From contig OZ025787.1 in assembly GCA_964019425.1 (NCBI GenBank), forward strand, positions 1,488,001 to 1,552,000: DNA of 64,000 bases, read 5' to 3'. Below, in pieces: positions 1 to 64,000 of this stretch (position 1 is the first letter of the stretch; the number at the start of each line of letters is the position of its first letter). The notes below the pieces were generated by a model. The model ran no database searches. It saw nothing but the letters and a program-made list of their open reading frames with translations, and was not told the origin of the DNA. The translations under genes were made by a program, and so were the position numbers. This DNA comes from Flectonema sp. DT1601. Its lineage: Eukaryota.

Positions 1-3000
1 TTTTTTTTTTACCTTTTTTTTTCTTCCAGTTCTTGGAATGAAATACCTCTCTTCTTATTACATCCGCCCTTCAACCTGAAGTAGCCAACTACTGGGCATG
101 ATGGGTAAATATTCATTTTCTATCACATAGTCTTGTTACGCAAGAAGTCACCTCTTTTTAATCATGTCCTCATCCCCATTCGTCAATTTTAAGTCATCTT
201 TTTCTAAGAATTTATTTTATGAAAGATGATATCATAGTATTTATTATATTTCTGTTGTTTTTTTTTTTTTGTTGTTGTTGTTCAAAGATAAGTTCCTGGG
301 ATCATGCTGTGCTGTCTTTTTGGACCTTACACTGTGACGTTGTAGACAGTGTCGCTCTGAAATGAAAAAAAAGATCCAAGACCGCGTGTGGTCCCGCTGT
401 TGTTGTCATTGGCAACTTAGATACGTTATGGGTATCGCTTCCAGCCATCAAATCACCTTCCCCCCTTTTTTTTTTTTTTTTTTTTTTTTTTGTTCGGTCA
501 TTCAGACTACATGTCACCCCCCTTTTCACTGAGTTCCAAGCAGCAGTTTAAAAATAGAAAAAAGAAAAGGAAATGAAAGAAAATGAAAAAAAAAAAAAAT
601 GAAAAAATCGAATTATCAAACGAGACTGAAAACAGGTTTTCTACTGTTCATCGATAGTACTTCTCACGTGGAGTGTAACTAAAAAAACCTCCACAAAGAT
701 CATCCTGTTTCATCGTTTACTCGTACGTTTAGCAATTGCTATTTGTGAAAGTGACAAAAGAAGGGGAAAAAAAAATCAATTTTTTCTCCTAAAATAAAAA
801 GATATTAGCAACGTCGAGGGATGAGTTGCTTCACTTTGAAGAGATTAATAATAGACTATCTACTACGTTTCGTTTTCTACATCAACGATCTGAGAATCTC
901 TCTTCCATTACCTAACTTATTATGTTCTAACTTCATACTTTCTCCTTGTAAATCACGTACTGGGACGCAATTTATGTCTTTATTGCAAGCAATTATGATT
1001 CATTGCACAAGACAGACTAATTGTTGTTTGCTGTCGTCAAAGGATGTTTTTTTCTTTCTTTTTTTGTTGTGTTTAAAAAAAAAAAAAGTGTTTTGTTTTA
1101 TATTCATTAGTTTCCTTATGGTTTATTCTTTTTTTATTTTATTTTTTTTTACCCCCTTTCCCTCAGACCTATCATCCATAAGGAAAGGGTCGTATTAAGT
1201 AGTAAGCATTTTTGTCATGTTTGTTAACCTGACCTAATGTGAGTAGCCATCTTTTTCATGTCACAAGGCTTGTACTGGTAGCAGTGTTCGGCATCAAATG
1301 TTGCCCCCTGCCAAAAATATATTCTGTATCCAGCTTCTTCAAGGTTCTCCTACTTCCTGTTCCTTTTTGTTTACTTTTTTTTTCTCCCGTTTTTTTTTTT
1401 TTTTTTTTTTTTTTGCATTTCAAGCAACAAAATTTGTGTGAAACGACAGAAGAAGCCAACTGCAACTTAAACTACTACCTGCGTTAATAAAAGAAATCCG
1501 GTTGACTTTTTTTTTTTTTTTTCAATTTTGATAAAGCAGATGATTGCTAAGAGAAGCCTGACTGCGATACAAAATAAAAGGTACCTTTTCTAAACACACA
1601 GCCATATTGTTGTATGATGCCGTGTGTTCCTTTCCAGATTTCCAAAGAAAAGGATCGCAACAGAAAAAAAGAGACTTTTCAAGTATCACATGTTGTTTTT
1701 TTTACTCGCAGAATTTTTGATCTCGGAGAATATGTACTGCTGTATTCGTTGTTCTCGTAGAGTTTCATTTTTTGATACTGTGCATCCGTAGTCTGAGTAG
1801 CTTGTTTGCATAAAAATCCCCACGCGAGTACCACTGCTGAAGTGCAATGTAAAATATGATTTTTCATAAAAATATGACATTTCGTGTGATGACTTACACA
1901 TTGTCAAATTGTAATAATATTTTGTTTCTGTTTAGTGCAGTCTATTTATTTGGTTTTTTCAAAACAGTTCGGAATTGTGTAAAAAAAAAAAAAAAAAAAG
2001 GGTTTAGGTCCATGTCACTCGTGGGCCCTTTACAGTATGGCACAGCAACGTGTCACGTACCTCCCTACTTATGAGTAGGTGTTTAATTTTGCGATGTACT
2101 TTATTTTCCTATATTGAAGAAGATGCTGATCCCTGCTGGTAGCAGTAGGCGTTACGCAACTTGTACTCCCCGAAAGACAGTAGCACATGTTTGAAACACA
2201 GTGTCGTTTTTCTGCTTCACAAAATAGCACGGTTGCTGTTCAACCAGAGAAGTAGGACTGTGAGTTGCTTAATTTTATTCAACTGTGCTCCTGACAAACA
2301 ATGTTTGTCAACCATAACATGGTCTCCGCACAGTTTGTGTGATGTTATGTAGCGTCGCATCCTCTCTCGGATTCTGTAGTACGAATGAGATGATTAAATG
2401 TCTTTGCTTTGCTGTTTGGTAATTCATCACAAATGTTCATTCAATCAATCAATTTCCTTAAGTACCCTTCGGTAATGTAGAAGCTTTATTTTTTTGCATT
2501 GCGATGAGGCATCGCTGTGCTGTGGTTATAAGGCTCCTCAAATCGTGAAAATGACGTGAGCGCGATTAGAGAGGCAAAAATAAATTAATAAATTTGAATA
2601 ATAATAACAAACCGACAATTGTACAATTTTTACTAAATTTTTAAAATTTCTAAATTTTTCGAATTCAAAATAAAAAATGAATAAAAAAAAAACAAAGAGT
2701 CTGACACAAACGAGCATGACCGAAAAGAAAAAAAAAAAAAGAGAGAGAGAGAGAGGTGGAGGGGAAAAATTGTGAGTTTCCTTTCTTTTTTTAGTTTTTT
2801 TTAAAATTATTTTGAGTAAATAGTTTAAAATTCGAGCATCACCGAGAAAGGTCGATTCCGTCAAACAAAAAAAAAAAAAACGAAAAAAAAAGTCATCTGT
2901 GCTTGCGCTTTTCTCTTCTCCTTTAGAGGTAGCGAGCGAAGGCAGTAGTGTCCTCACTCTCTTTAATTCTTCTTGCTTCTAATACAGACAGACACGTAGT

Positions 3001-3648
3001 CATATTGTAGTTCTCCTATCCCACGATTTGCTGGATTTGCCTTTCTTTAGAAGGGCAGCAAACTCACAAGGAAAAAAAAAAAAATAATAAAATAAAATAA
3101 AATTTTTTTTCGCTAATGTCAGGGTTCTTTTTTTATTCTTCTTCACAGAAGATTTCTTGCACGACTGTTTTTCTAACACAAAAAATTGATTTTTTATGTT
3201 CCTGCAAAAGCAGTGCTGGCGTTTCGCACAGAGTTTTTTTCTCTTTTTTTTTTCCCCTTTTCTGTCTTTAAAAAATTACAATGCAGCACTCATTCAAGTG
3301 AATACATAAATGGCCGATCAGAATGAAAAATGACTTCTGACAATAAAGAATGACGTAGCTGCTATTGTCTTTTTCTTTCTCTTTTTTAGAGACTTACTCC
3401 GGCACCTTAGCTCGTGCTGGCTTTATTTTTTGTTTTTTTTTTTGTTTTCTTCTGTCCCCTTTAATTGTTTTATTTTGTTTTAAGTTGTGGTTTTTTTTTT
3501 CTTCTTTTTTTTTTGAATTTTGCTCCAGTGTTAACTTTGATACAATACATGTATTTATATGTTTATACATAGGAGTATTCTCAAGCAGTTAATCACACCC
3601 CGCACAAGGATTGAAAGGTCTTTATTTTATAAGGTTAAAGGGCTTCTC

Positions 3649-3861
3649 GGGACTCACGATTATTTTGTCTATTTGAATTACTCGCAAAAAAAAATAAATA
3701 AATAAATTGATAATAATGTAGAGTCTTTTTTTTTGTTTACCAAAAACTAACATTACCTTTTAGTTACAACACTTGTCTCATAAATTACTAATATTTGTAC
3801 TAGTGAATAGCACTTAACTTTGATTCGCTTATAATTATAAGTATGCTCGAGCAGTTAACCC
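3649..3861. repeat. Dispersed repeat, copy A
   Basis: Shares ordered blocks with 5068-5322: GGG(A)CTCACGATTA, TTGAATWACTCG, TAATGTARAG, ACTAACATTACCTTT(T)AGT, CTCGARCAGTTAACCC. A partial 3' copy lies at 3531-3592. Confidence 0.7.
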
Positions 3862-5067
3862 TTCCCCCGCAAGGGGAATACCCTTTTCAGATTGCTGTTT
3901 CTTAAGCAAATAGATGGTTTACTTTTATTTTATTTATTGAAAGTAACATCTTAAAAACCTCACAAAAACCCCCCTTTTCACAGAGCCTTTGGTGAAAATC
4001 CGCGCAACAGATTATCATCAATGAAATACAAAAAAAAAAAAAGCATCTTATTTCTTTGCAGAGTATCGTCATCGCTTGCGGTACGCATAAATATAAATTG
4101 CTTCTTACAATAGTAAGGCAATTAGTTTCATTTTCGTATTTTCTTTTTGCAAAGGCAACAAGATTGATAAAAACAAAACTAAGGAATAAACTGCAGTGTA
4201 ACACAGAATCGATTCGTACGAAGTTCAGTTGGAAGGTATTAATTCCTCCCTGAGAATTAACTTCCCTGACTTCAGTAACGTATAGTTTTTTTTTAGGGAG
4301 GGGGGAAAAAAAAATTATTGTGAGAGAAACGACAGTTACTTCTCGTGTATAATTTTTTTCCCTTCTTTTTTTTTCAAATTTTTTTTTTTTTTTTTTTACC
4401 CCTCTTTTTTACAAAGCAATTCTAGAAAAAAGAAAAAAAATCTTTAGCGTTCTCCTGTTCGCATCAGACAAAATAGAAAAATGTGTCGGACACAATCCGT
4501 CTAAAAATTTGCAACCCAACGTCGAGGTAAGAAGGAACCTCTCTGTTTGTCGTAAAATAAAATAAAATAAAATAAATGACTCGTTTTCAGTACTTCTCTT
4601 CGGTAGTTAAGATAGTAGTCATTTATTAAGAAGTGCTTGAAAAAAAAGAGAGGAAAAAAGAAAAATAATCCTTGTAGTAATACCTAAAGAATGAAGTACG
4701 TATCGAGGTATTGACTAGCAGAAAGCTATAAAAATAGCTTTTCGAAATGCTCTTATTAAATCTTATTTTTTCCCATTCTTTTTTGTTTCTTTTTTATTTG
4801 AAGACCTCTTTAAGAGGTTAACTCTTCCGAAGCTTCTAAGACTAAAACCCCCACTGAACATAAAGGGGTTTCCTCGTTAGTTTACATCTCACGATGATTG
4901 TCCGTGCTCTGTTGCTCTGATTTTTAATTCAAGACCCCCCCAATTTTTTCCGAACTAGCAATTTTTACTAACATATTTTTTTCAAAGAATTGTTGATTTT
5001 AAGCAAGTAATTTGTAGGTTTCACCTACACTCTGCCGTTTTACATTATACCCTGTTTTTGGTTTCCA

Positions 5068-5322
5068 GGGCTCACGATTAATTCAAAATTGAATAACTCG
5101 ATTCCGTACTGCACTGAATGACAACACGGAAAAAGAGATGTGTATGCAGCTAAGTTAGAAACATTTATTATAATGTAAAGTATTTACGTCAATCGCAGAG
5201 AGTATACCTACACTAACATTACCTTTAGTATCACTGTATCTCAGAACTAATGTTAAATTATCGTTGTGTTGTTTATGATACAATAAATTTGTATTTTACC
5301 TACAAACTCGAACAGTTAACCC
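5068..5322. repeat. Dispersed repeat, copy B
   Basis: Same conserved blocks, in the same order and orientation, as 3649-3861, with diverged spacers. Confidence 0.7.
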
Positions 5323-6541
5323 CCGATTTTTAAGAAAAGAATTAAAAATAAATTGAAACTATTTTTTTTTGGTTTCTATTGTCAGATGAAAAAAAAAAAA
5401 AAAAAAACGTTTATTTTGTTGCCATTATTCGAGTCACACTCACCATTGATTGGTTGTTGTGCAATGACTATTGTGTTTGTCGTTCCCGAAATCCCAAACC
5501 ATTCATTTTGTTACTGAGCAAACCATTCAAGAAGTGGTATATAAATTATTTCTCTTAATGCTTGTATTAATTCTTTTTTTGTTTTTTTTTTCCCGTCAAA
5601 GCACATCACTCGCATAAAATAGCAAGTGTACAAACTTTTTTTTTTTTTTTTGCTTATTCTAAATTTACATTTCTACTTGTTTTTTTTTTTCTTTCATTCA
5701 GAGTACTTGCGGAGGTCGCAGACTTTCAGGCTGCAGTCTATTTGAGCAATATTCTTCCTTTGTCACTTGGTAGTCGGATAATCGTAAGGGCATTGGTTGA
5801 AAATATTACTCACACATTATTTTAGTTATCTTCTCTCTCTTTGTGTCCCTTGTGGTTGATCGTAGAAATAGTTTTCCTTTATTCATTCGTGAGGTGGATC
5901 TCTTATTGAAAGCTGTCACTTGTCAAGTGTGACTGTGAATATGCAGTTGGTTTTTTGCATTCAGGTATTCTGCCTTGGCTTTCATTTTTATTGCAATCTA
6001 ACTCATGATTAGTCTTTTCAAGTATCAGACGCTGATTTGCTACCCTAAATTGAATATTGAATCTGTTTACTCATTTTAATCTAATTGCATTAAGTTTTGT
6101 GCGACGATCCTAGCCTTATAAGATCCTTAAAAAGGTTAACTCTTAAGGTATAGCAATACTACAAGACATTCATTGCTTTGGGATTCGCATTAACTTTTTC
6201 CCTTTTTTTTTATTTTTTTTTTCCAGATGATTCTTTCCATCTACATCTATACAGCAATCTTCTTGGTTTAGTTACCTTTTGATCTGATAGTCGTAAAATA
6301 CAAGATCTTTTTGAGAGATCGAAATATTTTTGGAATACTGACAGAAGGTACATTGCAACCACTTCAAAAAGACAACAAGGGTGAATTCAGAAATTATTTT
6401 ATTGAAAAACTCAACATGAGTTGTGTTTCAGATTTCCTAAACAGACAAATAGCTTTCCTGTAAGCACTGCGAAAATTATTCTTTTGTGTCATCCATCTAT
6501 TTTACATTTCTACTTTAGTCATCTGTAGTTTTATTTTGCTA

Positions 6542-6567
6542 CATTCTCCCCTCCGAAGGGGAGAATG
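6542..6567. repeat. Perfect 11-bp inverted repeat (hairpin)
   Basis: CATTCTCCCCT-CCGA-AGGGGAGAATG, read directly from the sequence. Confidence 0.9.
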
Positions 6568-6659
6568 GCTCCCAATTGATTCTTTTGTTTTTTTTTTTCA
6601 AAGGCGGTTTTGCATTAGGTGAATTCCTTTTAAAAAAAATTGTTGTACTCACTTGCGTC

Positions 6660-7290
6660 TATTTTTAATTTCGAGTCCAGTCGGGCTATTCGTCTTTTTT
6701 CTAAGACTATTTCAGTTCTAGCTTGCGAAGTCACGTTACTGCAACGGATTGATTACTATTCTCCTCTGGTTCTCTTCTCATCGTTCATTGTGCTTTCACA
6801 GCTGGAAGATAAGTTTTCTCATGTTTTCCTACTCCTACTTCATGAATGAAGGTTCACATCTCATTCTTGAAAGTATCTTTTATGTGCTGTCGAAGCTCAC
6901 TCTGTATTCTATTTTATACTACCCGTCTCTTTTGACAAATTTTCGTAGTTTTCAATGAAACACCAAGGTTTGATGTGGAAATAACAATCTTCGAGTTGTG
7001 ATGTTTTCTGTTTTACTTGTCGATTTTACATCGATTGTGTGCCTTAATTTTGTTGCTTTAGGTGAGATATTTGTATTCTTTCACTTTCGGAAAGCCAAAC
7101 AACTTGTAGAAGCTAACAACGTCAGATTTAAGCATTTTCCCAACGAAACCTTTGTGGATTCCTTTTATGAAGGTATCGATCTTCCCAATATCATATAACA
7201 GTCGGTGATTGTATTGGGGGAGGTATCTTACCCGAAAGAAAAGCCAATTAGCTTCTTTTTTTTTTGTTTTCTCGTTTCTTGCAAACAATT
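6660..7290 (-). pseudogene. Possible degraded coding sequence of unknown origin
   Basis: One minus frame reads as protein-like segments broken by stops (YDIGKIDTFIKGIHKGFVGKMLKSDVVSFYKLFGF...RIQSELRQHIKDTFKNEM*TFIHEVGVGKHEKTYLP). No family recognised. Confidence 0.2.
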
Positions 7291-7919
7291 ATTAACAAGG
7301 AATGCACACAATCCGATTCGTGAACAAGCGAATTCACTCCACCTCCCAACCCCAGTATCACTGCAAAAAATAGCGAAATTCTTTACTACCTTCCCATCTT
7401 TCTTTATTCCCGTATGTCAGTTCACTATCGACCTGATAACATGAAAGTGCCTGAGTTCTCCACAGGGTGTTGTGAAGTGTTGTGAAGCCAACATCGGAGG
7501 TGATCCAAGGTATACTACTGCATGTGTTAAACAGGCAATCGGTTCAACGAGGATGGGTTCTTCTTTGTTTTTTTAGTTCGTGAATTTGTGTTTTGTCGTT
7601 CTCTTCTTTCCATATTAAATAAACGTTCGTTCTTTCTTTTGGTCGACCTTTTATTTGCACAAACCTAGGTAATAATTTTGGCTAATTCTTTTCGTCGAAG
7701 GTAAAAAAGAGCGCTTTCTTTGTTGAAAAAAAGGTTTGTGTTCTGGGGTCTCATTTTCCTGTCGTTTGTTTCCCCTGCCATTCCCCAGCCCGTTCCTCTC
7801 CTGCGTTTTCGTTTTATTCCCCATTTAAATGCTTTTTTTTTATGGTTGTTTGTTTGCCGTTGTGTTATGATACTTTCGATACTTTTCACTCCTATTTCAG
7901 CGTCTGGCACAACAATAAA

Positions 7920-9527
7920 ATGGGGAATTGCTGTGGATCTGATAACCTTGGAGCGCGCAGGTCGAGCATCACTGTGGCCCCCACAAGAAAGTCTGATTCT
8001 GTTTGTGTGAAGAGTCCTGAAAGCCATGTGGAGGAAGACAGTAGGAATTTAAACCTGACTTTGAGCAACAAGGTGACTACGCCTTATGAGCAGCAGGGAT
8101 CTCTTGAAAATGTAGAAGCTGTATCGAGTTTAGGCACAACAGTATCATTTGCTGGTGTGCATGATTGGAGAAACGATGATGCTGACATATTCGAGAAAAC
8201 GGCTACTTCGTGGGATAACCCAACAGGACTACTACCAATCAGAGGAAGTTCAACTTTTGCAGGTCTCTCAAAAAAAAACCTTTCACTCAGCAAGGGTAGC
8301 ACAAACTCCAGTGCACCTTCTCCACCTGTGCTTATCAAAGAACCTTCCGAGTACATGAATAAGGGAAAACAGGTTCGACATCTTTCATTCAGGGGTTCAA
8401 GGAAGAAAGTTGAAACGTTTTTACCTTCAAAAAAGGCGACTGTGGTAACAAAAGTGAACGGGTATAAGATATTGGGTGAGAATGAACTTCGCATAATGCG
8501 GTCAATCATGTTAGGAAAGGAAGAAAAGCCCCATGCTTCTTGGAAAGAAGTCTATAAGAAGGGATCAATAATTGCATACACACGACCACCACCGAAAATT
8601 AGTCCTATTTGTGACATTGTTTCTGATAGTGGGATATGCCAAGTTAGAGTGAAAGCAACTCTTGATATTCCTGCTAGCACTCTGTACGATGTAATTCATG
8701 ATTCCGAATACCGTTCGAAATGGGACAACACCATGATCAAAGGAAGACACATTGATCGCCTTGCAAACCACTCGGAAATATCTTACTACTCTGCCAAAAT
8801 GCCGACTCCATTTACTAATAGGGACTTCTGTATGCTTCGAAGATGGGCTGAACTCCCAAACAATGAATACATAATTATAAACCACAGCGTCTCACATCCA
8901 CAGGCACCAACATCTTCAAAATTTGTGCGGGGGATAAGCATGGGTTCTGGTTACTTCATCCAATCTCTGGGGCATTCGAAATCACTCTTATACTTGTTAT
9001 CACATTCAGATATTAAAATGCCACTACCCAATTGGTTAATTAATAAATTGGTAAGTGCTGTGGTTGTTGACGGAATTTCAAAACTTGCAAAGAGCGCTGC
9101 TGCCTACCCACAGTGGGCTAAAAAGTCAGAAAAGAGGTGGAAGACATCAATTGTTCAAATTAATGAACATGATGATCCTGAGAAGGTTGTCGCAGAATTA
9201 GTTGCTCTCGAGTCACAGTATCGCAAAGCTTTCGTTGAATCTTACCAGAGAACACTTCCAACTCTGGATGAAATGTCTGTTTCAGGACTTGATGGTGGAA
9301 TGTCACTAAATAGTTCCTTTTTCACAGAATGTGAATCTATCAATTCACGCTCTGTTGGACCTAACATCCGAGACCGCCTTCATGTTGAATTTGACCAGAC
9401 AACTAGAACCGACTACGTTGTTTCTCTCATTGATTGCAGCGCAGTGTCGGAGTCAGAATATAGTTGCATTCATGTCAACCATCCCCATGGGTTGAAATCA
9501 GGGGAAAAAAGTCGCTTCGTACATTGA
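7920..9527 (+). CDS. START-domain (STARD10/PCTP-like) lipid-transfer protein with N-terminal dual-acylation motif
   Basis: START motifs LYDVIHDSEYRSKWD, MPTPFTNRDFCMLRRW, SVSHPQAP...FVRG, LPNWLIN. Start moved to ATG 7920 (MGNCCGS), which follows CTTTTCACTCCTATTTCAG, a putative trans-splice acceptor. Confidence 0.85.
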   Translation: MGNCCGSDNLGARRSSITVAPTRKSDSVCVKSPESHVEEDSRNLNLTLSNKVTTPYEQQGSLENVEAVSSLGTTVSFAGVHDWRNDDADIFEKTATSWDNPTGLLPIRGSSTFAGLSKKNLSLSKGSTNSSAPSPPVLIKEPSEYMNKGKQVRHLSFRGSRKKVETFLPSKKATVVTKVNGYKILGENELRIMRSIMLGKEEKPHASWKEVYKKGSIIAYTRPPPKISPICDIVSDSGICQVRVKATLDIPASTLYDVIHDSEYRSKWDNTMIKGRHIDRLANHSEISYYSAKMPTPFTNRDFCMLRRWAELPNNEYIIINHSVSHPQAPTSSKFVRGISMGSGYFIQSLGHSKSLLYLLSHSDIKMPLPNWLINKLVSAVVVDGISKLAKSAAAYPQWAKKSEKRWKTSIVQINEHDDPEKVVAELVALESQYRKAFVESYQRTLPTLDEMSVSGLDGGMSLNSSFFTECESINSRSVGPNIRDRLHVEFDQTTRTDYVVSLIDCSAVSESEYSCIHVNHPHGLKSGEKSRFVH

Positions 9528-9736
9528 GAAATACTTAATAACTTAGTTTCAATTATTTACACTTCGTAACAAAAAGCTAATGCAAAAGAAAATCTGGTTG
9601 TACAAAATTATAAAGCTCCTTTTCGAATTCGAACACAGCTTTACAGCTGTGTTAGAGAGATTGAGAGATTAACTATCTATGTCACTTATGTTGTTTGTAG
9701 TTCTTCACCTCATTTTCTTTCAGAAAAAAAACATGG

Positions 9737-9741
9737 AAAAA
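9737..9741 (-). terminator. Pol III T-run terminator of tRNA-Arg
   Basis: TTTTT on the minus strand immediately after the discriminator base. Confidence 0.7.
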
Positions 9742-9815
9742 TACCCCATGTGAGACTCGAACTCACAACCTTTGGATTAGAAGTCCAACGCGCTATCCAA
9801 TTGCGCCAATGGGGC
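9742..9815 (-). tRNA. tRNA-Arg(UCU), intronless
   Basis: Minus strand GCCCCATTGGCGCAATTGGATAGCGCGTTGGACTTCTAATCCAAAGGTTGTGAGTTCGAGTCTCACATGGGGTA. Acceptor stem GCCCCAT/ATGGGGT, anticodon arm TTGGA-CT[TCT]AA-TCCAA, T-arm GTGAG-TTCGAGT-CTCAC. Confidence 0.97.
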
Positions 9816-10051
9816 TACGAAACCAAGCTTTTTTTTCAGTTTATGAATCCATATTATCTTTAGCTTCTTTGTAATTAATGTGCTTTTTTTAGTGCTACAA
9901 TTTCTTTCCCGTGGTTTAAGATAGCATCCAAAACAGTGTGCTCGCAGGAATTTCTGGGCTGAGCGACGAATGCATGAATCAGTTACACGAGCCTCTCAGT
10001 AAGTTACCCACAACCAAGGTGAGCGTTTTTCGGTACTAGGAGCTAATAATT

Positions 10052-10413
10052 CTATGGAAGTATTATCTCATTATGAACTCCATCAGTTCCATTGTAAAGT
10101 TGCAGCATATTCCATTTCATGATCACCTTCATGCAGGGACTTGTAAATCTATTGCTCGAGGAGTGCAGGTCTTCTTGCGTTGAGTTTGATGCGGACTTTG
10201 ATATCACAGTCGGGGTAAACTCGGTCCTATACAATTTTTGAAGCTGCACATGTGGAACTTTCCTTGAATCTTGGACTCGCTGCCAGGAAGGAAGCCAAGG
10301 TAGTTATTGAATTGTAACGTCGGCCAAACATTCTACCATATCGAGAGTGTCCGGCCGGAAGGTTGTCTTTCATGATTATTTTCCCCTGATTCTCAACAAT
10401 ATTGGTTGCGAAT
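10052..10413 (-). pseudogene. Probable processed (retro) pseudogene, frameshifted and stop-disrupted; 3' limit uncertain
   Basis: Lies directly after the SL relic on the minus strand. A ~40-nt leader precedes ATG at 10373, then fragmented protein-like frames (e.g. DRVYPDCDIKVRIKLNARRPALLEQ*IYKSLHEGDHEMEYAA). Confidence 0.5.
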
Positions 10414-10436
10414 CAATAAAGTACAGAAGTACAGAA
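10414..10436 (-). other. Spliced-leader (SL) relic
   Basis: Minus strand TTCTGTAC-TTCTGTACTTTATTG. The last 15 nt equal the conserved 3' end of the kinetoplastid/diplonemid SL exon. It is not followed by the GTATG donor. Confidence 0.8.
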
Positions 10437-10526
10437 CTTTTTTAAAATGTGTGGAAATGAAAGGAAAATAAACTGTTCCTTTCATTTCCCCAACAATTTT
10501 CTATTCGTCTTTTCAGTCGCACGAAA

Positions 10527-12954
10527 ATGTCGGACTTGGAAGGCCACAGTGTGGTCTCTTATAAGTCAAGATTCTTCGTTTTCGGAGGGAAGAATAGTCG
10601 AGAAGAGTACGTCAACGATGTGTGGATGGTGACAGTCACTGCAAGTGATACGATGATGTGGGAAAAGGCGGAGGTCAGTGGAGAACCCCCAAAGCCTTGT
10701 GCTTACCACGGTTGTGCGCTGTGGAGGGACAGGTACATGATAATAATTGGAGGTGTTTCAAACGACGTGGAATATGAAAGGGGAAGAGTCTTCGTTCTTG
10801 ATTTAGAAGAAATGATGTGGAGGGACAGAAATGCGGTGGGTGACGTCCCCAGCCCACGATGCCACCACACTATCACAATATCGCCTGGCCAAGATCGTTT
10901 ATATTTATTCGGTGGATATCCAGTCGGAGCAGAGGGAGAGACAATGTTTTCATCAGGGGCGATACAACATCAGCACCGCTCATTCTTTGAGATGTATGAA
11001 TTGAATTTAATGGGAGCGGAATTAATATGGAAAGCTTGTCCTTGTCTGGAAGAGTTCCCTCCAACCCTTTGGGGACACACAGCTACTATTTATTCAAGTA
11101 ATTTAATCATTCTTGGTGGCGTTGATGTAATAGATAATAAGGAAACGCCTCTTGCTTGTGTCTGGCACTGTGACAAGGCTCAGTGGCGATGGGTTGAATT
11201 TAACGTGGTACCACATGCTAGGGCACTTCACACTGCAGCTTCTTACAAGGGTCGGATTTTTGTGTTCGGTGGGTTTGGGCTTTCTAACACAACGAAATTT
11301 AACGATACCTGGGCATTTTCAAAGGAATCCGGTCAGTGGTTGGAAGTATCAACGATGGGAAATCTGCCTTCTCCTAGATCTGGACATGCTTCTGCAATTG
11401 TTGGTGATTATATGTACGTATTTGGTGGGGTTGATGCTCACCATCGCAGGACACACGAGGTGTTTTCATTGCATCTTCCTACTGCTACATGGTCTCATAT
11501 AAGTAGTTCTGTTAAGGGTACGTTTGGTCACCCATCAGTACCTGCTTTATTAGATGATGGGACTTTAGACCCGAATGAGATAACAGGTATCAACAGGGCT
11601 GCCGCACTTCTGGATAGGGCAGCTGCACAGGCGAACCTTTATGAGGCTCTGAAAAAACAACATTTTGAGCCGAGTGTGATCCCAATAGCTGTTGACAATG
11701 TAGTTCATGATCAGAATATATCTCCTACGCGGTTGTCGGTACACGCTCCTACTCCAGGTAGGGTCAGGGCACTGTCGTCTTTTCAGGAGAGAGTTCCCGA
11801 GAATGTGGAGCACGTTGTCCCATTTTCGAATGAAAATCTGCAGGGAGATCCGAGAAACGTAAGTCCACGCAGAGGAGATCGTCCTCCTCCACCGCCTCCC
11901 TTACCTCAAATGCAGCTGTCTTCGTTTAGTCAAGTGACGCAGGCGACTCAGGTGGAAAATTCAGAACCAGCACCGCCTCCACCTCTGCGTAACAGAGATA
12001 ATATATTAAAGAATGAAGCTGCTGATATTATTCAAAAGCAGCGGTTGGAAATTGACCAACTGAGAGCTCAGTTAGAACACCGCGACAAGGAAACTCGAGA
12101 AGCAGACAACATACTTATACCATATCATTCAGCTCCTCCTGCTCCCAGGGTGTCGCTTACTAAAGAAACGATATCTGATTTAATGCCTCGTGTTAACCTT
12201 AGCCTTATTGATACTCCAGTTCTTAACCTCCCTCCACCTTCAAGTGAACCTAACCACGGCCTTCTTAGTAAGGCTGCTACTAGGGATGCTATTGCACGAA
12301 TTAATAGTGACTTGACGAAATCTGTTGGTGCTTCTCCTTTAATGTTTCCTAACTTGTTGTCTACCGCACCTACCGATTCCACCAGACATACAACTCAGCG
12401 TCGTGATTTGGGATTATCGGGACAAGCTTCAAGTGCACTTCCGGAAGCAGGTCCGCATACATCTCCGAAGAGAAACCAACCAGGAGTTGTAGACATAGTT
12501 CATTATGGTATGTATTTATAAATTAGGGAAAAAGAAAAAAGTGTGTTAGTTGACATCAGTCGTGTCCTTCCTATTGAGATCTCTCAGTAGAAGATAGGAA
12601 TGATTGAAGACAATATTCAAATAAACAAAAACAGATCCTTTGAAGATATTCGCAGCTAGAGATCAACCTGCTCAGACTCCAATTCCTTTGAGTGGAGGAG
12701 GAGGAGGAGGATACATGCCATCATACCATCCTTCTATGTACAAACCTCCTGCTTCATATGAAGAACTTATGACTCGTGCGAATGGTCCTCCACCACCTCC
12801 AGCAGCTAACAGAGTATTGCCACCAACTAACTCTGAGTTCAATGTAGTGCAACAACCTCCGATACATAAATCTCCTTCTCTCGCTAAAATCTTAAGAGGT
12901 GAGGCATCAATGTTGTCAATTACTCATGTAAATGGTCCGGCTGTTGCACCATGA
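10527..12954 (+). CDS. Kelch-repeat beta-propeller protein with Pro-rich/coiled-coil tail; join(10527..12507,12635..12954), 766 aa
   Basis: Repeated FVFGG/LFGG/ILGG and PSPRSGH/PSPRCHH Kelch motifs. A GT-AG intron joins ORFs 10527 and 12640 in frame (HYD-PLKIF). Confidence 0.9.
12508..12634 (+). other. cis-intron, 127 nt
   Basis: GTATGT...AAATAAACAAAAACAG; restores the frame. Confidence 0.85.
12556..12613 (+). ncRNA. Candidate intronic single-hairpin AGA-box (H/ACA-like) guide RNA
   Basis: Lower stem TCAGTCGT/ATGATTGA, internal loop, upper stem CTATTGAG-ATCT-CTCAGTAG, then AGA immediately after the stem. G-U pairs favour the + strand. Confidence 0.5.
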
Positions 12955-13297
12955 ACATCGTCTTTCCTTTATTAGACTTGTTTTTGTATTTCAGTTTTAG
13001 CTGAATGAGTTCGCAGCCTTCTTGTGCTCTTTCTTTGAGTAAATTATTTCTTCTTAACTCTACTGCAGTTCAGCAAGAAGAAAATAAACAAAAAAAAAAA
13101 AAAAATCGAACCGAATTTTCAGCTAAAAAAGGTATTAATTTTTTAGTTATGTTAAAAAAAATACCTTAGCGAAACGTGTAGAATAGAAAAAGAAAAAAAG
13201 AATTATTACATAGACACATATAGATTTAATGAATGGAATTAACAGTTTGTGTGTGTGCTGGATATTTAATTTTTATGATCAAAAGTAAAACAACAAT

Positions 13298-13891
13298 ATG
13301 CTAAAAAGAGCTGCGTTCACTCGGGTACAACGTCGAATGTGTAGCGGGAAAATGGGATGGGCATACCGTGTAATGAGATTACATTATTATAAACCTTCTT
13401 TTGTAGAAGTAAATTCAACTGAAGGATTAATAGATTTAACGAAACATGAAAGTAATAAGAAATTAGTTGTTGTTATACATCACTCATCTGACATGTTAGA
13501 AATAAAGGGAAATGTAGCATCAGCAGCTGAAGAAAGAATACTTTCAGAATTCAATAACAGAGTTGTGTATGCATTCTCTAATGTGAGTCACGATACAACA
13601 CTGCCATGCAGTCCTGTAATTGACATATATGCGAAAGGGAAATTAGTTCAACGAACTCTTGGTTGCTCTCTCAGCCCCCTTCTCTGTGTTCCACATCTCA
13701 CATTAAAACACAAATTTGAAGGTTCCTACGATGCTGAAGAGATTGTTCCAAGCGAACTCTATTTCGGGATTCCGAGGAGTATGTACAGTAGGCTGTTTAA
13801 GAAGCTTCAAAATGTACCAGACAATAAAGCTAACGATGTGATTAATAGAGCACGAGAAGAAGTCGTAAAGTATAAACTAAATAAAGCATGA
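13298..13891 (+). CDS. Hypothetical protein, possible mitochondrial presequence and degenerate thioredoxin-like fold (no CxxC)
   Basis: Arg-rich, acid-free N-terminus MLKRAAFTRVQRRMCS. PVIDIYAKGKLVQRTLG resembles the thioredoxin C-terminal strands. Confidence 0.65.
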   Translation: MLKRAAFTRVQRRMCSGKMGWAYRVMRLHYYKPSFVEVNSTEGLIDLTKHESNKKLVVVIHHSSDMLEIKGNVASAAEERILSEFNNRVVYAFSNVSHDTTLPCSPVIDIYAKGKLVQRTLGCSLSPLLCVPHLTLKHKFEGSYDAEEIVPSELYFGIPRSMYSRLFKKLQNVPDNKANDVINRAREEVVKYKLNKA

Positions 13892-14040
13892 AGAGATGCA
13901 GAAGCACGCAGTTGATTGAAAGCATTGCGTATTTAGTAATCGGGTGTAAGAAGTTTAGTTCTCTTTTTATTAAAATTATTTATCACTTCCCCCACTAATC
14001 AGTTTTCTTTTTAATCACTCAAAAAAAAAAAATATTTTAA

Positions 14041-14817
14041 ATGAGTTGGGAAAATGGAGATGAAATTGACTCGTCATTCTGGTCTGACCGACTTCAGCTT
14101 CCATCTAACACCAACAGCATTGAAGACGCCGTGAGAGCTGCAGTGTTTACTTCTTATATTGATAAGGTCGTGTATGCTACTGAAGAGGAAGTTGAAGACT
14201 GGAGACAGTTCCTTGGAAGAGACTGCATCCTTGACTTCAGCGATCCTACTAAGTCTGCTGGTGATATCAATAGAGAAATAGTATTGGAAAACGGTGTAAG
14301 TTTATCAAAGAAAAGAGTTCTAACAATTGACGGATACACCGTCGACGAGTTGCGTACAATCGCTGCTCCGATACTTTCAATTAACACGGAATGTAGTAGT
14401 AAAGCGTCTCTTGTTAATGGTTTGAGAGCGTGGTATTTTATGGAAGGTACTCGAATTAAGAGTAAGAGTAAGTCACCGCCTCCATCACAAGAATCGTGTC
14501 TTATAAAAAGAGTGAAGAGATCATACTCTCCGGTTACAATAAAAACTGAAACTGAAAGTGTTACTGTGACGAGTAGTCCCTCGGCATCTCCAACTCCTCG
14601 AAAGTCGTGTTACTCATACTGTGAATCTGAGCTATCTATTGGTACTGCGTGTACTTTTGAGAGTACTCATGATGAGGTAACTTCAGCTATTGCATTAGCG
14701 AATACTAATAAACTACCACCTCATAAATATACGGAAGTTGTTTTGGCAGCTCTCGCATCCCAATACCCGATTGAGATGGTTCGAAAAGGTGCGAAGAGAT
14801 TCCTTAATTACTACTAA
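14041..14817 (+). CDS. Hypothetical protein, 258 aa
   Basis: Long ORF with protein-like composition, same strand as the cluster; no family recognised. Confidence 0.7.
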   Translation: MSWENGDEIDSSFWSDRLQLPSNTNSIEDAVRAAVFTSYIDKVVYATEEEVEDWRQFLGRDCILDFSDPTKSAGDINREIVLENGVSLSKKRVLTIDGYTVDELRTIAAPILSINTECSSKASLVNGLRAWYFMEGTRIKSKSKSPPPSQESCLIKRVKRSYSPVTIKTETESVTVTSSPSASPTPRKSCYSYCESELSIGTACTFESTHDEVTSAIALANTNKLPPHKYTEVVLAALASQYPIEMVRKGAKRFLNYY

Positions 14818-15870
14818 ACTTGAATAGATAAGTTCTCTCTGTGTTATAGACTCTTTATTTGTACCAGTCCAGTTAGATTCTTTTGTTTACCTTTAACTCA
14901 TAATTGGTGAAACTAACCGCAACCAGAAGACTCTGTAGCTCTGGAATATCAGAGTGGGTAAGTTATTATTTTGGGGTGACACTTATTTTTCTTTTTCTTC
15001 TTCCCATTGAATCCCAAAAAAAAAAAAAAAAAAAAAAAAAACTTTTTATTTTTACATTGTCAAAAAAAAAATGAAATCAGTCAGTCTGATTTTTATTTTT
15101 CCCTTATCCCCCTTTTTTGTATTTTATGATCAATCACGCTGCCTTGAGTTAGTCTTCTTGAACAACACAATTACGTTCCTCTGGGAGATGACAGTGTTAA
15201 CCTTTGTACCACTTAGAGAACAATGACGTGATCTATTCGCACTGTTTGGGAGTAACGTTTTGGAATGCCAAGGTGAGTGTTTGATCTTTTTGTGTCACCT
15301 GGCGGACTGTCCCGCCACTAAGAAGATTTTGTACAGCTTTATTTAGATTGGAATCCGTTGTCTTTTTACAGAATTCGTAAACTCTGTTTTTAGATAACAT
15401 TCATTCCCTTTTTTTTTTTTTTTTTTTAATAACTCCAGAGAGCAACTAAAGGAATGTTGCATTCAACGTTCAGATGAAAAAAAATTACTTAAAAAGGTGT
15501 TCGCTCTCCGTAGTTTCTTTTAGTTCCTCTCTCAGTATGGGAATTTCGTTTTCCCGAGTTCATTTTTTAATTTTATTTTTAACAGTTCTTTAGTTTTGTT
15601 GATTTATCTTTTTAATTTTCTTTCTTCTTTTCTTTTGTTTTTCTTGAAACGTAGCGCTAGATTTCTTAGTCCTGCCTGCACAGGAAAAAAAAAAAGAGGG
15701 AAAAAAAAAACCGTTTCGTAAATATAAATTGTGTTCCGTTATGTTGTGTTGATCGTTAGACATGTTCTCGTTCCAGGAAACTTAAATATCAAAGTATTGC
15801 TCTGGTTGGTTGGTTAGTGTTGATCTTGTTTTTGTTATAAATATTATTTCCCAGCACGCATGGTCACAAA

Positions 15871-16032
15871 ATGGATCCTGCTTTGTATCAACAACAGTTG
15901 GCGAATTACCAACAACAGCTCTATGGAATGTTTGCGGGGGGTTCTGCTGCTGGAAGCACAGGGAATGCTTGGCAGCAACAACAACAGCAGCAACAACCGC
16001 AACAGGGAAATTTAGCGAGTATGCTGCAACAG

Positions 16033-16063
<31 letters not shown>

Positions 16064-19000
16064 AGAACTACGGTCAGGGTTACCAAACATCACCACTACA
16101 ACAGTTGTTGGCAACCCAATTAGCAAACCAACAGACTGGAGGAACAGCTTCCAGTTACCAAGCAGCTCCTCAGCAGCCCTACCGTTCTCTTCTCTCTGGA
16201 GGAGTGGCAACTTCACCTGCAAACCCAACTACTACAGCGCCCACTACTGATTATAGTAATTCGTCATATGAAAATACTCGTTCTGCTGATCAATTCGGAG
16301 GTCAGAAAACCTCGATGCTCGCTGGGGGAACTTCTTATGAAACACCCGCAAGCACCTTACTAACATATGGCACAAGTAATGAAGATTCTCGGGTAAGCCA
16401 ACAGACACCAGCATTAACATCTATTGCAGAGGGTACTAAACAGCAACAAGATCAACAGCAGCAGCCAGCAATAGTACCAAAGGAAGAACAATCATATCGG
16501 ACTGGATATCAACAATACGCTGCTAAGCAAAAGGCGTTACCAAAACTATCGGAAGATAGCAAAGGCGATGTCGCACCCGTCAGGGGATCTCCCACACGCC
16601 AGGAAGTGCAACAAAATCAGCGTCAGGAACCATATCGATACCAACAACAGTTCAGACAACCAAAACAGGAATGGGAGAACTGGGGTAATGATGAAAGTTG
16701 GAACGAATGGGAGAACTGGGGTGACAAATGGAACAACAAATCATATTCAAACGATGTCGGAGTTGATATTAAGGAATTTGATTTCGATGAGATTCAGGAG
16801 GAACACGCGAAAGAGCAGCAGATGCGGAGGGATATCACCGCTGTGCCAGTGCCGGCAAAGCCACCGACAATTGAAGTTGGAAGGAAACTTCCACCACGAC
16901 CTACTAACCAGTCAGCTCCGTTACCTACAGCTAAGAAGTCTCCGCCCACACGTCCAACATCTATTCCTCCGCCTCCTGTGAAACCGGCGGCTCCGGCAAC
17001 AAAGTCATCTCAACCTCCACCCGCTGACGTTCTGACAAAAATGCCAATTTCGGTGGCAGCTGCGAAGACACCAGTTGTACCACCGCCACCAACAGTTCCT
17101 TCAACGTCTGATGCTCAACCCGCTGTTGCGGAGAATCCGTACGCAAGCTTCGGTTCAGATCCCAAGGATCAGCCTTCTATGCAGCAGGTGAAGCACCCAG
17201 GAATGTTACCCCCTCAGCCAACTGGTACAACGCCTCAGCCAACTGGTAAAAAGAAGAAGAAGAAGAAGAAAGCTAAGGCTACGGCAGGGCAATTACCACC
17301 TCCTCCACAACTTCCGGCATCACAGTTTCCGTTGGCATCGCAGTTTCCACCGCCAGTTCAACTTCCTCAGGTAGCACAATTCCCACAACCACACCAAACA
17401 GCAATTCAATCATTTCAAGCTGGTTACAGATCGAAGCAAGCCCCTCATGGATATAAAGAATCGAACTTCATAATAACCAGGACGCCTGGTCAGAAACTTG
17501 GTATGGACTTCGACGGTACGACAGTTAAGAAAACCTGGCCTCACCTCGATGCGTACAAATGCGGTATCCGACCTGGTATGATTGTTGCATGTATTGGTGG
17601 GAGGGATGTGTGGTCAGCTGAAGAAGTTAAAAAAGAATTTACAAACTCAGTTTCAAAAAGGATTCGTGTGATAGTTTACGAGAAGAAACCTGCCAGTGTT
17701 GTTGATCCTGAGAAGAAGTACATCTGGTTGTATAATATACCAAAGTCTTATGGAGTTAATGATACTCGTACTATGGTTGAAAAGTTTGGTCCAGTACAAG
17801 AATTATGGAAATACGACACTGCATATATTGTTGAGTTCGCTACCAGATCTGGGGTCGCACAGGCGCTTACCCTTCTTGAAGATATTGGAACGTTACCAGG
17901 TGGTGATAGAGCTGTTACTATTGAGTACAAGGCAGCTCCAAAGAAAGTTCCTCTAAAATCCCTTGAGATCGACACAACAGGCAGCCCAACAAAGCAAAAA
18001 CGAAGTAATTCGCAGCAGACTCCTGAAGTAAGTAAAAGACCCAAAGCAGAACCACCTGCAGAGGAATTCAAACCTGCGGCAGTAGCTAATCCATATTCCA
18101 CCACTAGCGAGCAACCTGCTGAACCAGAAATTCCTGAAAACATCACTGCTTGGATTGATAGAGGATGTAGAGACCCTACCTCTGCTGCTCAGTTCTATGC
18201 TAATGCCCGTGCTAACCTCCGTGAAGCTGTATTTTTACACGGAATTCATCCAAAAAACACTTCAAACTCTGGAACCTGCAGCACTCTATTGTATCCACTG
18301 CCGTTTTATTTTATTCCGGAGTTGGTTAATGATTTGATTCTATTTAGTGCTCAGGCATCCGGCTTGTCTGTTCCAAAAATGGTTCAAATCCGAGTCTACA
18401 AAGGTAAGAAACCTATTAATGGGTACGAATACAGTATTGCAGAAGTTCAAACAGAACAAGCTAGAGAAGCTGCTCAGATTGTTGGGTGCTTAGATGGTTT
18501 TGGAACGTTATTACCCGGACTCGAACTGGACGAATCTAACCCAGGTATTTCAGCAGTTTTAGGAAATGATAGCAATCATGAAGAAGTTGAAAAAGGGAAA
18601 GAGACTGTAAACCTAACACCTCGCATGATGTCGTATCAGTCACCTATTCCAGTTGATTATATAAAGCCTTGCAGGTATCACTGTGTTATGGGACATTGCT
18701 TTAATGAGAATTGTAGTTACAATCACTTTAGAAAGGGAGACACTAGAATATCTAAGAAACTAGTAAAGATTACTGGAATACCTCCAATATGGAGACCTAA
18801 ACAGGTACAAGAACTGTTAGAACAGAAGTGGGGTCATAAGAAGTCCAGCGTTGTTTGGATCGATATTCTAAAAGAACAAAACTCAGGATTCGTAGCTATC
18901 ATACAATGTTGGAAGGCCTCAGCAGCTAAAGATCTGATGGTCACTTTTAACGGTAGTGGGAATCATGGAGCAACACAATTCATTGCAACTGAGTTCCACG

Positions 19001-20226
19001 GAACAGCAAAGCCTGTAGCAAAACCTGCTGAAGAACCACTTATCATGCCACTACCACTCCCACCTTTACAACAACAGTTAGTTGACCAAATGACTGAGCA
19101 GCGTCTGAATAAATCAAGACCAAGGCATATTATTCTACCCAGCCGCGCCGCTGCTGTGACAGCAAAATCCAACGATATCGTCTTGAGTGCTATTCGAAAA
19201 GCTGCCAACAAGGAAACAGAATCATTACGGCAGCAGGTTGAATCACTCACAAAAGCCAACAGTGAGCTTTGGAAAACTTCCTTGGGGCTCGTTGCTGTGG
19301 CTACGGGTGGTCAAATTGGACAGTCTGTTGCGCAGACTATTCCAATGCAGACTCCGCAAGTTAGTTATCCTCACGCATCTGTCCAGCAACAGCCACGTAC
19401 CGTTCCTTCAAAGACGCCTGTCAACCCCCACGTCTCTCGTGCTCAACAAAAGGCTCACGCTGTACCTCGACCGAGTGTGTTAGAGAAGCGTGTCGCTGAG
19501 TCAATCTCTCCTGCCAAGAAGATTCAGAAGCGAGCTCCGGTGACCCTGTTGTCAGGTAAGCAGGAAAATGAGGAAATGCGTTTCCTACACAAGGAGATCT
19601 TAGAAACTCGCTCAAAGATAGAGAAGTACAAATCCGTACTTGAAATCAGACCAAGTAGAACTGTTGAAAGTAAAGTCTTAGAACTCAGAGCTCAGTTATA
19701 TCAAGCAGAAGAAAAGTATCAGAAGCTAGTTGACAGGCTGCCGAAAGCACTTGAGATCTCATCCGGAAGGAGGAGGGAAATTCCTTCCAGACAATCAGCA
19801 ATTGTTGTACATGATGATAGTGATTACAACCCTGCACCACTAGTATGTTGTTATTTACTTTGAAGATAATCTGTGTTAATGAAAAATAATAAATAAAAAA
19901 TAGGCTGATCCAATTCCGGTTGCTGCAGCAGTTTCTGTCAAGCGTGTAAGTCTACCAAAAGCTAGAGAGATACCAAAGGTATGGTTTTGAGAATCTCTGA
20001 ACCTTTTTTATTTAATTAACCAACAAACAACAACACCGAACAGGATGACAACGATGACTACAGTCCTGACGCATACGTTCCTGAACCATTAGGAGATGAG
20101 GGTGATAAAGATAATGACGACAATTACACTCCTGTAGCAGCTGCTGATATTGAAGATGAAGACGATTATCGACCAGGTGCTATTTTTAATGAAGAACTAC
20201 GAGGACGTCCACGCAGACGTCGGTAG
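15871..20226 (+). CDS. Q/P-rich protein with PDZ-like, RRM-like and CCCH domains; join(15871..19842,19904..19978,20044..20226), 1409 aa
   Basis: PDZ-like RTPGQKLGMDF...AYKCGIRPGMIVACIGG; RRM-like YIWLYNIPKSY...VEKFGPV; CCCH CRYHCVMGHCFNENCSYNH. Two phase-0 introns extend the frame to TAG at 20224. Confidence 0.8.
19843..19903 (+). other. cis-intron, 61 nt
   Basis: GTATGT...AATAATAAATAAAAAATAG; phase 0. Confidence 0.8.
19979..20043 (+). other. cis-intron, 65 nt
   Basis: GTATGG...AACCAACAAACAACAACACCGAACAG; phase 0. Confidence 0.8.
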
Positions 20227-20572
20227 GAACACCTCATCAACACAACGACAGTAGTCGTTGAGGAATACCCTCAGATGACTACATCAATAAGTAATAATTA
20301 GTACTACTCATTTTGTATCAATTACAAGAAGTAAATATTAGTGTGACCTTCGAACAATAGTTGCTTGCTAAGTGTCATTCAACATGTCAGCATGCGCATC
20401 CACAGCGACGCGGACCGATGTGTTTGTTTGATACTCAACGTTTCCAGCAAAGATGGTTTTTTTTATGTTAAACCGAATGACGTTAAGCAAATCAGTTAAA
20501 TTGTAAAGTGTTCTGATAATTATTTTTATTTTATTATTTCTTCTCATAGAATACCTGTCCTGTATTACCTAA

Positions 20573-22237
20573 ATGCTTGCATCGGTTCCTGTCCTTCCGC
20601 AAACTGAAGGTATGTCACACTACAGGCAGCACGGTGTTGCGCAGCAGGTGAGGGTGCAGAGTGGGCAGCAACCGCTGCAACATCTGATGCAGCAGCAGCC
20701 ACACTTGCAGCTAGGACAGCAGAGAGACGGGTACATGAGTCACCCTCTGCAACCTCAGACGCAGCAACCGCAGCATGTAAAGACCGCTGAAGAAGAAGAT
20801 GACGTCACAGCTATTCCGGTGGTAAGAAGCGGTCGGTCACCACCAGAGATGACACGCCCATGTACACACAATGCCTGGGATGACGTTCGCACTCGTAGAC
20901 ACGCGAAGATCCTTCAGTGCCGTGCGTGCCTCGCCAAATGGAAGTTAGCAATGCCTGTCCCTAGATGTTCGTACTTCCTTCACGGACACTGTGATAAGGG
21001 AGACACTTGTCACATGCTTCACGTCTACAAGAAGAAGGCCGAAAAGGAGAAAGACAGACAGCCAACCGAACCGCCAGTTGCTCCTCGCAATGAAAAGGAA
21101 GACCGCAACTTGGCAGACAGCGTTAAGACGGCCCAGCCAAATGTTCCAACCGCAGAACATCAGTGGAGGAACTACTTCCCTGAAGATGATGTAAACTACT
21201 TAGCTAGAAGTGAAGGAGGTACCAAGTATGGAATCGTACAATTGAAGGAACTAAAAGACGAGCTTTCAAACAGAAGAACTCAAAGAAATCAAAACATCGT
21301 TCAATACATTCAGCAATCGAGTGATGCTCATATGCAACATGTTTTAGTTAGTTTAGTACAGCAACAAGGAATGCCGTCCCCGACATCATCTGGTGAGCCG
21401 CCTTCTTTGATGAGTCCAGCAAGTTGTGCACCAGCCACACCAATAACTTCGAGTGGTATTCCAATGGGTCCTCCTTCTCCAATAAACCAGCAAGATGCTC
21501 ATCCGATCTCTGCTCAGCAAACATCTGTTGCAGTTCAATCAGCTGTTCATCCAAAGGACCGCTCGTTAGCTGTCCGAAGAGGATTCGTTCAGCCAGTGGC
21601 AAGCTCCAACCCTCCGTACTACGGCTGTGGGATTGCCACGCCAACAACTAACGGAGGTCCAGTCAGTTTAGAAAACCAGCGACAGATGTCAATGCCGTCA
21701 TTGGTTGCTACTCCAATGGGAACTGAGATGTTAGGAACACCCGGATGTCATTCACCACATTCTCCGCTTGCTAATGGAGCGCCGATGGGTGTGCCGAGTC
21801 CAACTGGGATTTATGGAAGTGAAATGATCATCCATGAAGAAGCACCTCCTCCATACACATTACTGGCTGGTAACCAATCTACTCAATCTCATCAGCCAGC
21901 ACCTGAAGAAATTGAAAAGCAGAGAATGATCGCTATGGCCTCTGGTTTCGCTATTTCATCAGGTGCCCAACCGATTTCGGATATCCACTCTCATGCTTCT
22001 CGTCACACTAACTCTCCCTGCAATTTGATTTCTCCAATTTGTCAAAGTCCTTCTGTTCAGACGCCGAACTGCATTTCTCCAGTTGCTGGATGTGTCTCTC
22101 CGATGTCAAATTGTACTTCAGAGGCAATCAAATCTCCTGTTCAGCGAGAAAACGAAGGAGTCCACGCCATGACTGAGGACGAGCTTGATGCCCATATCGC
22201 CAAGTGGGAGAAACGCGCAACTCCAAAGGCATGCTGA
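20573..22237 (+). CDS. CCCH zinc-finger protein with a preceding CxH...CxxC module and low-complexity regions
   Basis: CSYFLHGHCDKGDTCHMLH (C-x7-C-x5-C-x3-H), preceded by CTHNAWDDVRTRRHAKILQCRAC. Pyrimidine tract + TAG upstream of the ATG. Confidence 0.85.
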   Translation: MLASVPVLPQTEGMSHYRQHGVAQQVRVQSGQQPLQHLMQQQPHLQLGQQRDGYMSHPLQPQTQQPQHVKTAEEEDDVTAIPVVRSGRSPPEMTRPCTHNAWDDVRTRRHAKILQCRACLAKWKLAMPVPRCSYFLHGHCDKGDTCHMLHVYKKKAEKEKDRQPTEPPVAPRNEKEDRNLADSVKTAQPNVPTAEHQWRNYFPEDDVNYLARSEGGTKYGIVQLKELKDELSNRRTQRNQNIVQYIQQSSDAHMQHVLVSLVQQQGMPSPTSSGEPPSLMSPASCAPATPITSSGIPMGPPSPINQQDAHPISAQQTSVAVQSAVHPKDRSLAVRRGFVQPVASSNPPYYGCGIATPTTNGGPVSLENQRQMSMPSLVATPMGTEMLGTPGCHSPHSPLANGAPMGVPSPTGIYGSEMIIHEEAPPPYTLLAGNQSTQSHQPAPEEIEKQRMIAMASGFAISSGAQPISDIHSHASRHTNSPCNLISPICQSPSVQTPNCISPVAGCVSPMSNCTSEAIKSPVQRENEGVHAMTEDELDAHIAKWEKRATPKAC

Positions 22238-25200
22238 GCATCGTTTCGCAAAAAAAGGGAAGACAATGGAAAATGAATTATTTAAAAAAAAAAAAAAAAA
22301 AAGGAGAAAAAAAAAATGATAAATTTAAGCAAGAGAAGGTTTTTTTTTGTTTTTTTTTTTTTGTTTTTTGTGTTTTCTTTTTTCGATTCCTTCCCTAAAA
22401 TCATTTCGTCGTCTTTTAGAGACTCTTGAATAGCATTCCGGTAGAATTTCTTTAAGGCATTTCTAAGCTCCGTTCACTACTCAAAGTGATTGACTGATTC
22501 CTCTGAACCGAGCAGCGGGAACTGTCAGGATCGCGGACTAAGTTATTCAGGGTCTTAAAATCCTTTTTTTTTTTTTTTTCTTGTTGTTTTCTAAATAATA
22601 AAGTTAAAATATTTATGTTTATTTTTTTTTTAATTAGGCGATTTACTTGCAGGAAAAATGTCCACAAAAAATAATAAAAAAAAAAAAAAAAAAAAAAAAC
22701 GTTGTTGTGCAAAAAAAAGTTGTCTGTTTTTTCTTTTTTTTTCTATCTTTTTTAATAATATTGCAGACTACCACTTCACATTGAATAAGAAACGGCAACG
22801 TATTAATTTAGTTACGTCAATGCTCTCTCTCTCTCTTTTCTCTCTTTCTCTTTCTCTCTCTCTGCTCTACGGAGGGAATCCTGGCCGTTTGTGTTGATGG
22901 AAATCAGATTTAAGTCGCGAATAGCTACTTCGGGTAATTAATTCGTGTTGGTCGCATTATTAGGGTTCAGGAGTCTTTTCCGTTCCCTTCGGTAGCAGTT
23001 AACGCTCTCTTCGCAGTTTATCTTAACTTGTATCGATTTATCTGTTTGCGGAACTTTATTGATATAGGCCGTGATGTGGCCTTGCCTCTATTCGGTTTGC
23101 GTGTTTTCGAACCAGAACTGCGCAGAGAAGAATTAATTGTTTACCACGTTGACCATTGTAGTAGCTTGCATCACAGTTTATAATATTTTTCCTCACTACT
23201 TCCGACCTCTATGGCAGGCTTCTGTCTGTGTAGGCCGCGTGGTTGTCCCAATCTTAGCCCCGATGTCTAATTCTTATTTTTATTATTATTTTATTTTATT
23301 TCCCTTCCTTGTTGTGTTGTTTGTTTGTGTCAATTGTGTTTTTTTTTTTTTTTTTACCAGAAAAGAAAAAAAAAACCCCGCCTCCCTACGATCACCGAAA
23401 AGTTTGTTCAGTTTTTTTTTTTTTTTTAAAGAAAAGTTATGGCAGAAAAAAAAGTGAAGGGGAGAGTTAAAAAGAAAAAAAAATATTTTGTGGTCTTCTC
23501 ACAACACAGCTTCAAGCACAAGATTGCAAGAGGCAATATACATTGTGTGAGCAAATGTCATTTTGGTATTGATACCAAATTGTTACTTTAAACGTTTTAC
23601 TTATCCTTTGTAAGGAATTATTAAAACGTTCGGAGTTGCTTTGACATTACATGCGTGTTTTTTTTTTGTTTTTTACTGCACGCGGCGTAGACAAATCGTC
23701 TTCGTAGTTGTTTGAAAGCTGTATTGAAATTAGGTCACGTTTCGGATTGTTCTACGCGTGGCTGCTTACCACGGATGCTTCCTTACATCTGCGAGCACAT
23801 CAGTGTTTTCCTCTCACAAACAGACGTCATTTATTGTTTGGGATGTTTTGAAAGAAACAAAAAGTGAAGAGAATGAAGTATTTAAAAAAAAAAAAAAAAA
23901 AAAAAAGAAACCTCCCGACCCTTCTACAGCAATCTGGTTGCTTGCATGATCCCGACACAAGATTTAGAGTTCATCAACATCTTGCGGAAACAATTTTCAA
24001 ATTCCGTTTATTCTCGTTCTCTTTTTCTATTTTTTTTTCCTCCCAATTCCTCATCCTGATGTTGCATAACGTTTTGGAGATAAGATCTGCTGACCGGGGG
24101 CAAAGAATATATATAATATGAGAACGAAAAAACCAAAAAAAAAAAACCAAAGAACAGAAAGGAAATGAAACGGTCAATATTCAAATCTTGTCTTCTCCCC
24201 TTATTTTCTTTAATAACTGTTTGAGACTGGCGTCGAATCCTCCCCGTTCCTGCTTCTATTTCCCTCTTTTTTCTAATTCTTTCCTTATTGTGCTAATCAG
24301 TGTAGTTACGAAAATAAATAAATAAATCTAAAAAAAAATTTAAAAAGAAAAAAAAAACAATCAGAATTATTCATGTTTTTCTTAGCTTTCTATTACTAAT
24401 AAAGAAAAGCCTTAGAAAGTGAAAAAAAAAAAAAAGAAAAAGAAAAAGAAAAAAAAGGTGATGTGGAAACGCTCTGCAGTGCAAAGGTTTAATTTTTTTT
24501 TTGTCCAATTTTTTTCCCTCTTCCTTTAATTTACTTTTAGCCTGCTGTCCCCCAGTTTTTTTTTTGTCAACATCTACGGAGTTGTATCTCCTGTAATTAT
24601 TGTCGTAGCAGTAGCTTCACACGGTGATGCTAGGGGTCTGTCCAAATAAATAATAGCCTTTCGACCGCACTTTCCTCCCTCCCACTTTTTTCAGAAAACG
24701 GTGCGTTTGTTGTGATGAGCCGCTGTTTTTGCTGACAAGTTACTGACCCCGATATTCTTGTATCTCGTCCCTTGTTTTTTTTTTTTTTTTTTTTTTTTCT
24801 CTCCTCCTGCGGGTAAAAAGCGCAGTTAATAATTTGGGGAAGTTTTCTTTTTTTTTTAAAATATAAAATTTCTTTTTCTTTCTTTATTCTGTGCGAGAGT
24901 ATTTCATTCAGCTTCATTCTGAGTTACTATTTGCTGTGTAAATGAGAGTCTTAATAATTAGAAAATATTACTTAGGCGGGGATAGTATGAGCATTTACGA
25001 GTATTCTCCCTTGCAATTTTTTTTTTTTTTTTTTTTTTTCCATGTAATATTTTTTTTTTTTCAGACCTGTTTTGTTTTTGCAGGTGCGAGCACTTTTGTT
25101 TTGTTTTGCAATCAAGAGACTTATAATAATTTGCAAAATTATTTAAAAAAAAATTTCCCCCCCAAAATATTTTTAAAGGTTGTCAGCATTAGTTGGGAGG

Positions 25201-26237
25201 CCCCATAGTAGTTGTATCGCTCTCCTACTAGAATCCTCTGCAAATAAAAAAGCAAGACTTGGCTTTATTTATTTGGATTTTATTTTGTGAATAAAAAAAA
25301 TTTGCTTAATTTTCTGATAATTATTTAGCAATTATTTTTTGTTTTGTTTTTTTTCGCTCTTTTTTTCTGGGGATTTGTTTGAAACCCAACTGACCTACTA
25401 AAGCTGTTTGGAAAGACAAACGAGCGAGTGAGGGAAAAAAAAAAAAAAAAAAAACAGCTCCTCTTCTTAGTTTCATTTCATTTCATTTCATTTCCTTTTT
25501 TTTTTCTTTTTTTTGTCACAGTATTTTCATTATTTATTTTATTTTTTTTCACCCTCCGCTGTTCTTCCCTCACTCAATTAAACTATTCATCGTATTCTTG
25601 ATAATGAATGAGAGAGTCTTTTGAAATGTGTTTACTGTTTACATTGTCAAAACGTTGTCTCTACTTCTGTTTTATAAAAAGGAATACGAGTCACGTAAAT
25701 AGCATATATTGACTTACCCTTTTCGCTGATTAGTGTTTTGAGGTTTCGCAAGAAGCTGTTCAAACCAAATTCAACTTGCTGTACTGGACTTCCCCTCCTA
25801 TTTTCTTTTTCTTATCTTTTGCCAAAGAAATCATCAATTCAAAAAAAAAAAAGATTGTACTAATTTGCTGTATAATGAAAAAGGACGAAGAAAGTAGTTT
25901 CCATTTTATCTTACCGAAAAAAAAAAAAAAAAAAAAGAGATTTCTTAACATCGTAATCAATGTACTTAGTAGCTCTTTTTTCAAAAAGTCCCAAATACTG
26001 AGTTCATTTTATATTTCTGCTTCATTCCTAAGGGTTTGATGGACAGCGGCTTCCATACGGCTGCCACATTTACAATTAGATAGTTGACTGTTGGATTCTT
26101 TGTATAAACCTGTTGGCTTTTTCTTTGAGCCGTTGTGTTTTTAGTAGGCAAGCACTTCATTTCAAATAATTTTGCTTTTTTTTTCTTTTTTACAATTTTC
26201 CCCCGTTCGGATTGTTGGTGTTCGATTCCCTCTGAAA

Positions 26238-26270
<33 letters not shown>

Positions 26271-29200
26271 CCACACCTTCCTTCAAAATTTAAAATTTAA
26301 GAATTTCCTTACTGTAACTATTTCTCAAAAAAGAAATAGAAAAAATTACGTGCGTATTTTATATTTGAAAAGGTTTTTATGTTTTTTTTTTACCTCGGTG
26401 GGGAAAACCTCAAAAAAAAAAATTTATTATTGATATTGGTAATTTACCTCGACTGTGTGTGTCGTTTTTATTTGTATTTTTTGATTAAAAGAAAAAAAAA
26501 AGAAAAAGAAAAAAGTATGTCTACAAAATTATGGTCGTCAAGTGGGCTTCCCCTACTCACTGCTCTGTAATTAGCAAGACCGCTTTGTTTATAAAAAAAA
26601 AAAAAACCCTTATTAATTGGTGGTAAAAACTAATCCTCTACTCTTCCTGAATATCCATGACCTCCGTCTTTTATCAAAACTGCGATATTGATTAGTTATT
26701 CTTTCTTTTATAAATTTCCTTGGATTTTTTTTTTTGGTAAAATATTAATTCCCACCCCCATCTTTAGTTTCTTTGACTAACATCTTACAAATGTTTTATT
26801 TTCCAGTCAGAGTGTATTTTGTATTAATACCTAAAGTTGTTAACTGTTTTTTTTATATTGTCAAAGTTTCACTCTCCCATCTTTATTTTTCGTTGACGAA
26901 GTCATATTTCTGTTGCAACTGTACAAAGATGCTTTTAAGAGATGAGTGCTTCCAAGGGGATCCTTTTCAGTTATGGTTTAGAAATGTAGTTGATGTGTGA
27001 AAAAAGCTAAAAATTAAAATTCTTTAAAAAAAAAAAAAAAAAAAAAAATCACGTTGTTTTGCCCTTTTTTTTTTTTCCCCTTTTTTTTTTGATTACAATT
27101 ACCAATGCTCATCCAAAAATGACCTCCCGAATCAGCATCGCTGGTCAAAAATGAATTTTAAGCTGCGGTGTTTTGCTATTTCAGTTGTTGTTGCTTTGTT
27201 TCTCCTTTCCCTCTGATTAGACGCGACCCCGGTCGCGTACTTTGTTAACTTGATTACATTTTTTATACCACACTCAGTGTGGTTTTTGACGCATGCGTTT
27301 GTCTTCATTAATAATTGATTTTTGTGTGGCATTTTAAAATAATATTCATGGAGAGTGAAAGATGAGGTGGCTTTCAGTTTTTTTTACAACATATTTGAAA
27401 GTCTCTGGCTCGTTTTCTTTTTTCTCGAGTCTCACGGTTATGTTTTATATTCCTTTGATTAGTTGATTTCACAAAACGGTTTTTTTAGTTAAATAAATAT
27501 GAAGCAGTCCATCCGCTGTCTTGTTCATAGGAATTATTTGTATACAGTTGTAACACACGGAAGAGACGCTCAACCTGTTCGATTTTTTTTTTTTTTTTTC
27601 TTCAAGAGAGAGGAAAGGGAGGGGAAAAAAAAAAAAAAAAAACATTATTTATAATATTATGGTATTCTTATCAAAAGAGGAAGAAAAAAAAAAAAAAAAA
27701 AACGCACAAATCGATACATGTGTGTGATTTTACGTAAATTATTTCTACCGAACCCCGACCAGGATACTGATGATTTATTTCTGTAATTTAAGGTACTCTT
27801 CGTGTATGAGTGCTGCAAAAAAAAACCACTGCTCCGAATCACAAAAAAATTAAAAATAAAATAAAAATGTGAATAAATGTGATAAAAAATGCATTCCATC
27901 TTTACTTCTGGTCTTTTTTTTTATTCTTCGTATCGTTGACTGATCTTCTTTCGATCTTTCCAAACAAGAAATCAATTCATCACACCCGTTTGCCGCATTA
28001 GTATTGTAAGCCGTAAAAGGCTCACAGAAGCAGGCAGGGGAGAATATTAATATTTTGAAAGTGCAACTCAATTATGTTCGAGAAACCGAACTGGGCTCTG
28101 GTCTCTAGACAACTGCGGGTCTATTTTACTTTTGCGTTAGTGTTTTGATGCTTTTCAAGTTGATGCGACCGGAGCTGAACCGCAGTAATTGTTTGAAGAG
28201 ACTATTGGACGAATAGACGTCATGGTTACTTCAAACTTCGTCGACCGTCGAGAATCTATTTTTTGACTCTCATGCTGCAGCTGTTGGTTATCGATTTGTT
28301 TGAATCATTACTTCTGTTGCAACGGCAGATTCCATCTACTTAAAGGACGTAAATAGAAGTCGTCTTGTGGTAGTGCAGTGTCTTCTGATTGACACGAAGC
28401 CCCCAAAAAAAAAATCCTTTATCGAAAACTACACATGTCAGGTATATACGTTTGTCATGTTATAACTCTTTTACTATCTAAAAACACCCCTTTGTTATAT
28501 CTCTCCCTCTTTATATTATTAGTTCGTTCTCGTCATTAGTGGCTCTGCCCGGCGACCTCTTTGGGTTCTTCGTTGTAGTACTTTTTGTTGTTGGATGGTC
28601 GCGGCTTTTTTGCAAAATTGTAGTGCTTTAGTGCACACCAGAGGAAAGTATAGTTTTTCAGTATTGACATATATTTTAGTAAATAATATCTGTTTTTCTG
28701 ATATCAACCGACGAGGGTAAGACTTTAACACGTCTGCCAGTAATATCTTATCAAAAAACTTTTCGTAGATGATAAAAAAATCATTCCTCGAAGAACCCGT
28801 CTGAGGAGCATGTAAGATGCCCCGAGAGAATGGATTTACCTCTCATATACTAACTTGCATTACTTTTTTCTTTCTTCTTTCTTGTTGAATTCTTAAGCGA
28901 GCAGCATTTAGTCGCCGTCTACAACTTACCTGAGTAGCAAAAGACAACTGCTACTACCGCCTCGTGATTTTCAGCTTATTGATGTAAATTTTCCGATTGG
29001 GTTGTCCTCGTCCTTACATTTTCACACCTTGGCAGCTGCTGTTCGCTAATTTTTTTTCGAAGAAGGTGAAAAAAAAAAAAAAAAATTGCCGACATTTATT
29101 ATCCGGTGAGGGTTTTGATTTATTCTCACTTTTTCTCATTCTCCCTCTCTAACTCTCTCTCTCTCTCTCTTTTTGGCTGTCTAGTCCGCAAACAACCACA

Positions 29201-32200
29201 AGACGCTCTTATTCGCGTTAGGGGAAAATACTACTCATCTTGAGTGAAGCTAATACGAGTGTTGTTTGATGTCACTAGCGGTCTGGAGTTTTGTCGGAAC
29301 TCCAATATTGCGAACAGGGAAACCTACTTCTCCCACTTGCGTTCTTTTTTGAAAACTGGAAGAATTACTATCTTAGAAGTAATTCACTCCAGACAGTCCA
29401 GTTCTCGTTATTGTGTTTGCTTTGATCTCTTCTTCTTCTTCTTCTTTTTTTGTTATTTTTTTCACTCGAATCGTCCTTTTCGGGGACTTCTTTCTCGTAC
29501 CGAAGCGTTCGAGCGCTCCATTATAATGGCAAGCTGTTTTCAGGAAGCAATATCGGCATAGGCTATACCATAACAGTCCTAACAAGATTGGGTCGGCTTA
29601 CGTTTGCTGCTGCTTCGTAGCTCTATTGGAGTTTACCCGATTGCTCCATAGTTTGCTGTCAGCTATGCTAGTGGATTTCTTTATCAATCTTTTATTATTA
29701 TTATTATTATTTATTGTTCCACTTGATTTCTCTCCCTCTGGTTTTGAGGTTATGAGCTTACTGTTTCTCTCAGGGATCGTTAAGTTTCTCTGTAGTGAGT
29801 GCGATATGAGACGATTCTCTGCTCCTTCAGTTGTGAGTGAGTTCTCGACTCCCCATATTAATCATTTGGGTGGGGTTGAACTGTTTGTTCTCATTCTTCT
29901 TTGTGAAGTCAGCGTAATTATTATCTTGATGATCAATTACAACATCCTTAGTTGAAGACTTGTGATCTCCAAAGTTACATTAAACTCTGCTGTCTGGCCT
30001 TGACTTGATATCAATAAGCACTTTGCTTACAGTGTGCTTCTGATTTTATTTAAACATATTTCGGTATGGCTTATTCTCACAACCATTTTAAGTAACATTT
30101 TTTTTTTTTTTTTTTTTTTTTAATGTTTCTTGGTTATTACATTTTAATCCATTTTTCATCACGTTTTGTTACACGGGAAATTTAACAGAAGAAATTCACA
30201 GAGATTTTTATGAAGGCGGTACTGTTCCTACTCGTTGGAGTTAATTTAGTTTTCTACAACATGTTCAGCTACCCTTTTTCTTTCTTAGCCTGTGATCTGC
30301 TCAGTAAGTGCAGTTGAACTGTCTTGTAAGGTACGATATCATTCGATCGCCAGATCAATTCAGCGCCATTCTGAGGCACACGGCAATATACATGCATTTT
30401 CATAAAGTTTGAAAAAAAAAAAAGAAAAATAAAGAGGGAAAAAGAAGGAAATGGGGATCCCCCTTTTTTTTTTTTTTCCCCCTCTTTTTTTTTTTTTTTT
30501 TTGTTGTTTTTTCTCGACTTTCCTATGTTTCTTTTGCTCTTCCCTCCTAAAAGCAATCATTTTTCTCTTTTTTCTTTTTTTTGATGATATTAAAATTATT
30601 ATTTTATTATTTTTTTTTTATACAGTAAAATGTTTGACACGAGGGTTTTTTTTTTTTTTTTTTTATCTATTGCTACGGCTGCTTTCTTTCTTTCTTTCTG
30701 TTTTCTGTTTTCTTTTTTTTTTTTATAAACAAATCCTAGAGTGTTACCTCACGTAGCCGCACTCACACTTGCAATCTTTGAGTGTTGTTAGTACTTTATT
30801 ATTCAACCTATTCCGGTATGTCCCTGACAGCCGATTACCCGTACTCTGTGGGGACGATAGACACACTGCAAGTCTTACTATTGTCATGAGACTAACAATT
30901 ACCCGTACTCTGTATGAGATATGGCCTTTTAAATGCTCACATTCCACAACCAATAGGTGGTGGAGAGTTCACGCTTTTTTCTTTTTTTTTTTACTTCTAA
31001 AAGACACCAGGACTTTCTCTTTTTTTTTTATTTTTTTTTTATCTTTCCTCTCAGTCAATAAACTGATACTGTGTCGTACTTGTAAGTGTCTTCTTCTTTA
31101 AGTCGAGTATCTCTCCTGTTCGGTATATTTGACTCTTCAGTAATCATCCCTTCCCAGTACGAGGTTCGACGTCTGACATTATATTAAACGTCGAAGCCTT
31201 GTTGTTCTAAAGAAAAAAAAAAAAAAAAAGTACCTCTTCCTTCATGTATTTGTTGCTTTGTTTGTATTGAAAAAACTTTATCGTTGGAAGGGATCCTCCT
31301 CAGTCGTGGTAAGTGCTGTTGCTTCTTCTTCTCTCTATTTATGGAAGTTTTTCATTTAGTTGGATATTGCGAACTGATGGTATCGTGGAAGCTAATATGC
31401 ATCAAACAATTATCACCTCAGGTCGGTATCGGTGATTTTTAATTTTGCGACTATCTACCATCTTGATGGTTGCCATCTTGAAAAAAAAAAAAGTGAAATT
31501 TTCCAATTATTGTGTCTCCACAGAATTGTGATTCCTGTCACGGGAAAAATTCTATTTTTGCGGATTAACTTGCGGTGTTTGCAATTTTCCACTACGCAAG
31601 GTGCTATGGAGATGAAATCTATTTTTTTTTTTTGTAACTCGTTTTAAGCGAGTTCCGCTGTATTTTAACTTCACTGTGTTTACATCTCTTAAATGAAAGA
31701 GACGGAACAAATACCTCTGCGACAAGGTCGGCATTGCTGATAAGCTTTATGAATGTCGTCTATGTACAGATAGAATCACACATCAGTCGTATGTGTGGCT
31801 GTTTTATGTAGCAAATCTTGAATTAATTTTATTCTACTATTTTACCCGAATTCGGGGCGTTTTTTTGACGCATCTCGTGTTTTTTTTTTTGTTTTTCCCC
31901 CAAATTCCTTTTTTTTTATTTATGAGCGTTTCCCTCTTCCACCAAATTTTTTTTTCCTTTTTTCCTTTTCCTTTTTTTTCTCCCTATTTTTTTTTTTTTA
32001 TTCAGGTTTTATTTCTGTGACGATACTTTTTTTCCCTCTACTCCCAATACTCTGAACCATTGTAGTGTCACACTCAACAATGTTACGGAACAGAGGGTTC
32101 AGAATCACTTACGAACATTAATGTTCCATAAGTGAGAAAGAGAATAACATTTGATAAACAACTTACTTCCCTGACTTAAATAAATCGTTATCATCTGCTA

Positions 32201-33699
32201 CTGCTTTGATGGAAGGCAACTGTATCTTGTGAATGCACAGTTGAGCAACGGGCAAGCAGAAAAACGAAAAAAAAAAAAAAAAAAAAAAAACTGATTCTCT
32301 ATTCAATTCTTTTGTCCATGTGTTGCCACAGGGTTTTTACACTGTAGTGGTATTTTATGAGCGTTGAGTGTTCACTGGTTCAGACTTTACATTACAATTA
32401 TCAAAAGAGATGCTTCTGATTCTCGGAGGTTTGGCGCGGCATATTAGCATGTGTTTAGTCCTTGAATATTATTTTATTTTTGTCTTTTCACCTACTCACC
32501 AGCTTGCTTGTTGTAATACGAAAGTCGACCAACGTGCCTTCAAGATAGTTATCTCTTTTTTATTGAAGTTTTTTTTTATTAATTTTTTTTATTGTTACTT
32601 CTACTTGGTAGTCACCCTTACAGACCTTAGTTGTAAGCGCGAATCGTTTGCTTCATCAACTTTGTACGGGAAGGCTGTTTAATATTCAGTAATGCACTAC
32701 TTCCCTTTTTTTAGTATAGCAGGAGAGGAGGAGGGGAGGAAAGTTGTTCGTATTTCCTATCTTCTACTGACGTACATTATTCTTTCACCTCTTTACAAAG
32801 GAGAGACTTACGGAACAGAATTCGCGGGCAAAACGTCCCTAAACAATAGGATTTAAAAAAAAAAACCCCAGGGAGGAAAATAATAAGGAAAAAACCAAAA
32901 CAACTACTTCGATCTATTTTCTTTTATTCGTCTGTTCCAGCATCTGCTTTTTAGAAGTTGCAACGCTACGAATGTGAATGAAGATATGGAAAGTAATATG
33001 AACCATTAGGCATTAAAGCAACAAAAAGAAAATATGAAAGAAGCCAAACGGTTTGTCTACACAACTCTAGGGCATGCGCTTAATAAGCCAGCCGAGGTCA
33101 TCTTGTTTTTTCTTCTGCCAATTTAACAAACTCATTACTCGATTTTTGAACATATTAATTCAAACTGGTAGAATGATACCAACTAGTAACAACAAATCAG
33201 AAGAATCCAACAAAAAAAGCAAAACAAAAAAAAAAAAAAAAAAAGAGAGAAAAGAAACAAACAAAATACAACAGACAGAACAAAAGGAGCGAAAAGAATT
33301 AATTCTTTCTTTGTAACCAAATAAGAATTAAAAAAAAAAAAACTAAAAACGGGGAAGGAAAACATAAGAAAGAAAAGAGGAAAAAAAAAAAAAAAAAAGA
33401 AAAGTTAAATTAAATTAATAAGAGAGTTTGTTGCTTCAAACCAATGTCCCTCTTGAGTCAAGAAAAAAGAAAAAAAAAAAAACATGAAAGTTCAATACCG
33501 TGAAAGAAATCTCTCCTCACTCACATATCTCGCACTGCGCCATTTGTCTCTTACTGGGTTGCGTATTGGTATCCGGGCAGTTTATATTTTATTTTTTTAA
33601 TACAGAAATCGAACTTTCTTTGTCATTAACAATCTGTGATGTGGGAAATGGGAAATCTAGTCCTCTATTAATCTTCTTCACTCATCACAGGTACCTGAC

Positions 33700-36600
33700 A
33701 TGGTACAAAGGGTATCCCTCACCCCTGCTTACGCTCGCTGGTTTCGGGGAATATCTGAAAATGTCTATTTCTTCTCGGAGGTCGAGCGGGAGAGCCACCT
33801 AGGCGAGATACGTGAACGATGTTGTGTTGTAACGGACAAGGCGATGCTGTTGTGTACTCCAAAAGGAATAATTAATAGAGAGATTAGTCTCGATAAGATT
33901 ACAGAAATAGTAATTGGAGGAGATGGTAAGAAAGTACTAGTCAGAGTACCATCAGAGTACGATGTGGTATTAGTATTCCCATCAGCTTTAGTAGTGTTAG
34001 ACTCTCTGTCATCAGCGTTAAATGATTTGGCAGTCATCCCGTCACGGATACTTGGCATCGATAAAGAAATTGGAGGCCTTGCTACGCCAATACAAAAAAG
34101 AACTACTCCTGCTTCTCCTTTGCGATCTTCCCTTCGAAATCGAGGGCTGGTTTCACCACCAGAGTTGGCGAAGTCGGTTGATTTTCATTCTGACAGCAGC
34201 AGTGAAGATGGTGACGCTAATTCAGAATCTGTTTTACGAAATACAAATGTCGTCTCTCATCACAATCGAAGTTTATCATCTTCGTCAACATCAACTCAGG
34301 GAGAAGACTTTAAGAAGTCGACTAGTCTGTACACTTTCCGTCATTCTGTTAGTCAGTATGATGACGTCAGTGATGGTGACACCAGCACTGGTTCTGGTCC
34401 TCATGTTTCATTCGCTCACAACAGCAACTCTTTTGGAGATGTCTTCGAAACAGTTGATCCTTTTCAAAGTACTTCTACTCAAACCGAATCACTTTCTGTA
34501 ACTTGTCCTGGATGTTGTGGTATAAAAGAATACGGATGTATAGAAGGATGTCCAAGTATGTGGTACCCATTTCAGAAACCTTCAATTTCTGGGATCGCTC
34601 CCATCATCGGATTTGAGCCGTCTGGTGGACTGAAGCTGTCGAATTACAATACGTCGGCAGCGTATCCGAAGGGGGGGAGAAGTTCTGTTTTCGCGGTGGT
34701 GTCGACATCACTGTTTTCAGATTATATTATGTTTGAAGTTAGAATTGAGGTGAGTAGTTCTGGTAGTTCTCGTTGTAGTATTGGAGTTCAGATATCAGCA
34801 GAAGAAAGAATAGAACTTCGATCTGACGGTTCTCTTATTGTTGACGGCAATAGAGTTGCAAAAGCACACCTGTCACGAGGATTTCAAAGAGGTGACTTAC
34901 TTACTATTCGAATTGATAAGTCTGTTACGAAAACAGTTCGGTTTTCTCAATTCCGACCACATGAGGCAATTCAATCTCCTCCTTTCGAATACAACATCAG
35001 TACAATCTATCTCGCCTCTCCGATGCGTCCATTTGCTAAACTTTGTTCTCATGGTGATGCTGTTCACATCAATCGATTTATATCTTTACGAGCAGCGCCT
35101 TCAGTCACAGCTCTGTCAGCAGGCTTAGCACTCTTAGTGAATGTTATTATGTGTGTTAGCTCTGGTGAAGACAGATCGAAGTCTGCATTGAAAAGTAAGA
35201 ATGCTCAATTAGTGAAGGAAAACGAACACCTAAAGAGTGTCTTGGGAGAGGTGTTAGTTAAAAGCAAACAGGCGGAACGGGAAAATTCAGAGCTGCGGGC
35301 GGAGAATAATTTAATTCAAAGAGAACACAATGATCTGATAGCACAGTTGGCTGACCTGCATCCGGATGTTCCAAAAACTGGAGTCCAGTCAGTAGAGCTT
35401 CACTCTACAGTTCAATCACTTAAGAAGACTATTCGCGATTTAAATGAATCGAACTTAACGTTGAGAGAGAAGAATATATTATTAGACAATGAACTGACTG
35501 GTCTCTCAAGTCGCGTGTTTTCAGCCGTCGGGATAGAGTTCCGTACTGACGTGAGTACCGCTGTGGATAATATCGTCTCTCAGAATAGTGAGCTTCAGAC
35601 TGAGTTAAGAAATATTAAAAACTATTTAAATAATTCCGTCGGAACTATTAACGTTCTCAACGCGATTCAACAACTGGCTGATGAGAACTTCGAATTTAAG
35701 AAAACTTTATCTGACCTCAGTGAGCTGACACATCAAACAACTTCCCATCCTCTGGACATTCGTAAAGCGGTTGAGGATCTCGTTGTCGATAATAATTCTC
35801 TGAAGAATACTATTTCTAAACTTGCTCAGGAGTTTCATATTTCTCAAACAGCCTCAACTGACTTTCAGGAAATCCCCAACTTGATATCTGACCAATGCAA
35901 TCTATTGAGGATGGTTCAGTCAGACCACACAGAGTTGTTGTCAAATCTCACAAACAAACTCGGTGTTGACGGCGTAGAACCATCGACTGAAATGTTACTA
36001 AAACAGATTTCTCAACTTCTACAACAAAACGAAGAGAGTGCTGAGCAATTACAACTCCAACAACAAATATCATCTCTGAGGAATGAGGTCGCTCGTTACA
36101 AAGAAAATGAGATTTCACTGAAACAAGAAATCGACACTCAGCAGGTTAGTAAGTCAGAATTCCACTCGCAGACATCTCTTCTCAACCAGACGACTTCAGA
36201 GTTGTACGCCAGCAATTCCAAACTGCTCGATGAGATGCTGGAACTCCAGGGCGAGAAGGCAGCGTTGGAGGTGAAGGAAAAACGACAGCGAAAGTTCATC
36301 AGCGAGCTAGAGAAGAGCCGGGAAAGCGATGCGAAAGAGAGAGAGAAATTTGAGACTAAAATTGCGGAATTAGAAAAGAATGAAGATCAAGTAAACGAGG
36401 ATTTAATGTTGTTGGGTCTCACTTTGGAGTTTCGAGACAAAGCAAATCCTATATCTCCTCCTCCACCAAAAGAGAAGACCGTAGCGAGTACGGTAGACTG
36501 CGGAAGTACTTTCCTGAATGCCGTTCGTTCTCTTTTAGAGTCGCTGGTTCAGTCTTCGTCAGTTCGGTCTCCGACATCCCCATCAGCTGACTTCATTTTA

Positions 36601-37662
36601 TCGACGTCCCCTGACCTCGCACCTCTTCGTCCTGTTGTAGTCCTCTTGCAGTCTGCTCTCTCACATTGTAAGAAGAGAAAAGTTTTAAAAAATTCTTTCC
36701 GAAGTATTTTGGAATCCCTCCTCGCTGGCGGTGATCTAAATAATACATTCGATAAATCACCTGGACTCTCAGAGCTGCTACCGGTCTGCGAGAAGATTGC
36801 CCTGCTGACAGCAGGTAGTTCTCATTCTCAAAGTGAGCCGTCTGTTGGTCGAATAAAAGAACTTCTCACGTCAATACAGTCGAAAGATAAGTTCTTCAAA
36901 GAGAATCCGAAATACTCATCTCTGCAGCCCATCGTTAACAACTTCTGTAGTCGAGAGACTTCAGTCGAAGACATCAAACAGCTGCTGCTCTCAATACAAA
37001 ACGACGACCAGTTCTTTTGTAAACATCCAAACTTCGCATCTCTTCAGAAAGTCATCAGCGAGTTTCATAGGAAAGGAGAGCTATCGGTCAGTGAGGTGAA
37101 ACAGTTGTTGTTATCAATCCAACGAGATGGTTCATTCTTTGATCAAAATCCGAAGTTTTCTCCCCTTCGATCAATTCTACTTCAGGGATTCGACTTCCCT
37201 CGAAGTAACTCAGAAGGAAGTTTAGGAGGCGATTCCCAAAAGAGTTCAACTCAAAGTGAGAAGTCACTTCTCATTGAGATAAGAGAACTACTCAACTCAC
37301 TCGTAATGTGGGAAGAAGGAGATGGTGAGACTGTTTCAATTTCTAACAAGACACTCTTACCATTACAGGGAGCTTTCCATCGAGCCTTGAATCATATTTT
37401 AAATTTAAAAAGACTCGCTACGACTTCTCGTTCTCAGCAATCTCTTTTAGTTGCTGGAATCATATCAATGCTGGCAAGTGGAGAGTACCAAGCAGCTCAA
37501 TCACTAATAATACAGCACGCGATACCAGTACCAACATCACTTGCTCGAATGATGTCGCGGAGATTCTCATCAGCGGCAGTTCTCACACTTGAAAAGGGAA
37601 AACAGATGCTACTGTTGCAAAAATGTTGGTACTCACTGAGGATATTCACTCACAACAGATAA
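33700..37662 (+). CDS. Large PH-like / SPRY-like / coiled-coil protein with C-terminal helical repeats
   Basis: N-terminal VYFFSEVER...RCCVVTDKAMLLC...LVRVPSEYDVVL is PH-like; FEVRIE...GFQRGDLLTIRID is SPRY-like; long heptad region follows. Confidence 0.75.
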   Translation: MVQRVSLTPAYARWFRGISENVYFFSEVERESHLGEIRERCCVVTDKAMLLCTPKGIINREISLDKITEIVIGGDGKKVLVRVPSEYDVVLVFPSALVVLDSLSSALNDLAVIPSRILGIDKEIGGLATPIQKRTTPASPLRSSLRNRGLVSPPELAKSVDFHSDSSSEDGDANSESVLRNTNVVSHHNRSLSSSSTSTQGEDFKKSTSLYTFRHSVSQYDDVSDGDTSTGSGPHVSFAHNSNSFGDVFETVDPFQSTSTQTESLSVTCPGCCGIKEYGCIEGCPSMWYPFQKPSISGIAPIIGFEPSGGLKLSNYNTSAAYPKGGRSSVFAVVSTSLFSDYIMFEVRIEVSSSGSSRCSIGVQISAEERIELRSDGSLIVDGNRVAKAHLSRGFQRGDLLTIRIDKSVTKTVRFSQFRPHEAIQSPPFEYNISTIYLASPMRPFAKLCSHGDAVHINRFISLRAAPSVTALSAGLALLVNVIMCVSSGEDRSKSALKSKNAQLVKENEHLKSVLGEVLVKSKQAERENSELRAENNLIQREHNDLIAQLADLHPDVPKTGVQSVELHSTVQSLKKTIRDLNESNLTLREKNILLDNELTGLSSRVFSAVGIEFRTDVSTAVDNIVSQNSELQTELRNIKNYLNNSVGTINVLNAIQQLADENFEFKKTLSDLSELTHQTTSHPLDIRKAVEDLVVDNNSLKNTISKLAQEFHISQTASTDFQEIPNLISDQCNLLRMVQSDHTELLSNLTNKLGVDGVEPSTEMLLKQISQLLQQNEESAEQLQLQQQISSLRNEVARYKENEISLKQEIDTQQVSKSEFHSQTSLLNQTTSELYASNSKLLDEMLELQGEKAALEVKEKRQRKFISELEKSRESDAKEREKFETKIAELEKNEDQVNEDLMLLGLTLEFRDKANPISPPPPKEKTVASTVDCGSTFLNAVRSLLESLVQSSSVRSPTSPSADFILSTSPDLAPLRPVVVLLQSALSHCKKRKVLKNSFRSILESLLAGGDLNNTFDKSPGLSELLPVCEKIALLTAGSSHSQSEPSVGRIKELLTSIQSKDKFFKENPKYSSLQPIVNNFCSRETSVEDIKQLLLSIQNDDQFFCKHPNFASLQKVISEFHRKGELSVSEVKQLLLSIQRDGSFFDQNPKFSPLRSILLQGFDFPRSNSEGSLGGDSQKSSTQSEKSLLIEIRELLNSLVMWEEGDGETVSISNKTLLPLQGAFHRALNHILNLKRLATTSRSQQSLLVAGIISMLASGEYQAAQSLIIQHAIPVPTSLARMMSRRFSSAAVLTLEKGKQMLLLQKCWYSLRIFTHNR

Positions 37663-37965
37663 AGTAAGTTTTTACAATCCTACATGGAACACTCACCTTT
37701 AGGATAACAATTTTAGTAAATATTTTCATTTTTTTTTTTTTTTTTTATCGGACCTAAAAAGGTTGTTACTTATAAAAGTAAGAGACTTGAGACCGAACAC
37801 CATCCCTCTTGTAGTTCACACGTTAGATGATTTTTGTTCTTAGATTCCAATATTCTGTTCTGTGGTATAACTCTTGGCAGTGATAGTTGCCTTCGAATTG
37901 TTTTGTATTTCGTGTTTGATATTTTTTATCTTCTATTCCAACAGTTATAATAAATATTATTTATT

Positions 37966-38205
37966 ATGGTACTCTCTCGAGACACAGTCGCAATCTCTGA
38001 AACAAACGTTCGCGAGGAGCATGAGATCTACGAAGAGATCCTTCTGACTGATATGGAATGGGATGATGACGAGCAATTATATTTATACGACTGTCCTTGT
38101 GGTGATGTCTTCACTCTTAGTAAGGATGAATTATCTGCCGGGCAATTGGTGTTGGTCTGTCCGACGTGTTCACTTGCAGTGAGAGTTCTTCTTGAAAAGA
38201 ACTAA
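37966..38205 (+). CDS. DPH3: Diphthamide biosynthesis protein 3 (CSL zinc finger, Dph3/Kti11)
   Basis: IYEEILLTDMEWD...YLYDCPCGDVF...CPTCSLAVRV, 79 aa. Confidence 0.93.
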   Translation: MVLSRDTVAISETNVREEHEIYEEILLTDMEWDDDEQLYLYDCPCGDVFTLSKDELSAGQLVLVCPTCSLAVRVLLEKN

Positions 38206-38389
38206 TCAAGTCTACTGAAGGATTCATTATTTCCTGTTGCTGGCCGTGTGTTGAATTCACTTTGACCCCGCGCCCTTCAATTCATTAGTTTGTTTGTTAT
38301 GTTACTCATCACTATTCGTTAGTTTTATTTTATTATTTAGTATACTCTTCCCACATAAATATATTCATCACCAGGGACCCAACACCACA

Positions 38390-41300
38390 ATGGTGGTTAA
38401 GAAAAGAAAGGGCCCGTCGCTGTCACTGCGAAGTATGTTAATTCTCGTGACCTTCTGTGCGGTAATACTTCGAATGGTGTTCGGGACAATGCAACTCGCT
38501 GAGATAAAAGATCGAGATCGGGAAGTACTACAAACATCACTACCAAGACAACATGTAGAAGTAACGAAGAATGATGTCAGTACCAGAACCCCTCCTCCTC
38601 CCAATCCTACTCCATCCACTAAGGAAGGGTACATAACGATAGGACTGCAATTCACTAGTGAGATGGGGACTGCCTGGAGAAGTTTCACTGGAGAGAAGGG
38701 AGCTATCTTTCGCGGAGAGAGAGGAACCGTTACCACAACTTCTCATACGACCGGCGACAAAAGCGAATCCTCGGAAGTTCAAATCCCGGGACACATCACT
38801 TTCTGGGGCAAATCATCAGCAAAGCTCCGCCTAACAAAAAGAAGAAGTATGGTGATCACTCTCGACAAGCCAGTCACACTAGGAGAGGTTGAGATGTCAA
38901 AGTTCTTATTAATGTCATTATGGGAAGATGACTACAGACTAGGATATGCTTCTACTGCGAAGTTCTTAGAAGAATCAGGGATATGGTCTCCTTACAGTAG
39001 ACTAGTTGAAGTTTATTGTACAGGAGATGACACAACTTGTGGTAACAGAAAGTCTTTTGGAGTTTACCTACTAATTGAATTCCCAAAAGACGCGATTACT
39101 CGAACACTTCATTCATCACTTGCTAGTGGATCTTGTATGTCTCAAGTATCTGTTGCTGCTGAAGAAGATGTTGAAGTCGGTGTCAGAGTTTGGAAATATC
39201 ATCCAAAGCCAGCATACTACGACATCATACAATTTCCTTCTTTTAAAAGTGGCGGAGAGCTCTCTTCGAAGTATCGATCGCTAGAACAGAAAAAGCGACC
39301 TCCTTCAGAAGTAGTTCACCTCCCACAATATCTTTTCTGGCTTTCAATGAACTCTTTGCTAGAGAATGGGGATTATGATGATGAGGTTTTCTTTATTTCG
39401 ATGGCAAGTCAGAAACAGTCACCACTACTAATCCACGCCTGGGACTTTGATAATGTGTTCCAACCCTGTCACAAGGAAGGGAAGTTTGCTCTTTCTCACG
39501 AGTTGTTCTTTTGTGCAGAGTCAGACCTGGATAAGAAGATAATAAAAGAACCCTCTCTGTTATCTCAGTACAAAGAATCTCTCAAATGTGTACTTCAACA
39601 ATACACATCAAGTAGATGGAGTAAGGCAGTAGACTCGACTCTATTGGACTTAACAACGTTGATGTCTCTTTCTAAAGAAATGCCAACAATATCGTATGAG
39701 GGAAAACCGATTCCAAATTTCAAGTCTGGTGCTGCAAAGCTGAGAGAGAGTTTTAGTTCTCGTCATCAATTATTATTAAATCGTCTTCATCTCCGACGAG
39801 ATGATTCCTCAGAAGACAAGAAGCAATCAGCCTCCGATTGTAAGAAGAGTGTCTCAGTTGATAAACCGAAGGTGATGTCTAATCGTTCTTTATATTCCTT
39901 CACTAGACGACAGACAATCGAACATTCAGGAACTGAGTCTGGTCTCTTTTGTGATGAGAAATGTGAATCAATAATTGTTATTAGAGACAAAGAGAGAGGA
40001 GCAGCAGAATGGGCAGTTGCTCCTTTCGAAAGACGACTGACTCCATTTTATGGAGCGGAGAGATTCGAATTGGGGAGCGGACACGAATTGCAATTCCTGC
40101 ACCCGTACCTGATCGACAGCACCAGTCGTTCGTATCCTTTAATAATAACTTCAATTAGTGATGGAGTTTGGGACAAGCGAGACACTACTTACAAACATAA
40201 TAATCTCCCTTATGGAAAAGGTTTTGTCACTGAAAGTGATGCTGGAAGAGTTCCTGAAGCTAAGCTACGAAAGTTTCCCACTAGTCGGGGAACTATTCAG
40301 TCAGGACTTTATCATTTAACAGAATCAATAACTGTTGAGAAATCAGAAGTACTTACTATACCAAGTGGTACGACTATCTTTATAGATCCGAGTGTGGTGA
40401 TTACAATATTTGGGAAGTTAGTTTTGTCAGGTGACGTCGGAAGATCTGTTTTCATTTCAGGATTTGATGAAAGTAGTCCTTGGGGAGGTATCTTAATACA
40501 ATCTGGTGGATCTTTAACTACTAAGTACTCTGTCATATCAGGTACTGGAGGCACTCCTTACAAACGAGACAAGTCAACTGGAACTCACTTTAAAGAAATA
40601 CCGGCAATCACTCTTCTTCAAGACTCTAAACTTCTCTTATCACACAGTGCGATAGTTTCTTGTAAAGGACCAGGTTTTGGAGCAGCAGTTGGATCGGATG
40701 TTGTTATTGAGAATTGTTTGTTACAAAATCTTTATCAGGGAGGGGAATGTAAAAGATGTTTATTTAAAATGGTCAACTCTGCAGTCCTCAATATTCAAAC
40801 TAAAGAAGGTGCTGCCTACCAAGATAATGACAACGACGGTTTGTATCTTTCAGGAGGTGACCACAGTGTCTTAAATTCAGTCATCGCATTCACTGCTGAT
40901 GATTGCATTGATACAGGGACACCATCCTCTGTAAAGAAGAAGGGAGGTCAGCTTACAATTCAAAATACAATTCTTGACAGCTGTCAACATGAAGGCCTCG
41001 CAATCTCTGGAGTCGATCGAAAGATTGACGTCTCAAATTCAGTCTTCAGACGTTGCCAGCAATGTGTTGAGATGGGATACTCTGATAGGAAGACTTCTGC
41101 GAAGATATCAAAATCGTTATTTCAGTTTTGCGATGTAGCAATTCGTTACGGAGATAATTATGTGAAGATGTCTTCTGGTTCTCTTTCGGTATCGTCGTCT
41201 GTTGTTCAGAACTCTCAAACTTTAAATGTTCTCAACGTCGTTCGGAAGACAGTCTCACCATCTGATCAGCTATCGATTAGCACCACGTTAATAGAGAAGT

Positions 41301-41449
41301 TAGAACAGTCATCTTCGTGTTCTGTTTCTGATTTCATGGGAAAGAGTCAATCTGTAACTAAAATATTATTATCCCTTCCGGGAACTTCTGGTCTTCCGAC
41401 ACTTGAAAAGGTCGAACCGAAACAAAGTTTCAAAGCTGGACCTGAATAG
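38390..41449 (+). CDS. Type II membrane protein: CotH-like kinase domain plus right-handed beta-helix
   Basis: TM after MVVKKRK. CotH-like motifs WGKSS, RLVEVY...FGVYLLIE, LLENGDY, AWDFDNVF. Beta-helix LTIPSGTTI...WGGILI...DNDGL...DDCIDTG. Start set at the ATG after CACCAG. Confidence 0.75.
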   Translation: MVVKKRKGPSLSLRSMLILVTFCAVILRMVFGTMQLAEIKDRDREVLQTSLPRQHVEVTKNDVSTRTPPPPNPTPSTKEGYITIGLQFTSEMGTAWRSFTGEKGAIFRGERGTVTTTSHTTGDKSESSEVQIPGHITFWGKSSAKLRLTKRRSMVITLDKPVTLGEVEMSKFLLMSLWEDDYRLGYASTAKFLEESGIWSPYSRLVEVYCTGDDTTCGNRKSFGVYLLIEFPKDAITRTLHSSLASGSCMSQVSVAAEEDVEVGVRVWKYHPKPAYYDIIQFPSFKSGGELSSKYRSLEQKKRPPSEVVHLPQYLFWLSMNSLLENGDYDDEVFFISMASQKQSPLLIHAWDFDNVFQPCHKEGKFALSHELFFCAESDLDKKIIKEPSLLSQYKESLKCVLQQYTSSRWSKAVDSTLLDLTTLMSLSKEMPTISYEGKPIPNFKSGAAKLRESFSSRHQLLLNRLHLRRDDSSEDKKQSASDCKKSVSVDKPKVMSNRSLYSFTRRQTIEHSGTESGLFCDEKCESIIVIRDKERGAAEWAVAPFERRLTPFYGAERFELGSGHELQFLHPYLIDSTSRSYPLIITSISDGVWDKRDTTYKHNNLPYGKGFVTESDAGRVPEAKLRKFPTSRGTIQSGLYHLTESITVEKSEVLTIPSGTTIFIDPSVVITIFGKLVLSGDVGRSVFISGFDESSPWGGILIQSGGSLTTKYSVISGTGGTPYKRDKSTGTHFKEIPAITLLQDSKLLLSHSAIVSCKGPGFGAAVGSDVVIENCLLQNLYQGGECKRCLFKMVNSAVLNIQTKEGAAYQDNDNDGLYLSGGDHSVLNSVIAFTADDCIDTGTPSSVKKKGGQLTIQNTILDSCQHEGLAISGVDRKIDVSNSVFRRCQQCVEMGYSDRKTSAKISKSLFQFCDVAIRYGDNYVKMSSGSLSVSSSVVQNSQTLNVLNVVRKTVSPSDQLSISTTLIEKLEQSSSCSVSDFMGKSQSVTKILLSLPGTSGLPTLEKVEPKQSFKAGPE

Positions 41450-41637
41450 ATGTCAACGAAGAGATTGAAGGAGACCACCAGAGTTGTGACTTATTTAATT
41501 ATTTGAGTTCGTTCGTTCGAATATTTATCGAAATAGTTTTTATCGAACAGGTTGAAGATGGAAAATTACTTTTTGTGTAGAGTTATACTTTGAACAAGTA
41601 AAAATCTTAATATATTACCAGCATCACAACACAACAA

Positions 41638-42759
41638 ATGAGTACCTTCGGCAGAGCCTTCCGCGTGACAACCTTCGGAGAGAGTCACTGTTTTGGAGTT
41701 GGAGTAATTGTTGATGGATTACCTGGTAAGGTTCCTGTTACTGAAGAAGACTTGCAGCCTCAGCTAACAAGAAGGAGACCTGGTCAGAGTGATCTTTCAA
41801 CGAAGAGAGATGAAGCTGATCAGGTTCAGATCCTTTCAGGAACTGAGTTTGGAAGGAGTTTGGGAACACCAATCTCAGCACTCGTAAAGAACAAAGACAT
41901 GAGACCTCAAGATTACAAGTTCCAATCTGAAGCTTCTTCAGAGTTTGTTCCTCGTCCTTCACACGCTGACTACACTTACCGTGTGAAGTATGGCACCCAC
42001 TCGTCTTCTGGAGGAGGTCGTTCCAGTGCTCGAGAGACTATCGGAAGAGTTATTGCTGGAGGTATTGCCGAGGCTTACTTTAAGCAAAAATATCCTTCAA
42101 TTTCAATTGTTGCCTGGGTATCTCGAGTTGGTCCTCTACGTTACGATCTTCCACAAGAGAAGATGATGACGATCACCAGAAAGGAAGTTGACGGTGACAT
42201 GACGAGATGCCCCGACTCAGAAACATCAGCAAAGATTACTGAGATTGTGAAGAAAGCTCGTGATTGTGGTGACAGCATTGGAGGATGTGTGACTTGTGTA
42301 ATTAGAGGTCTACCTGATGGTTTAGGTGAACCTGTATTCGATAAAATGGAAGCTATGCTTGCACACGCAATGTTGTCCATCCCGGCAACAAAAGGATTTG
42401 AAGTCGGAACTGGATTCGATGGCGCACAGTCTTATGGATCCTCTCACAACGATGCCTTCTGTGCCAAGAAGGCAACCTCCACTCACTGCACAGGAGATCT
42501 CGACACCACGACTAACAACAGTGGAGGTATCCAAGGAGGAATTACAAACGGTCAGCCAATTTACTTCACAACCGCCTTCAAGCCTCCAGCAACCATCGCA
42601 AAGGCCCAGGACACTTGCGACATGAGCGGTAAAGATGTTACTTTAGAATCCAAGGGAAGACATGATCCATGTGTTGTTAATAGAGCAGTACCAATTGTTG
42701 AAGCAATGGCAGCCATCACTGTAATGGACGCAATCCTTTTACAGAAGACTCGCTCTTAG
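41638..42759 (+). CDS. aroC: Chorismate synthase
   Basis: MSTFGRAFRVTTFGESH, RRRPGQS, PRPSHAD, GGGRSSARET, GGIQGGITNG, GRHDPCV. Confidence 0.98.
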   Translation: MSTFGRAFRVTTFGESHCFGVGVIVDGLPGKVPVTEEDLQPQLTRRRPGQSDLSTKRDEADQVQILSGTEFGRSLGTPISALVKNKDMRPQDYKFQSEASSEFVPRPSHADYTYRVKYGTHSSSGGGRSSARETIGRVIAGGIAEAYFKQKYPSISIVAWVSRVGPLRYDLPQEKMMTITRKEVDGDMTRCPDSETSAKITEIVKKARDCGDSIGGCVTCVIRGLPDGLGEPVFDKMEAMLAHAMLSIPATKGFEVGTGFDGAQSYGSSHNDAFCAKKATSTHCTGDLDTTTNNSGGIQGGITNGQPIYFTTAFKPPATIAKAQDTCDMSGKDVTLESKGRHDPCVVNRAVPIVEAMAAITVMDAILLQKTRS

Positions 42760-43784
42760 AAGTACTAAACAGTTTGGTTATCGTGAGACCTTTCTAAGTA
42801 TCTCGTAGTTTGATAAATTAAATTATAAGTCTGCAAGTACTCTGTCGTTTGTGCAGCTGTTCCCTCAAGTAATTCTGAGGATGGTCACTCTCGCTGGGCT
42901 TCAGCCTCGTGTTGTGTAGAATGCAGGACAGGTCAGGTCGATTTATCTCTCTGTCTAAAAACTCAATTGGAACAAAAGTTTGCCGATAACATCCAACACA
43001 ACTGGCGGTTCGCGGCAGCCAACAAGGTGCCAGCAGAACCGCTTTTTTTGTATATCTTGTTCGAAACATTTATTCATTCATTTCTTGCATTGATTACTTG
43101 CCGTGGGGGAAAGTTGTTTCTCCAGAGATGTGTCGATTTGGAATTCTGTTTTCGCAGTCGTTTTGTTGGTTCAGAGTGAGTTATATTTGTGTCTCATCCT
43201 CCAATTAGAATATTTTATTATCTCCGTGAAATTATTGCAAAGAGAACCGTGTGAGTGTCAGCCTTCAAACAGACATGTCAAGGCAGACTGTCCAGTTGTT
43301 GTTGAAAGTCTTCAGAAAGGGGATCTGATAGTGTTTAATTGTTTTATTTTATTTCGGGATCGCCCTTTATTTTCCCCCTCTTTTTCCTGTTCCTTAGAAT
43401 CGTATACAGAAATTGGACCTCACTCACTTCACGAGTTTCTTCCTTCTGAAGAGTGAACTGGAGGAGAGACCAATTTCTCTGCTAAAAGTAAATAAAAGTA
43501 ACAAATGGGAAGTAACAGATGCTCCCGTGTGTACTTATTTCCTGTGCATTGCTTTCTCCTGCAAAAAATGAAAAAAAAAAAAAAACTATTTTTACGACTT
43601 TCCTGTCGACGACTGCGAAAAAACAAAACGCGTTTTTGTGTGTGTACCGAGAGGCAAGCGGTTCTCTCAAAAAAATCATACTTTGTTTTTTATCCCTCAC
43701 AAGATTGTGTTAGGAAGCTGCAATTGGAGTTTACAAAGAGATGATCTATTTACTTCACAGAGAGGAGAACAACAAACATAAATA

Positions 43785-44519
43785 ATGAAGACATTTGATC
43801 ACTTGATGTTACTTCTGATGGTCGCTGTTCTAATCCTCCAAGTGGGTGGTATGGATCCCGAAGACGAAGACGATGATAACGACGAATACAACGACATGCG
43901 TAGTGAAGGACAAGTTGTCGACACTACCGTAAAGATAGCTCTTATCGAAGCAGAGATGCAGGAATTGGGGGGGAAGAAAGCGATGGTCGAAAAAAGAATT
44001 CAATCACTCGAATCTGAAAAGTCGAAAAATCCAGAAATTCAACAGGCGTTACAACATGCGAAACTTGAATACGATGGATACGCGTCAGAAATATCAACTC
44101 TTCATGCTTCTATAAAACCACTTTATGGAGTTTTATCTGTACAACACTTGCAAGAACATCGCCTCGCTATTTATGAATCATTCGGACATACGATTGACGT
44201 TGGTAAGAATCACGTATTCTATGATATGATCTTCAGTCGAGAAGAGGTGTCACTGCAGTCTATGTTGCAGTCTTTCATAGCAGGTGTTGTGTTTGGTTAC
44301 GTAATTGGTCTTATTGGATTTGTGTTCACTGCTCCTTTCACAATTTATCAATACTGCGATAGTTTTGGTGACTTACCAGCTGCTTTTATTATGTGGTTGA
44401 TTGGCCTTGCCCTCTTCCTACTCCCTGCTGTAGCGATCGTCTTCGGACTGAAAGTAGCAGCAAAAGTACAAATGCAGCGCATGCGAGAAGAACAACTGCG
44501 ACTTGGTCAACGGAGATAG
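43785..44519 (+). CDS. Hypothetical membrane protein (signal peptide, coiled coil, two C-terminal TM segments)
   Basis: Hydrophobic N-terminus, heptad stretch, and hydrophobic segments FIAGVVFGYVIGLIGFVF and AAFIMWLIGLALFLLPAVAIVFG. Confidence 0.8.
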   Translation: MKTFDHLMLLLMVAVLILQVGGMDPEDEDDDNDEYNDMRSEGQVVDTTVKIALIEAEMQELGGKKAMVEKRIQSLESEKSKNPEIQQALQHAKLEYDGYASEISTLHASIKPLYGVLSVQHLQEHRLAIYESFGHTIDVGKNHVFYDMIFSREEVSLQSMLQSFIAGVVFGYVIGLIGFVFTAPFTIYQYCDSFGDLPAAFIMWLIGLALFLLPAVAIVFGLKVAAKVQMQRMREEQLRLGQRR

Positions 44520-45110
44520 ACGTCAGACGATAATCTCTTTGGTCTATTCTGTTGTTTTGATCTTGTTCTTAGGACCCCCAAGGGAGGTGAATTTATTTCA
44601 TTGAGATGTTACCTTCTTCACCATCACTATTGTCCTGAATTAGAGTTCCCACGTGAGAAGTTTAATGTGACTGATGTTCATTTTTAAAAGGGACAACAAA
44701 CTGAACACAAATAACTTGAAAAGCAAAACGTCTTTCTAATACACGTCATCAGTTAGTGTCCTAAAAAGTGAATTGTTTTTACCTACCAGTTGTTCTCTTT
44801 GAACAAAAGAAGAAAGCAAAGAAGAAGAAAAAAAAAAGAAAAGAAAACATATGAAATAATGCAAAAAAAGAATAAAAAGAAGCGCCGTATACCTTTAATA
44901 GAAAAAGAGAAAGAGCAAAGGAAAAAAAAAAAAAAAAGGAATAACCAACAGTGTGAGTAACTGGATATTAAAAAAGAAGGACCACTTTACGGGTTTTCTT
45001 TTCTGGTACTGTTACTACTATTGTTGTGTTGTTGGTAAGATGTTATGTTTTTTTTTTAGATTCGATTGTTTCTTTTAAAACTTATTTCCAACTCAAGAAG
45101 AACGTCGCAA

Positions 45111-45668
45111 ATGGAAACTCCCCGCGACGGCGATGATGAAGTTCGAAAGTGGACTGGAGGTCTGTCTGATGTTGAGAAAGAAGAAATGATTAAAATATTA
45201 CTACGAGTCACAGAAGGTAGGGAAATGTTATCAGGGACTAGAGAATTTCAGGAATTCTTAGAAATCGTAAAGTACGATGGAACAATAACTGAGAGCAGTA
45301 TTAATACCAACTACGACTCTCTTCAAGTTGATGGCGGAATCCCCATCACTGAGTGCGTTAATTTTATTGACCGCCACAGGCGTTCCCAATTCACCTGCAG
45401 CCACCTCAACCACGCAGACATTATTCACACTTTTGTAGCTTTCGGTGGTAACCCTGACACCACTGGTTGTGTTGATCTCTCGTTAATAAATTCTATTTTA
45501 GAAGATTTCGAACTAGACTTTGATCTCTTGGGTCACCTGAAGCCTCCAAACCCTGACGGGGAAGGAGAACAGACTACGATGGTTGACTTCAATACCTTCG
45601 GTGCGGTATTTGGAAGACTACTTACACAGAGGCACTTCTCAGCTCCAGTTTTCCATGACGTGTACTGA
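45111..45668 (+). CDS. EF-hand/calmodulin-like protein resembling axonemal dynein light chain LC4
   Basis: DIIHTFVAFGGNPDTTGCVD...ILEDFEL resembles the LC4-type EF-hand pair. Start set at ATG 45111. Confidence 0.6.
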   Translation: METPRDGDDEVRKWTGGLSDVEKEEMIKILLRVTEGREMLSGTREFQEFLEIVKYDGTITESSINTNYDSLQVDGGIPITECVNFIDRHRRSQFTCSHLNHADIIHTFVAFGGNPDTTGCVDLSLINSILEDFELDFDLLGHLKPPNPDGEGEQTTMVDFNTFGAVFGRLLTQRHFSAPVFHDVY

Positions 45669-46303
45669 GAGTGATGTGGATATGTTAGTTGTTGTTGTTG
45701 AATTAGTGACTACGACAAGACAGTCAGTTCTTCTTTGTGTGACTGCAGGTACTCTGAGAGTCGGATTGTTTCTTTATTTTAGTTCACTTTATTCTCGGGG
45801 GAGGTTTCTGTCTGCTTTCCCTTTTCATTTCATTTACTCATAAGTAAGCAATGAGTCAACCTCCGTCACTCGTAGCACTTTGTGAGAGTTGCTTAATTCT
45901 CTCGGCCATCTTCTCAGGTGAGCTGTCAGGATTGAAGTACGAAATCTTTTCCACCCAACTCATTGTATCTGTGGTTACACCTCGAGTACTGTGAATGGAA
46001 TATTCTGAATGAACTTTTCCACACAAAGGGAACAGTTCCCTCCACACGCTATGTTTGTTTGTGTTTTCGAATTTCGGCTAAAAGTATTTTCTCTGCTGAG
46101 CGAATATCTGAAATAGTAAACAACACTTGTTACTGTCATCCTGATAAGTAGTCCTCTGTAATTATGAGAAAGTTACCCAACGTGGATGGTGATTTTAGAT
46201 ACTGCTGCGGAAAAAGATTTGGCTCCGAGTGAAGTATTTTGAGTAACGGATTTTTGTTTATTTCCTTTTGAATATTTATTTCCAAAAGTAGGATTCCAAC
46301 ACA

Positions 46304-47239
46304 ATGTCAATCTCACGACTTGAGGAGGAGTTTATCGCGGGGGGTGTGGAGATGAACGTTCGTGATGACGGCCGTGGTCGACTTGAAGAGCGACACTTGT
46401 CAGTGCAGACTGGGTTTATGGAGAACTGTTACGGAAGCGCGAGGGTTAAGATTGGTCAAACAGAAGCAATGTGCTGCGTGAATGCTGAAATCGCACAAAC
46501 ACATAACAAACAAGGAAGACTGGTAGTAAATGTTAATTGTACTCCAGGAAGTGTATCGACTGATAACATGAATTCATTTGGTACTAAATTAGCTCTAAAA
46601 TCATTCACTGGAATCCTTGCTCACAGAACAAGATGTATATTAAATACTGAAGAGATACCAGACATCGATCAGTACGGTGAGATCCCAGCAATTGCAAAGG
46701 GAGCAGCAGAAGAACAACAACCAAAGCAAGGAATTGATCACAAATCTTTATATATTCGTGATGATAAGTGTTGGGTACTTTACTGTGATGTTACTGTCTT
46801 AGCAAATGATGGAAACTGTTTGACGGCGACAACAATTGCAGTTAGGTCAGCTCTGCTTGCTACCCGACTACCAAAAGTAATTATCCACGATGACATCCCT
46901 GGTGATGAGGGGATCGAAATCTCTGGAAATTCAGAAGACGCTCACGAGATTCCTGGAGCTCGTGAAAATCTTCCAATTTGCGTAACGATTGCAAAGCTTG
47001 GCTCTCACTTAATTGTTGACCCAACTCACGCTGAGGAATGTTTCCCACTCGCCACCTATCACATCGGAGTGACACCAAACTTATCAATATCTTCTGTTAT
47101 CACTTCTTTATCTTCTGGTGCTGATAATCCATCAATGCACGCAAAGCCTAATGATGTTTGTAACATCTTAAATATGGCAGGTGGCATAGCGAGGACTATG
47201 TTCACAAGTATCGATGATCAGATGAATGAAGACGAATAA
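46304..47239 (+). CDS. RRP42: RNA exosome RNase PH-like subunit RRP42 (EXOSC7-like)
   Basis: EEEFIAGGVEMNVRDDGRGR, GSARVKIG, LYIRDDKCWVLYCDVTVLANDGN, ALLATRLPKV, LIVDPTHAEE. Confidence 0.85.
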   Translation: MSISRLEEEFIAGGVEMNVRDDGRGRLEERHLSVQTGFMENCYGSARVKIGQTEAMCCVNAEIAQTHNKQGRLVVNVNCTPGSVSTDNMNSFGTKLALKSFTGILAHRTRCILNTEEIPDIDQYGEIPAIAKGAAEEQQPKQGIDHKSLYIRDDKCWVLYCDVTVLANDGNCLTATTIAVRSALLATRLPKVIIHDDIPGDEGIEISGNSEDAHEIPGARENLPICVTIAKLGSHLIVDPTHAEECFPLATYHIGVTPNLSISSVITSLSSGADNPSMHAKPNDVCNILNMAGGIARTMFTSIDDQMNEDE

Positions 47240-47366
47240 AGTGACTGCATGAGGAGGTAATAAAACATCTGACGAGAAGGAGAACCAACACAAGAGTTGG
47301 ATAGCAAACAGTACTTCTAATTTGATTACCAACTCTGTTTGGTAATAATATTTCCAAACAAATAAA

Positions 47367-47420
47367 GAGCAAATAAAGAAGAGAAGGTTCTCATCGATTC
47401 TTTACAAGTTGCTCAGATCC
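47367..47420 (+). ncRNA. Candidate AGA-box hairpin RNA 1
   Basis: GAGCAA/TTGCTC basal stem, TAAAGAA/TTCTTTA upper stem, then AGA-TCC. Confidence 0.3.
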
Positions 47421-47488
47421 GACTAACCAATCAGAAAAGTATTTCTGTTTTTTTTAATAGCTAGTGGCCGAGAGAGTAACGTCACTCT

Positions 47489-47567
47489 GAGTAGTGCGGT
47501 GTTTATGTTTAACAAGTCAGGAATGAAGTCTTGATTTGTCGACAACACCAAACAGTTACTCAGATCC
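47489..47567 (+). ncRNA. Candidate AGA-box hairpin RNA 2
   Basis: GAGTAG/TTACTC, GGTGTT/AACACC and ACAAGTCAGGA/TCTTGATTTGT stems, then AGA-TCC. Confidence 0.45.
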
Positions 47568-47852
47568 TTCAGTTGGTTGATTAGTAACAATTGCGCACCT
47601 CCTACATTGGGGGTGATTACGTCTGTTTTTTTTTAATAAGTTGAAAGAAGAACAAAAAAGAAATGAAGTTTTCTGGTAAGGCAATCATCCGTTTTTTTTG
47701 AATTCGGAAAGCAAAAGAGATCACTTTTGAGAGTGCGAAATGTTTTATTATTTATTCTTAATTCTTTTATACAACACACAGAACAAGATACCATGAGGGT
47801 GTAGTCAACAAGTTACTAGTAACCGTAAAAGAAGACTTTTATTCACAGTCAC

Positions 47853-50800
47853 ATGTCATCTGATGAAGGAGACAGTTCTGTATCAGACAGCACTCTGCTA
47901 TCAATAATTCGATATGTCGGGATACCTGTAAGAGATTCGAGTGGTGCCATAACTGGAGTCGACTACAACAGAAAAGACAGCTACATTGCTCTTCATGAAC
48001 TCGGTAAACTCCTTCAAGAAGAAGAATCTCGAATTCGTTCATATGAAAAAGAAGAAAGCAGAATTGAAGAACCTCGTTCTGTATTCGTACGAGTCTCAAG
48101 TTGGAGAATTCCCACTAAAATATTAATTCCGTTATTCTTATTTCTAGACTTGTCTGAAACTACATTACTTGGTCGAATTATTTACATATTTATCGCTTTG
48201 TTGATTCCTCCTCCTAAACACACTGCGAGTATGGCTTTGAATCACAAACTTATATCAGAGACGAGAATGTTGTTTTCATCTTTTGGAATTCAAAATAAAT
48301 TACGGCAGCTACTCGTTCATATTCTAAAGAATAGAAACAGCAGACGACTAAATGGAGATGAGGTCAGAGTGCTAACAGGTTTCTTAGAGCTGGTGGTGTC
48401 TTTAATACGTCTCCCTGATGGTCGTCTTCCAACTGGTGCTCCGAGTAGGACTACTGATGAGATTGTTTCAACCATGTCTGAGGTTCGTATCCTTGAACTG
48501 CTTCCTCAGATTATTCAACAAAATGACTTTTATCTGAACGGTTCTGCAGACACTCATCCGTCATTCACACAATCGCAGAGGCTTCCTCTACCTTCTGAGA
48601 CCATTCCTGTTCCTGTTTCTAATGAACCTAATCTAGTCAATGATAGTGTTGGTTACACACAACTAAACCCTCAAGACACTCAATTAGAAATATTACCAGA
48701 GACTTTAATATCTCAAATAGAAGATGTTGATGAGGTACAGAAACTGATGTTGGCGCCAACTTTTCGACTCAACCAACAAGACCAGGATGCTCAGATTGAG
48801 GAGACACAACTGACGATGATGGACACGCAGCTGCCGAATATTCTGAGCGACAGTCTTCCTGAAACTCAGCAACCGATTGAGAAATCCACAACCGAAGAGA
48901 TCGAAACAGAAGACAGCAACTCTGAAGAAGAAGACGAAGAAGAAGAGGAGAGCAACTCCAACGACGATGAAGTCCATAGAAAGCGAAAAGGAGGGAAAGA
49001 AATTATTTCAAACGAACTCAAACGCGCAAAGCTCACTGAAGCCGCCGCAGAGCGCATCCTGGAAGGTTTGTATTATTTAGTACGGTTGTTGAATACTTAA
49101 ATCAGTCTAATAATAATAATAATAATAATAATACTACAGGAATGAACCCTGACCTCGATGATGAGGAAGCTGCACAACTTGAAAAGATTCAAAAGTCAGG
49201 TCCTGCTGAAGTTGAAGACGACATCGAATATTGGAATCAACTGGTGATTGAAATTATTAATTACCTCTACCGCAGACAGGATATGTCAATGCTTACTTCA
49301 GCATCACGAGAGACAGTAAATCAGACTTGTAGTCACACTCTCTCACAGGCACTCACTGATAGTTTAAATAGTGAAAAGAGAACTCGAGCAATGCAGCATC
49401 CAAAACTAAACGGAACTTTAGGAAAACAGGGATTCTTTACCAGAAATAATAAAATTGTGAGAGCTGAAGTACTCACCAGAGGAGGTATCGTTGATGCTCG
49501 AGAACGAGTTACAAGAAATCGATTACATCGCGAAGAAGACACATCGAAATATACAATTCGTGTGCAGGGGATTCTAGGAAGATTCTTAAGTGGTTTCTTA
49601 GACGCTGCTGGGATGGTTCTCATCCAGCACAGTATTCCAAAAGTATTAAATAAGATTCACAGACAAGATGACTTTGAGAACTCATACTCGGATGAGCAGA
49701 TTGATTTTTCAATAAAATTCTATTCATTCACTCGAATCCTACTCAGCTATTGCAGAGCAACAGCCGTGGCTACCAATTCTTTAATTGATTTGAGTGAGGT
49801 TTCTAGTCTTCTTCAAGAAGAGGTCTTCTTTAGAGCTTTCGATCTCTCCCTTTCAATGATTCAACAAGAAGTTCCTTCTACTGGTGAAGGAAGTGTACCA
49901 ACACGTGATGTTATTAATCAAAAGAAACAATCGCATCATGTGTGCATCTCTTTTTTAAAAGAATGTTTTGTTATTTTATCATCACTGCTGGAGACATACA
50001 AACCGAAGAAACCTTCTGATGTTCCCGACGCTCGTTTCACTGCAACTAAAGCTCTCGCTGCTTCTGTTCTTCATCGACGGGACAACATTCAAATGATAAT
50101 TAGATTTCTTAAAGAACATGAAGTGTTTAAATATCCTTACAGTTATAGAAATGATTTAATTCAATTATCTCACGTTGTGTTGGTGTCTTTGGGGTTCATA
50201 TCTCGAGGGGGGAAGATTTATGTTCAAAAGAAGTCGAGGAAAAAGAAGAAGAAAACAAAACGCAAATCCAACAACAAGGAACAGCCTGCAGACGATGAAT
50301 CGATGCCTAGCATTCACTCTGATGTTGATCACTCAGAGGCGAGTAGTTCTGTTTACAGTGAGTGGACTGTTGAGGAGGAAATAGGTGTCTATAATGAACA
50401 GAAGTCAAACAGACAAGCATCCAGAGCATTCCACGCGGAATGGAATCGCGCAAATAGGTACGAAATTCACTCAGTCAGAGATACGGATGTCTTTACTGAG
50501 AACTTACTTCTCAAAGAGAAACCTGGTCTGGCAATGCTTTACCAGGCAGCACCAATTAAATATAACGACTCGCCTTCACAGGAATCTGATACTTCAGAGA
50601 ACCCTTCTAATTCAATAGACTTGTTGTACTATTCTACTTTAAATGTTGGAGAGATCTGTCCTAAACATGTTCTCAAAGATATTAAGAAAGCTACTCGTGG
50701 AGAAGACAACGACGACTCTGATGCTTCCAATCCAGCTAATCGTTTTCTTGAACAAGACGCTCAGTCAACTGATGACAGTAGTGATTCGATAGCGACTGTT

Positions 50801-52188
50801 TATGAAGACAGAGAAATAGATTTAAAAGGAATCCTTTATGAGTTCGTACAGCCGAGAGTATTACAAACATACATCGATTGTCTTAAGGAATGGAAAATTA
50901 ATTCTGAAGAGACTAACGGTTGTATTTGTCATTTCCTAATGCGAGTAGCTTTCGAACTCAAACTCTCACCCTGCGTGTTGTCAGTCGAATGTCTCGCAGT
51001 TTACGAAGAGATATTACAATCAATTCAAGTGATGTCTGCTGATGAATCTCTTCGTCACTTAGTTCATAAGAAATATCAATTACTTAAAGAAACGTGTGAG
51101 AAGTTAGTAAGGAAATGGATCTTCTTATTTAAGAAACATGACTACTGGGGAGTACTATCTCTTGGTTGGGTTACGAGGTACGAGGCGGATATCATCCAAG
51201 ATGGGTCGCTGTTTTCTGAAGAAGTCCAACGAGTTCAGCAGCCTGAAGAGGGCGAACAATCTTTCCATTTTGACAACCTTTCTGGTGATGAAATGTTAGG
51301 AGAAGCCGCTCACTTCGACACGGATGTTGACCCAGAGATACGAGCTCGAGCTGCTGCCTGGCGTGCGAAACGTTGGGGACCAGAAGATGACATTCGTCTG
51401 AAACAAGTTTGGGAACAGTTCCTTGAGAATCACGGTGATGGTTTCGTAGGTGACATCAAATCAAAAGTTTTTAAAGAAAAGGTTTGTCCCCCTCCAGTAG
51501 TTATAATTATTGTAATTATCCCAAACACTAATCAAACACAAACAGACTTTTAGTGCGAAAGCAATTCTCGAAAAAGCAATATCACTCGGATTGGTGGTCC
51601 CTTCAGATGTTGCTGCCCTTCCAGCACCAAAGGTTTGTATTCTTTTCTTTTATTAATAAGATTCACTTGATGTTTACTTGCTAACAACAATACGAACAGG
51701 CGAAGTGGACAAAAGATCTCGAAGAAAGCCTGCGAGACAACTTTGGCGTATACTCTACTGGCCATCCACAAGGAGATGACTGTCTCGTTAGACTACGAGA
51801 GGACTTGTTTCCAATGTTTGCGGAAGATCAAATCTTACGAAAAGCGAAAGCACTCGGAATTGAAGAAGCAACAGCCATTCAGGAGGCGAGAAAGAAAGCA
51901 ACCGCCACTCGCGCAGCAGCAGCACGTCGGAAGAAGCGCGAAGATGATCTCGAACTCACTCGACTCCTTGAAGAGGAAGACCAGCGGGAAGGAGATGACG
52001 AAAACGAAGTAGTCCCATCTCGCAAGAGTAAGAAGTCTAAGAAGGAGAAGAAAAATAAAAAAGAAAAGAAGTCGAAGAAGGAAAAGAAGGAGAAAAAAAG
52101 CAAACGCGAGAAAGAGAAGCGGGAAGCATCCCCTTCACCCACTTTGGAAGAAGAACCAAAGAAGCGATCTCGCGTTGAAGACGAGTAG
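47853..52188 (+). CDS. TIMELESS: Timeless/Tof1 replication-fork protection protein; join(47853..49065,49140..51481,51546..51632,51700..52188), 1376 aa
   Basis: N-terminal ...SSWRIPTKILIPLF; YRNDLIQLSHVVL; FVQPRVLQTYIDCLKEWKINSEETNGCICHFLMRVA; C-terminal W-led helical repeats. Three GT-AG introns restore one frame. Confidence 0.8.
49066..49139 (+). other. cis-intron, 74 nt, containing a (TAA)n microsatellite
   Basis: GTTTGT...(TAA)n TACTACAG. Confidence 0.85.
51482..51545 (+). other. cis-intron, 64 nt
   Basis: GTTTGT...ACTAATCAAACACAAACAG. Confidence 0.8.
51633..51699 (+). other. cis-intron, 67 nt
   Basis: GTTTGT...GCTAACAACAATACGAACAG. Confidence 0.8.
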
Positions 52189-52516
52189 GAAGCTTTTTGT
52201 TGATTGCGAACATCATTTTGTAGTGGCTGTTGCTACTTATTGTTTTCATTCATTTTGTCATTTGGGCGGAAGTCGTTTTTACGAATGTAGATTATTTCAG
52301 AACCTCTTTGAGGGTTTTATTTTTGTAACTTCCTTAGCGAACTGTAGCAGTTTACCACTTCTGTTTGAGGGGTGCGACATCATTACGAATGGTTAATCTT
52401 ATTATTACTTCTCACAGATGATAATTTATGATTCCTTTGATGAAAGTTAATTAGTTTGTTGTGATCTTTCTTTGATTTGATTTCATAAACAACTTCAACA
52501 GAATGACCTCAACAAC

Positions 52517-53659
52517 ATGGCATCTTTTGATGGTAAGGTTCTAATACTGACTGCGATATTAATTTATTGCATCGGAACGATGGGCATATGGACCGGCAAG
52601 CGCAGCACCTGTTCTGGAAGAGGCAGAATAAACGGAAAGGGAAATTGCGACTGCCAGGAGCGTTTCGTAGGTACTACTTGTGGGTTATGTCAATTCGGAA
52701 GATATGGTGGAGGATGTTATTTTGGCTCTCCTGTAAAGGGAAGACTAGTAGAGAAGATCCACGCTGTTATCATCGTCGCTCCCCAAACACCAGATTATGA
52801 AAGAACGCGACTACAGGAGTTGTCATCAGAACTGCAGAACCATTTATATGTTTCATCGTGTTCTGTTATTCAGTATCCTCAGTCAAAAAATATTCAATCC
52901 CGAGAATCGAACCCAGACGAAGACATACTCGGCTCCGCTAACTATGTTATCGTAGCAGACTACTCAGATGGGATTGCTTCTCTGTTAGAACGACACAAAC
53001 AGAACCTCCCTGACGTTGTAGTAATCACTTGGATATTATCGAACGCTGTCAATTTAGAGTTGTGGAAGGAATTACGTCCCAACGCACACACTTCTCCTTC
53101 TGAAGGATTACTTAAGAACATCGGAGGTGGGAAGTTAGAACCAGTTCGTGTGATTCCCGAACCAGCACTCGAATGTAAAGCGAAAGGTTCTTCAGAGAAA
53201 GATAACATTTCTATTCAACATGATTTCGATGTTGATGTGAAAACAGTTGGAGATGAGATGTCAGGATTTGGAAGAGTTCGTTATGAAGGCAGCGGGTGGG
53301 GTGTTAACAATCAGATTCACGTTCCCGATCTTCGGACTTCATTTTCAACAACTCAACTCGTTTTCCTCCCGCAATCCTTCTCCGACGTCGTTCCAGTTAC
53401 CGCGTTTGATGCCGCCAGTTGCGGAGCTCTTTACATTCCACTTCCTGCAGAGCCACATGCTCCACTTCGTCATCTGGTGCCGACAGCTATCTTCCCTGAG
53501 AACCTCCTCGACCTTCGTATTCAAATACAATCACTTTTACAACATCCTAATCGAATTATTGCAATTACTGAAGAGTTTGCGACCTCTACGAATATCGCAA
53601 ATACTTTAAAGGAAGTTACTTCCCAGCTAGTGAATACCTACGAAGTGTTACTTCCATAG
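52517..53659 (+). CDS. Type II membrane protein with an EGF-like module and a glycosyltransferase-like C-terminal domain
   Basis: N-terminal TM; CSGRG...CDCQERFVGTTCGLCQFGRYGGGC; YEGSGW and FDAASCGALYI resemble GT-B (CgeB-like) motifs. Confidence 0.65.
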   Translation: MASFDGKVLILTAILIYCIGTMGIWTGKRSTCSGRGRINGKGNCDCQERFVGTTCGLCQFGRYGGGCYFGSPVKGRLVEKIHAVIIVAPQTPDYERTRLQELSSELQNHLYVSSCSVIQYPQSKNIQSRESNPDEDILGSANYVIVADYSDGIASLLERHKQNLPDVVVITWILSNAVNLELWKELRPNAHTSPSEGLLKNIGGGKLEPVRVIPEPALECKAKGSSEKDNISIQHDFDVDVKTVGDEMSGFGRVRYEGSGWGVNNQIHVPDLRTSFSTTQLVFLPQSFSDVVPVTAFDAASCGALYIPLPAEPHAPLRHLVPTAIFPENLLDLRIQIQSLLQHPNRIIAITEEFATSTNIANTLKEVTSQLVNTYEVLLP

Positions 53660-53954
53660 GATTGTTGTCTAAAGCAGGCAGTTCAATTACACGGAGGTGG
53701 ACAATATATCGACCGACAGCATGCTAACTAGTCGGGTGGAATGGGCGATCAGTTTACTGATCTTTCTAACATTATTTGATACTTTGAAACTATCCCTTAC
53801 GATAACGATTCAACTGTTCACAGAGGAGGGTGTCCACAGTTTCTTTGTGGTACTTGTTTTATTCCTTTTATTTATTTTTTTTTGACTGGGAAAAAAAAAA
53901 TAATTATAATTTTTTTTCATCAAAACAAGGGGACTTTTTTAATTTTCTTTTTAA

Positions 53955-54440
53955 ATGACGAAAAGAGTTCAAATAAGTGACGTGGTCGACATAAAAGACG
54001 AACAACGAGAGGAAGAGGAAGCGAGAAAGAAGCGAATAGCAGCTGATAAGGAAATGGAGAATAAGTTTTGGAAACAAACTTTTAATAAAAATAGAACATT
54101 TTTAGGAACTGAAAGAAAGACGTACAGCGTGTTGATGTTTATTTGTATCATCACATACCTCGTAGCCTGGAGTATAGAATACTTTGCTAAGGAACTAATT
54201 TCTAATATACTTGCAGACCCTACTTGTATGAACCAATCAGACTATATTGGAACTCCACGTGCTAAACTATTAGAGGCTGCCTGTACACATCGCTACCGCG
54301 ACATGTTAGTAGCCGACGAGATTATCGACCACTGCGTCGGTGCTAAAAACGCCTGTCTTTGGGTCGGAGTTATTGCGATGGTTTTCGCCTACGCGCCGTC
54401 GCGAAAGCAAAAGCAGTCACCGAAAGCACATGCTGACTAA
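53955..54440 (+). CDS. Hypothetical two-TM protein, 161 aa
   Basis: Hydrophobic segments YSVLMFICIITYLVAWSI and ACLWVGVIAMVFAYA flank a Cys-containing loop. Confidence 0.75.
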   Translation: MTKRVQISDVVDIKDEQREEEEARKKRIAADKEMENKFWKQTFNKNRTFLGTERKTYSVLMFICIITYLVAWSIEYFAKELISNILADPTCMNQSDYIGTPRAKLLEAACTHRYRDMLVADEIIDHCVGAKNACLWVGVIAMVFAYAPSRKQKQSPKAHAD

Positions 54441-54479
54441 AACATAATCCCTGTTATCCTTAATTAAATTAATCATTGT

Positions 54480-54579
54480 GTTCACTCGCCGTTACTGGGA
54501 GACTCGCTGTTGCTTTCTTTTCCTGTGCTGAGTGATATGCTTAAGTTCAGCACGTAGATCTTCATCTGCTGAGGTCGGT
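54480..54579 (-). rRNA. Isolated fragment of the 5' end of eukaryotic LSU rRNA (not a full rDNA unit)
   Basis: Minus strand ACCGACCTCAG...TACGTGCTGAACTTAAGCATATCACTCAGCACAGGAAAAGAAAGCAACAGCGAGTCTCCCAGTAACGGCGAGTGAAC matches the conserved LSU 5' motifs GACCTCAG, GCTGAACTTAAGCATATCA, AGGAAAAGAAA and AGTAACGGCGAGTGAA. Confidence 0.9.
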
Positions 54580-54891
54580 AAGAAGTAAGTCGCAGTCACA
54601 TTGGCTGCCGTCAGACGAGTCGACCACGTGGTCGCTCAAAGATCTGAGGACCCGAACCTTAAAACTTTTCCTTAACTAATATAAAGTAATCATTATATTA
54701 TCTACTTGTGTTCTGATCCCGACAATCAACTTCACCGGTCGAGTTGCTTCCTTGAAGTTGTGTTAACAGAAATAGTTACAAACGGAAGGTCCTATTTGAT
54801 ATGTTAGGAACCTGTTGTGGTATTACTCTCTTAGGTCTTCTGTGGTGGTTGTTAATATTTCATTTCTTATCATTAGTTGAACATCAACAAT

Positions 54892-57130
54892 ATGGAGATG
54901 CCAGAAACTCTGACGGGTCTTTGCAACAAAGATGCCTACTCAGTTATGCCTCCACAGCCTCTCGGTGATTATTTGACAGCGATTGTTGAAACGCTAAAAG
55001 ACTTCGACACGAAGATCACACGCGCTGAAGAGTCGCAAGCAAAGATCAATGGTCTGGAGAAGACAGTTGCTGAACTGGAAACCGAACTGCGCGCACAAGA
55101 CGCCGATCGAAGAATTAGTGCTTTAGAACATGACCTGGCAAGACCTGGTCCTTCCTTTAGACAAAGTAATCCTGTTTCTATTAAGCTTGGAGTGAATCTC
55201 TCGCGATTCATTTCTTTGGGTGGTCAGGATAACTTCAAGTCAGGAGTAGCAAATATTGTCGGACTTCAAAAGTCAGATATCCAAGTACTCTCTCGACCTC
55301 TTGAAGACTCTGGTAGCACTACAATTAACTTTCGTATCTCATTTATGGGACCTAACAGAGAGCACGCTGAGAACCTCGCCAAGTCAATTAGTGGGAAGTC
55401 TGGATCGGTTGCAGGTATTGTGTTTTATTTTATTTTTAAAAACCTACTGTCCTGCGAAGGTCATTAAAACAACCAACGCAGGGATGGAAATTGAAGAAGT
55501 CACTCGACCAGAACCAAATCTGATTGGAGTTGGAGAGCCGCGTGTTGGTCTCTATCGCCACGGAGTTGGTAAGACAGTAGCCGTTATGTTAAATACAATG
55601 TCAACAGCCCTTGGTCGTTTAGCAGATGCGGAGTTTTGGATCCTCAACGCGCGTCACTACTTCAGAAAGTTGCGAAAATATAAAAAGAAACGTTACTCAC
55701 TACCTGCTGTTGAGGCATTCTTAACAACCAGCAAACAGATTCTCGGTGTTATTTATTGGCGCAAACTTGCTCGATATCCCGCATCGAGTAAAGCTCAGCA
55801 GAAGAAAAACAGAGCTCTCAAATACCTTCTAACGGCAACAGACAACGGTGCACGAAAGGCAGCTCTCGACAAAGCACTGCGGTGGTTGGCTTCAAAGCAA
55901 GCTGCTGACAAACGATCAACAGCTCAGAGAAGATCTATTGAATATCTGATGGCTAAGAGTGACACGAGGATTAGGAAATATATTTTTGGAAAACTGTTCC
56001 GTTTTATGGAACTCCGTCGGTCGATTAAAAGAAAAGGAGGAATTGCAGACAACCTTTTGATATTAACAAATAGAGGAATGCGAAAGTTTTGTTTTGGTAC
56101 TTTGCGCGCCTTTGCTGCCAAACGAAAAGCCCGCCGAGGGCTTGTGGACTCCCTGGCAGTTCTCAACAAGGGAGCACTCAGATCGAAGTACCTCCGAAAG
56201 CTGCGACTATTCGCAAAAGGAAGACGCAATAGAAGACGTCAGCACTCTGCTGTGTCTGCTCTTGGACTCCTTTCTGATAACACCACGAGAAAGAGATACT
56301 TTGAAGAGCTTTCTAACTTCGTACGGGCCCGCCGCAAGCTCGCCGAAAATCGCAAAAAGAATCATCTGAAGGCAAAGATTGCCGACCAGCTCAGCGGGAA
56401 AACCGCAAAGAAATGCGCCAGGCGATGCTACGAGAAGCTGAAGAATTACTCAAGGCTAAAGAATAAGGTGTGCAAGTAGTCCTTCTTATTGTTTTGATCT
56501 ACTTGTGATGTCATTATAATCTAACTATAAATAAAACAGGCGAAGGATAAAAAGATGATGGAAAAGATAATGAACTACTTAGACCAAGACAGTCAGTACG
56601 ATGATATGGTAAAGCGATGCGACACTTTGGGAACTCAAGTAGACGTCGGTTTGAAGACTTTGACGAATACGAACAGCGTTCTAAATAAACTCGTCGACAG
56701 ATTGATATCTGTAGACGAACAATTAGATCATTTGGATAAAGATAAAGTCTCTCGAAAGGAGATCGGGTCTGCGAGAATGGGACCGTCACAAGCTCCTTCA
56801 CGAGCAGCATCACCAACTCCAGCACTTGATAGACGAGATGTGTCACCTCCTCGCAGACACTTAGCTGGTCCCTCACCAATAACACCGATGCACATTCCGT
56901 CATCTGCAGTAGTTCCTCCTTCTAGTACTGCAGCCTCTGCTCCTCGCGATAAGGAAGCTGAGCAGATGCTCCTCCTTCAGAAAGAAAGAGCAAAACTCAA
57001 AGAAATGGAACGCTACAGTTCGAGTCCAAACGACTTCAACCTGCCATCAGCTGAGGACACTTTGTCCAGAGCTAGACAGTGGCAGAAGGACCGACAGTTT
57101 GCGAAGTCAGACTGGTCAGGTGGCAGGTAG
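54892..57130 (+). CDS. Coiled-coil protein with basic helical repeats; join(54892..55414,55482..56467,56540..57130), 699 aa
   Basis: Three track ORFs join in one frame through two GT-AG introns. The middle exon has ~30-aa K/R-rich repeats (e.g. IYWRKLARY, YIFGKLFRF, YLRKLRLF). Confidence 0.75.
55415..55481 (+). other. cis-intron, 67 nt
   Basis: GTATTG...TAAAACAACCAACGCAG. Confidence 0.75.
56468..56539 (+). other. cis-intron, 72 nt
   Basis: GTGTGC...CTAACTATAAATAAAACAG. Confidence 0.8.
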
Positions 57131-57516
57131 GATGACATCACTCAACCTGAGCGTCCTATTCAAAAATAGAAGATGTTCAGCCTTCTTCTTTATTTCTACT
57201 TTTCTGACGTAACGGATCTGGTACCTTAATATTAGTTTAGACCACTAGAGAGATGATCTACACCTGAGAGTAATATGAATCTAATCATCGTCTTCTTCAT
57301 AATTTGTTTCGATTATTTCATTTAGAGTGAAGTCGGGTTTTCAACATTTTGTATGCTGTGACTGACCCGATTCCCCTCTTTAAAATAACCTTCCCATCCC
57401 GTGTCCTGCCCTGCCACTGTATTTATTGTATTCGTGTAGAACATTAGATGAATTAGAAATGATGAGGTGGTTTCTGATTGTAAATATTATTTCACATCTT
57501 TCACAGTCACAATGAG

Positions 57517-60500
57517 ATGATAACAAAATGTTTGCAAGTTTTGATTTCTTTTGTTCTATTTGTTGGATGCCAATCGGTAGCAGTACTTCCATCTGATGCA
57601 GCAGTTAATGTGGTCGTTACGTCAGAAGGATCTGCAGGGAAGCTGTTGATGCCACAGCCAGTGTTTTCAGTGTCTTCTCCTTCTCAGGGAGTTGTTCAAC
57701 TATCAAATGGTAGCACTGCTGGAATGAAACTACTCAGCGGACCTGGAATGATTCAAGGAACACTTGTGACTACTGTTGATGGTCAAAACCAATTTAAATA
57801 TTACGACATCACTGCGACATCACCAGGAACGTATTTAGTTCAAATAATTATCACCATCCCAGGTATCAGTTCTCTTGTTAAGGAAATATCATTAGCAGTC
57901 CGTCAAGTGTTTCCAACTACTACTCGACTTGTAACTGATAAAGGGATTATTGGAACTCCAAATAATAAACTAATTCCTCAACCAATGTTGATGTTAGTCG
58001 ATGATATTGGTGTGGCATCACCGGCCTTGACTCCTTTCTTTAAAGAAGTTTATTGTATAATAGCAACAGTCTCTCCTCTGCTGACGCTAAAGCGTGGAGA
58101 CACCAGAAGTAATGTTTCTGCTGATGGAGTTCGGTTTGAGTTTGCAGATCTGGGAATTGATCTCGTTGGGTATCACGAGTTGACTGCTTCTGTTACTCTA
58201 GTACTCGCATCTGGACACACGTACACGTTAAGTGTCGATAATTTCTTTGTAAACATCACGAAAAACAGAGCTTACCCAACTGGAGCAGTCTCTGAAAGTC
58301 CTCCTTTTGGTATCGTAAACCAATACCTGAGTAATAAGATTAGTATTCGTTTACTTGGTGTTCCTGATGAAGCTAAAGCATCTATCAGTCTGTTGTCAGG
58401 TCAGGGAAAACAACTCGACGGTTCAATCACTAACGTCCACGTTGATGAAACGAAGACTCGAATAACATTTAATGACGTCATCCCTCGTGTGGTTGGTGTT
58501 TATGATATTCAAGTAATCGTTACTTTATCAAATGGAATAGTCTACACTGTTCCTATTCAGTTTAGTGTTGCTCCTTCTGAGAATCAACCAGACTGTGTTT
58601 GTGTTCTACAACATGGATCAGGTAGAATTGGTATTCCACTTTTCAATATTCCAATAATCGCTCTGTCTTCAGGATGTCTGTCAGGTTCTTGTAGTGCGAG
58701 TAATCATCTTTTAGTAATAAAGAATAGCACGTCATCGATATCTGGTACGAACATAAATGGATTAGTTGTTGGGAATCAAGACCCAACTGGAAGATTCTTT
58801 TTTCACAACTTAACATTTCCAGCTGAGGGGAACTTTCAACTAACCGCAACTGTTGTTGTTGGAGCCAACTCGTTCTCAGTTCCAATTTTTATCGACATAT
58901 CGCAAGCGATTGGATCGGCGTCACAAGTTGTTACAATTCAAAAACTATCAAGAGCGAGTGACTTCGGTGAGATACTCAGCCCTCATCCAGAAGTTGAATT
59001 GTTAGCTGAGGGTGGGTATCCACCTCCAGCAGATAATTATCAAATTGTTGCTAATTTACGAGAACTTAATTATGGAGCAGCGATGACGTATTTAATGATC
59101 AGAGGAACTGATTCGGTTGGTTATCGTTTTGTATTTGAGAACACGACAATACAAAAACAACCAAATGGTAGTCCTCCTCAAGGACTTTATCATATTGATG
59201 TTTTAGTTATCCTTCCTGGAGGGAGAGGTTCTCTCAGAACTTCGATACCCGTTTTGATAAGTGGAGCTATCTCACGTCCTGCTCGTATTCTAAGTAACTT
59301 CAAAACCGAATATGAGACTCCCCTGTCTGGAGAATGTCGATACAATCCTTACTCAGTGAGTGTTGTTAATAATAGTAAGGAACTCACTCTTGCTAAGGAA
59401 ATGTTTCCAAATCTTAATAATAAAATAGTAAACAGTTCTACTTCATGTCAACCATCAGATCAAATATCACCTGTTGAAGGAGGTGAATATTTCATCTCTA
59501 CTTCCCTTCATCTCGATGACGGTACTGTCCTCTCTGGAGAAGAAACCATTTGCGTTCAGGGACAAGTGTCTCAGTGTGGTGGTCCATCAAATTCTTATTT
59601 AATAACTTTACTGACGGTAATCGTTGGATTTTTACTTTTAATTATTTGCTACTTGATAACTGTAATACGAGACGCTGGTATCTCACTGACTGACTTAAAG
59701 AAGAAAACATTACCTCGCGTTCAAAGATCATCCGCGTCTGCTGTTTCTCAACAGCAGACGCGGATGTTGGAACCGCTGCTGAATAAAACTCAAAGAAGTC
59801 CAACTAATAACATCAGTAGAGTACAGACATCAATACCTCACAACGAGGAGTACTCATCTGAAGAAGAGGAAGGTGAGGAGTGCGAAGAGGAGGAAGAGTT
59901 CGAAGAGGAAGAAGAAGAAGATGAGCTTCCCATCAATAAAGGCTACCTCACTTCTCAATATCCTATGGTTCAGTTTGCAGGCAATCAGAGAACTAGTCGT
60001 GGCAACACCATTCTTCCATCTAGTAATAAAAAGAATCCTCCAGCAGCACCTATTCAACATATTCAACAAACACTTCCTTCTGATTCCAGTCGTAGAAGTA
60101 GCACCAGTACTACCAGTGGAAGTTCAAGTTGTGGTACTGCTGAGATATTTATTGAGGAAGTAGTAAATCCTCGCTTCCCTACGACACCAGATTTCCATTT
60201 TCCTCCTCACCCGCATGCTCAGCTCTCGTCTGTTGAACATCGAATCCGATCGACGAGTAATAATTTATTTTCAGCCCCGCCCGATGCTCACCGACCATCG
60301 TGGTCTCCTTCAGTTCAGCCGCTCCCGAAAAGTCAGGTCGCTCCGCCATCTGCGGAGCGACCTGACTTTTCGGGAGCTAAGAAGGATGCTCAAAATATGG
60401 AGGCTGCGGAGATTGAATTTTGGAAACGTGCCCTCAGTCAGTTGAACGGAGGAACGGAGTTACCGATCACTCCTGTTGCTGCAAAACAAGAAATATCACC

Positions 60501-61218
60501 GACTGTGGGTAGTCAACTAGTTATGAAGCAGCAGACAAACAGCCACATTCTCGCTCCAGCACCACCACCTGAGTTGTTACCAACACTTGTACCTGTTGCT
60601 GCTGTACCTGAACGTAAGAGTAGCATCAAACCACAAGTTAGTAGTCCTCCTGAGAAGAGTCACACTACTAATCATCCTCCATCTAACTCAAATGGGAAAC
60701 ACGGTCAGCGCCGCCGATCGTCCAGCAAGTGGTCTGATTTCGGTCCTCAGCAGCTTCAACAGCAACCTCTTGTTCAGAAACCCGCACTCACTCCGGAACA
60801 AAAGCAAGAATTGACAGCATTTGCATTTAGCCGAGTAAAGCCTCCTTTACTACAGCAGACTGATAGCGCTGTAGGTCAGTCTGAAAATGTCAAACGCGCG
60901 TCGAAGAATGAAGAAGCACTCACGGTTCTCATAAATAAGATGGACGGCCTCACTGATGTACTCGGGCAGCATGTTTCCCGACAAGCGCCTTCTCCAAGTG
61001 TGTCGTACACGACGACTACTTTAGATGACTCGACTTCGTTTGTTTCTTCAATCAGCAACAGCAAACCAATTAGAACACCAGCACCACTACCTCCTATTGA
61101 TAGTAAAGACTCAAGTATTCTACTTGGTGGAGTTAATAACAATGAAAGCAATCAAAAGAATAGGAAAAAGAAAAAGAAGAAGAAGAAGAAAGAGAGTGCA
61201 GCGGATGACTTGCTGTAA
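57517..61218 (+). CDS. Type I membrane protein with ~5 beta-sandwich (Ig-like) repeats and a long low-complexity cytoplasmic tail
   Basis: Signal peptide; repeats starting GKLLMPQP, NKLIPQP, QYLSNKI, GIPLFNIP, GEILSPHP; TM YLITLLTVIVGFLLLIICYLITVI. Confidence 0.8.
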   Translation: MITKCLQVLISFVLFVGCQSVAVLPSDAAVNVVVTSEGSAGKLLMPQPVFSVSSPSQGVVQLSNGSTAGMKLLSGPGMIQGTLVTTVDGQNQFKYYDITATSPGTYLVQIIITIPGISSLVKEISLAVRQVFPTTTRLVTDKGIIGTPNNKLIPQPMLMLVDDIGVASPALTPFFKEVYCIIATVSPLLTLKRGDTRSNVSADGVRFEFADLGIDLVGYHELTASVTLVLASGHTYTLSVDNFFVNITKNRAYPTGAVSESPPFGIVNQYLSNKISIRLLGVPDEAKASISLLSGQGKQLDGSITNVHVDETKTRITFNDVIPRVVGVYDIQVIVTLSNGIVYTVPIQFSVAPSENQPDCVCVLQHGSGRIGIPLFNIPIIALSSGCLSGSCSASNHLLVIKNSTSSISGTNINGLVVGNQDPTGRFFFHNLTFPAEGNFQLTATVVVGANSFSVPIFIDISQAIGSASQVVTIQKLSRASDFGEILSPHPEVELLAEGGYPPPADNYQIVANLRELNYGAAMTYLMIRGTDSVGYRFVFENTTIQKQPNGSPPQGLYHIDVLVILPGGRGSLRTSIPVLISGAISRPARILSNFKTEYETPLSGECRYNPYSVSVVNNSKELTLAKEMFPNLNNKIVNSSTSCQPSDQISPVEGGEYFISTSLHLDDGTVLSGEETICVQGQVSQCGGPSNSYLITLLTVIVGFLLLIICYLITVIRDAGISLTDLKKKTLPRVQRSSASAVSQQQTRMLEPLLNKTQRSPTNNISRVQTSIPHNEEYSSEEEEGEECEEEEEFEEEEEEDELPINKGYLTSQYPMVQFAGNQRTSRGNTILPSSNKKNPPAAPIQHIQQTLPSDSSRRSSTSTTSGSSSCGTAEIFIEEVVNPRFPTTPDFHFPPHPHAQLSSVEHRIRSTSNNLFSAPPDAHRPSWSPSVQPLPKSQVAPPSAERPDFSGAKKDAQNMEAAEIEFWKRALSQLNGGTELPITPVAAKQEISPTVGSQLVMKQQTNSHILAPAPPPELLPTLVPVAAVPERKSSIKPQVSSPPEKSHTTNHPPSNSNGKHGQRRRSSSKWSDFGPQQLQQQPLVQKPALTPEQKQELTAFAFSRVKPPLLQQTDSAVGQSENVKRASKNEEALTVLINKMDGLTDVLGQHVSRQAPSPSVSYTTTTLDDSTSFVSSISNSKPIRTPAPLPPIDSKDSSILLGGVNNNESNQKNRKKKKKKKKKESAADDLL

Positions 61219-61621
61219 CCGTTCCTGTGATGTAATGTGTTGAGGGTAGAATACGTCTTTGGTACGCTATTTAGTACTCATTGGCTCCTCTTAGTGAGAG
61301 TATTTATTAGTTTATTATATTTCTGTTATGTTATTTCATTAGTATCTGTGTTGTTTTTTAATTCTTCTTCCTTAACTGAGGAATGAATGAACAGCCGCAG
61401 GACGCAGTTGTCAATAAATATTTCTGAAAGAAATAATTACTTCGTAAGTTAGATCTGAATAGAGTTCTTCCGTTGGTGTTGTTATCGAAGTTGATTCGAA
61501 TTCAGAAAACATTTTAACAACAGGAACATCAACTGAGATGATAGAGAAGAAGAATTGTAGTACTCTGATGTTGTTGTGATCATTTTCATTCCCCCCTCAG
61601 AAATTCTAAAAAAGATAAAAT

Positions 61622-62822
61622 ATGTTGAGCGTCTTCGAGAGTAAGCAAACCAGAACCCCAGTGTGGGCCATGAGACAGGCTGGTAGATATCTTCCTGAGT
61701 ACATGGCGTACACGAAGGGTACCAACTTCTTTGACAACTGTCAGACTCCAGACCGTGCTTGTGAAATTACATTACAACCGAGAAGACTCGATATCGACGC
61801 AGCGATCCTGTTTTCTGACATTTTGATCATCCCTCAGGCGCTGGGTATGATCGTCCGCATGGATCCTGGAAAGGGACCGCAGTTCGATGCCCCTCTAACT
61901 AAGATCAGTGACATCACTCCAGTGACAAGACCGATTCAAAAGAAACTTCCTGACTTGGACATCAAAAAGTCATTCGAACTTACTTGGGATCCAAAGAACC
62001 AGGTCGGACCAAAGCTTGTTGAAAGTCTTTCCTACACCAGGAAGGCAATCAAATTGATTCGCGAGAAGTTAAACAACGAAATCCCTCTAATCGGATTCAC
62101 AGGAGCTCCATGGACACTCATGTGCTACATGATTGAAGGTGTTAGTAAAGCGTCGTATGCTGGTGTAAGAAGATGGTTCTATGAGTGCCCACAGGAAGCT
62201 AAGAACCTTTTAGGGTTGGTAACAAATGCTTGTATTTCGTTACTTATGATGCAGATCGAATCAGGTGCTCAGATGATTCAATTATTCGAATCACACGGTG
62301 GAGAGATAACCCCAGAGTGCTACGCTGACTTTGAGCTTCCATGTCTCAGACTTATCGCTGAGACTTTGAAGAAGCATCACCCGACTGTTCCAGTTATTCT
62401 CTTTGGTAGAAACCTTCGTCTTGAGACACTCGAGTTGACGATGTCGAGCACTGCTTTTGATGCTTACTCATTCGATTGCAATACCGATATGACTGCTGCT
62501 TGTGAATTAGCTAAGAAGTACAATAAAGTAGTTCAGGGTAACTTTGATCCTTGTATTCTATTCTCACCAATTAGTGAGATCAAAGAAAAGACAACCGCCA
62601 TGCTCACAAAGGTTGCTGACGTGATGGGAGTCAATGAACATGGGATTCCAAACCACTACATTGCAAACCTCGGGTGTGTTATTTATTATTTCTTATTGGT
62701 AGTGCATCTTAAGAACTAAAATAAAATAAAATAAAATAAACAGTTGGGGAATGCTTCCATCCCACAAGCCTGATGCCCTTCAGGCATTTATTGACAGCGT
62801 CCACGCATTCAAGAGAAAATGA
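61622..62822 (+). CDS. hemE: Uroporphyrinogen decarboxylase; join(61622..62673,62744..62822), 376 aa
   Basis: PVWAMRQAGRYLPEY, AAILFSDILIIP, PLIGFTGAPWTLMCYMIEG, VQGNFDP. The spliced C-terminus reads YIANLGWGMLPSHKP. Confidence 0.95.
62674..62743 (+). other. cis-intron, 70 nt
   Basis: GTGTGT...(TAAAA)n TAAACAG; restores the UROD C-terminal motif. Confidence 0.9.
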
Positions 62823-63638
62823 GTTACACGAAACATAAAGCTTTCCAGACTGTAGTGGTCTTAGCAGTTTGATCTTTTGTTTAATTAGTATTAGTCGCAA
62901 AAGAAAGATAAAAAAAAACAGAACTTTTTTTTTTTTTTAAAGTTATTTTTCCGTTTTTTTTTTTTTTTTTTGTGATCTCCTAAGTTAGGTATTAAAAACC
63001 CGATTCGGAGTGAACAGAGAAAAGTCGTTCGCAGTGATTCAGTTTTTCACAAATTACTTTGCAATCCGCCTCCCATAAGGTAATTGCAGAACGTCATATT
63101 AGCCCCTTACTCGTAACACCTGATGGGTGTCGCACTTCCTCTTCATGTTTCTTAACCCTTCCCATTTGATCATATTACGATTACGTTTTCCTTTCAGAGT
63201 TCGCAAAGACTTTTTTTTGCGACTTTCCTGTCGATACGCCAAACGGTCAAAAATCGGCGATTTCCTTTATTTTTTATTGACAACAGGGAAGTGAACAAGG
63301 AAATTACATAAGGTATGCTGGATGTTTTGTTTTTGTTATTTCCATTTGTTAGTAATTCGGAGACGCAATGTGACTCCTTTCTGTCTTCCGTCTGGCGTTT
63401 GTTAACGCACTCAGTGTACCTGACCTCTTATACTAGCAGGTCAGCTGAATAACTCTGCGAGAGCTGATAATTGCTGGGGATCTGTTCGTTACTTTTTTTA
63501 CTTTACAATCAGACGACGTAAACAACACATCCGTTGGTTGAGATGATGAGGGTAATCAGGAGGTCAATTTAATTGTGGTTTATCAACAAGTTAACAACAA
63601 TTACTTCTTCTCAAGGAGGTGCGTCGTGGGGATCAAAT

Positions 63639-64000
63639 ATGAAACGAGTTGCCTTTCGAGATCCTCCAGGAACTATGCTGCCTGGAAGTGGAGGTCTGGT
63701 CAACATGGCGAGATTGCGAACACTACCAGCAGATCAAAAGAAAGAAATGATAAGACGACTACAAGTGAGAAGATATCGGCAGCGACTGGCAGAGATTACG
63801 GTGGCGCAATGGAAGTGGTTCGCACGAAAGGGACTTTCTCGTATTCAAAAAGAGAGGCAGCAGGGTAGGTTAGTAATCGCATCAGCCTGTTATCGGAGGA
63901 GTATTTTATCAAAACTATTCGATGCGATGGTACATTATAAGAATGACCGAATTCAACGACGTGAAGTACACCTCGCACATACTTTCTTCAAGCGTCGATT
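63639..64000 (+). CDS. Partial CDS running off the window end; basic helical protein, possibly Sfi1-like repeats
   Basis: MKRVAFRDPPGTMLPGSGGLVNMARLRTLP...AQWKWFARKG...LFDAMVHYK...; open to 64000 and absent from the ORF track. Pyrimidine tract + AG upstream. Confidence 0.7.
   Translation, partial: MKRVAFRDPPGTMLPGSGGLVNMARLRTLPADQKKEMIRRLQVRRYRQRLAEITVAQWKWFARKGLSRIQKERQQGRLVIASACYRRSILSKLFDAMVHYKNDRIQRREVHLAHTFFKRR

Follow-up and report, generated by a model that had tools for sequence, protein, structure and literature searches.

Nine cis introns in a 64-kb window of diplonemid nuclear DNA (the whole stretch analysed, from the genome of a marine protist close to Flectonema neradi) end in A-rich sequence that is depleted of T. 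The AGs nearest to start codons in the same window, which are predicted to be acceptors for SL trans-splicing, have the G-poor, AG-free zone common to introns but keep T. This compositional split survives an objective choice of the start-proximal AGs. All 20 genes in the window lie on the + strand, and five of them carry the nine introns: a kelch-repeat gene (10527-12954; spliced product of 766 aa), a two-intron gene (15871-20226), a Timeless-like gene (47853-52188), a gene at 54892-57130, and the gene for HemE (uroporphyrinogen decarboxylase; 61622-62822). In the following list, A is the fraction of that base at positions -23..-4.

12508-12634, + strand: intron of the kelch-repeat gene; 127 nt; A 0.70; no YTAA; internal hairpin with a fold z of -2.55; frame restored, without homologue support
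19843-19903, + strand: intron 1 of gene 15871-20226; 61 nt; A 0.80; frame restored with a GTATG donor, as with other donors; without homologue support
19979-20043, + strand: intron 2 of gene 15871-20226; 65 nt; A 0.60; pyrimidine tract at -42..-35; frame restored, without homologue support
49066-49139, + strand: Timeless intron 1; 74 nt; A 0.60; (AAT)n spacer; sole frame-restoring donor within 200 nt; both flanking exons match the single homologues P0145 and P0146, which bridge the intron without an exact junction
51482-51545, + strand: Timeless intron 2; 64 nt; A 0.65; CTAA with branch-like A at -15; gap-free junction against P0145 and P0147
51633-51699, + strand: Timeless intron 3; 67 nt; A 0.45; 12-nt pyrimidine tract at -60..-49; branch-like A at -16; gap-free junction against P0145 and P0147
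55415-55481, + strand: intron 1 of gene 54892-57130; 67 nt; A 0.45; gap-free junction against F. neradi P0136
56468-56539, + strand: intron 2 of gene 54892-57130; 72 nt; A 0.60; branch-like A at -16; gap-free junction against P0136
62674-62743, + strand: HemE intron; 70 nt; A 0.80; (AAAAT)n spacer; gap-free junction against all eight diplonemid proteins tested

Nine introns from one 64-kb window make a small sample, and these were established by reading frame and homologues. All nine have GT-AG ends, span 61-127 nt and, as a preceding sequence-only reading had proposed, restore an open frame; the 13 motifs quoted in that reading each occur once, on the + strand. Eight introns end in CAG and one in TAG, which fits U2-type spliceosomal introns. 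Homologues back six of them, through five gap-free junctions and one bridged intron, and the other three are defined solely by frame restoration and a GTATG donor. Three of the gap-free junctions (HemE and both introns of gene 54892) were obtained against transcript-derived diplonemid proteins, and those of Timeless introns 2 and 3 against homologues. The relatives of Timeless were found by HMMER; a word-based homologue search returned the Timeless query alone.

Three genes could be compared end to end with transcript-derived proteins. The spliced HemE model is identical to F. neradi P0121 at 331 of 376 residues (identity among diplonemid HemE proteins is 56-65%), the product of gene 54892 matches the transcript-derived F. 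neradi P0136 at 578 of 699 residues, and the predicted start of chorismate synthase agrees with F. neradi P0126. Lengths also correspond (376 versus 377 aa for HemE, 373 versus 373 for chorismate synthase and 699 versus 701 for gene 54892), and no hidden intron is evident in any of the three, whose three known introns are all A-rich. A second diplonemid HemE locus is absent among the at least 80 metagenome matches listed for a HemE alignment used as query (33-41% identity). For eighteen further window ORFs, no protein cluster with a named member was found (15 are singletons and three are absent from the collection), and no snRNA match was found within the 64-kb window.

Composition was compared at positions -23..-4, the last 20 nt before YAG. 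The start-proximal class comprises, for each of 20 start codons, the closest AG upstream; this rule is objective, most of the start codons were picked by the analyst, and the sites are SL acceptors by prediction. A background class was formed from 1396 other intergenic AGs. The fractions of A and T are 0.63 and 0.18 for introns (n=9), 0.33 and 0.43 for start-proximal AGs (n=20), and 0.31 and 0.34 for the background. Introns and start-proximal AGs thus differ both in A (p = 6e-5) and in C+T (p = 2.5e-5), and T at intron ends is depleted relative to background (p = 0.003). The fraction of A ranges from 0.45 to 0.80 across all nine introns. The dinucleotide TT, a feature picked after the sequences had been inspected, is found in -15..-4 of none of the nine introns but of 18 of the 20 start-proximal AGs (Fisher p = 5e-6). 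By the count of T minus A in the same interval, the classes overlap: introns span -9 to -3 and start-proximal AGs -5 to +7. G falls to 0.04 in both acceptor classes compared with 0.18 in the background (p = 2e-9), and this scarcity makes the start-proximal AGs look like selected acceptors. Noncoding DNA holds seven YAGs that are A-rich and free of TT, and none of them has a G|GT donor 45-135 nt upstream.

The start-proximal tracts are less uniform than had been suggested. Their C+T content exceeds that of the background, but the excess is modest (0.63 versus 0.52, p = 0.005). Twelve of the 20 nearest AGs reach a C+T fraction of at least 0.60, a strict pyrimidine tract precedes only nine, and four have an A fraction of 0.45-0.50. 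Position -3 is a base other than G in 17 of the 20. The four trans acceptors quoted in the sequence-only reading are indeed C+T-rich, yet they represent the top of the range, and the lead example is ambiguous. Representative sites are as follows.

7878-7900, + strand: start-proximal CAG, predicted SL acceptor and the lead example; C+T 0.75; donor-like site at 7734
10494-10516, + strand: start-proximal CAG, predicted SL acceptor; C+T 0.80
20527-20549, + strand: start-proximal TAG, predicted SL acceptor; C+T 0.80
33668-33690, + strand: start-proximal CAG, predicted SL acceptor; C+T 0.75
41599-41621, + strand: start-proximal CAG of chorismate synthase; A 0.50, C+T 0.50; a case of overlap between the classes
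52479-52501, + strand: start-proximal CAG; A 0.45, near the cis type; out-of-frame ATG downstream
7731-7739, + strand: donor-like site identical to three Timeless donors, 167 nt upstream of AG 7900; the only such 9-mer in 28,489 noncoding nt on this strand (shuffle mean 0.3)

The last of these sites may, together with AG 7900, delimit an intron in the 5' UTR whose acceptor is pyrimidine-rich, or may have arisen by chance.

From 5' to 3', the introns consist of a donor, a U-rich 5' part, a YTAA motif 15-30 nt from the end, an A/C spacer and YAG. The donor conforms to G|GTDTG (D = A, T or G) in seven of the nine, and the exon ends in G|GT in eight. The spacer, formed by the last 10-25 bases of the intron, is rich in A and C and poor in U and G. 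T falls from 0.50 at +7..+26 to 0.18 at the 3' end while A rises from 0.27 to 0.63, and because all nine introns change in the same direction (p = 0.004), this polarity is not the effect of a uniform mutation bias. The earlier statement that the introns have no polypyrimidine tract therefore holds near the AG (a strict tract occurs in none of the nine in -25..-4) but fails farther upstream, where five have one at -35 to -70, before the branch-like motif. Between donor and branch, a tract is present in five introns by the strict rule and in eight by the Kupfer definition. The sequence-only reading also noted that (C/T)TAA often precedes the A-rich tract, and YTAA is indeed located 11-36 nt upstream of the AG in eight introns, although with weak statistics for this predicted branch motif (shuffle mean 5.0, p = 0.035). 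YTRAY, likewise a predicted branch motif, occurs in six introns (p = 0.026 against shuffles), and CTAA in five (shuffle mean 1.95, p = 0.027) compared with none of the 20 start-proximal sites (shuffle mean 3.2). The motif is degenerate, with branch-like A residues at -15, -15, -16, -16, -25, -25, -25 and -30, and none in the intron at 12508.

In fungi, to our knowledge, no SL trans-splicing competes for the AG. Short introns of Fusarium are reported to carry their pyrimidine tracts mostly (83%) between the donor and the branch site, with a CTRAY-type branch and YAG (PMC5677156, citing Kupfer et al. 2004); the window introns place their tracts likewise, but an A-rich spacer is not among the features reported there for Fusarium. 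The fused branch point-3' splice site introns of Giardia, Trichomonas and Spironucleus also place an A/C-rich run, and no tract, between a CTAAC-type branch and YAG, but their spacing is fixed and their motif strongly conserved (PMC6679479). The variable position of the branch-like A, from -15 to -30, and the degenerate motif rule out that class for the window introns. An animal-style 3' end is ruled out because none of the nine has a strict tract between branch and AG.

The closest precedents lie among the diplonemids themselves. Canonical introns of Diplonema japonicum are described as having an A-rich tract in a species that still encodes U2AF1/2 (Thakur et al. 2025, PMC12621601), and A is likewise the commonest base of the tract region in all nine window introns, which, at 61-127 nt, exceed the median length of 41 given for that species. 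The main text of that study covers neither Flectonema nor trans-splice acceptors, so the cis/trans contrast is absent from it. In Schistosoma mansoni, uridine close to the AG is reported to be more abundant, and the pyrimidine tract longer, at acceptors that receive the SL than at cis acceptors (PMC5832876); that difference is graded and concerns intron acceptors of an animal, whereas the split in the window is one of A versus U in a protist whose genes form unidirectional clusters. For T. brucei trans acceptors, the AG and the pyrimidine tract are given as the only conserved signal, with G avoided at -3 (PMC2936537). Of the 20 start-proximal AGs of the window, nine have a strict tract and 17 a base other than G at -3; the pyrimidine-rich sequence before them is weak and broken up by A residues. 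Kinetoplastids are described as having only three intron-containing genes, whose introns have pyrimidine tracts of no fixed position (PMC11613528). Thus, A-rich intron ends have already been published for a relative and U-richer trans acceptors for Schistosoma. We found no published report of cis-versus-trans acceptor composition, and hence of the A-versus-U contrast, in a diplonemid; the supplements of PMC10161547 and PMC12621601 and the subscription literature may bear on this point.

The explanation we favor, and consider somewhat better than an even bet, is that these are short, ordinary GT-AG introns recognized across the intron, and that predicted SL acceptors need U-rich sequence beside the AG, likely because no donor is attached to them. 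U1 bound at the nearby donor, with assistance from the U-rich 5' stretch, together with SF1/U2 on the branch motif would bridge the 60-130 nt of the intron. Binding of the tract by U2AF65 could thereby be relaxed, and the spacer may have settled on A/C sequence that is unlikely to pair, whereas a trans acceptor would have to recruit U2AF unaided. The roles of U1, SF1 and U2AF in splice-site recognition are carried over here from general knowledge. Under this model, the split would lower mistaken SL addition at intron AGs, whether incidentally or because of some selection, and the proximity of a donor would act as the main switch.

That cis introns depend little on a reader of the U tract is a fair inference from these data, and to this extent the sequence-only reading has held up. 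It had gone on to suggest a compositional code that hides cis acceptors from trans-splicing, or a specialized recognition route. A broad form of this proposal, which we consider less likely than not, is that exclusion of U from the branch-to-AG spacer marks diplonemid cis acceptors (A in AT-rich genomes such as this one and D. japonicum; C in others) and that U beside the AG is reserved for SL trans-splicing. Composition would then be the switch, and cis acceptors would be read without tract binding by U2AF65 or by a factor that reads A/C.

Somewhat more doubtful is a dedicated code. In it, a special factor, or a divergent paralogue of U2AF or SF1, would positively recognize the A/C tract, or the tract would actively inhibit the SL machinery, and composition would thereby be the chief switch between cis and trans. 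The near-complete separation of the classes (AUC 0.97 for A, and the distribution of TT) is in keeping with it, as are reports that CA-rich intron motifs recur across diplonemids, that all six species examined favor C or A in the tract (C in the five other than D. japonicum), and that diplonemid introns remain mostly unspliced in T. brucei reporters (PMC12621601). However, D. japonicum combines its A tract with retained U2AF1/2, the window introns keep a U-rich 5' part, and some start-proximal sites have A fractions of 0.45-0.50. Moreover, T-rich, G-poor AG contexts are common within coding exons (30-188 depending on the threshold) and, across 34,482 nt of 19 genes, not clearly depleted relative to synonymous shuffles (p < 0.05 at one of seven thresholds), which indicates that local composition alone does not decide trans-splicing.

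At the opposite extreme, the A/C tract might be a neutral, unstructured and AG-free linker, partly the product of microsatellite slippage, with the upstream donor alone deciding between cis and trans and the contrast giving no protection. We consider this unlikely. Repeats of (AAT)n, (AAAAT)n and (AAC)n do occur both in the spacers and elsewhere in the window, and the 10 nt immediately preceding the ATGs share the richness in A and C (A 0.46, C 0.23, G 0.08), which fits a general spacer composition. A G|GT-type consensus donor is missing 30-200 nt upstream of 17 of the 20 start-proximal AGs. Yet a tract of T would avoid AG equally well, and T, the commonest noncoding base, is nevertheless depleted at intron ends; in addition, strong donors in noncoding DNA are at most mildly depleted (9 versus 14.6 +/- 4.0 in shuffles).

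It is quite improbable that the split is an artefact of selection, in which A-rich ends drew attention to the introns and the start-proximal AGs include some that are unused or are acceptors of 5'-UTR introns, so that the classes are not truly cis and trans. Donor-like G|GT sites do lie upstream of three of the 20 start-proximal AGs (at 7734, 13132 and 54820), the start codons were mostly the analyst's choices, and coding sequence holds 25 low-GC, in-frame GT..YAG candidates. None of these candidates, however, shows the G|GT exon end that eight of the nine introns share, and the genes compared end to end revealed A-rich introns alone. Pairing of the U-rich 5' part with the A-rich 3' part to join the splice sites, as in euglenozoan noncanonical introns, is least credible: several predicted folds do join both ends and two of the nine reach a z of -2 or lower, but one of these is an internal hairpin, the other seven are no stabler than shuffles, the eight short introns fold weakly (-3.5 to -8.8 kcal/mol), and this lack of strong end pairing together with the uniform GT-AG ends rules out that intron class.

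Diplonemids have many cis introns and also trans-splice an SL onto essentially all mRNAs transcribed from long clusters of genes on one strand, as described for Diplonema papillatum (PMC10161547); their kinetoplastid relatives keep the two apart. The diplonemid literature we found does not consider how one spliceosome keeps the SL from being added to intron AGs, and the compositional split provides a concrete candidate answer. It would also account for the unusual A and C tracts described in 2025. Gene prediction is affected as well, in that the protein collection entries for these intron-bearing genes are unspliced, truncated ORFs. If composition does prove to be the switch, it would let an intron-rich genome be transcribed polycistronically while its own genes stay uncut.

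The predicted SL trans-splice acceptors were taken as the nearest AG 5' of each of 20 start codons, composition being ignored in the choice, and were compared with nine cis introns at positions -23 to -4, counted back from the AG.

12508-12634, + strand, intron of the kelch gene
19843-19903, + strand, intron of gene 15871-20226
19979-20043, + strand, intron of gene 15871-20226
49066-49139, + strand, intron 1 of the Timeless-like gene
51482-51545, + strand, intron 2 of the Timeless-like gene
51633-51699, + strand, intron 3 of the Timeless-like gene
55415-55481, + strand, intron of gene 54892-57130
56468-56539, + strand, intron of gene 54892-57130
62674-62743, + strand, intron of HemE (URO-D)

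Base content was A 0.63, C 0.15, G 0.04 and T 0.18 in the introns (n=9), A 0.33, C 0.20, G 0.04 and T 0.43 at start-proximal AGs (n=20), and A 0.31, G 0.18 and T 0.34 at other intergenic AGs (n=1396). Introns and start-proximal sites differ in A (p 6e-5) and in C+T (p 2.5e-5), also under a nearest-YAG rule (p 7e-5 and 4e-4), and the contrast comes mostly from the cis side. The sequence-only reading had set A-rich cis ends against T/C-rich tracts before start codons. The former are confirmed in these nine introns; the pyrimidine excess at start codons proved modest (0.63 versus 0.52 in background), with C+T of at least 0.60 at 12/20 sites and below 0.60 at the remaining 8/20.

Start-proximal AGs look selected, given their low G relative to background (0.04 versus 0.18, p 2e-9), and CAG occurs at 10/20 of them versus 26% of background (p 0.018). 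At least six pyrimidines including three T lie within -25 to -4 at 9/20. Four sites have A of 0.45-0.50, among them that of chorismate synthase, whose start codon agrees with a transcript-derived protein. TT within -15 to -4, a feature picked after inspection, is found in 0/9 introns versus 18/20 start-proximal sites; for AGs preceding 300 intergenic ATGs the frequency is 63%. An out-of-frame ATG follows two of the start-proximal AGs. Predicted 5' UTRs, measured from the nearest AG, span only 0-38 nt in the 20 genes; those of D. papillatum are reported to be ~70 nt (PMC10161547).

Tract composition had been proposed as a code that hides cis acceptors from trans-splicing. The compositional split lends this partial support, but 20-nt composition as a sufficient trans code does not stand. 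Compared with 300 synonymous shuffles, the 19 coding sequences tested contain slightly fewer AG contexts rich in T and poor in G than expected at 7/7 thresholds (p<0.05 at one), and 30-188 remain. Therefore, 20-nt composition is insufficient to make a trans site, in a test blind to longer context. The last 10 nt 5' of the 20 start codons, which are A/C-rich (A 0.46, G 0.08), also count against a pure code. Upstream of the lead trans example (AG 7900), site 7734 is identical to the three Timeless donors; because chance alone would put 0.3 such sites in the noncoding DNA, it may be coincidental or mark the donor of a 5'-UTR intron whose 3' end is pyrimidine-rich. A dedicated code or reader is unlikely. 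A noncoding consensus donor (G/GTATG, 63310-63318) lies ~320 nt above start 63639; YAGs 102-132 nt 3' of it are not A-rich, and a 5'-UTR intron or a missed first exon is possible.

The introns begin with GTATG (3), GTTTG (3), GTGTG (2) or GTATT (1), preceded by an exonic G in 8/9. All nine are T-rich in their 5' part and A-rich in their 3' part (p 0.004). Strict pyrimidine tracts occur in 5/9, all at -35 to -70, and therefore the reported lack of a polypyrimidine tract is true only beside the AG. The YTAA motif said to precede the A-rich tract was recovered 15-30 nt from the intron end in 8/9 (shuffle mean 5.0, p 0.035), and CTAA is present in 5/9 introns and 0/20 start-proximal sites. The A/C run forms the spacer from YTAA to YAG. 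Several spacers are microsatellite-like. That the spacer is wholly neutral seems to us quite unlikely.

A selection artefact is very unlikely. Excising the GT-AG segments (61-127 nt) restores frame as claimed, giving ORFs of 766, 1409, 1376, 699 and 376 aa, and each of the 13 motifs quoted earlier occurs once, on the + strand. Among homologous proteins, 8/8 diplonemid sequences tested align gap-free across the HemE junction, and none of five other AGs nearby produces the conserved HemE end. Both junctions of gene 54892 are gap-free against P0136 (transcript-derived, F. neradi), as are those of Timeless introns 2 and 3 against P0145 and P0147; P0145 and P0146 span intron 1, where conservation is poor. 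The genomic ORF P0004, which shares a cluster with a transcript protein of R. humris, diverges from HemE at the intron-position codon, and P0146 diverges from Timeless at intron 2. Both read through into intron, like the collection's unspliced ORFs for 61622-62719 and 47853-51553 (e.g., a 365-aa HemE entering the intron). The HemE intron and Timeless intron 2 probably arose early among diplonemids. Coding sequence holds 25 further low-GC in-frame GT..YAG candidates that may be introns, though none has G before GT. From the restored frames and the junction alignments we take the nine introns to be real; the kelch intron and both gene 15871 introns lack homologue support, and alternative donors also restore those frames. 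Pairing of intron ends is scarcely credible: folding reached z <= -2 in only 2/9 introns and does not explain the 5'/3' polarity. The kelch intron, the longest, contains a long hairpin (12551-12614, MFE -24.1, z -2.55) that would bring its length down to about that of the other eight.

All 20 protein-coding genes modeled in the window lie on the + strand, with matches to the Pfam families START, kelch, CSL zinc finger, CotH, chorismate synthase, RNase PH, Timeless and URO-D. The nearest HemE relatives carry diplonemid labels. Flectonema neradi transcriptome proteins share 90% clusters with the window's HemE and chorismate synthase, with 331/376 residues identical in HemE and 578/699 in gene 54892. 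A one-gene HemE tree (13 rows) groups the window with F. neradi at support 100/100 and does not settle the order of diplonemid genera. These sequences identify the window organism as a relative of F. neradi, distinct from it. D. papillatum has one-strand gene clusters and SL on essentially all mRNAs (PMC10161547), and by analogy we infer both here.

Within the cluster, two long T-rich stretches without a convincing ORF (1-7919 and 22238-33699) may represent extended UTRs, large introns or noncoding transcripts that lack annotation. An intronless 1019-aa protein (38390-41449), directly 5' of chorismate synthase, combines a CotH-kinase domain with a right-handed beta-helix. The strand without protein genes carries a tRNA-Arg(TCT) gene (9742-9815, -) and ~95 nt (54473-54577, -) that match eukaryotic LSU rRNA at its 5' end (Rfam RF02543); this lone piece of rDNA sits between two genes and is antisense to both.

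Thakur et al. (2025) report that the tract favors C in five diplonemids, whereas D. japonicum prefers A; A is also weakly preferred in L. lanifica and R. humris. They further describe CA-rich motifs, YTRAY in only 2-16% of introns, and U2AF1/2 encoded in D. japonicum; they interpret this as a sign of a flexible spliceosome, SL acceptors being outside their analysis (PMC12621601). An A-rich tract is already in print for a relative, D. japonicum. In Schistosoma, SL-receiving acceptors are richer in U, with longer tracts (PMC5832876); in Fusarium, donor and branch flank 83% of tracts (PMC5677156); in Giardia, Trichomonas and Spironucleus, branch, A/C run and AG form one fused unit whose spacing is fixed (PMC6679479); and in T. 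brucei, only AG and tract are conserved as trans signals (PMC2936537). The literature covered yielded no cis/trans contrast in a diplonemid; the supplements of PMC10161547 and PMC12621601, outside that scope, may report it. The cis/trans split, drawn from nine introns and 20 predicted sites, is a plausible reading and, in the literature covered, an unreported one.

We lean slightly toward introns defined across their short length, with trans acceptors needing U beside the AG. The layout of the introns is observed directly; protein roles in across-intron definition would follow from what is generally known of the spliceosome. The donor, a U-rich stretch in the 5' part and the branch motif would define the short intron, and the AG would be reached past an unstructured A/C spacer. 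Predicted trans acceptors have no donor to work with and would therefore depend on U next to the AG. Mis-trans-splicing would be reduced as a result, either incidentally or with selection playing some part. A lineage-wide rule excluding U from cis acceptors is doubtful.
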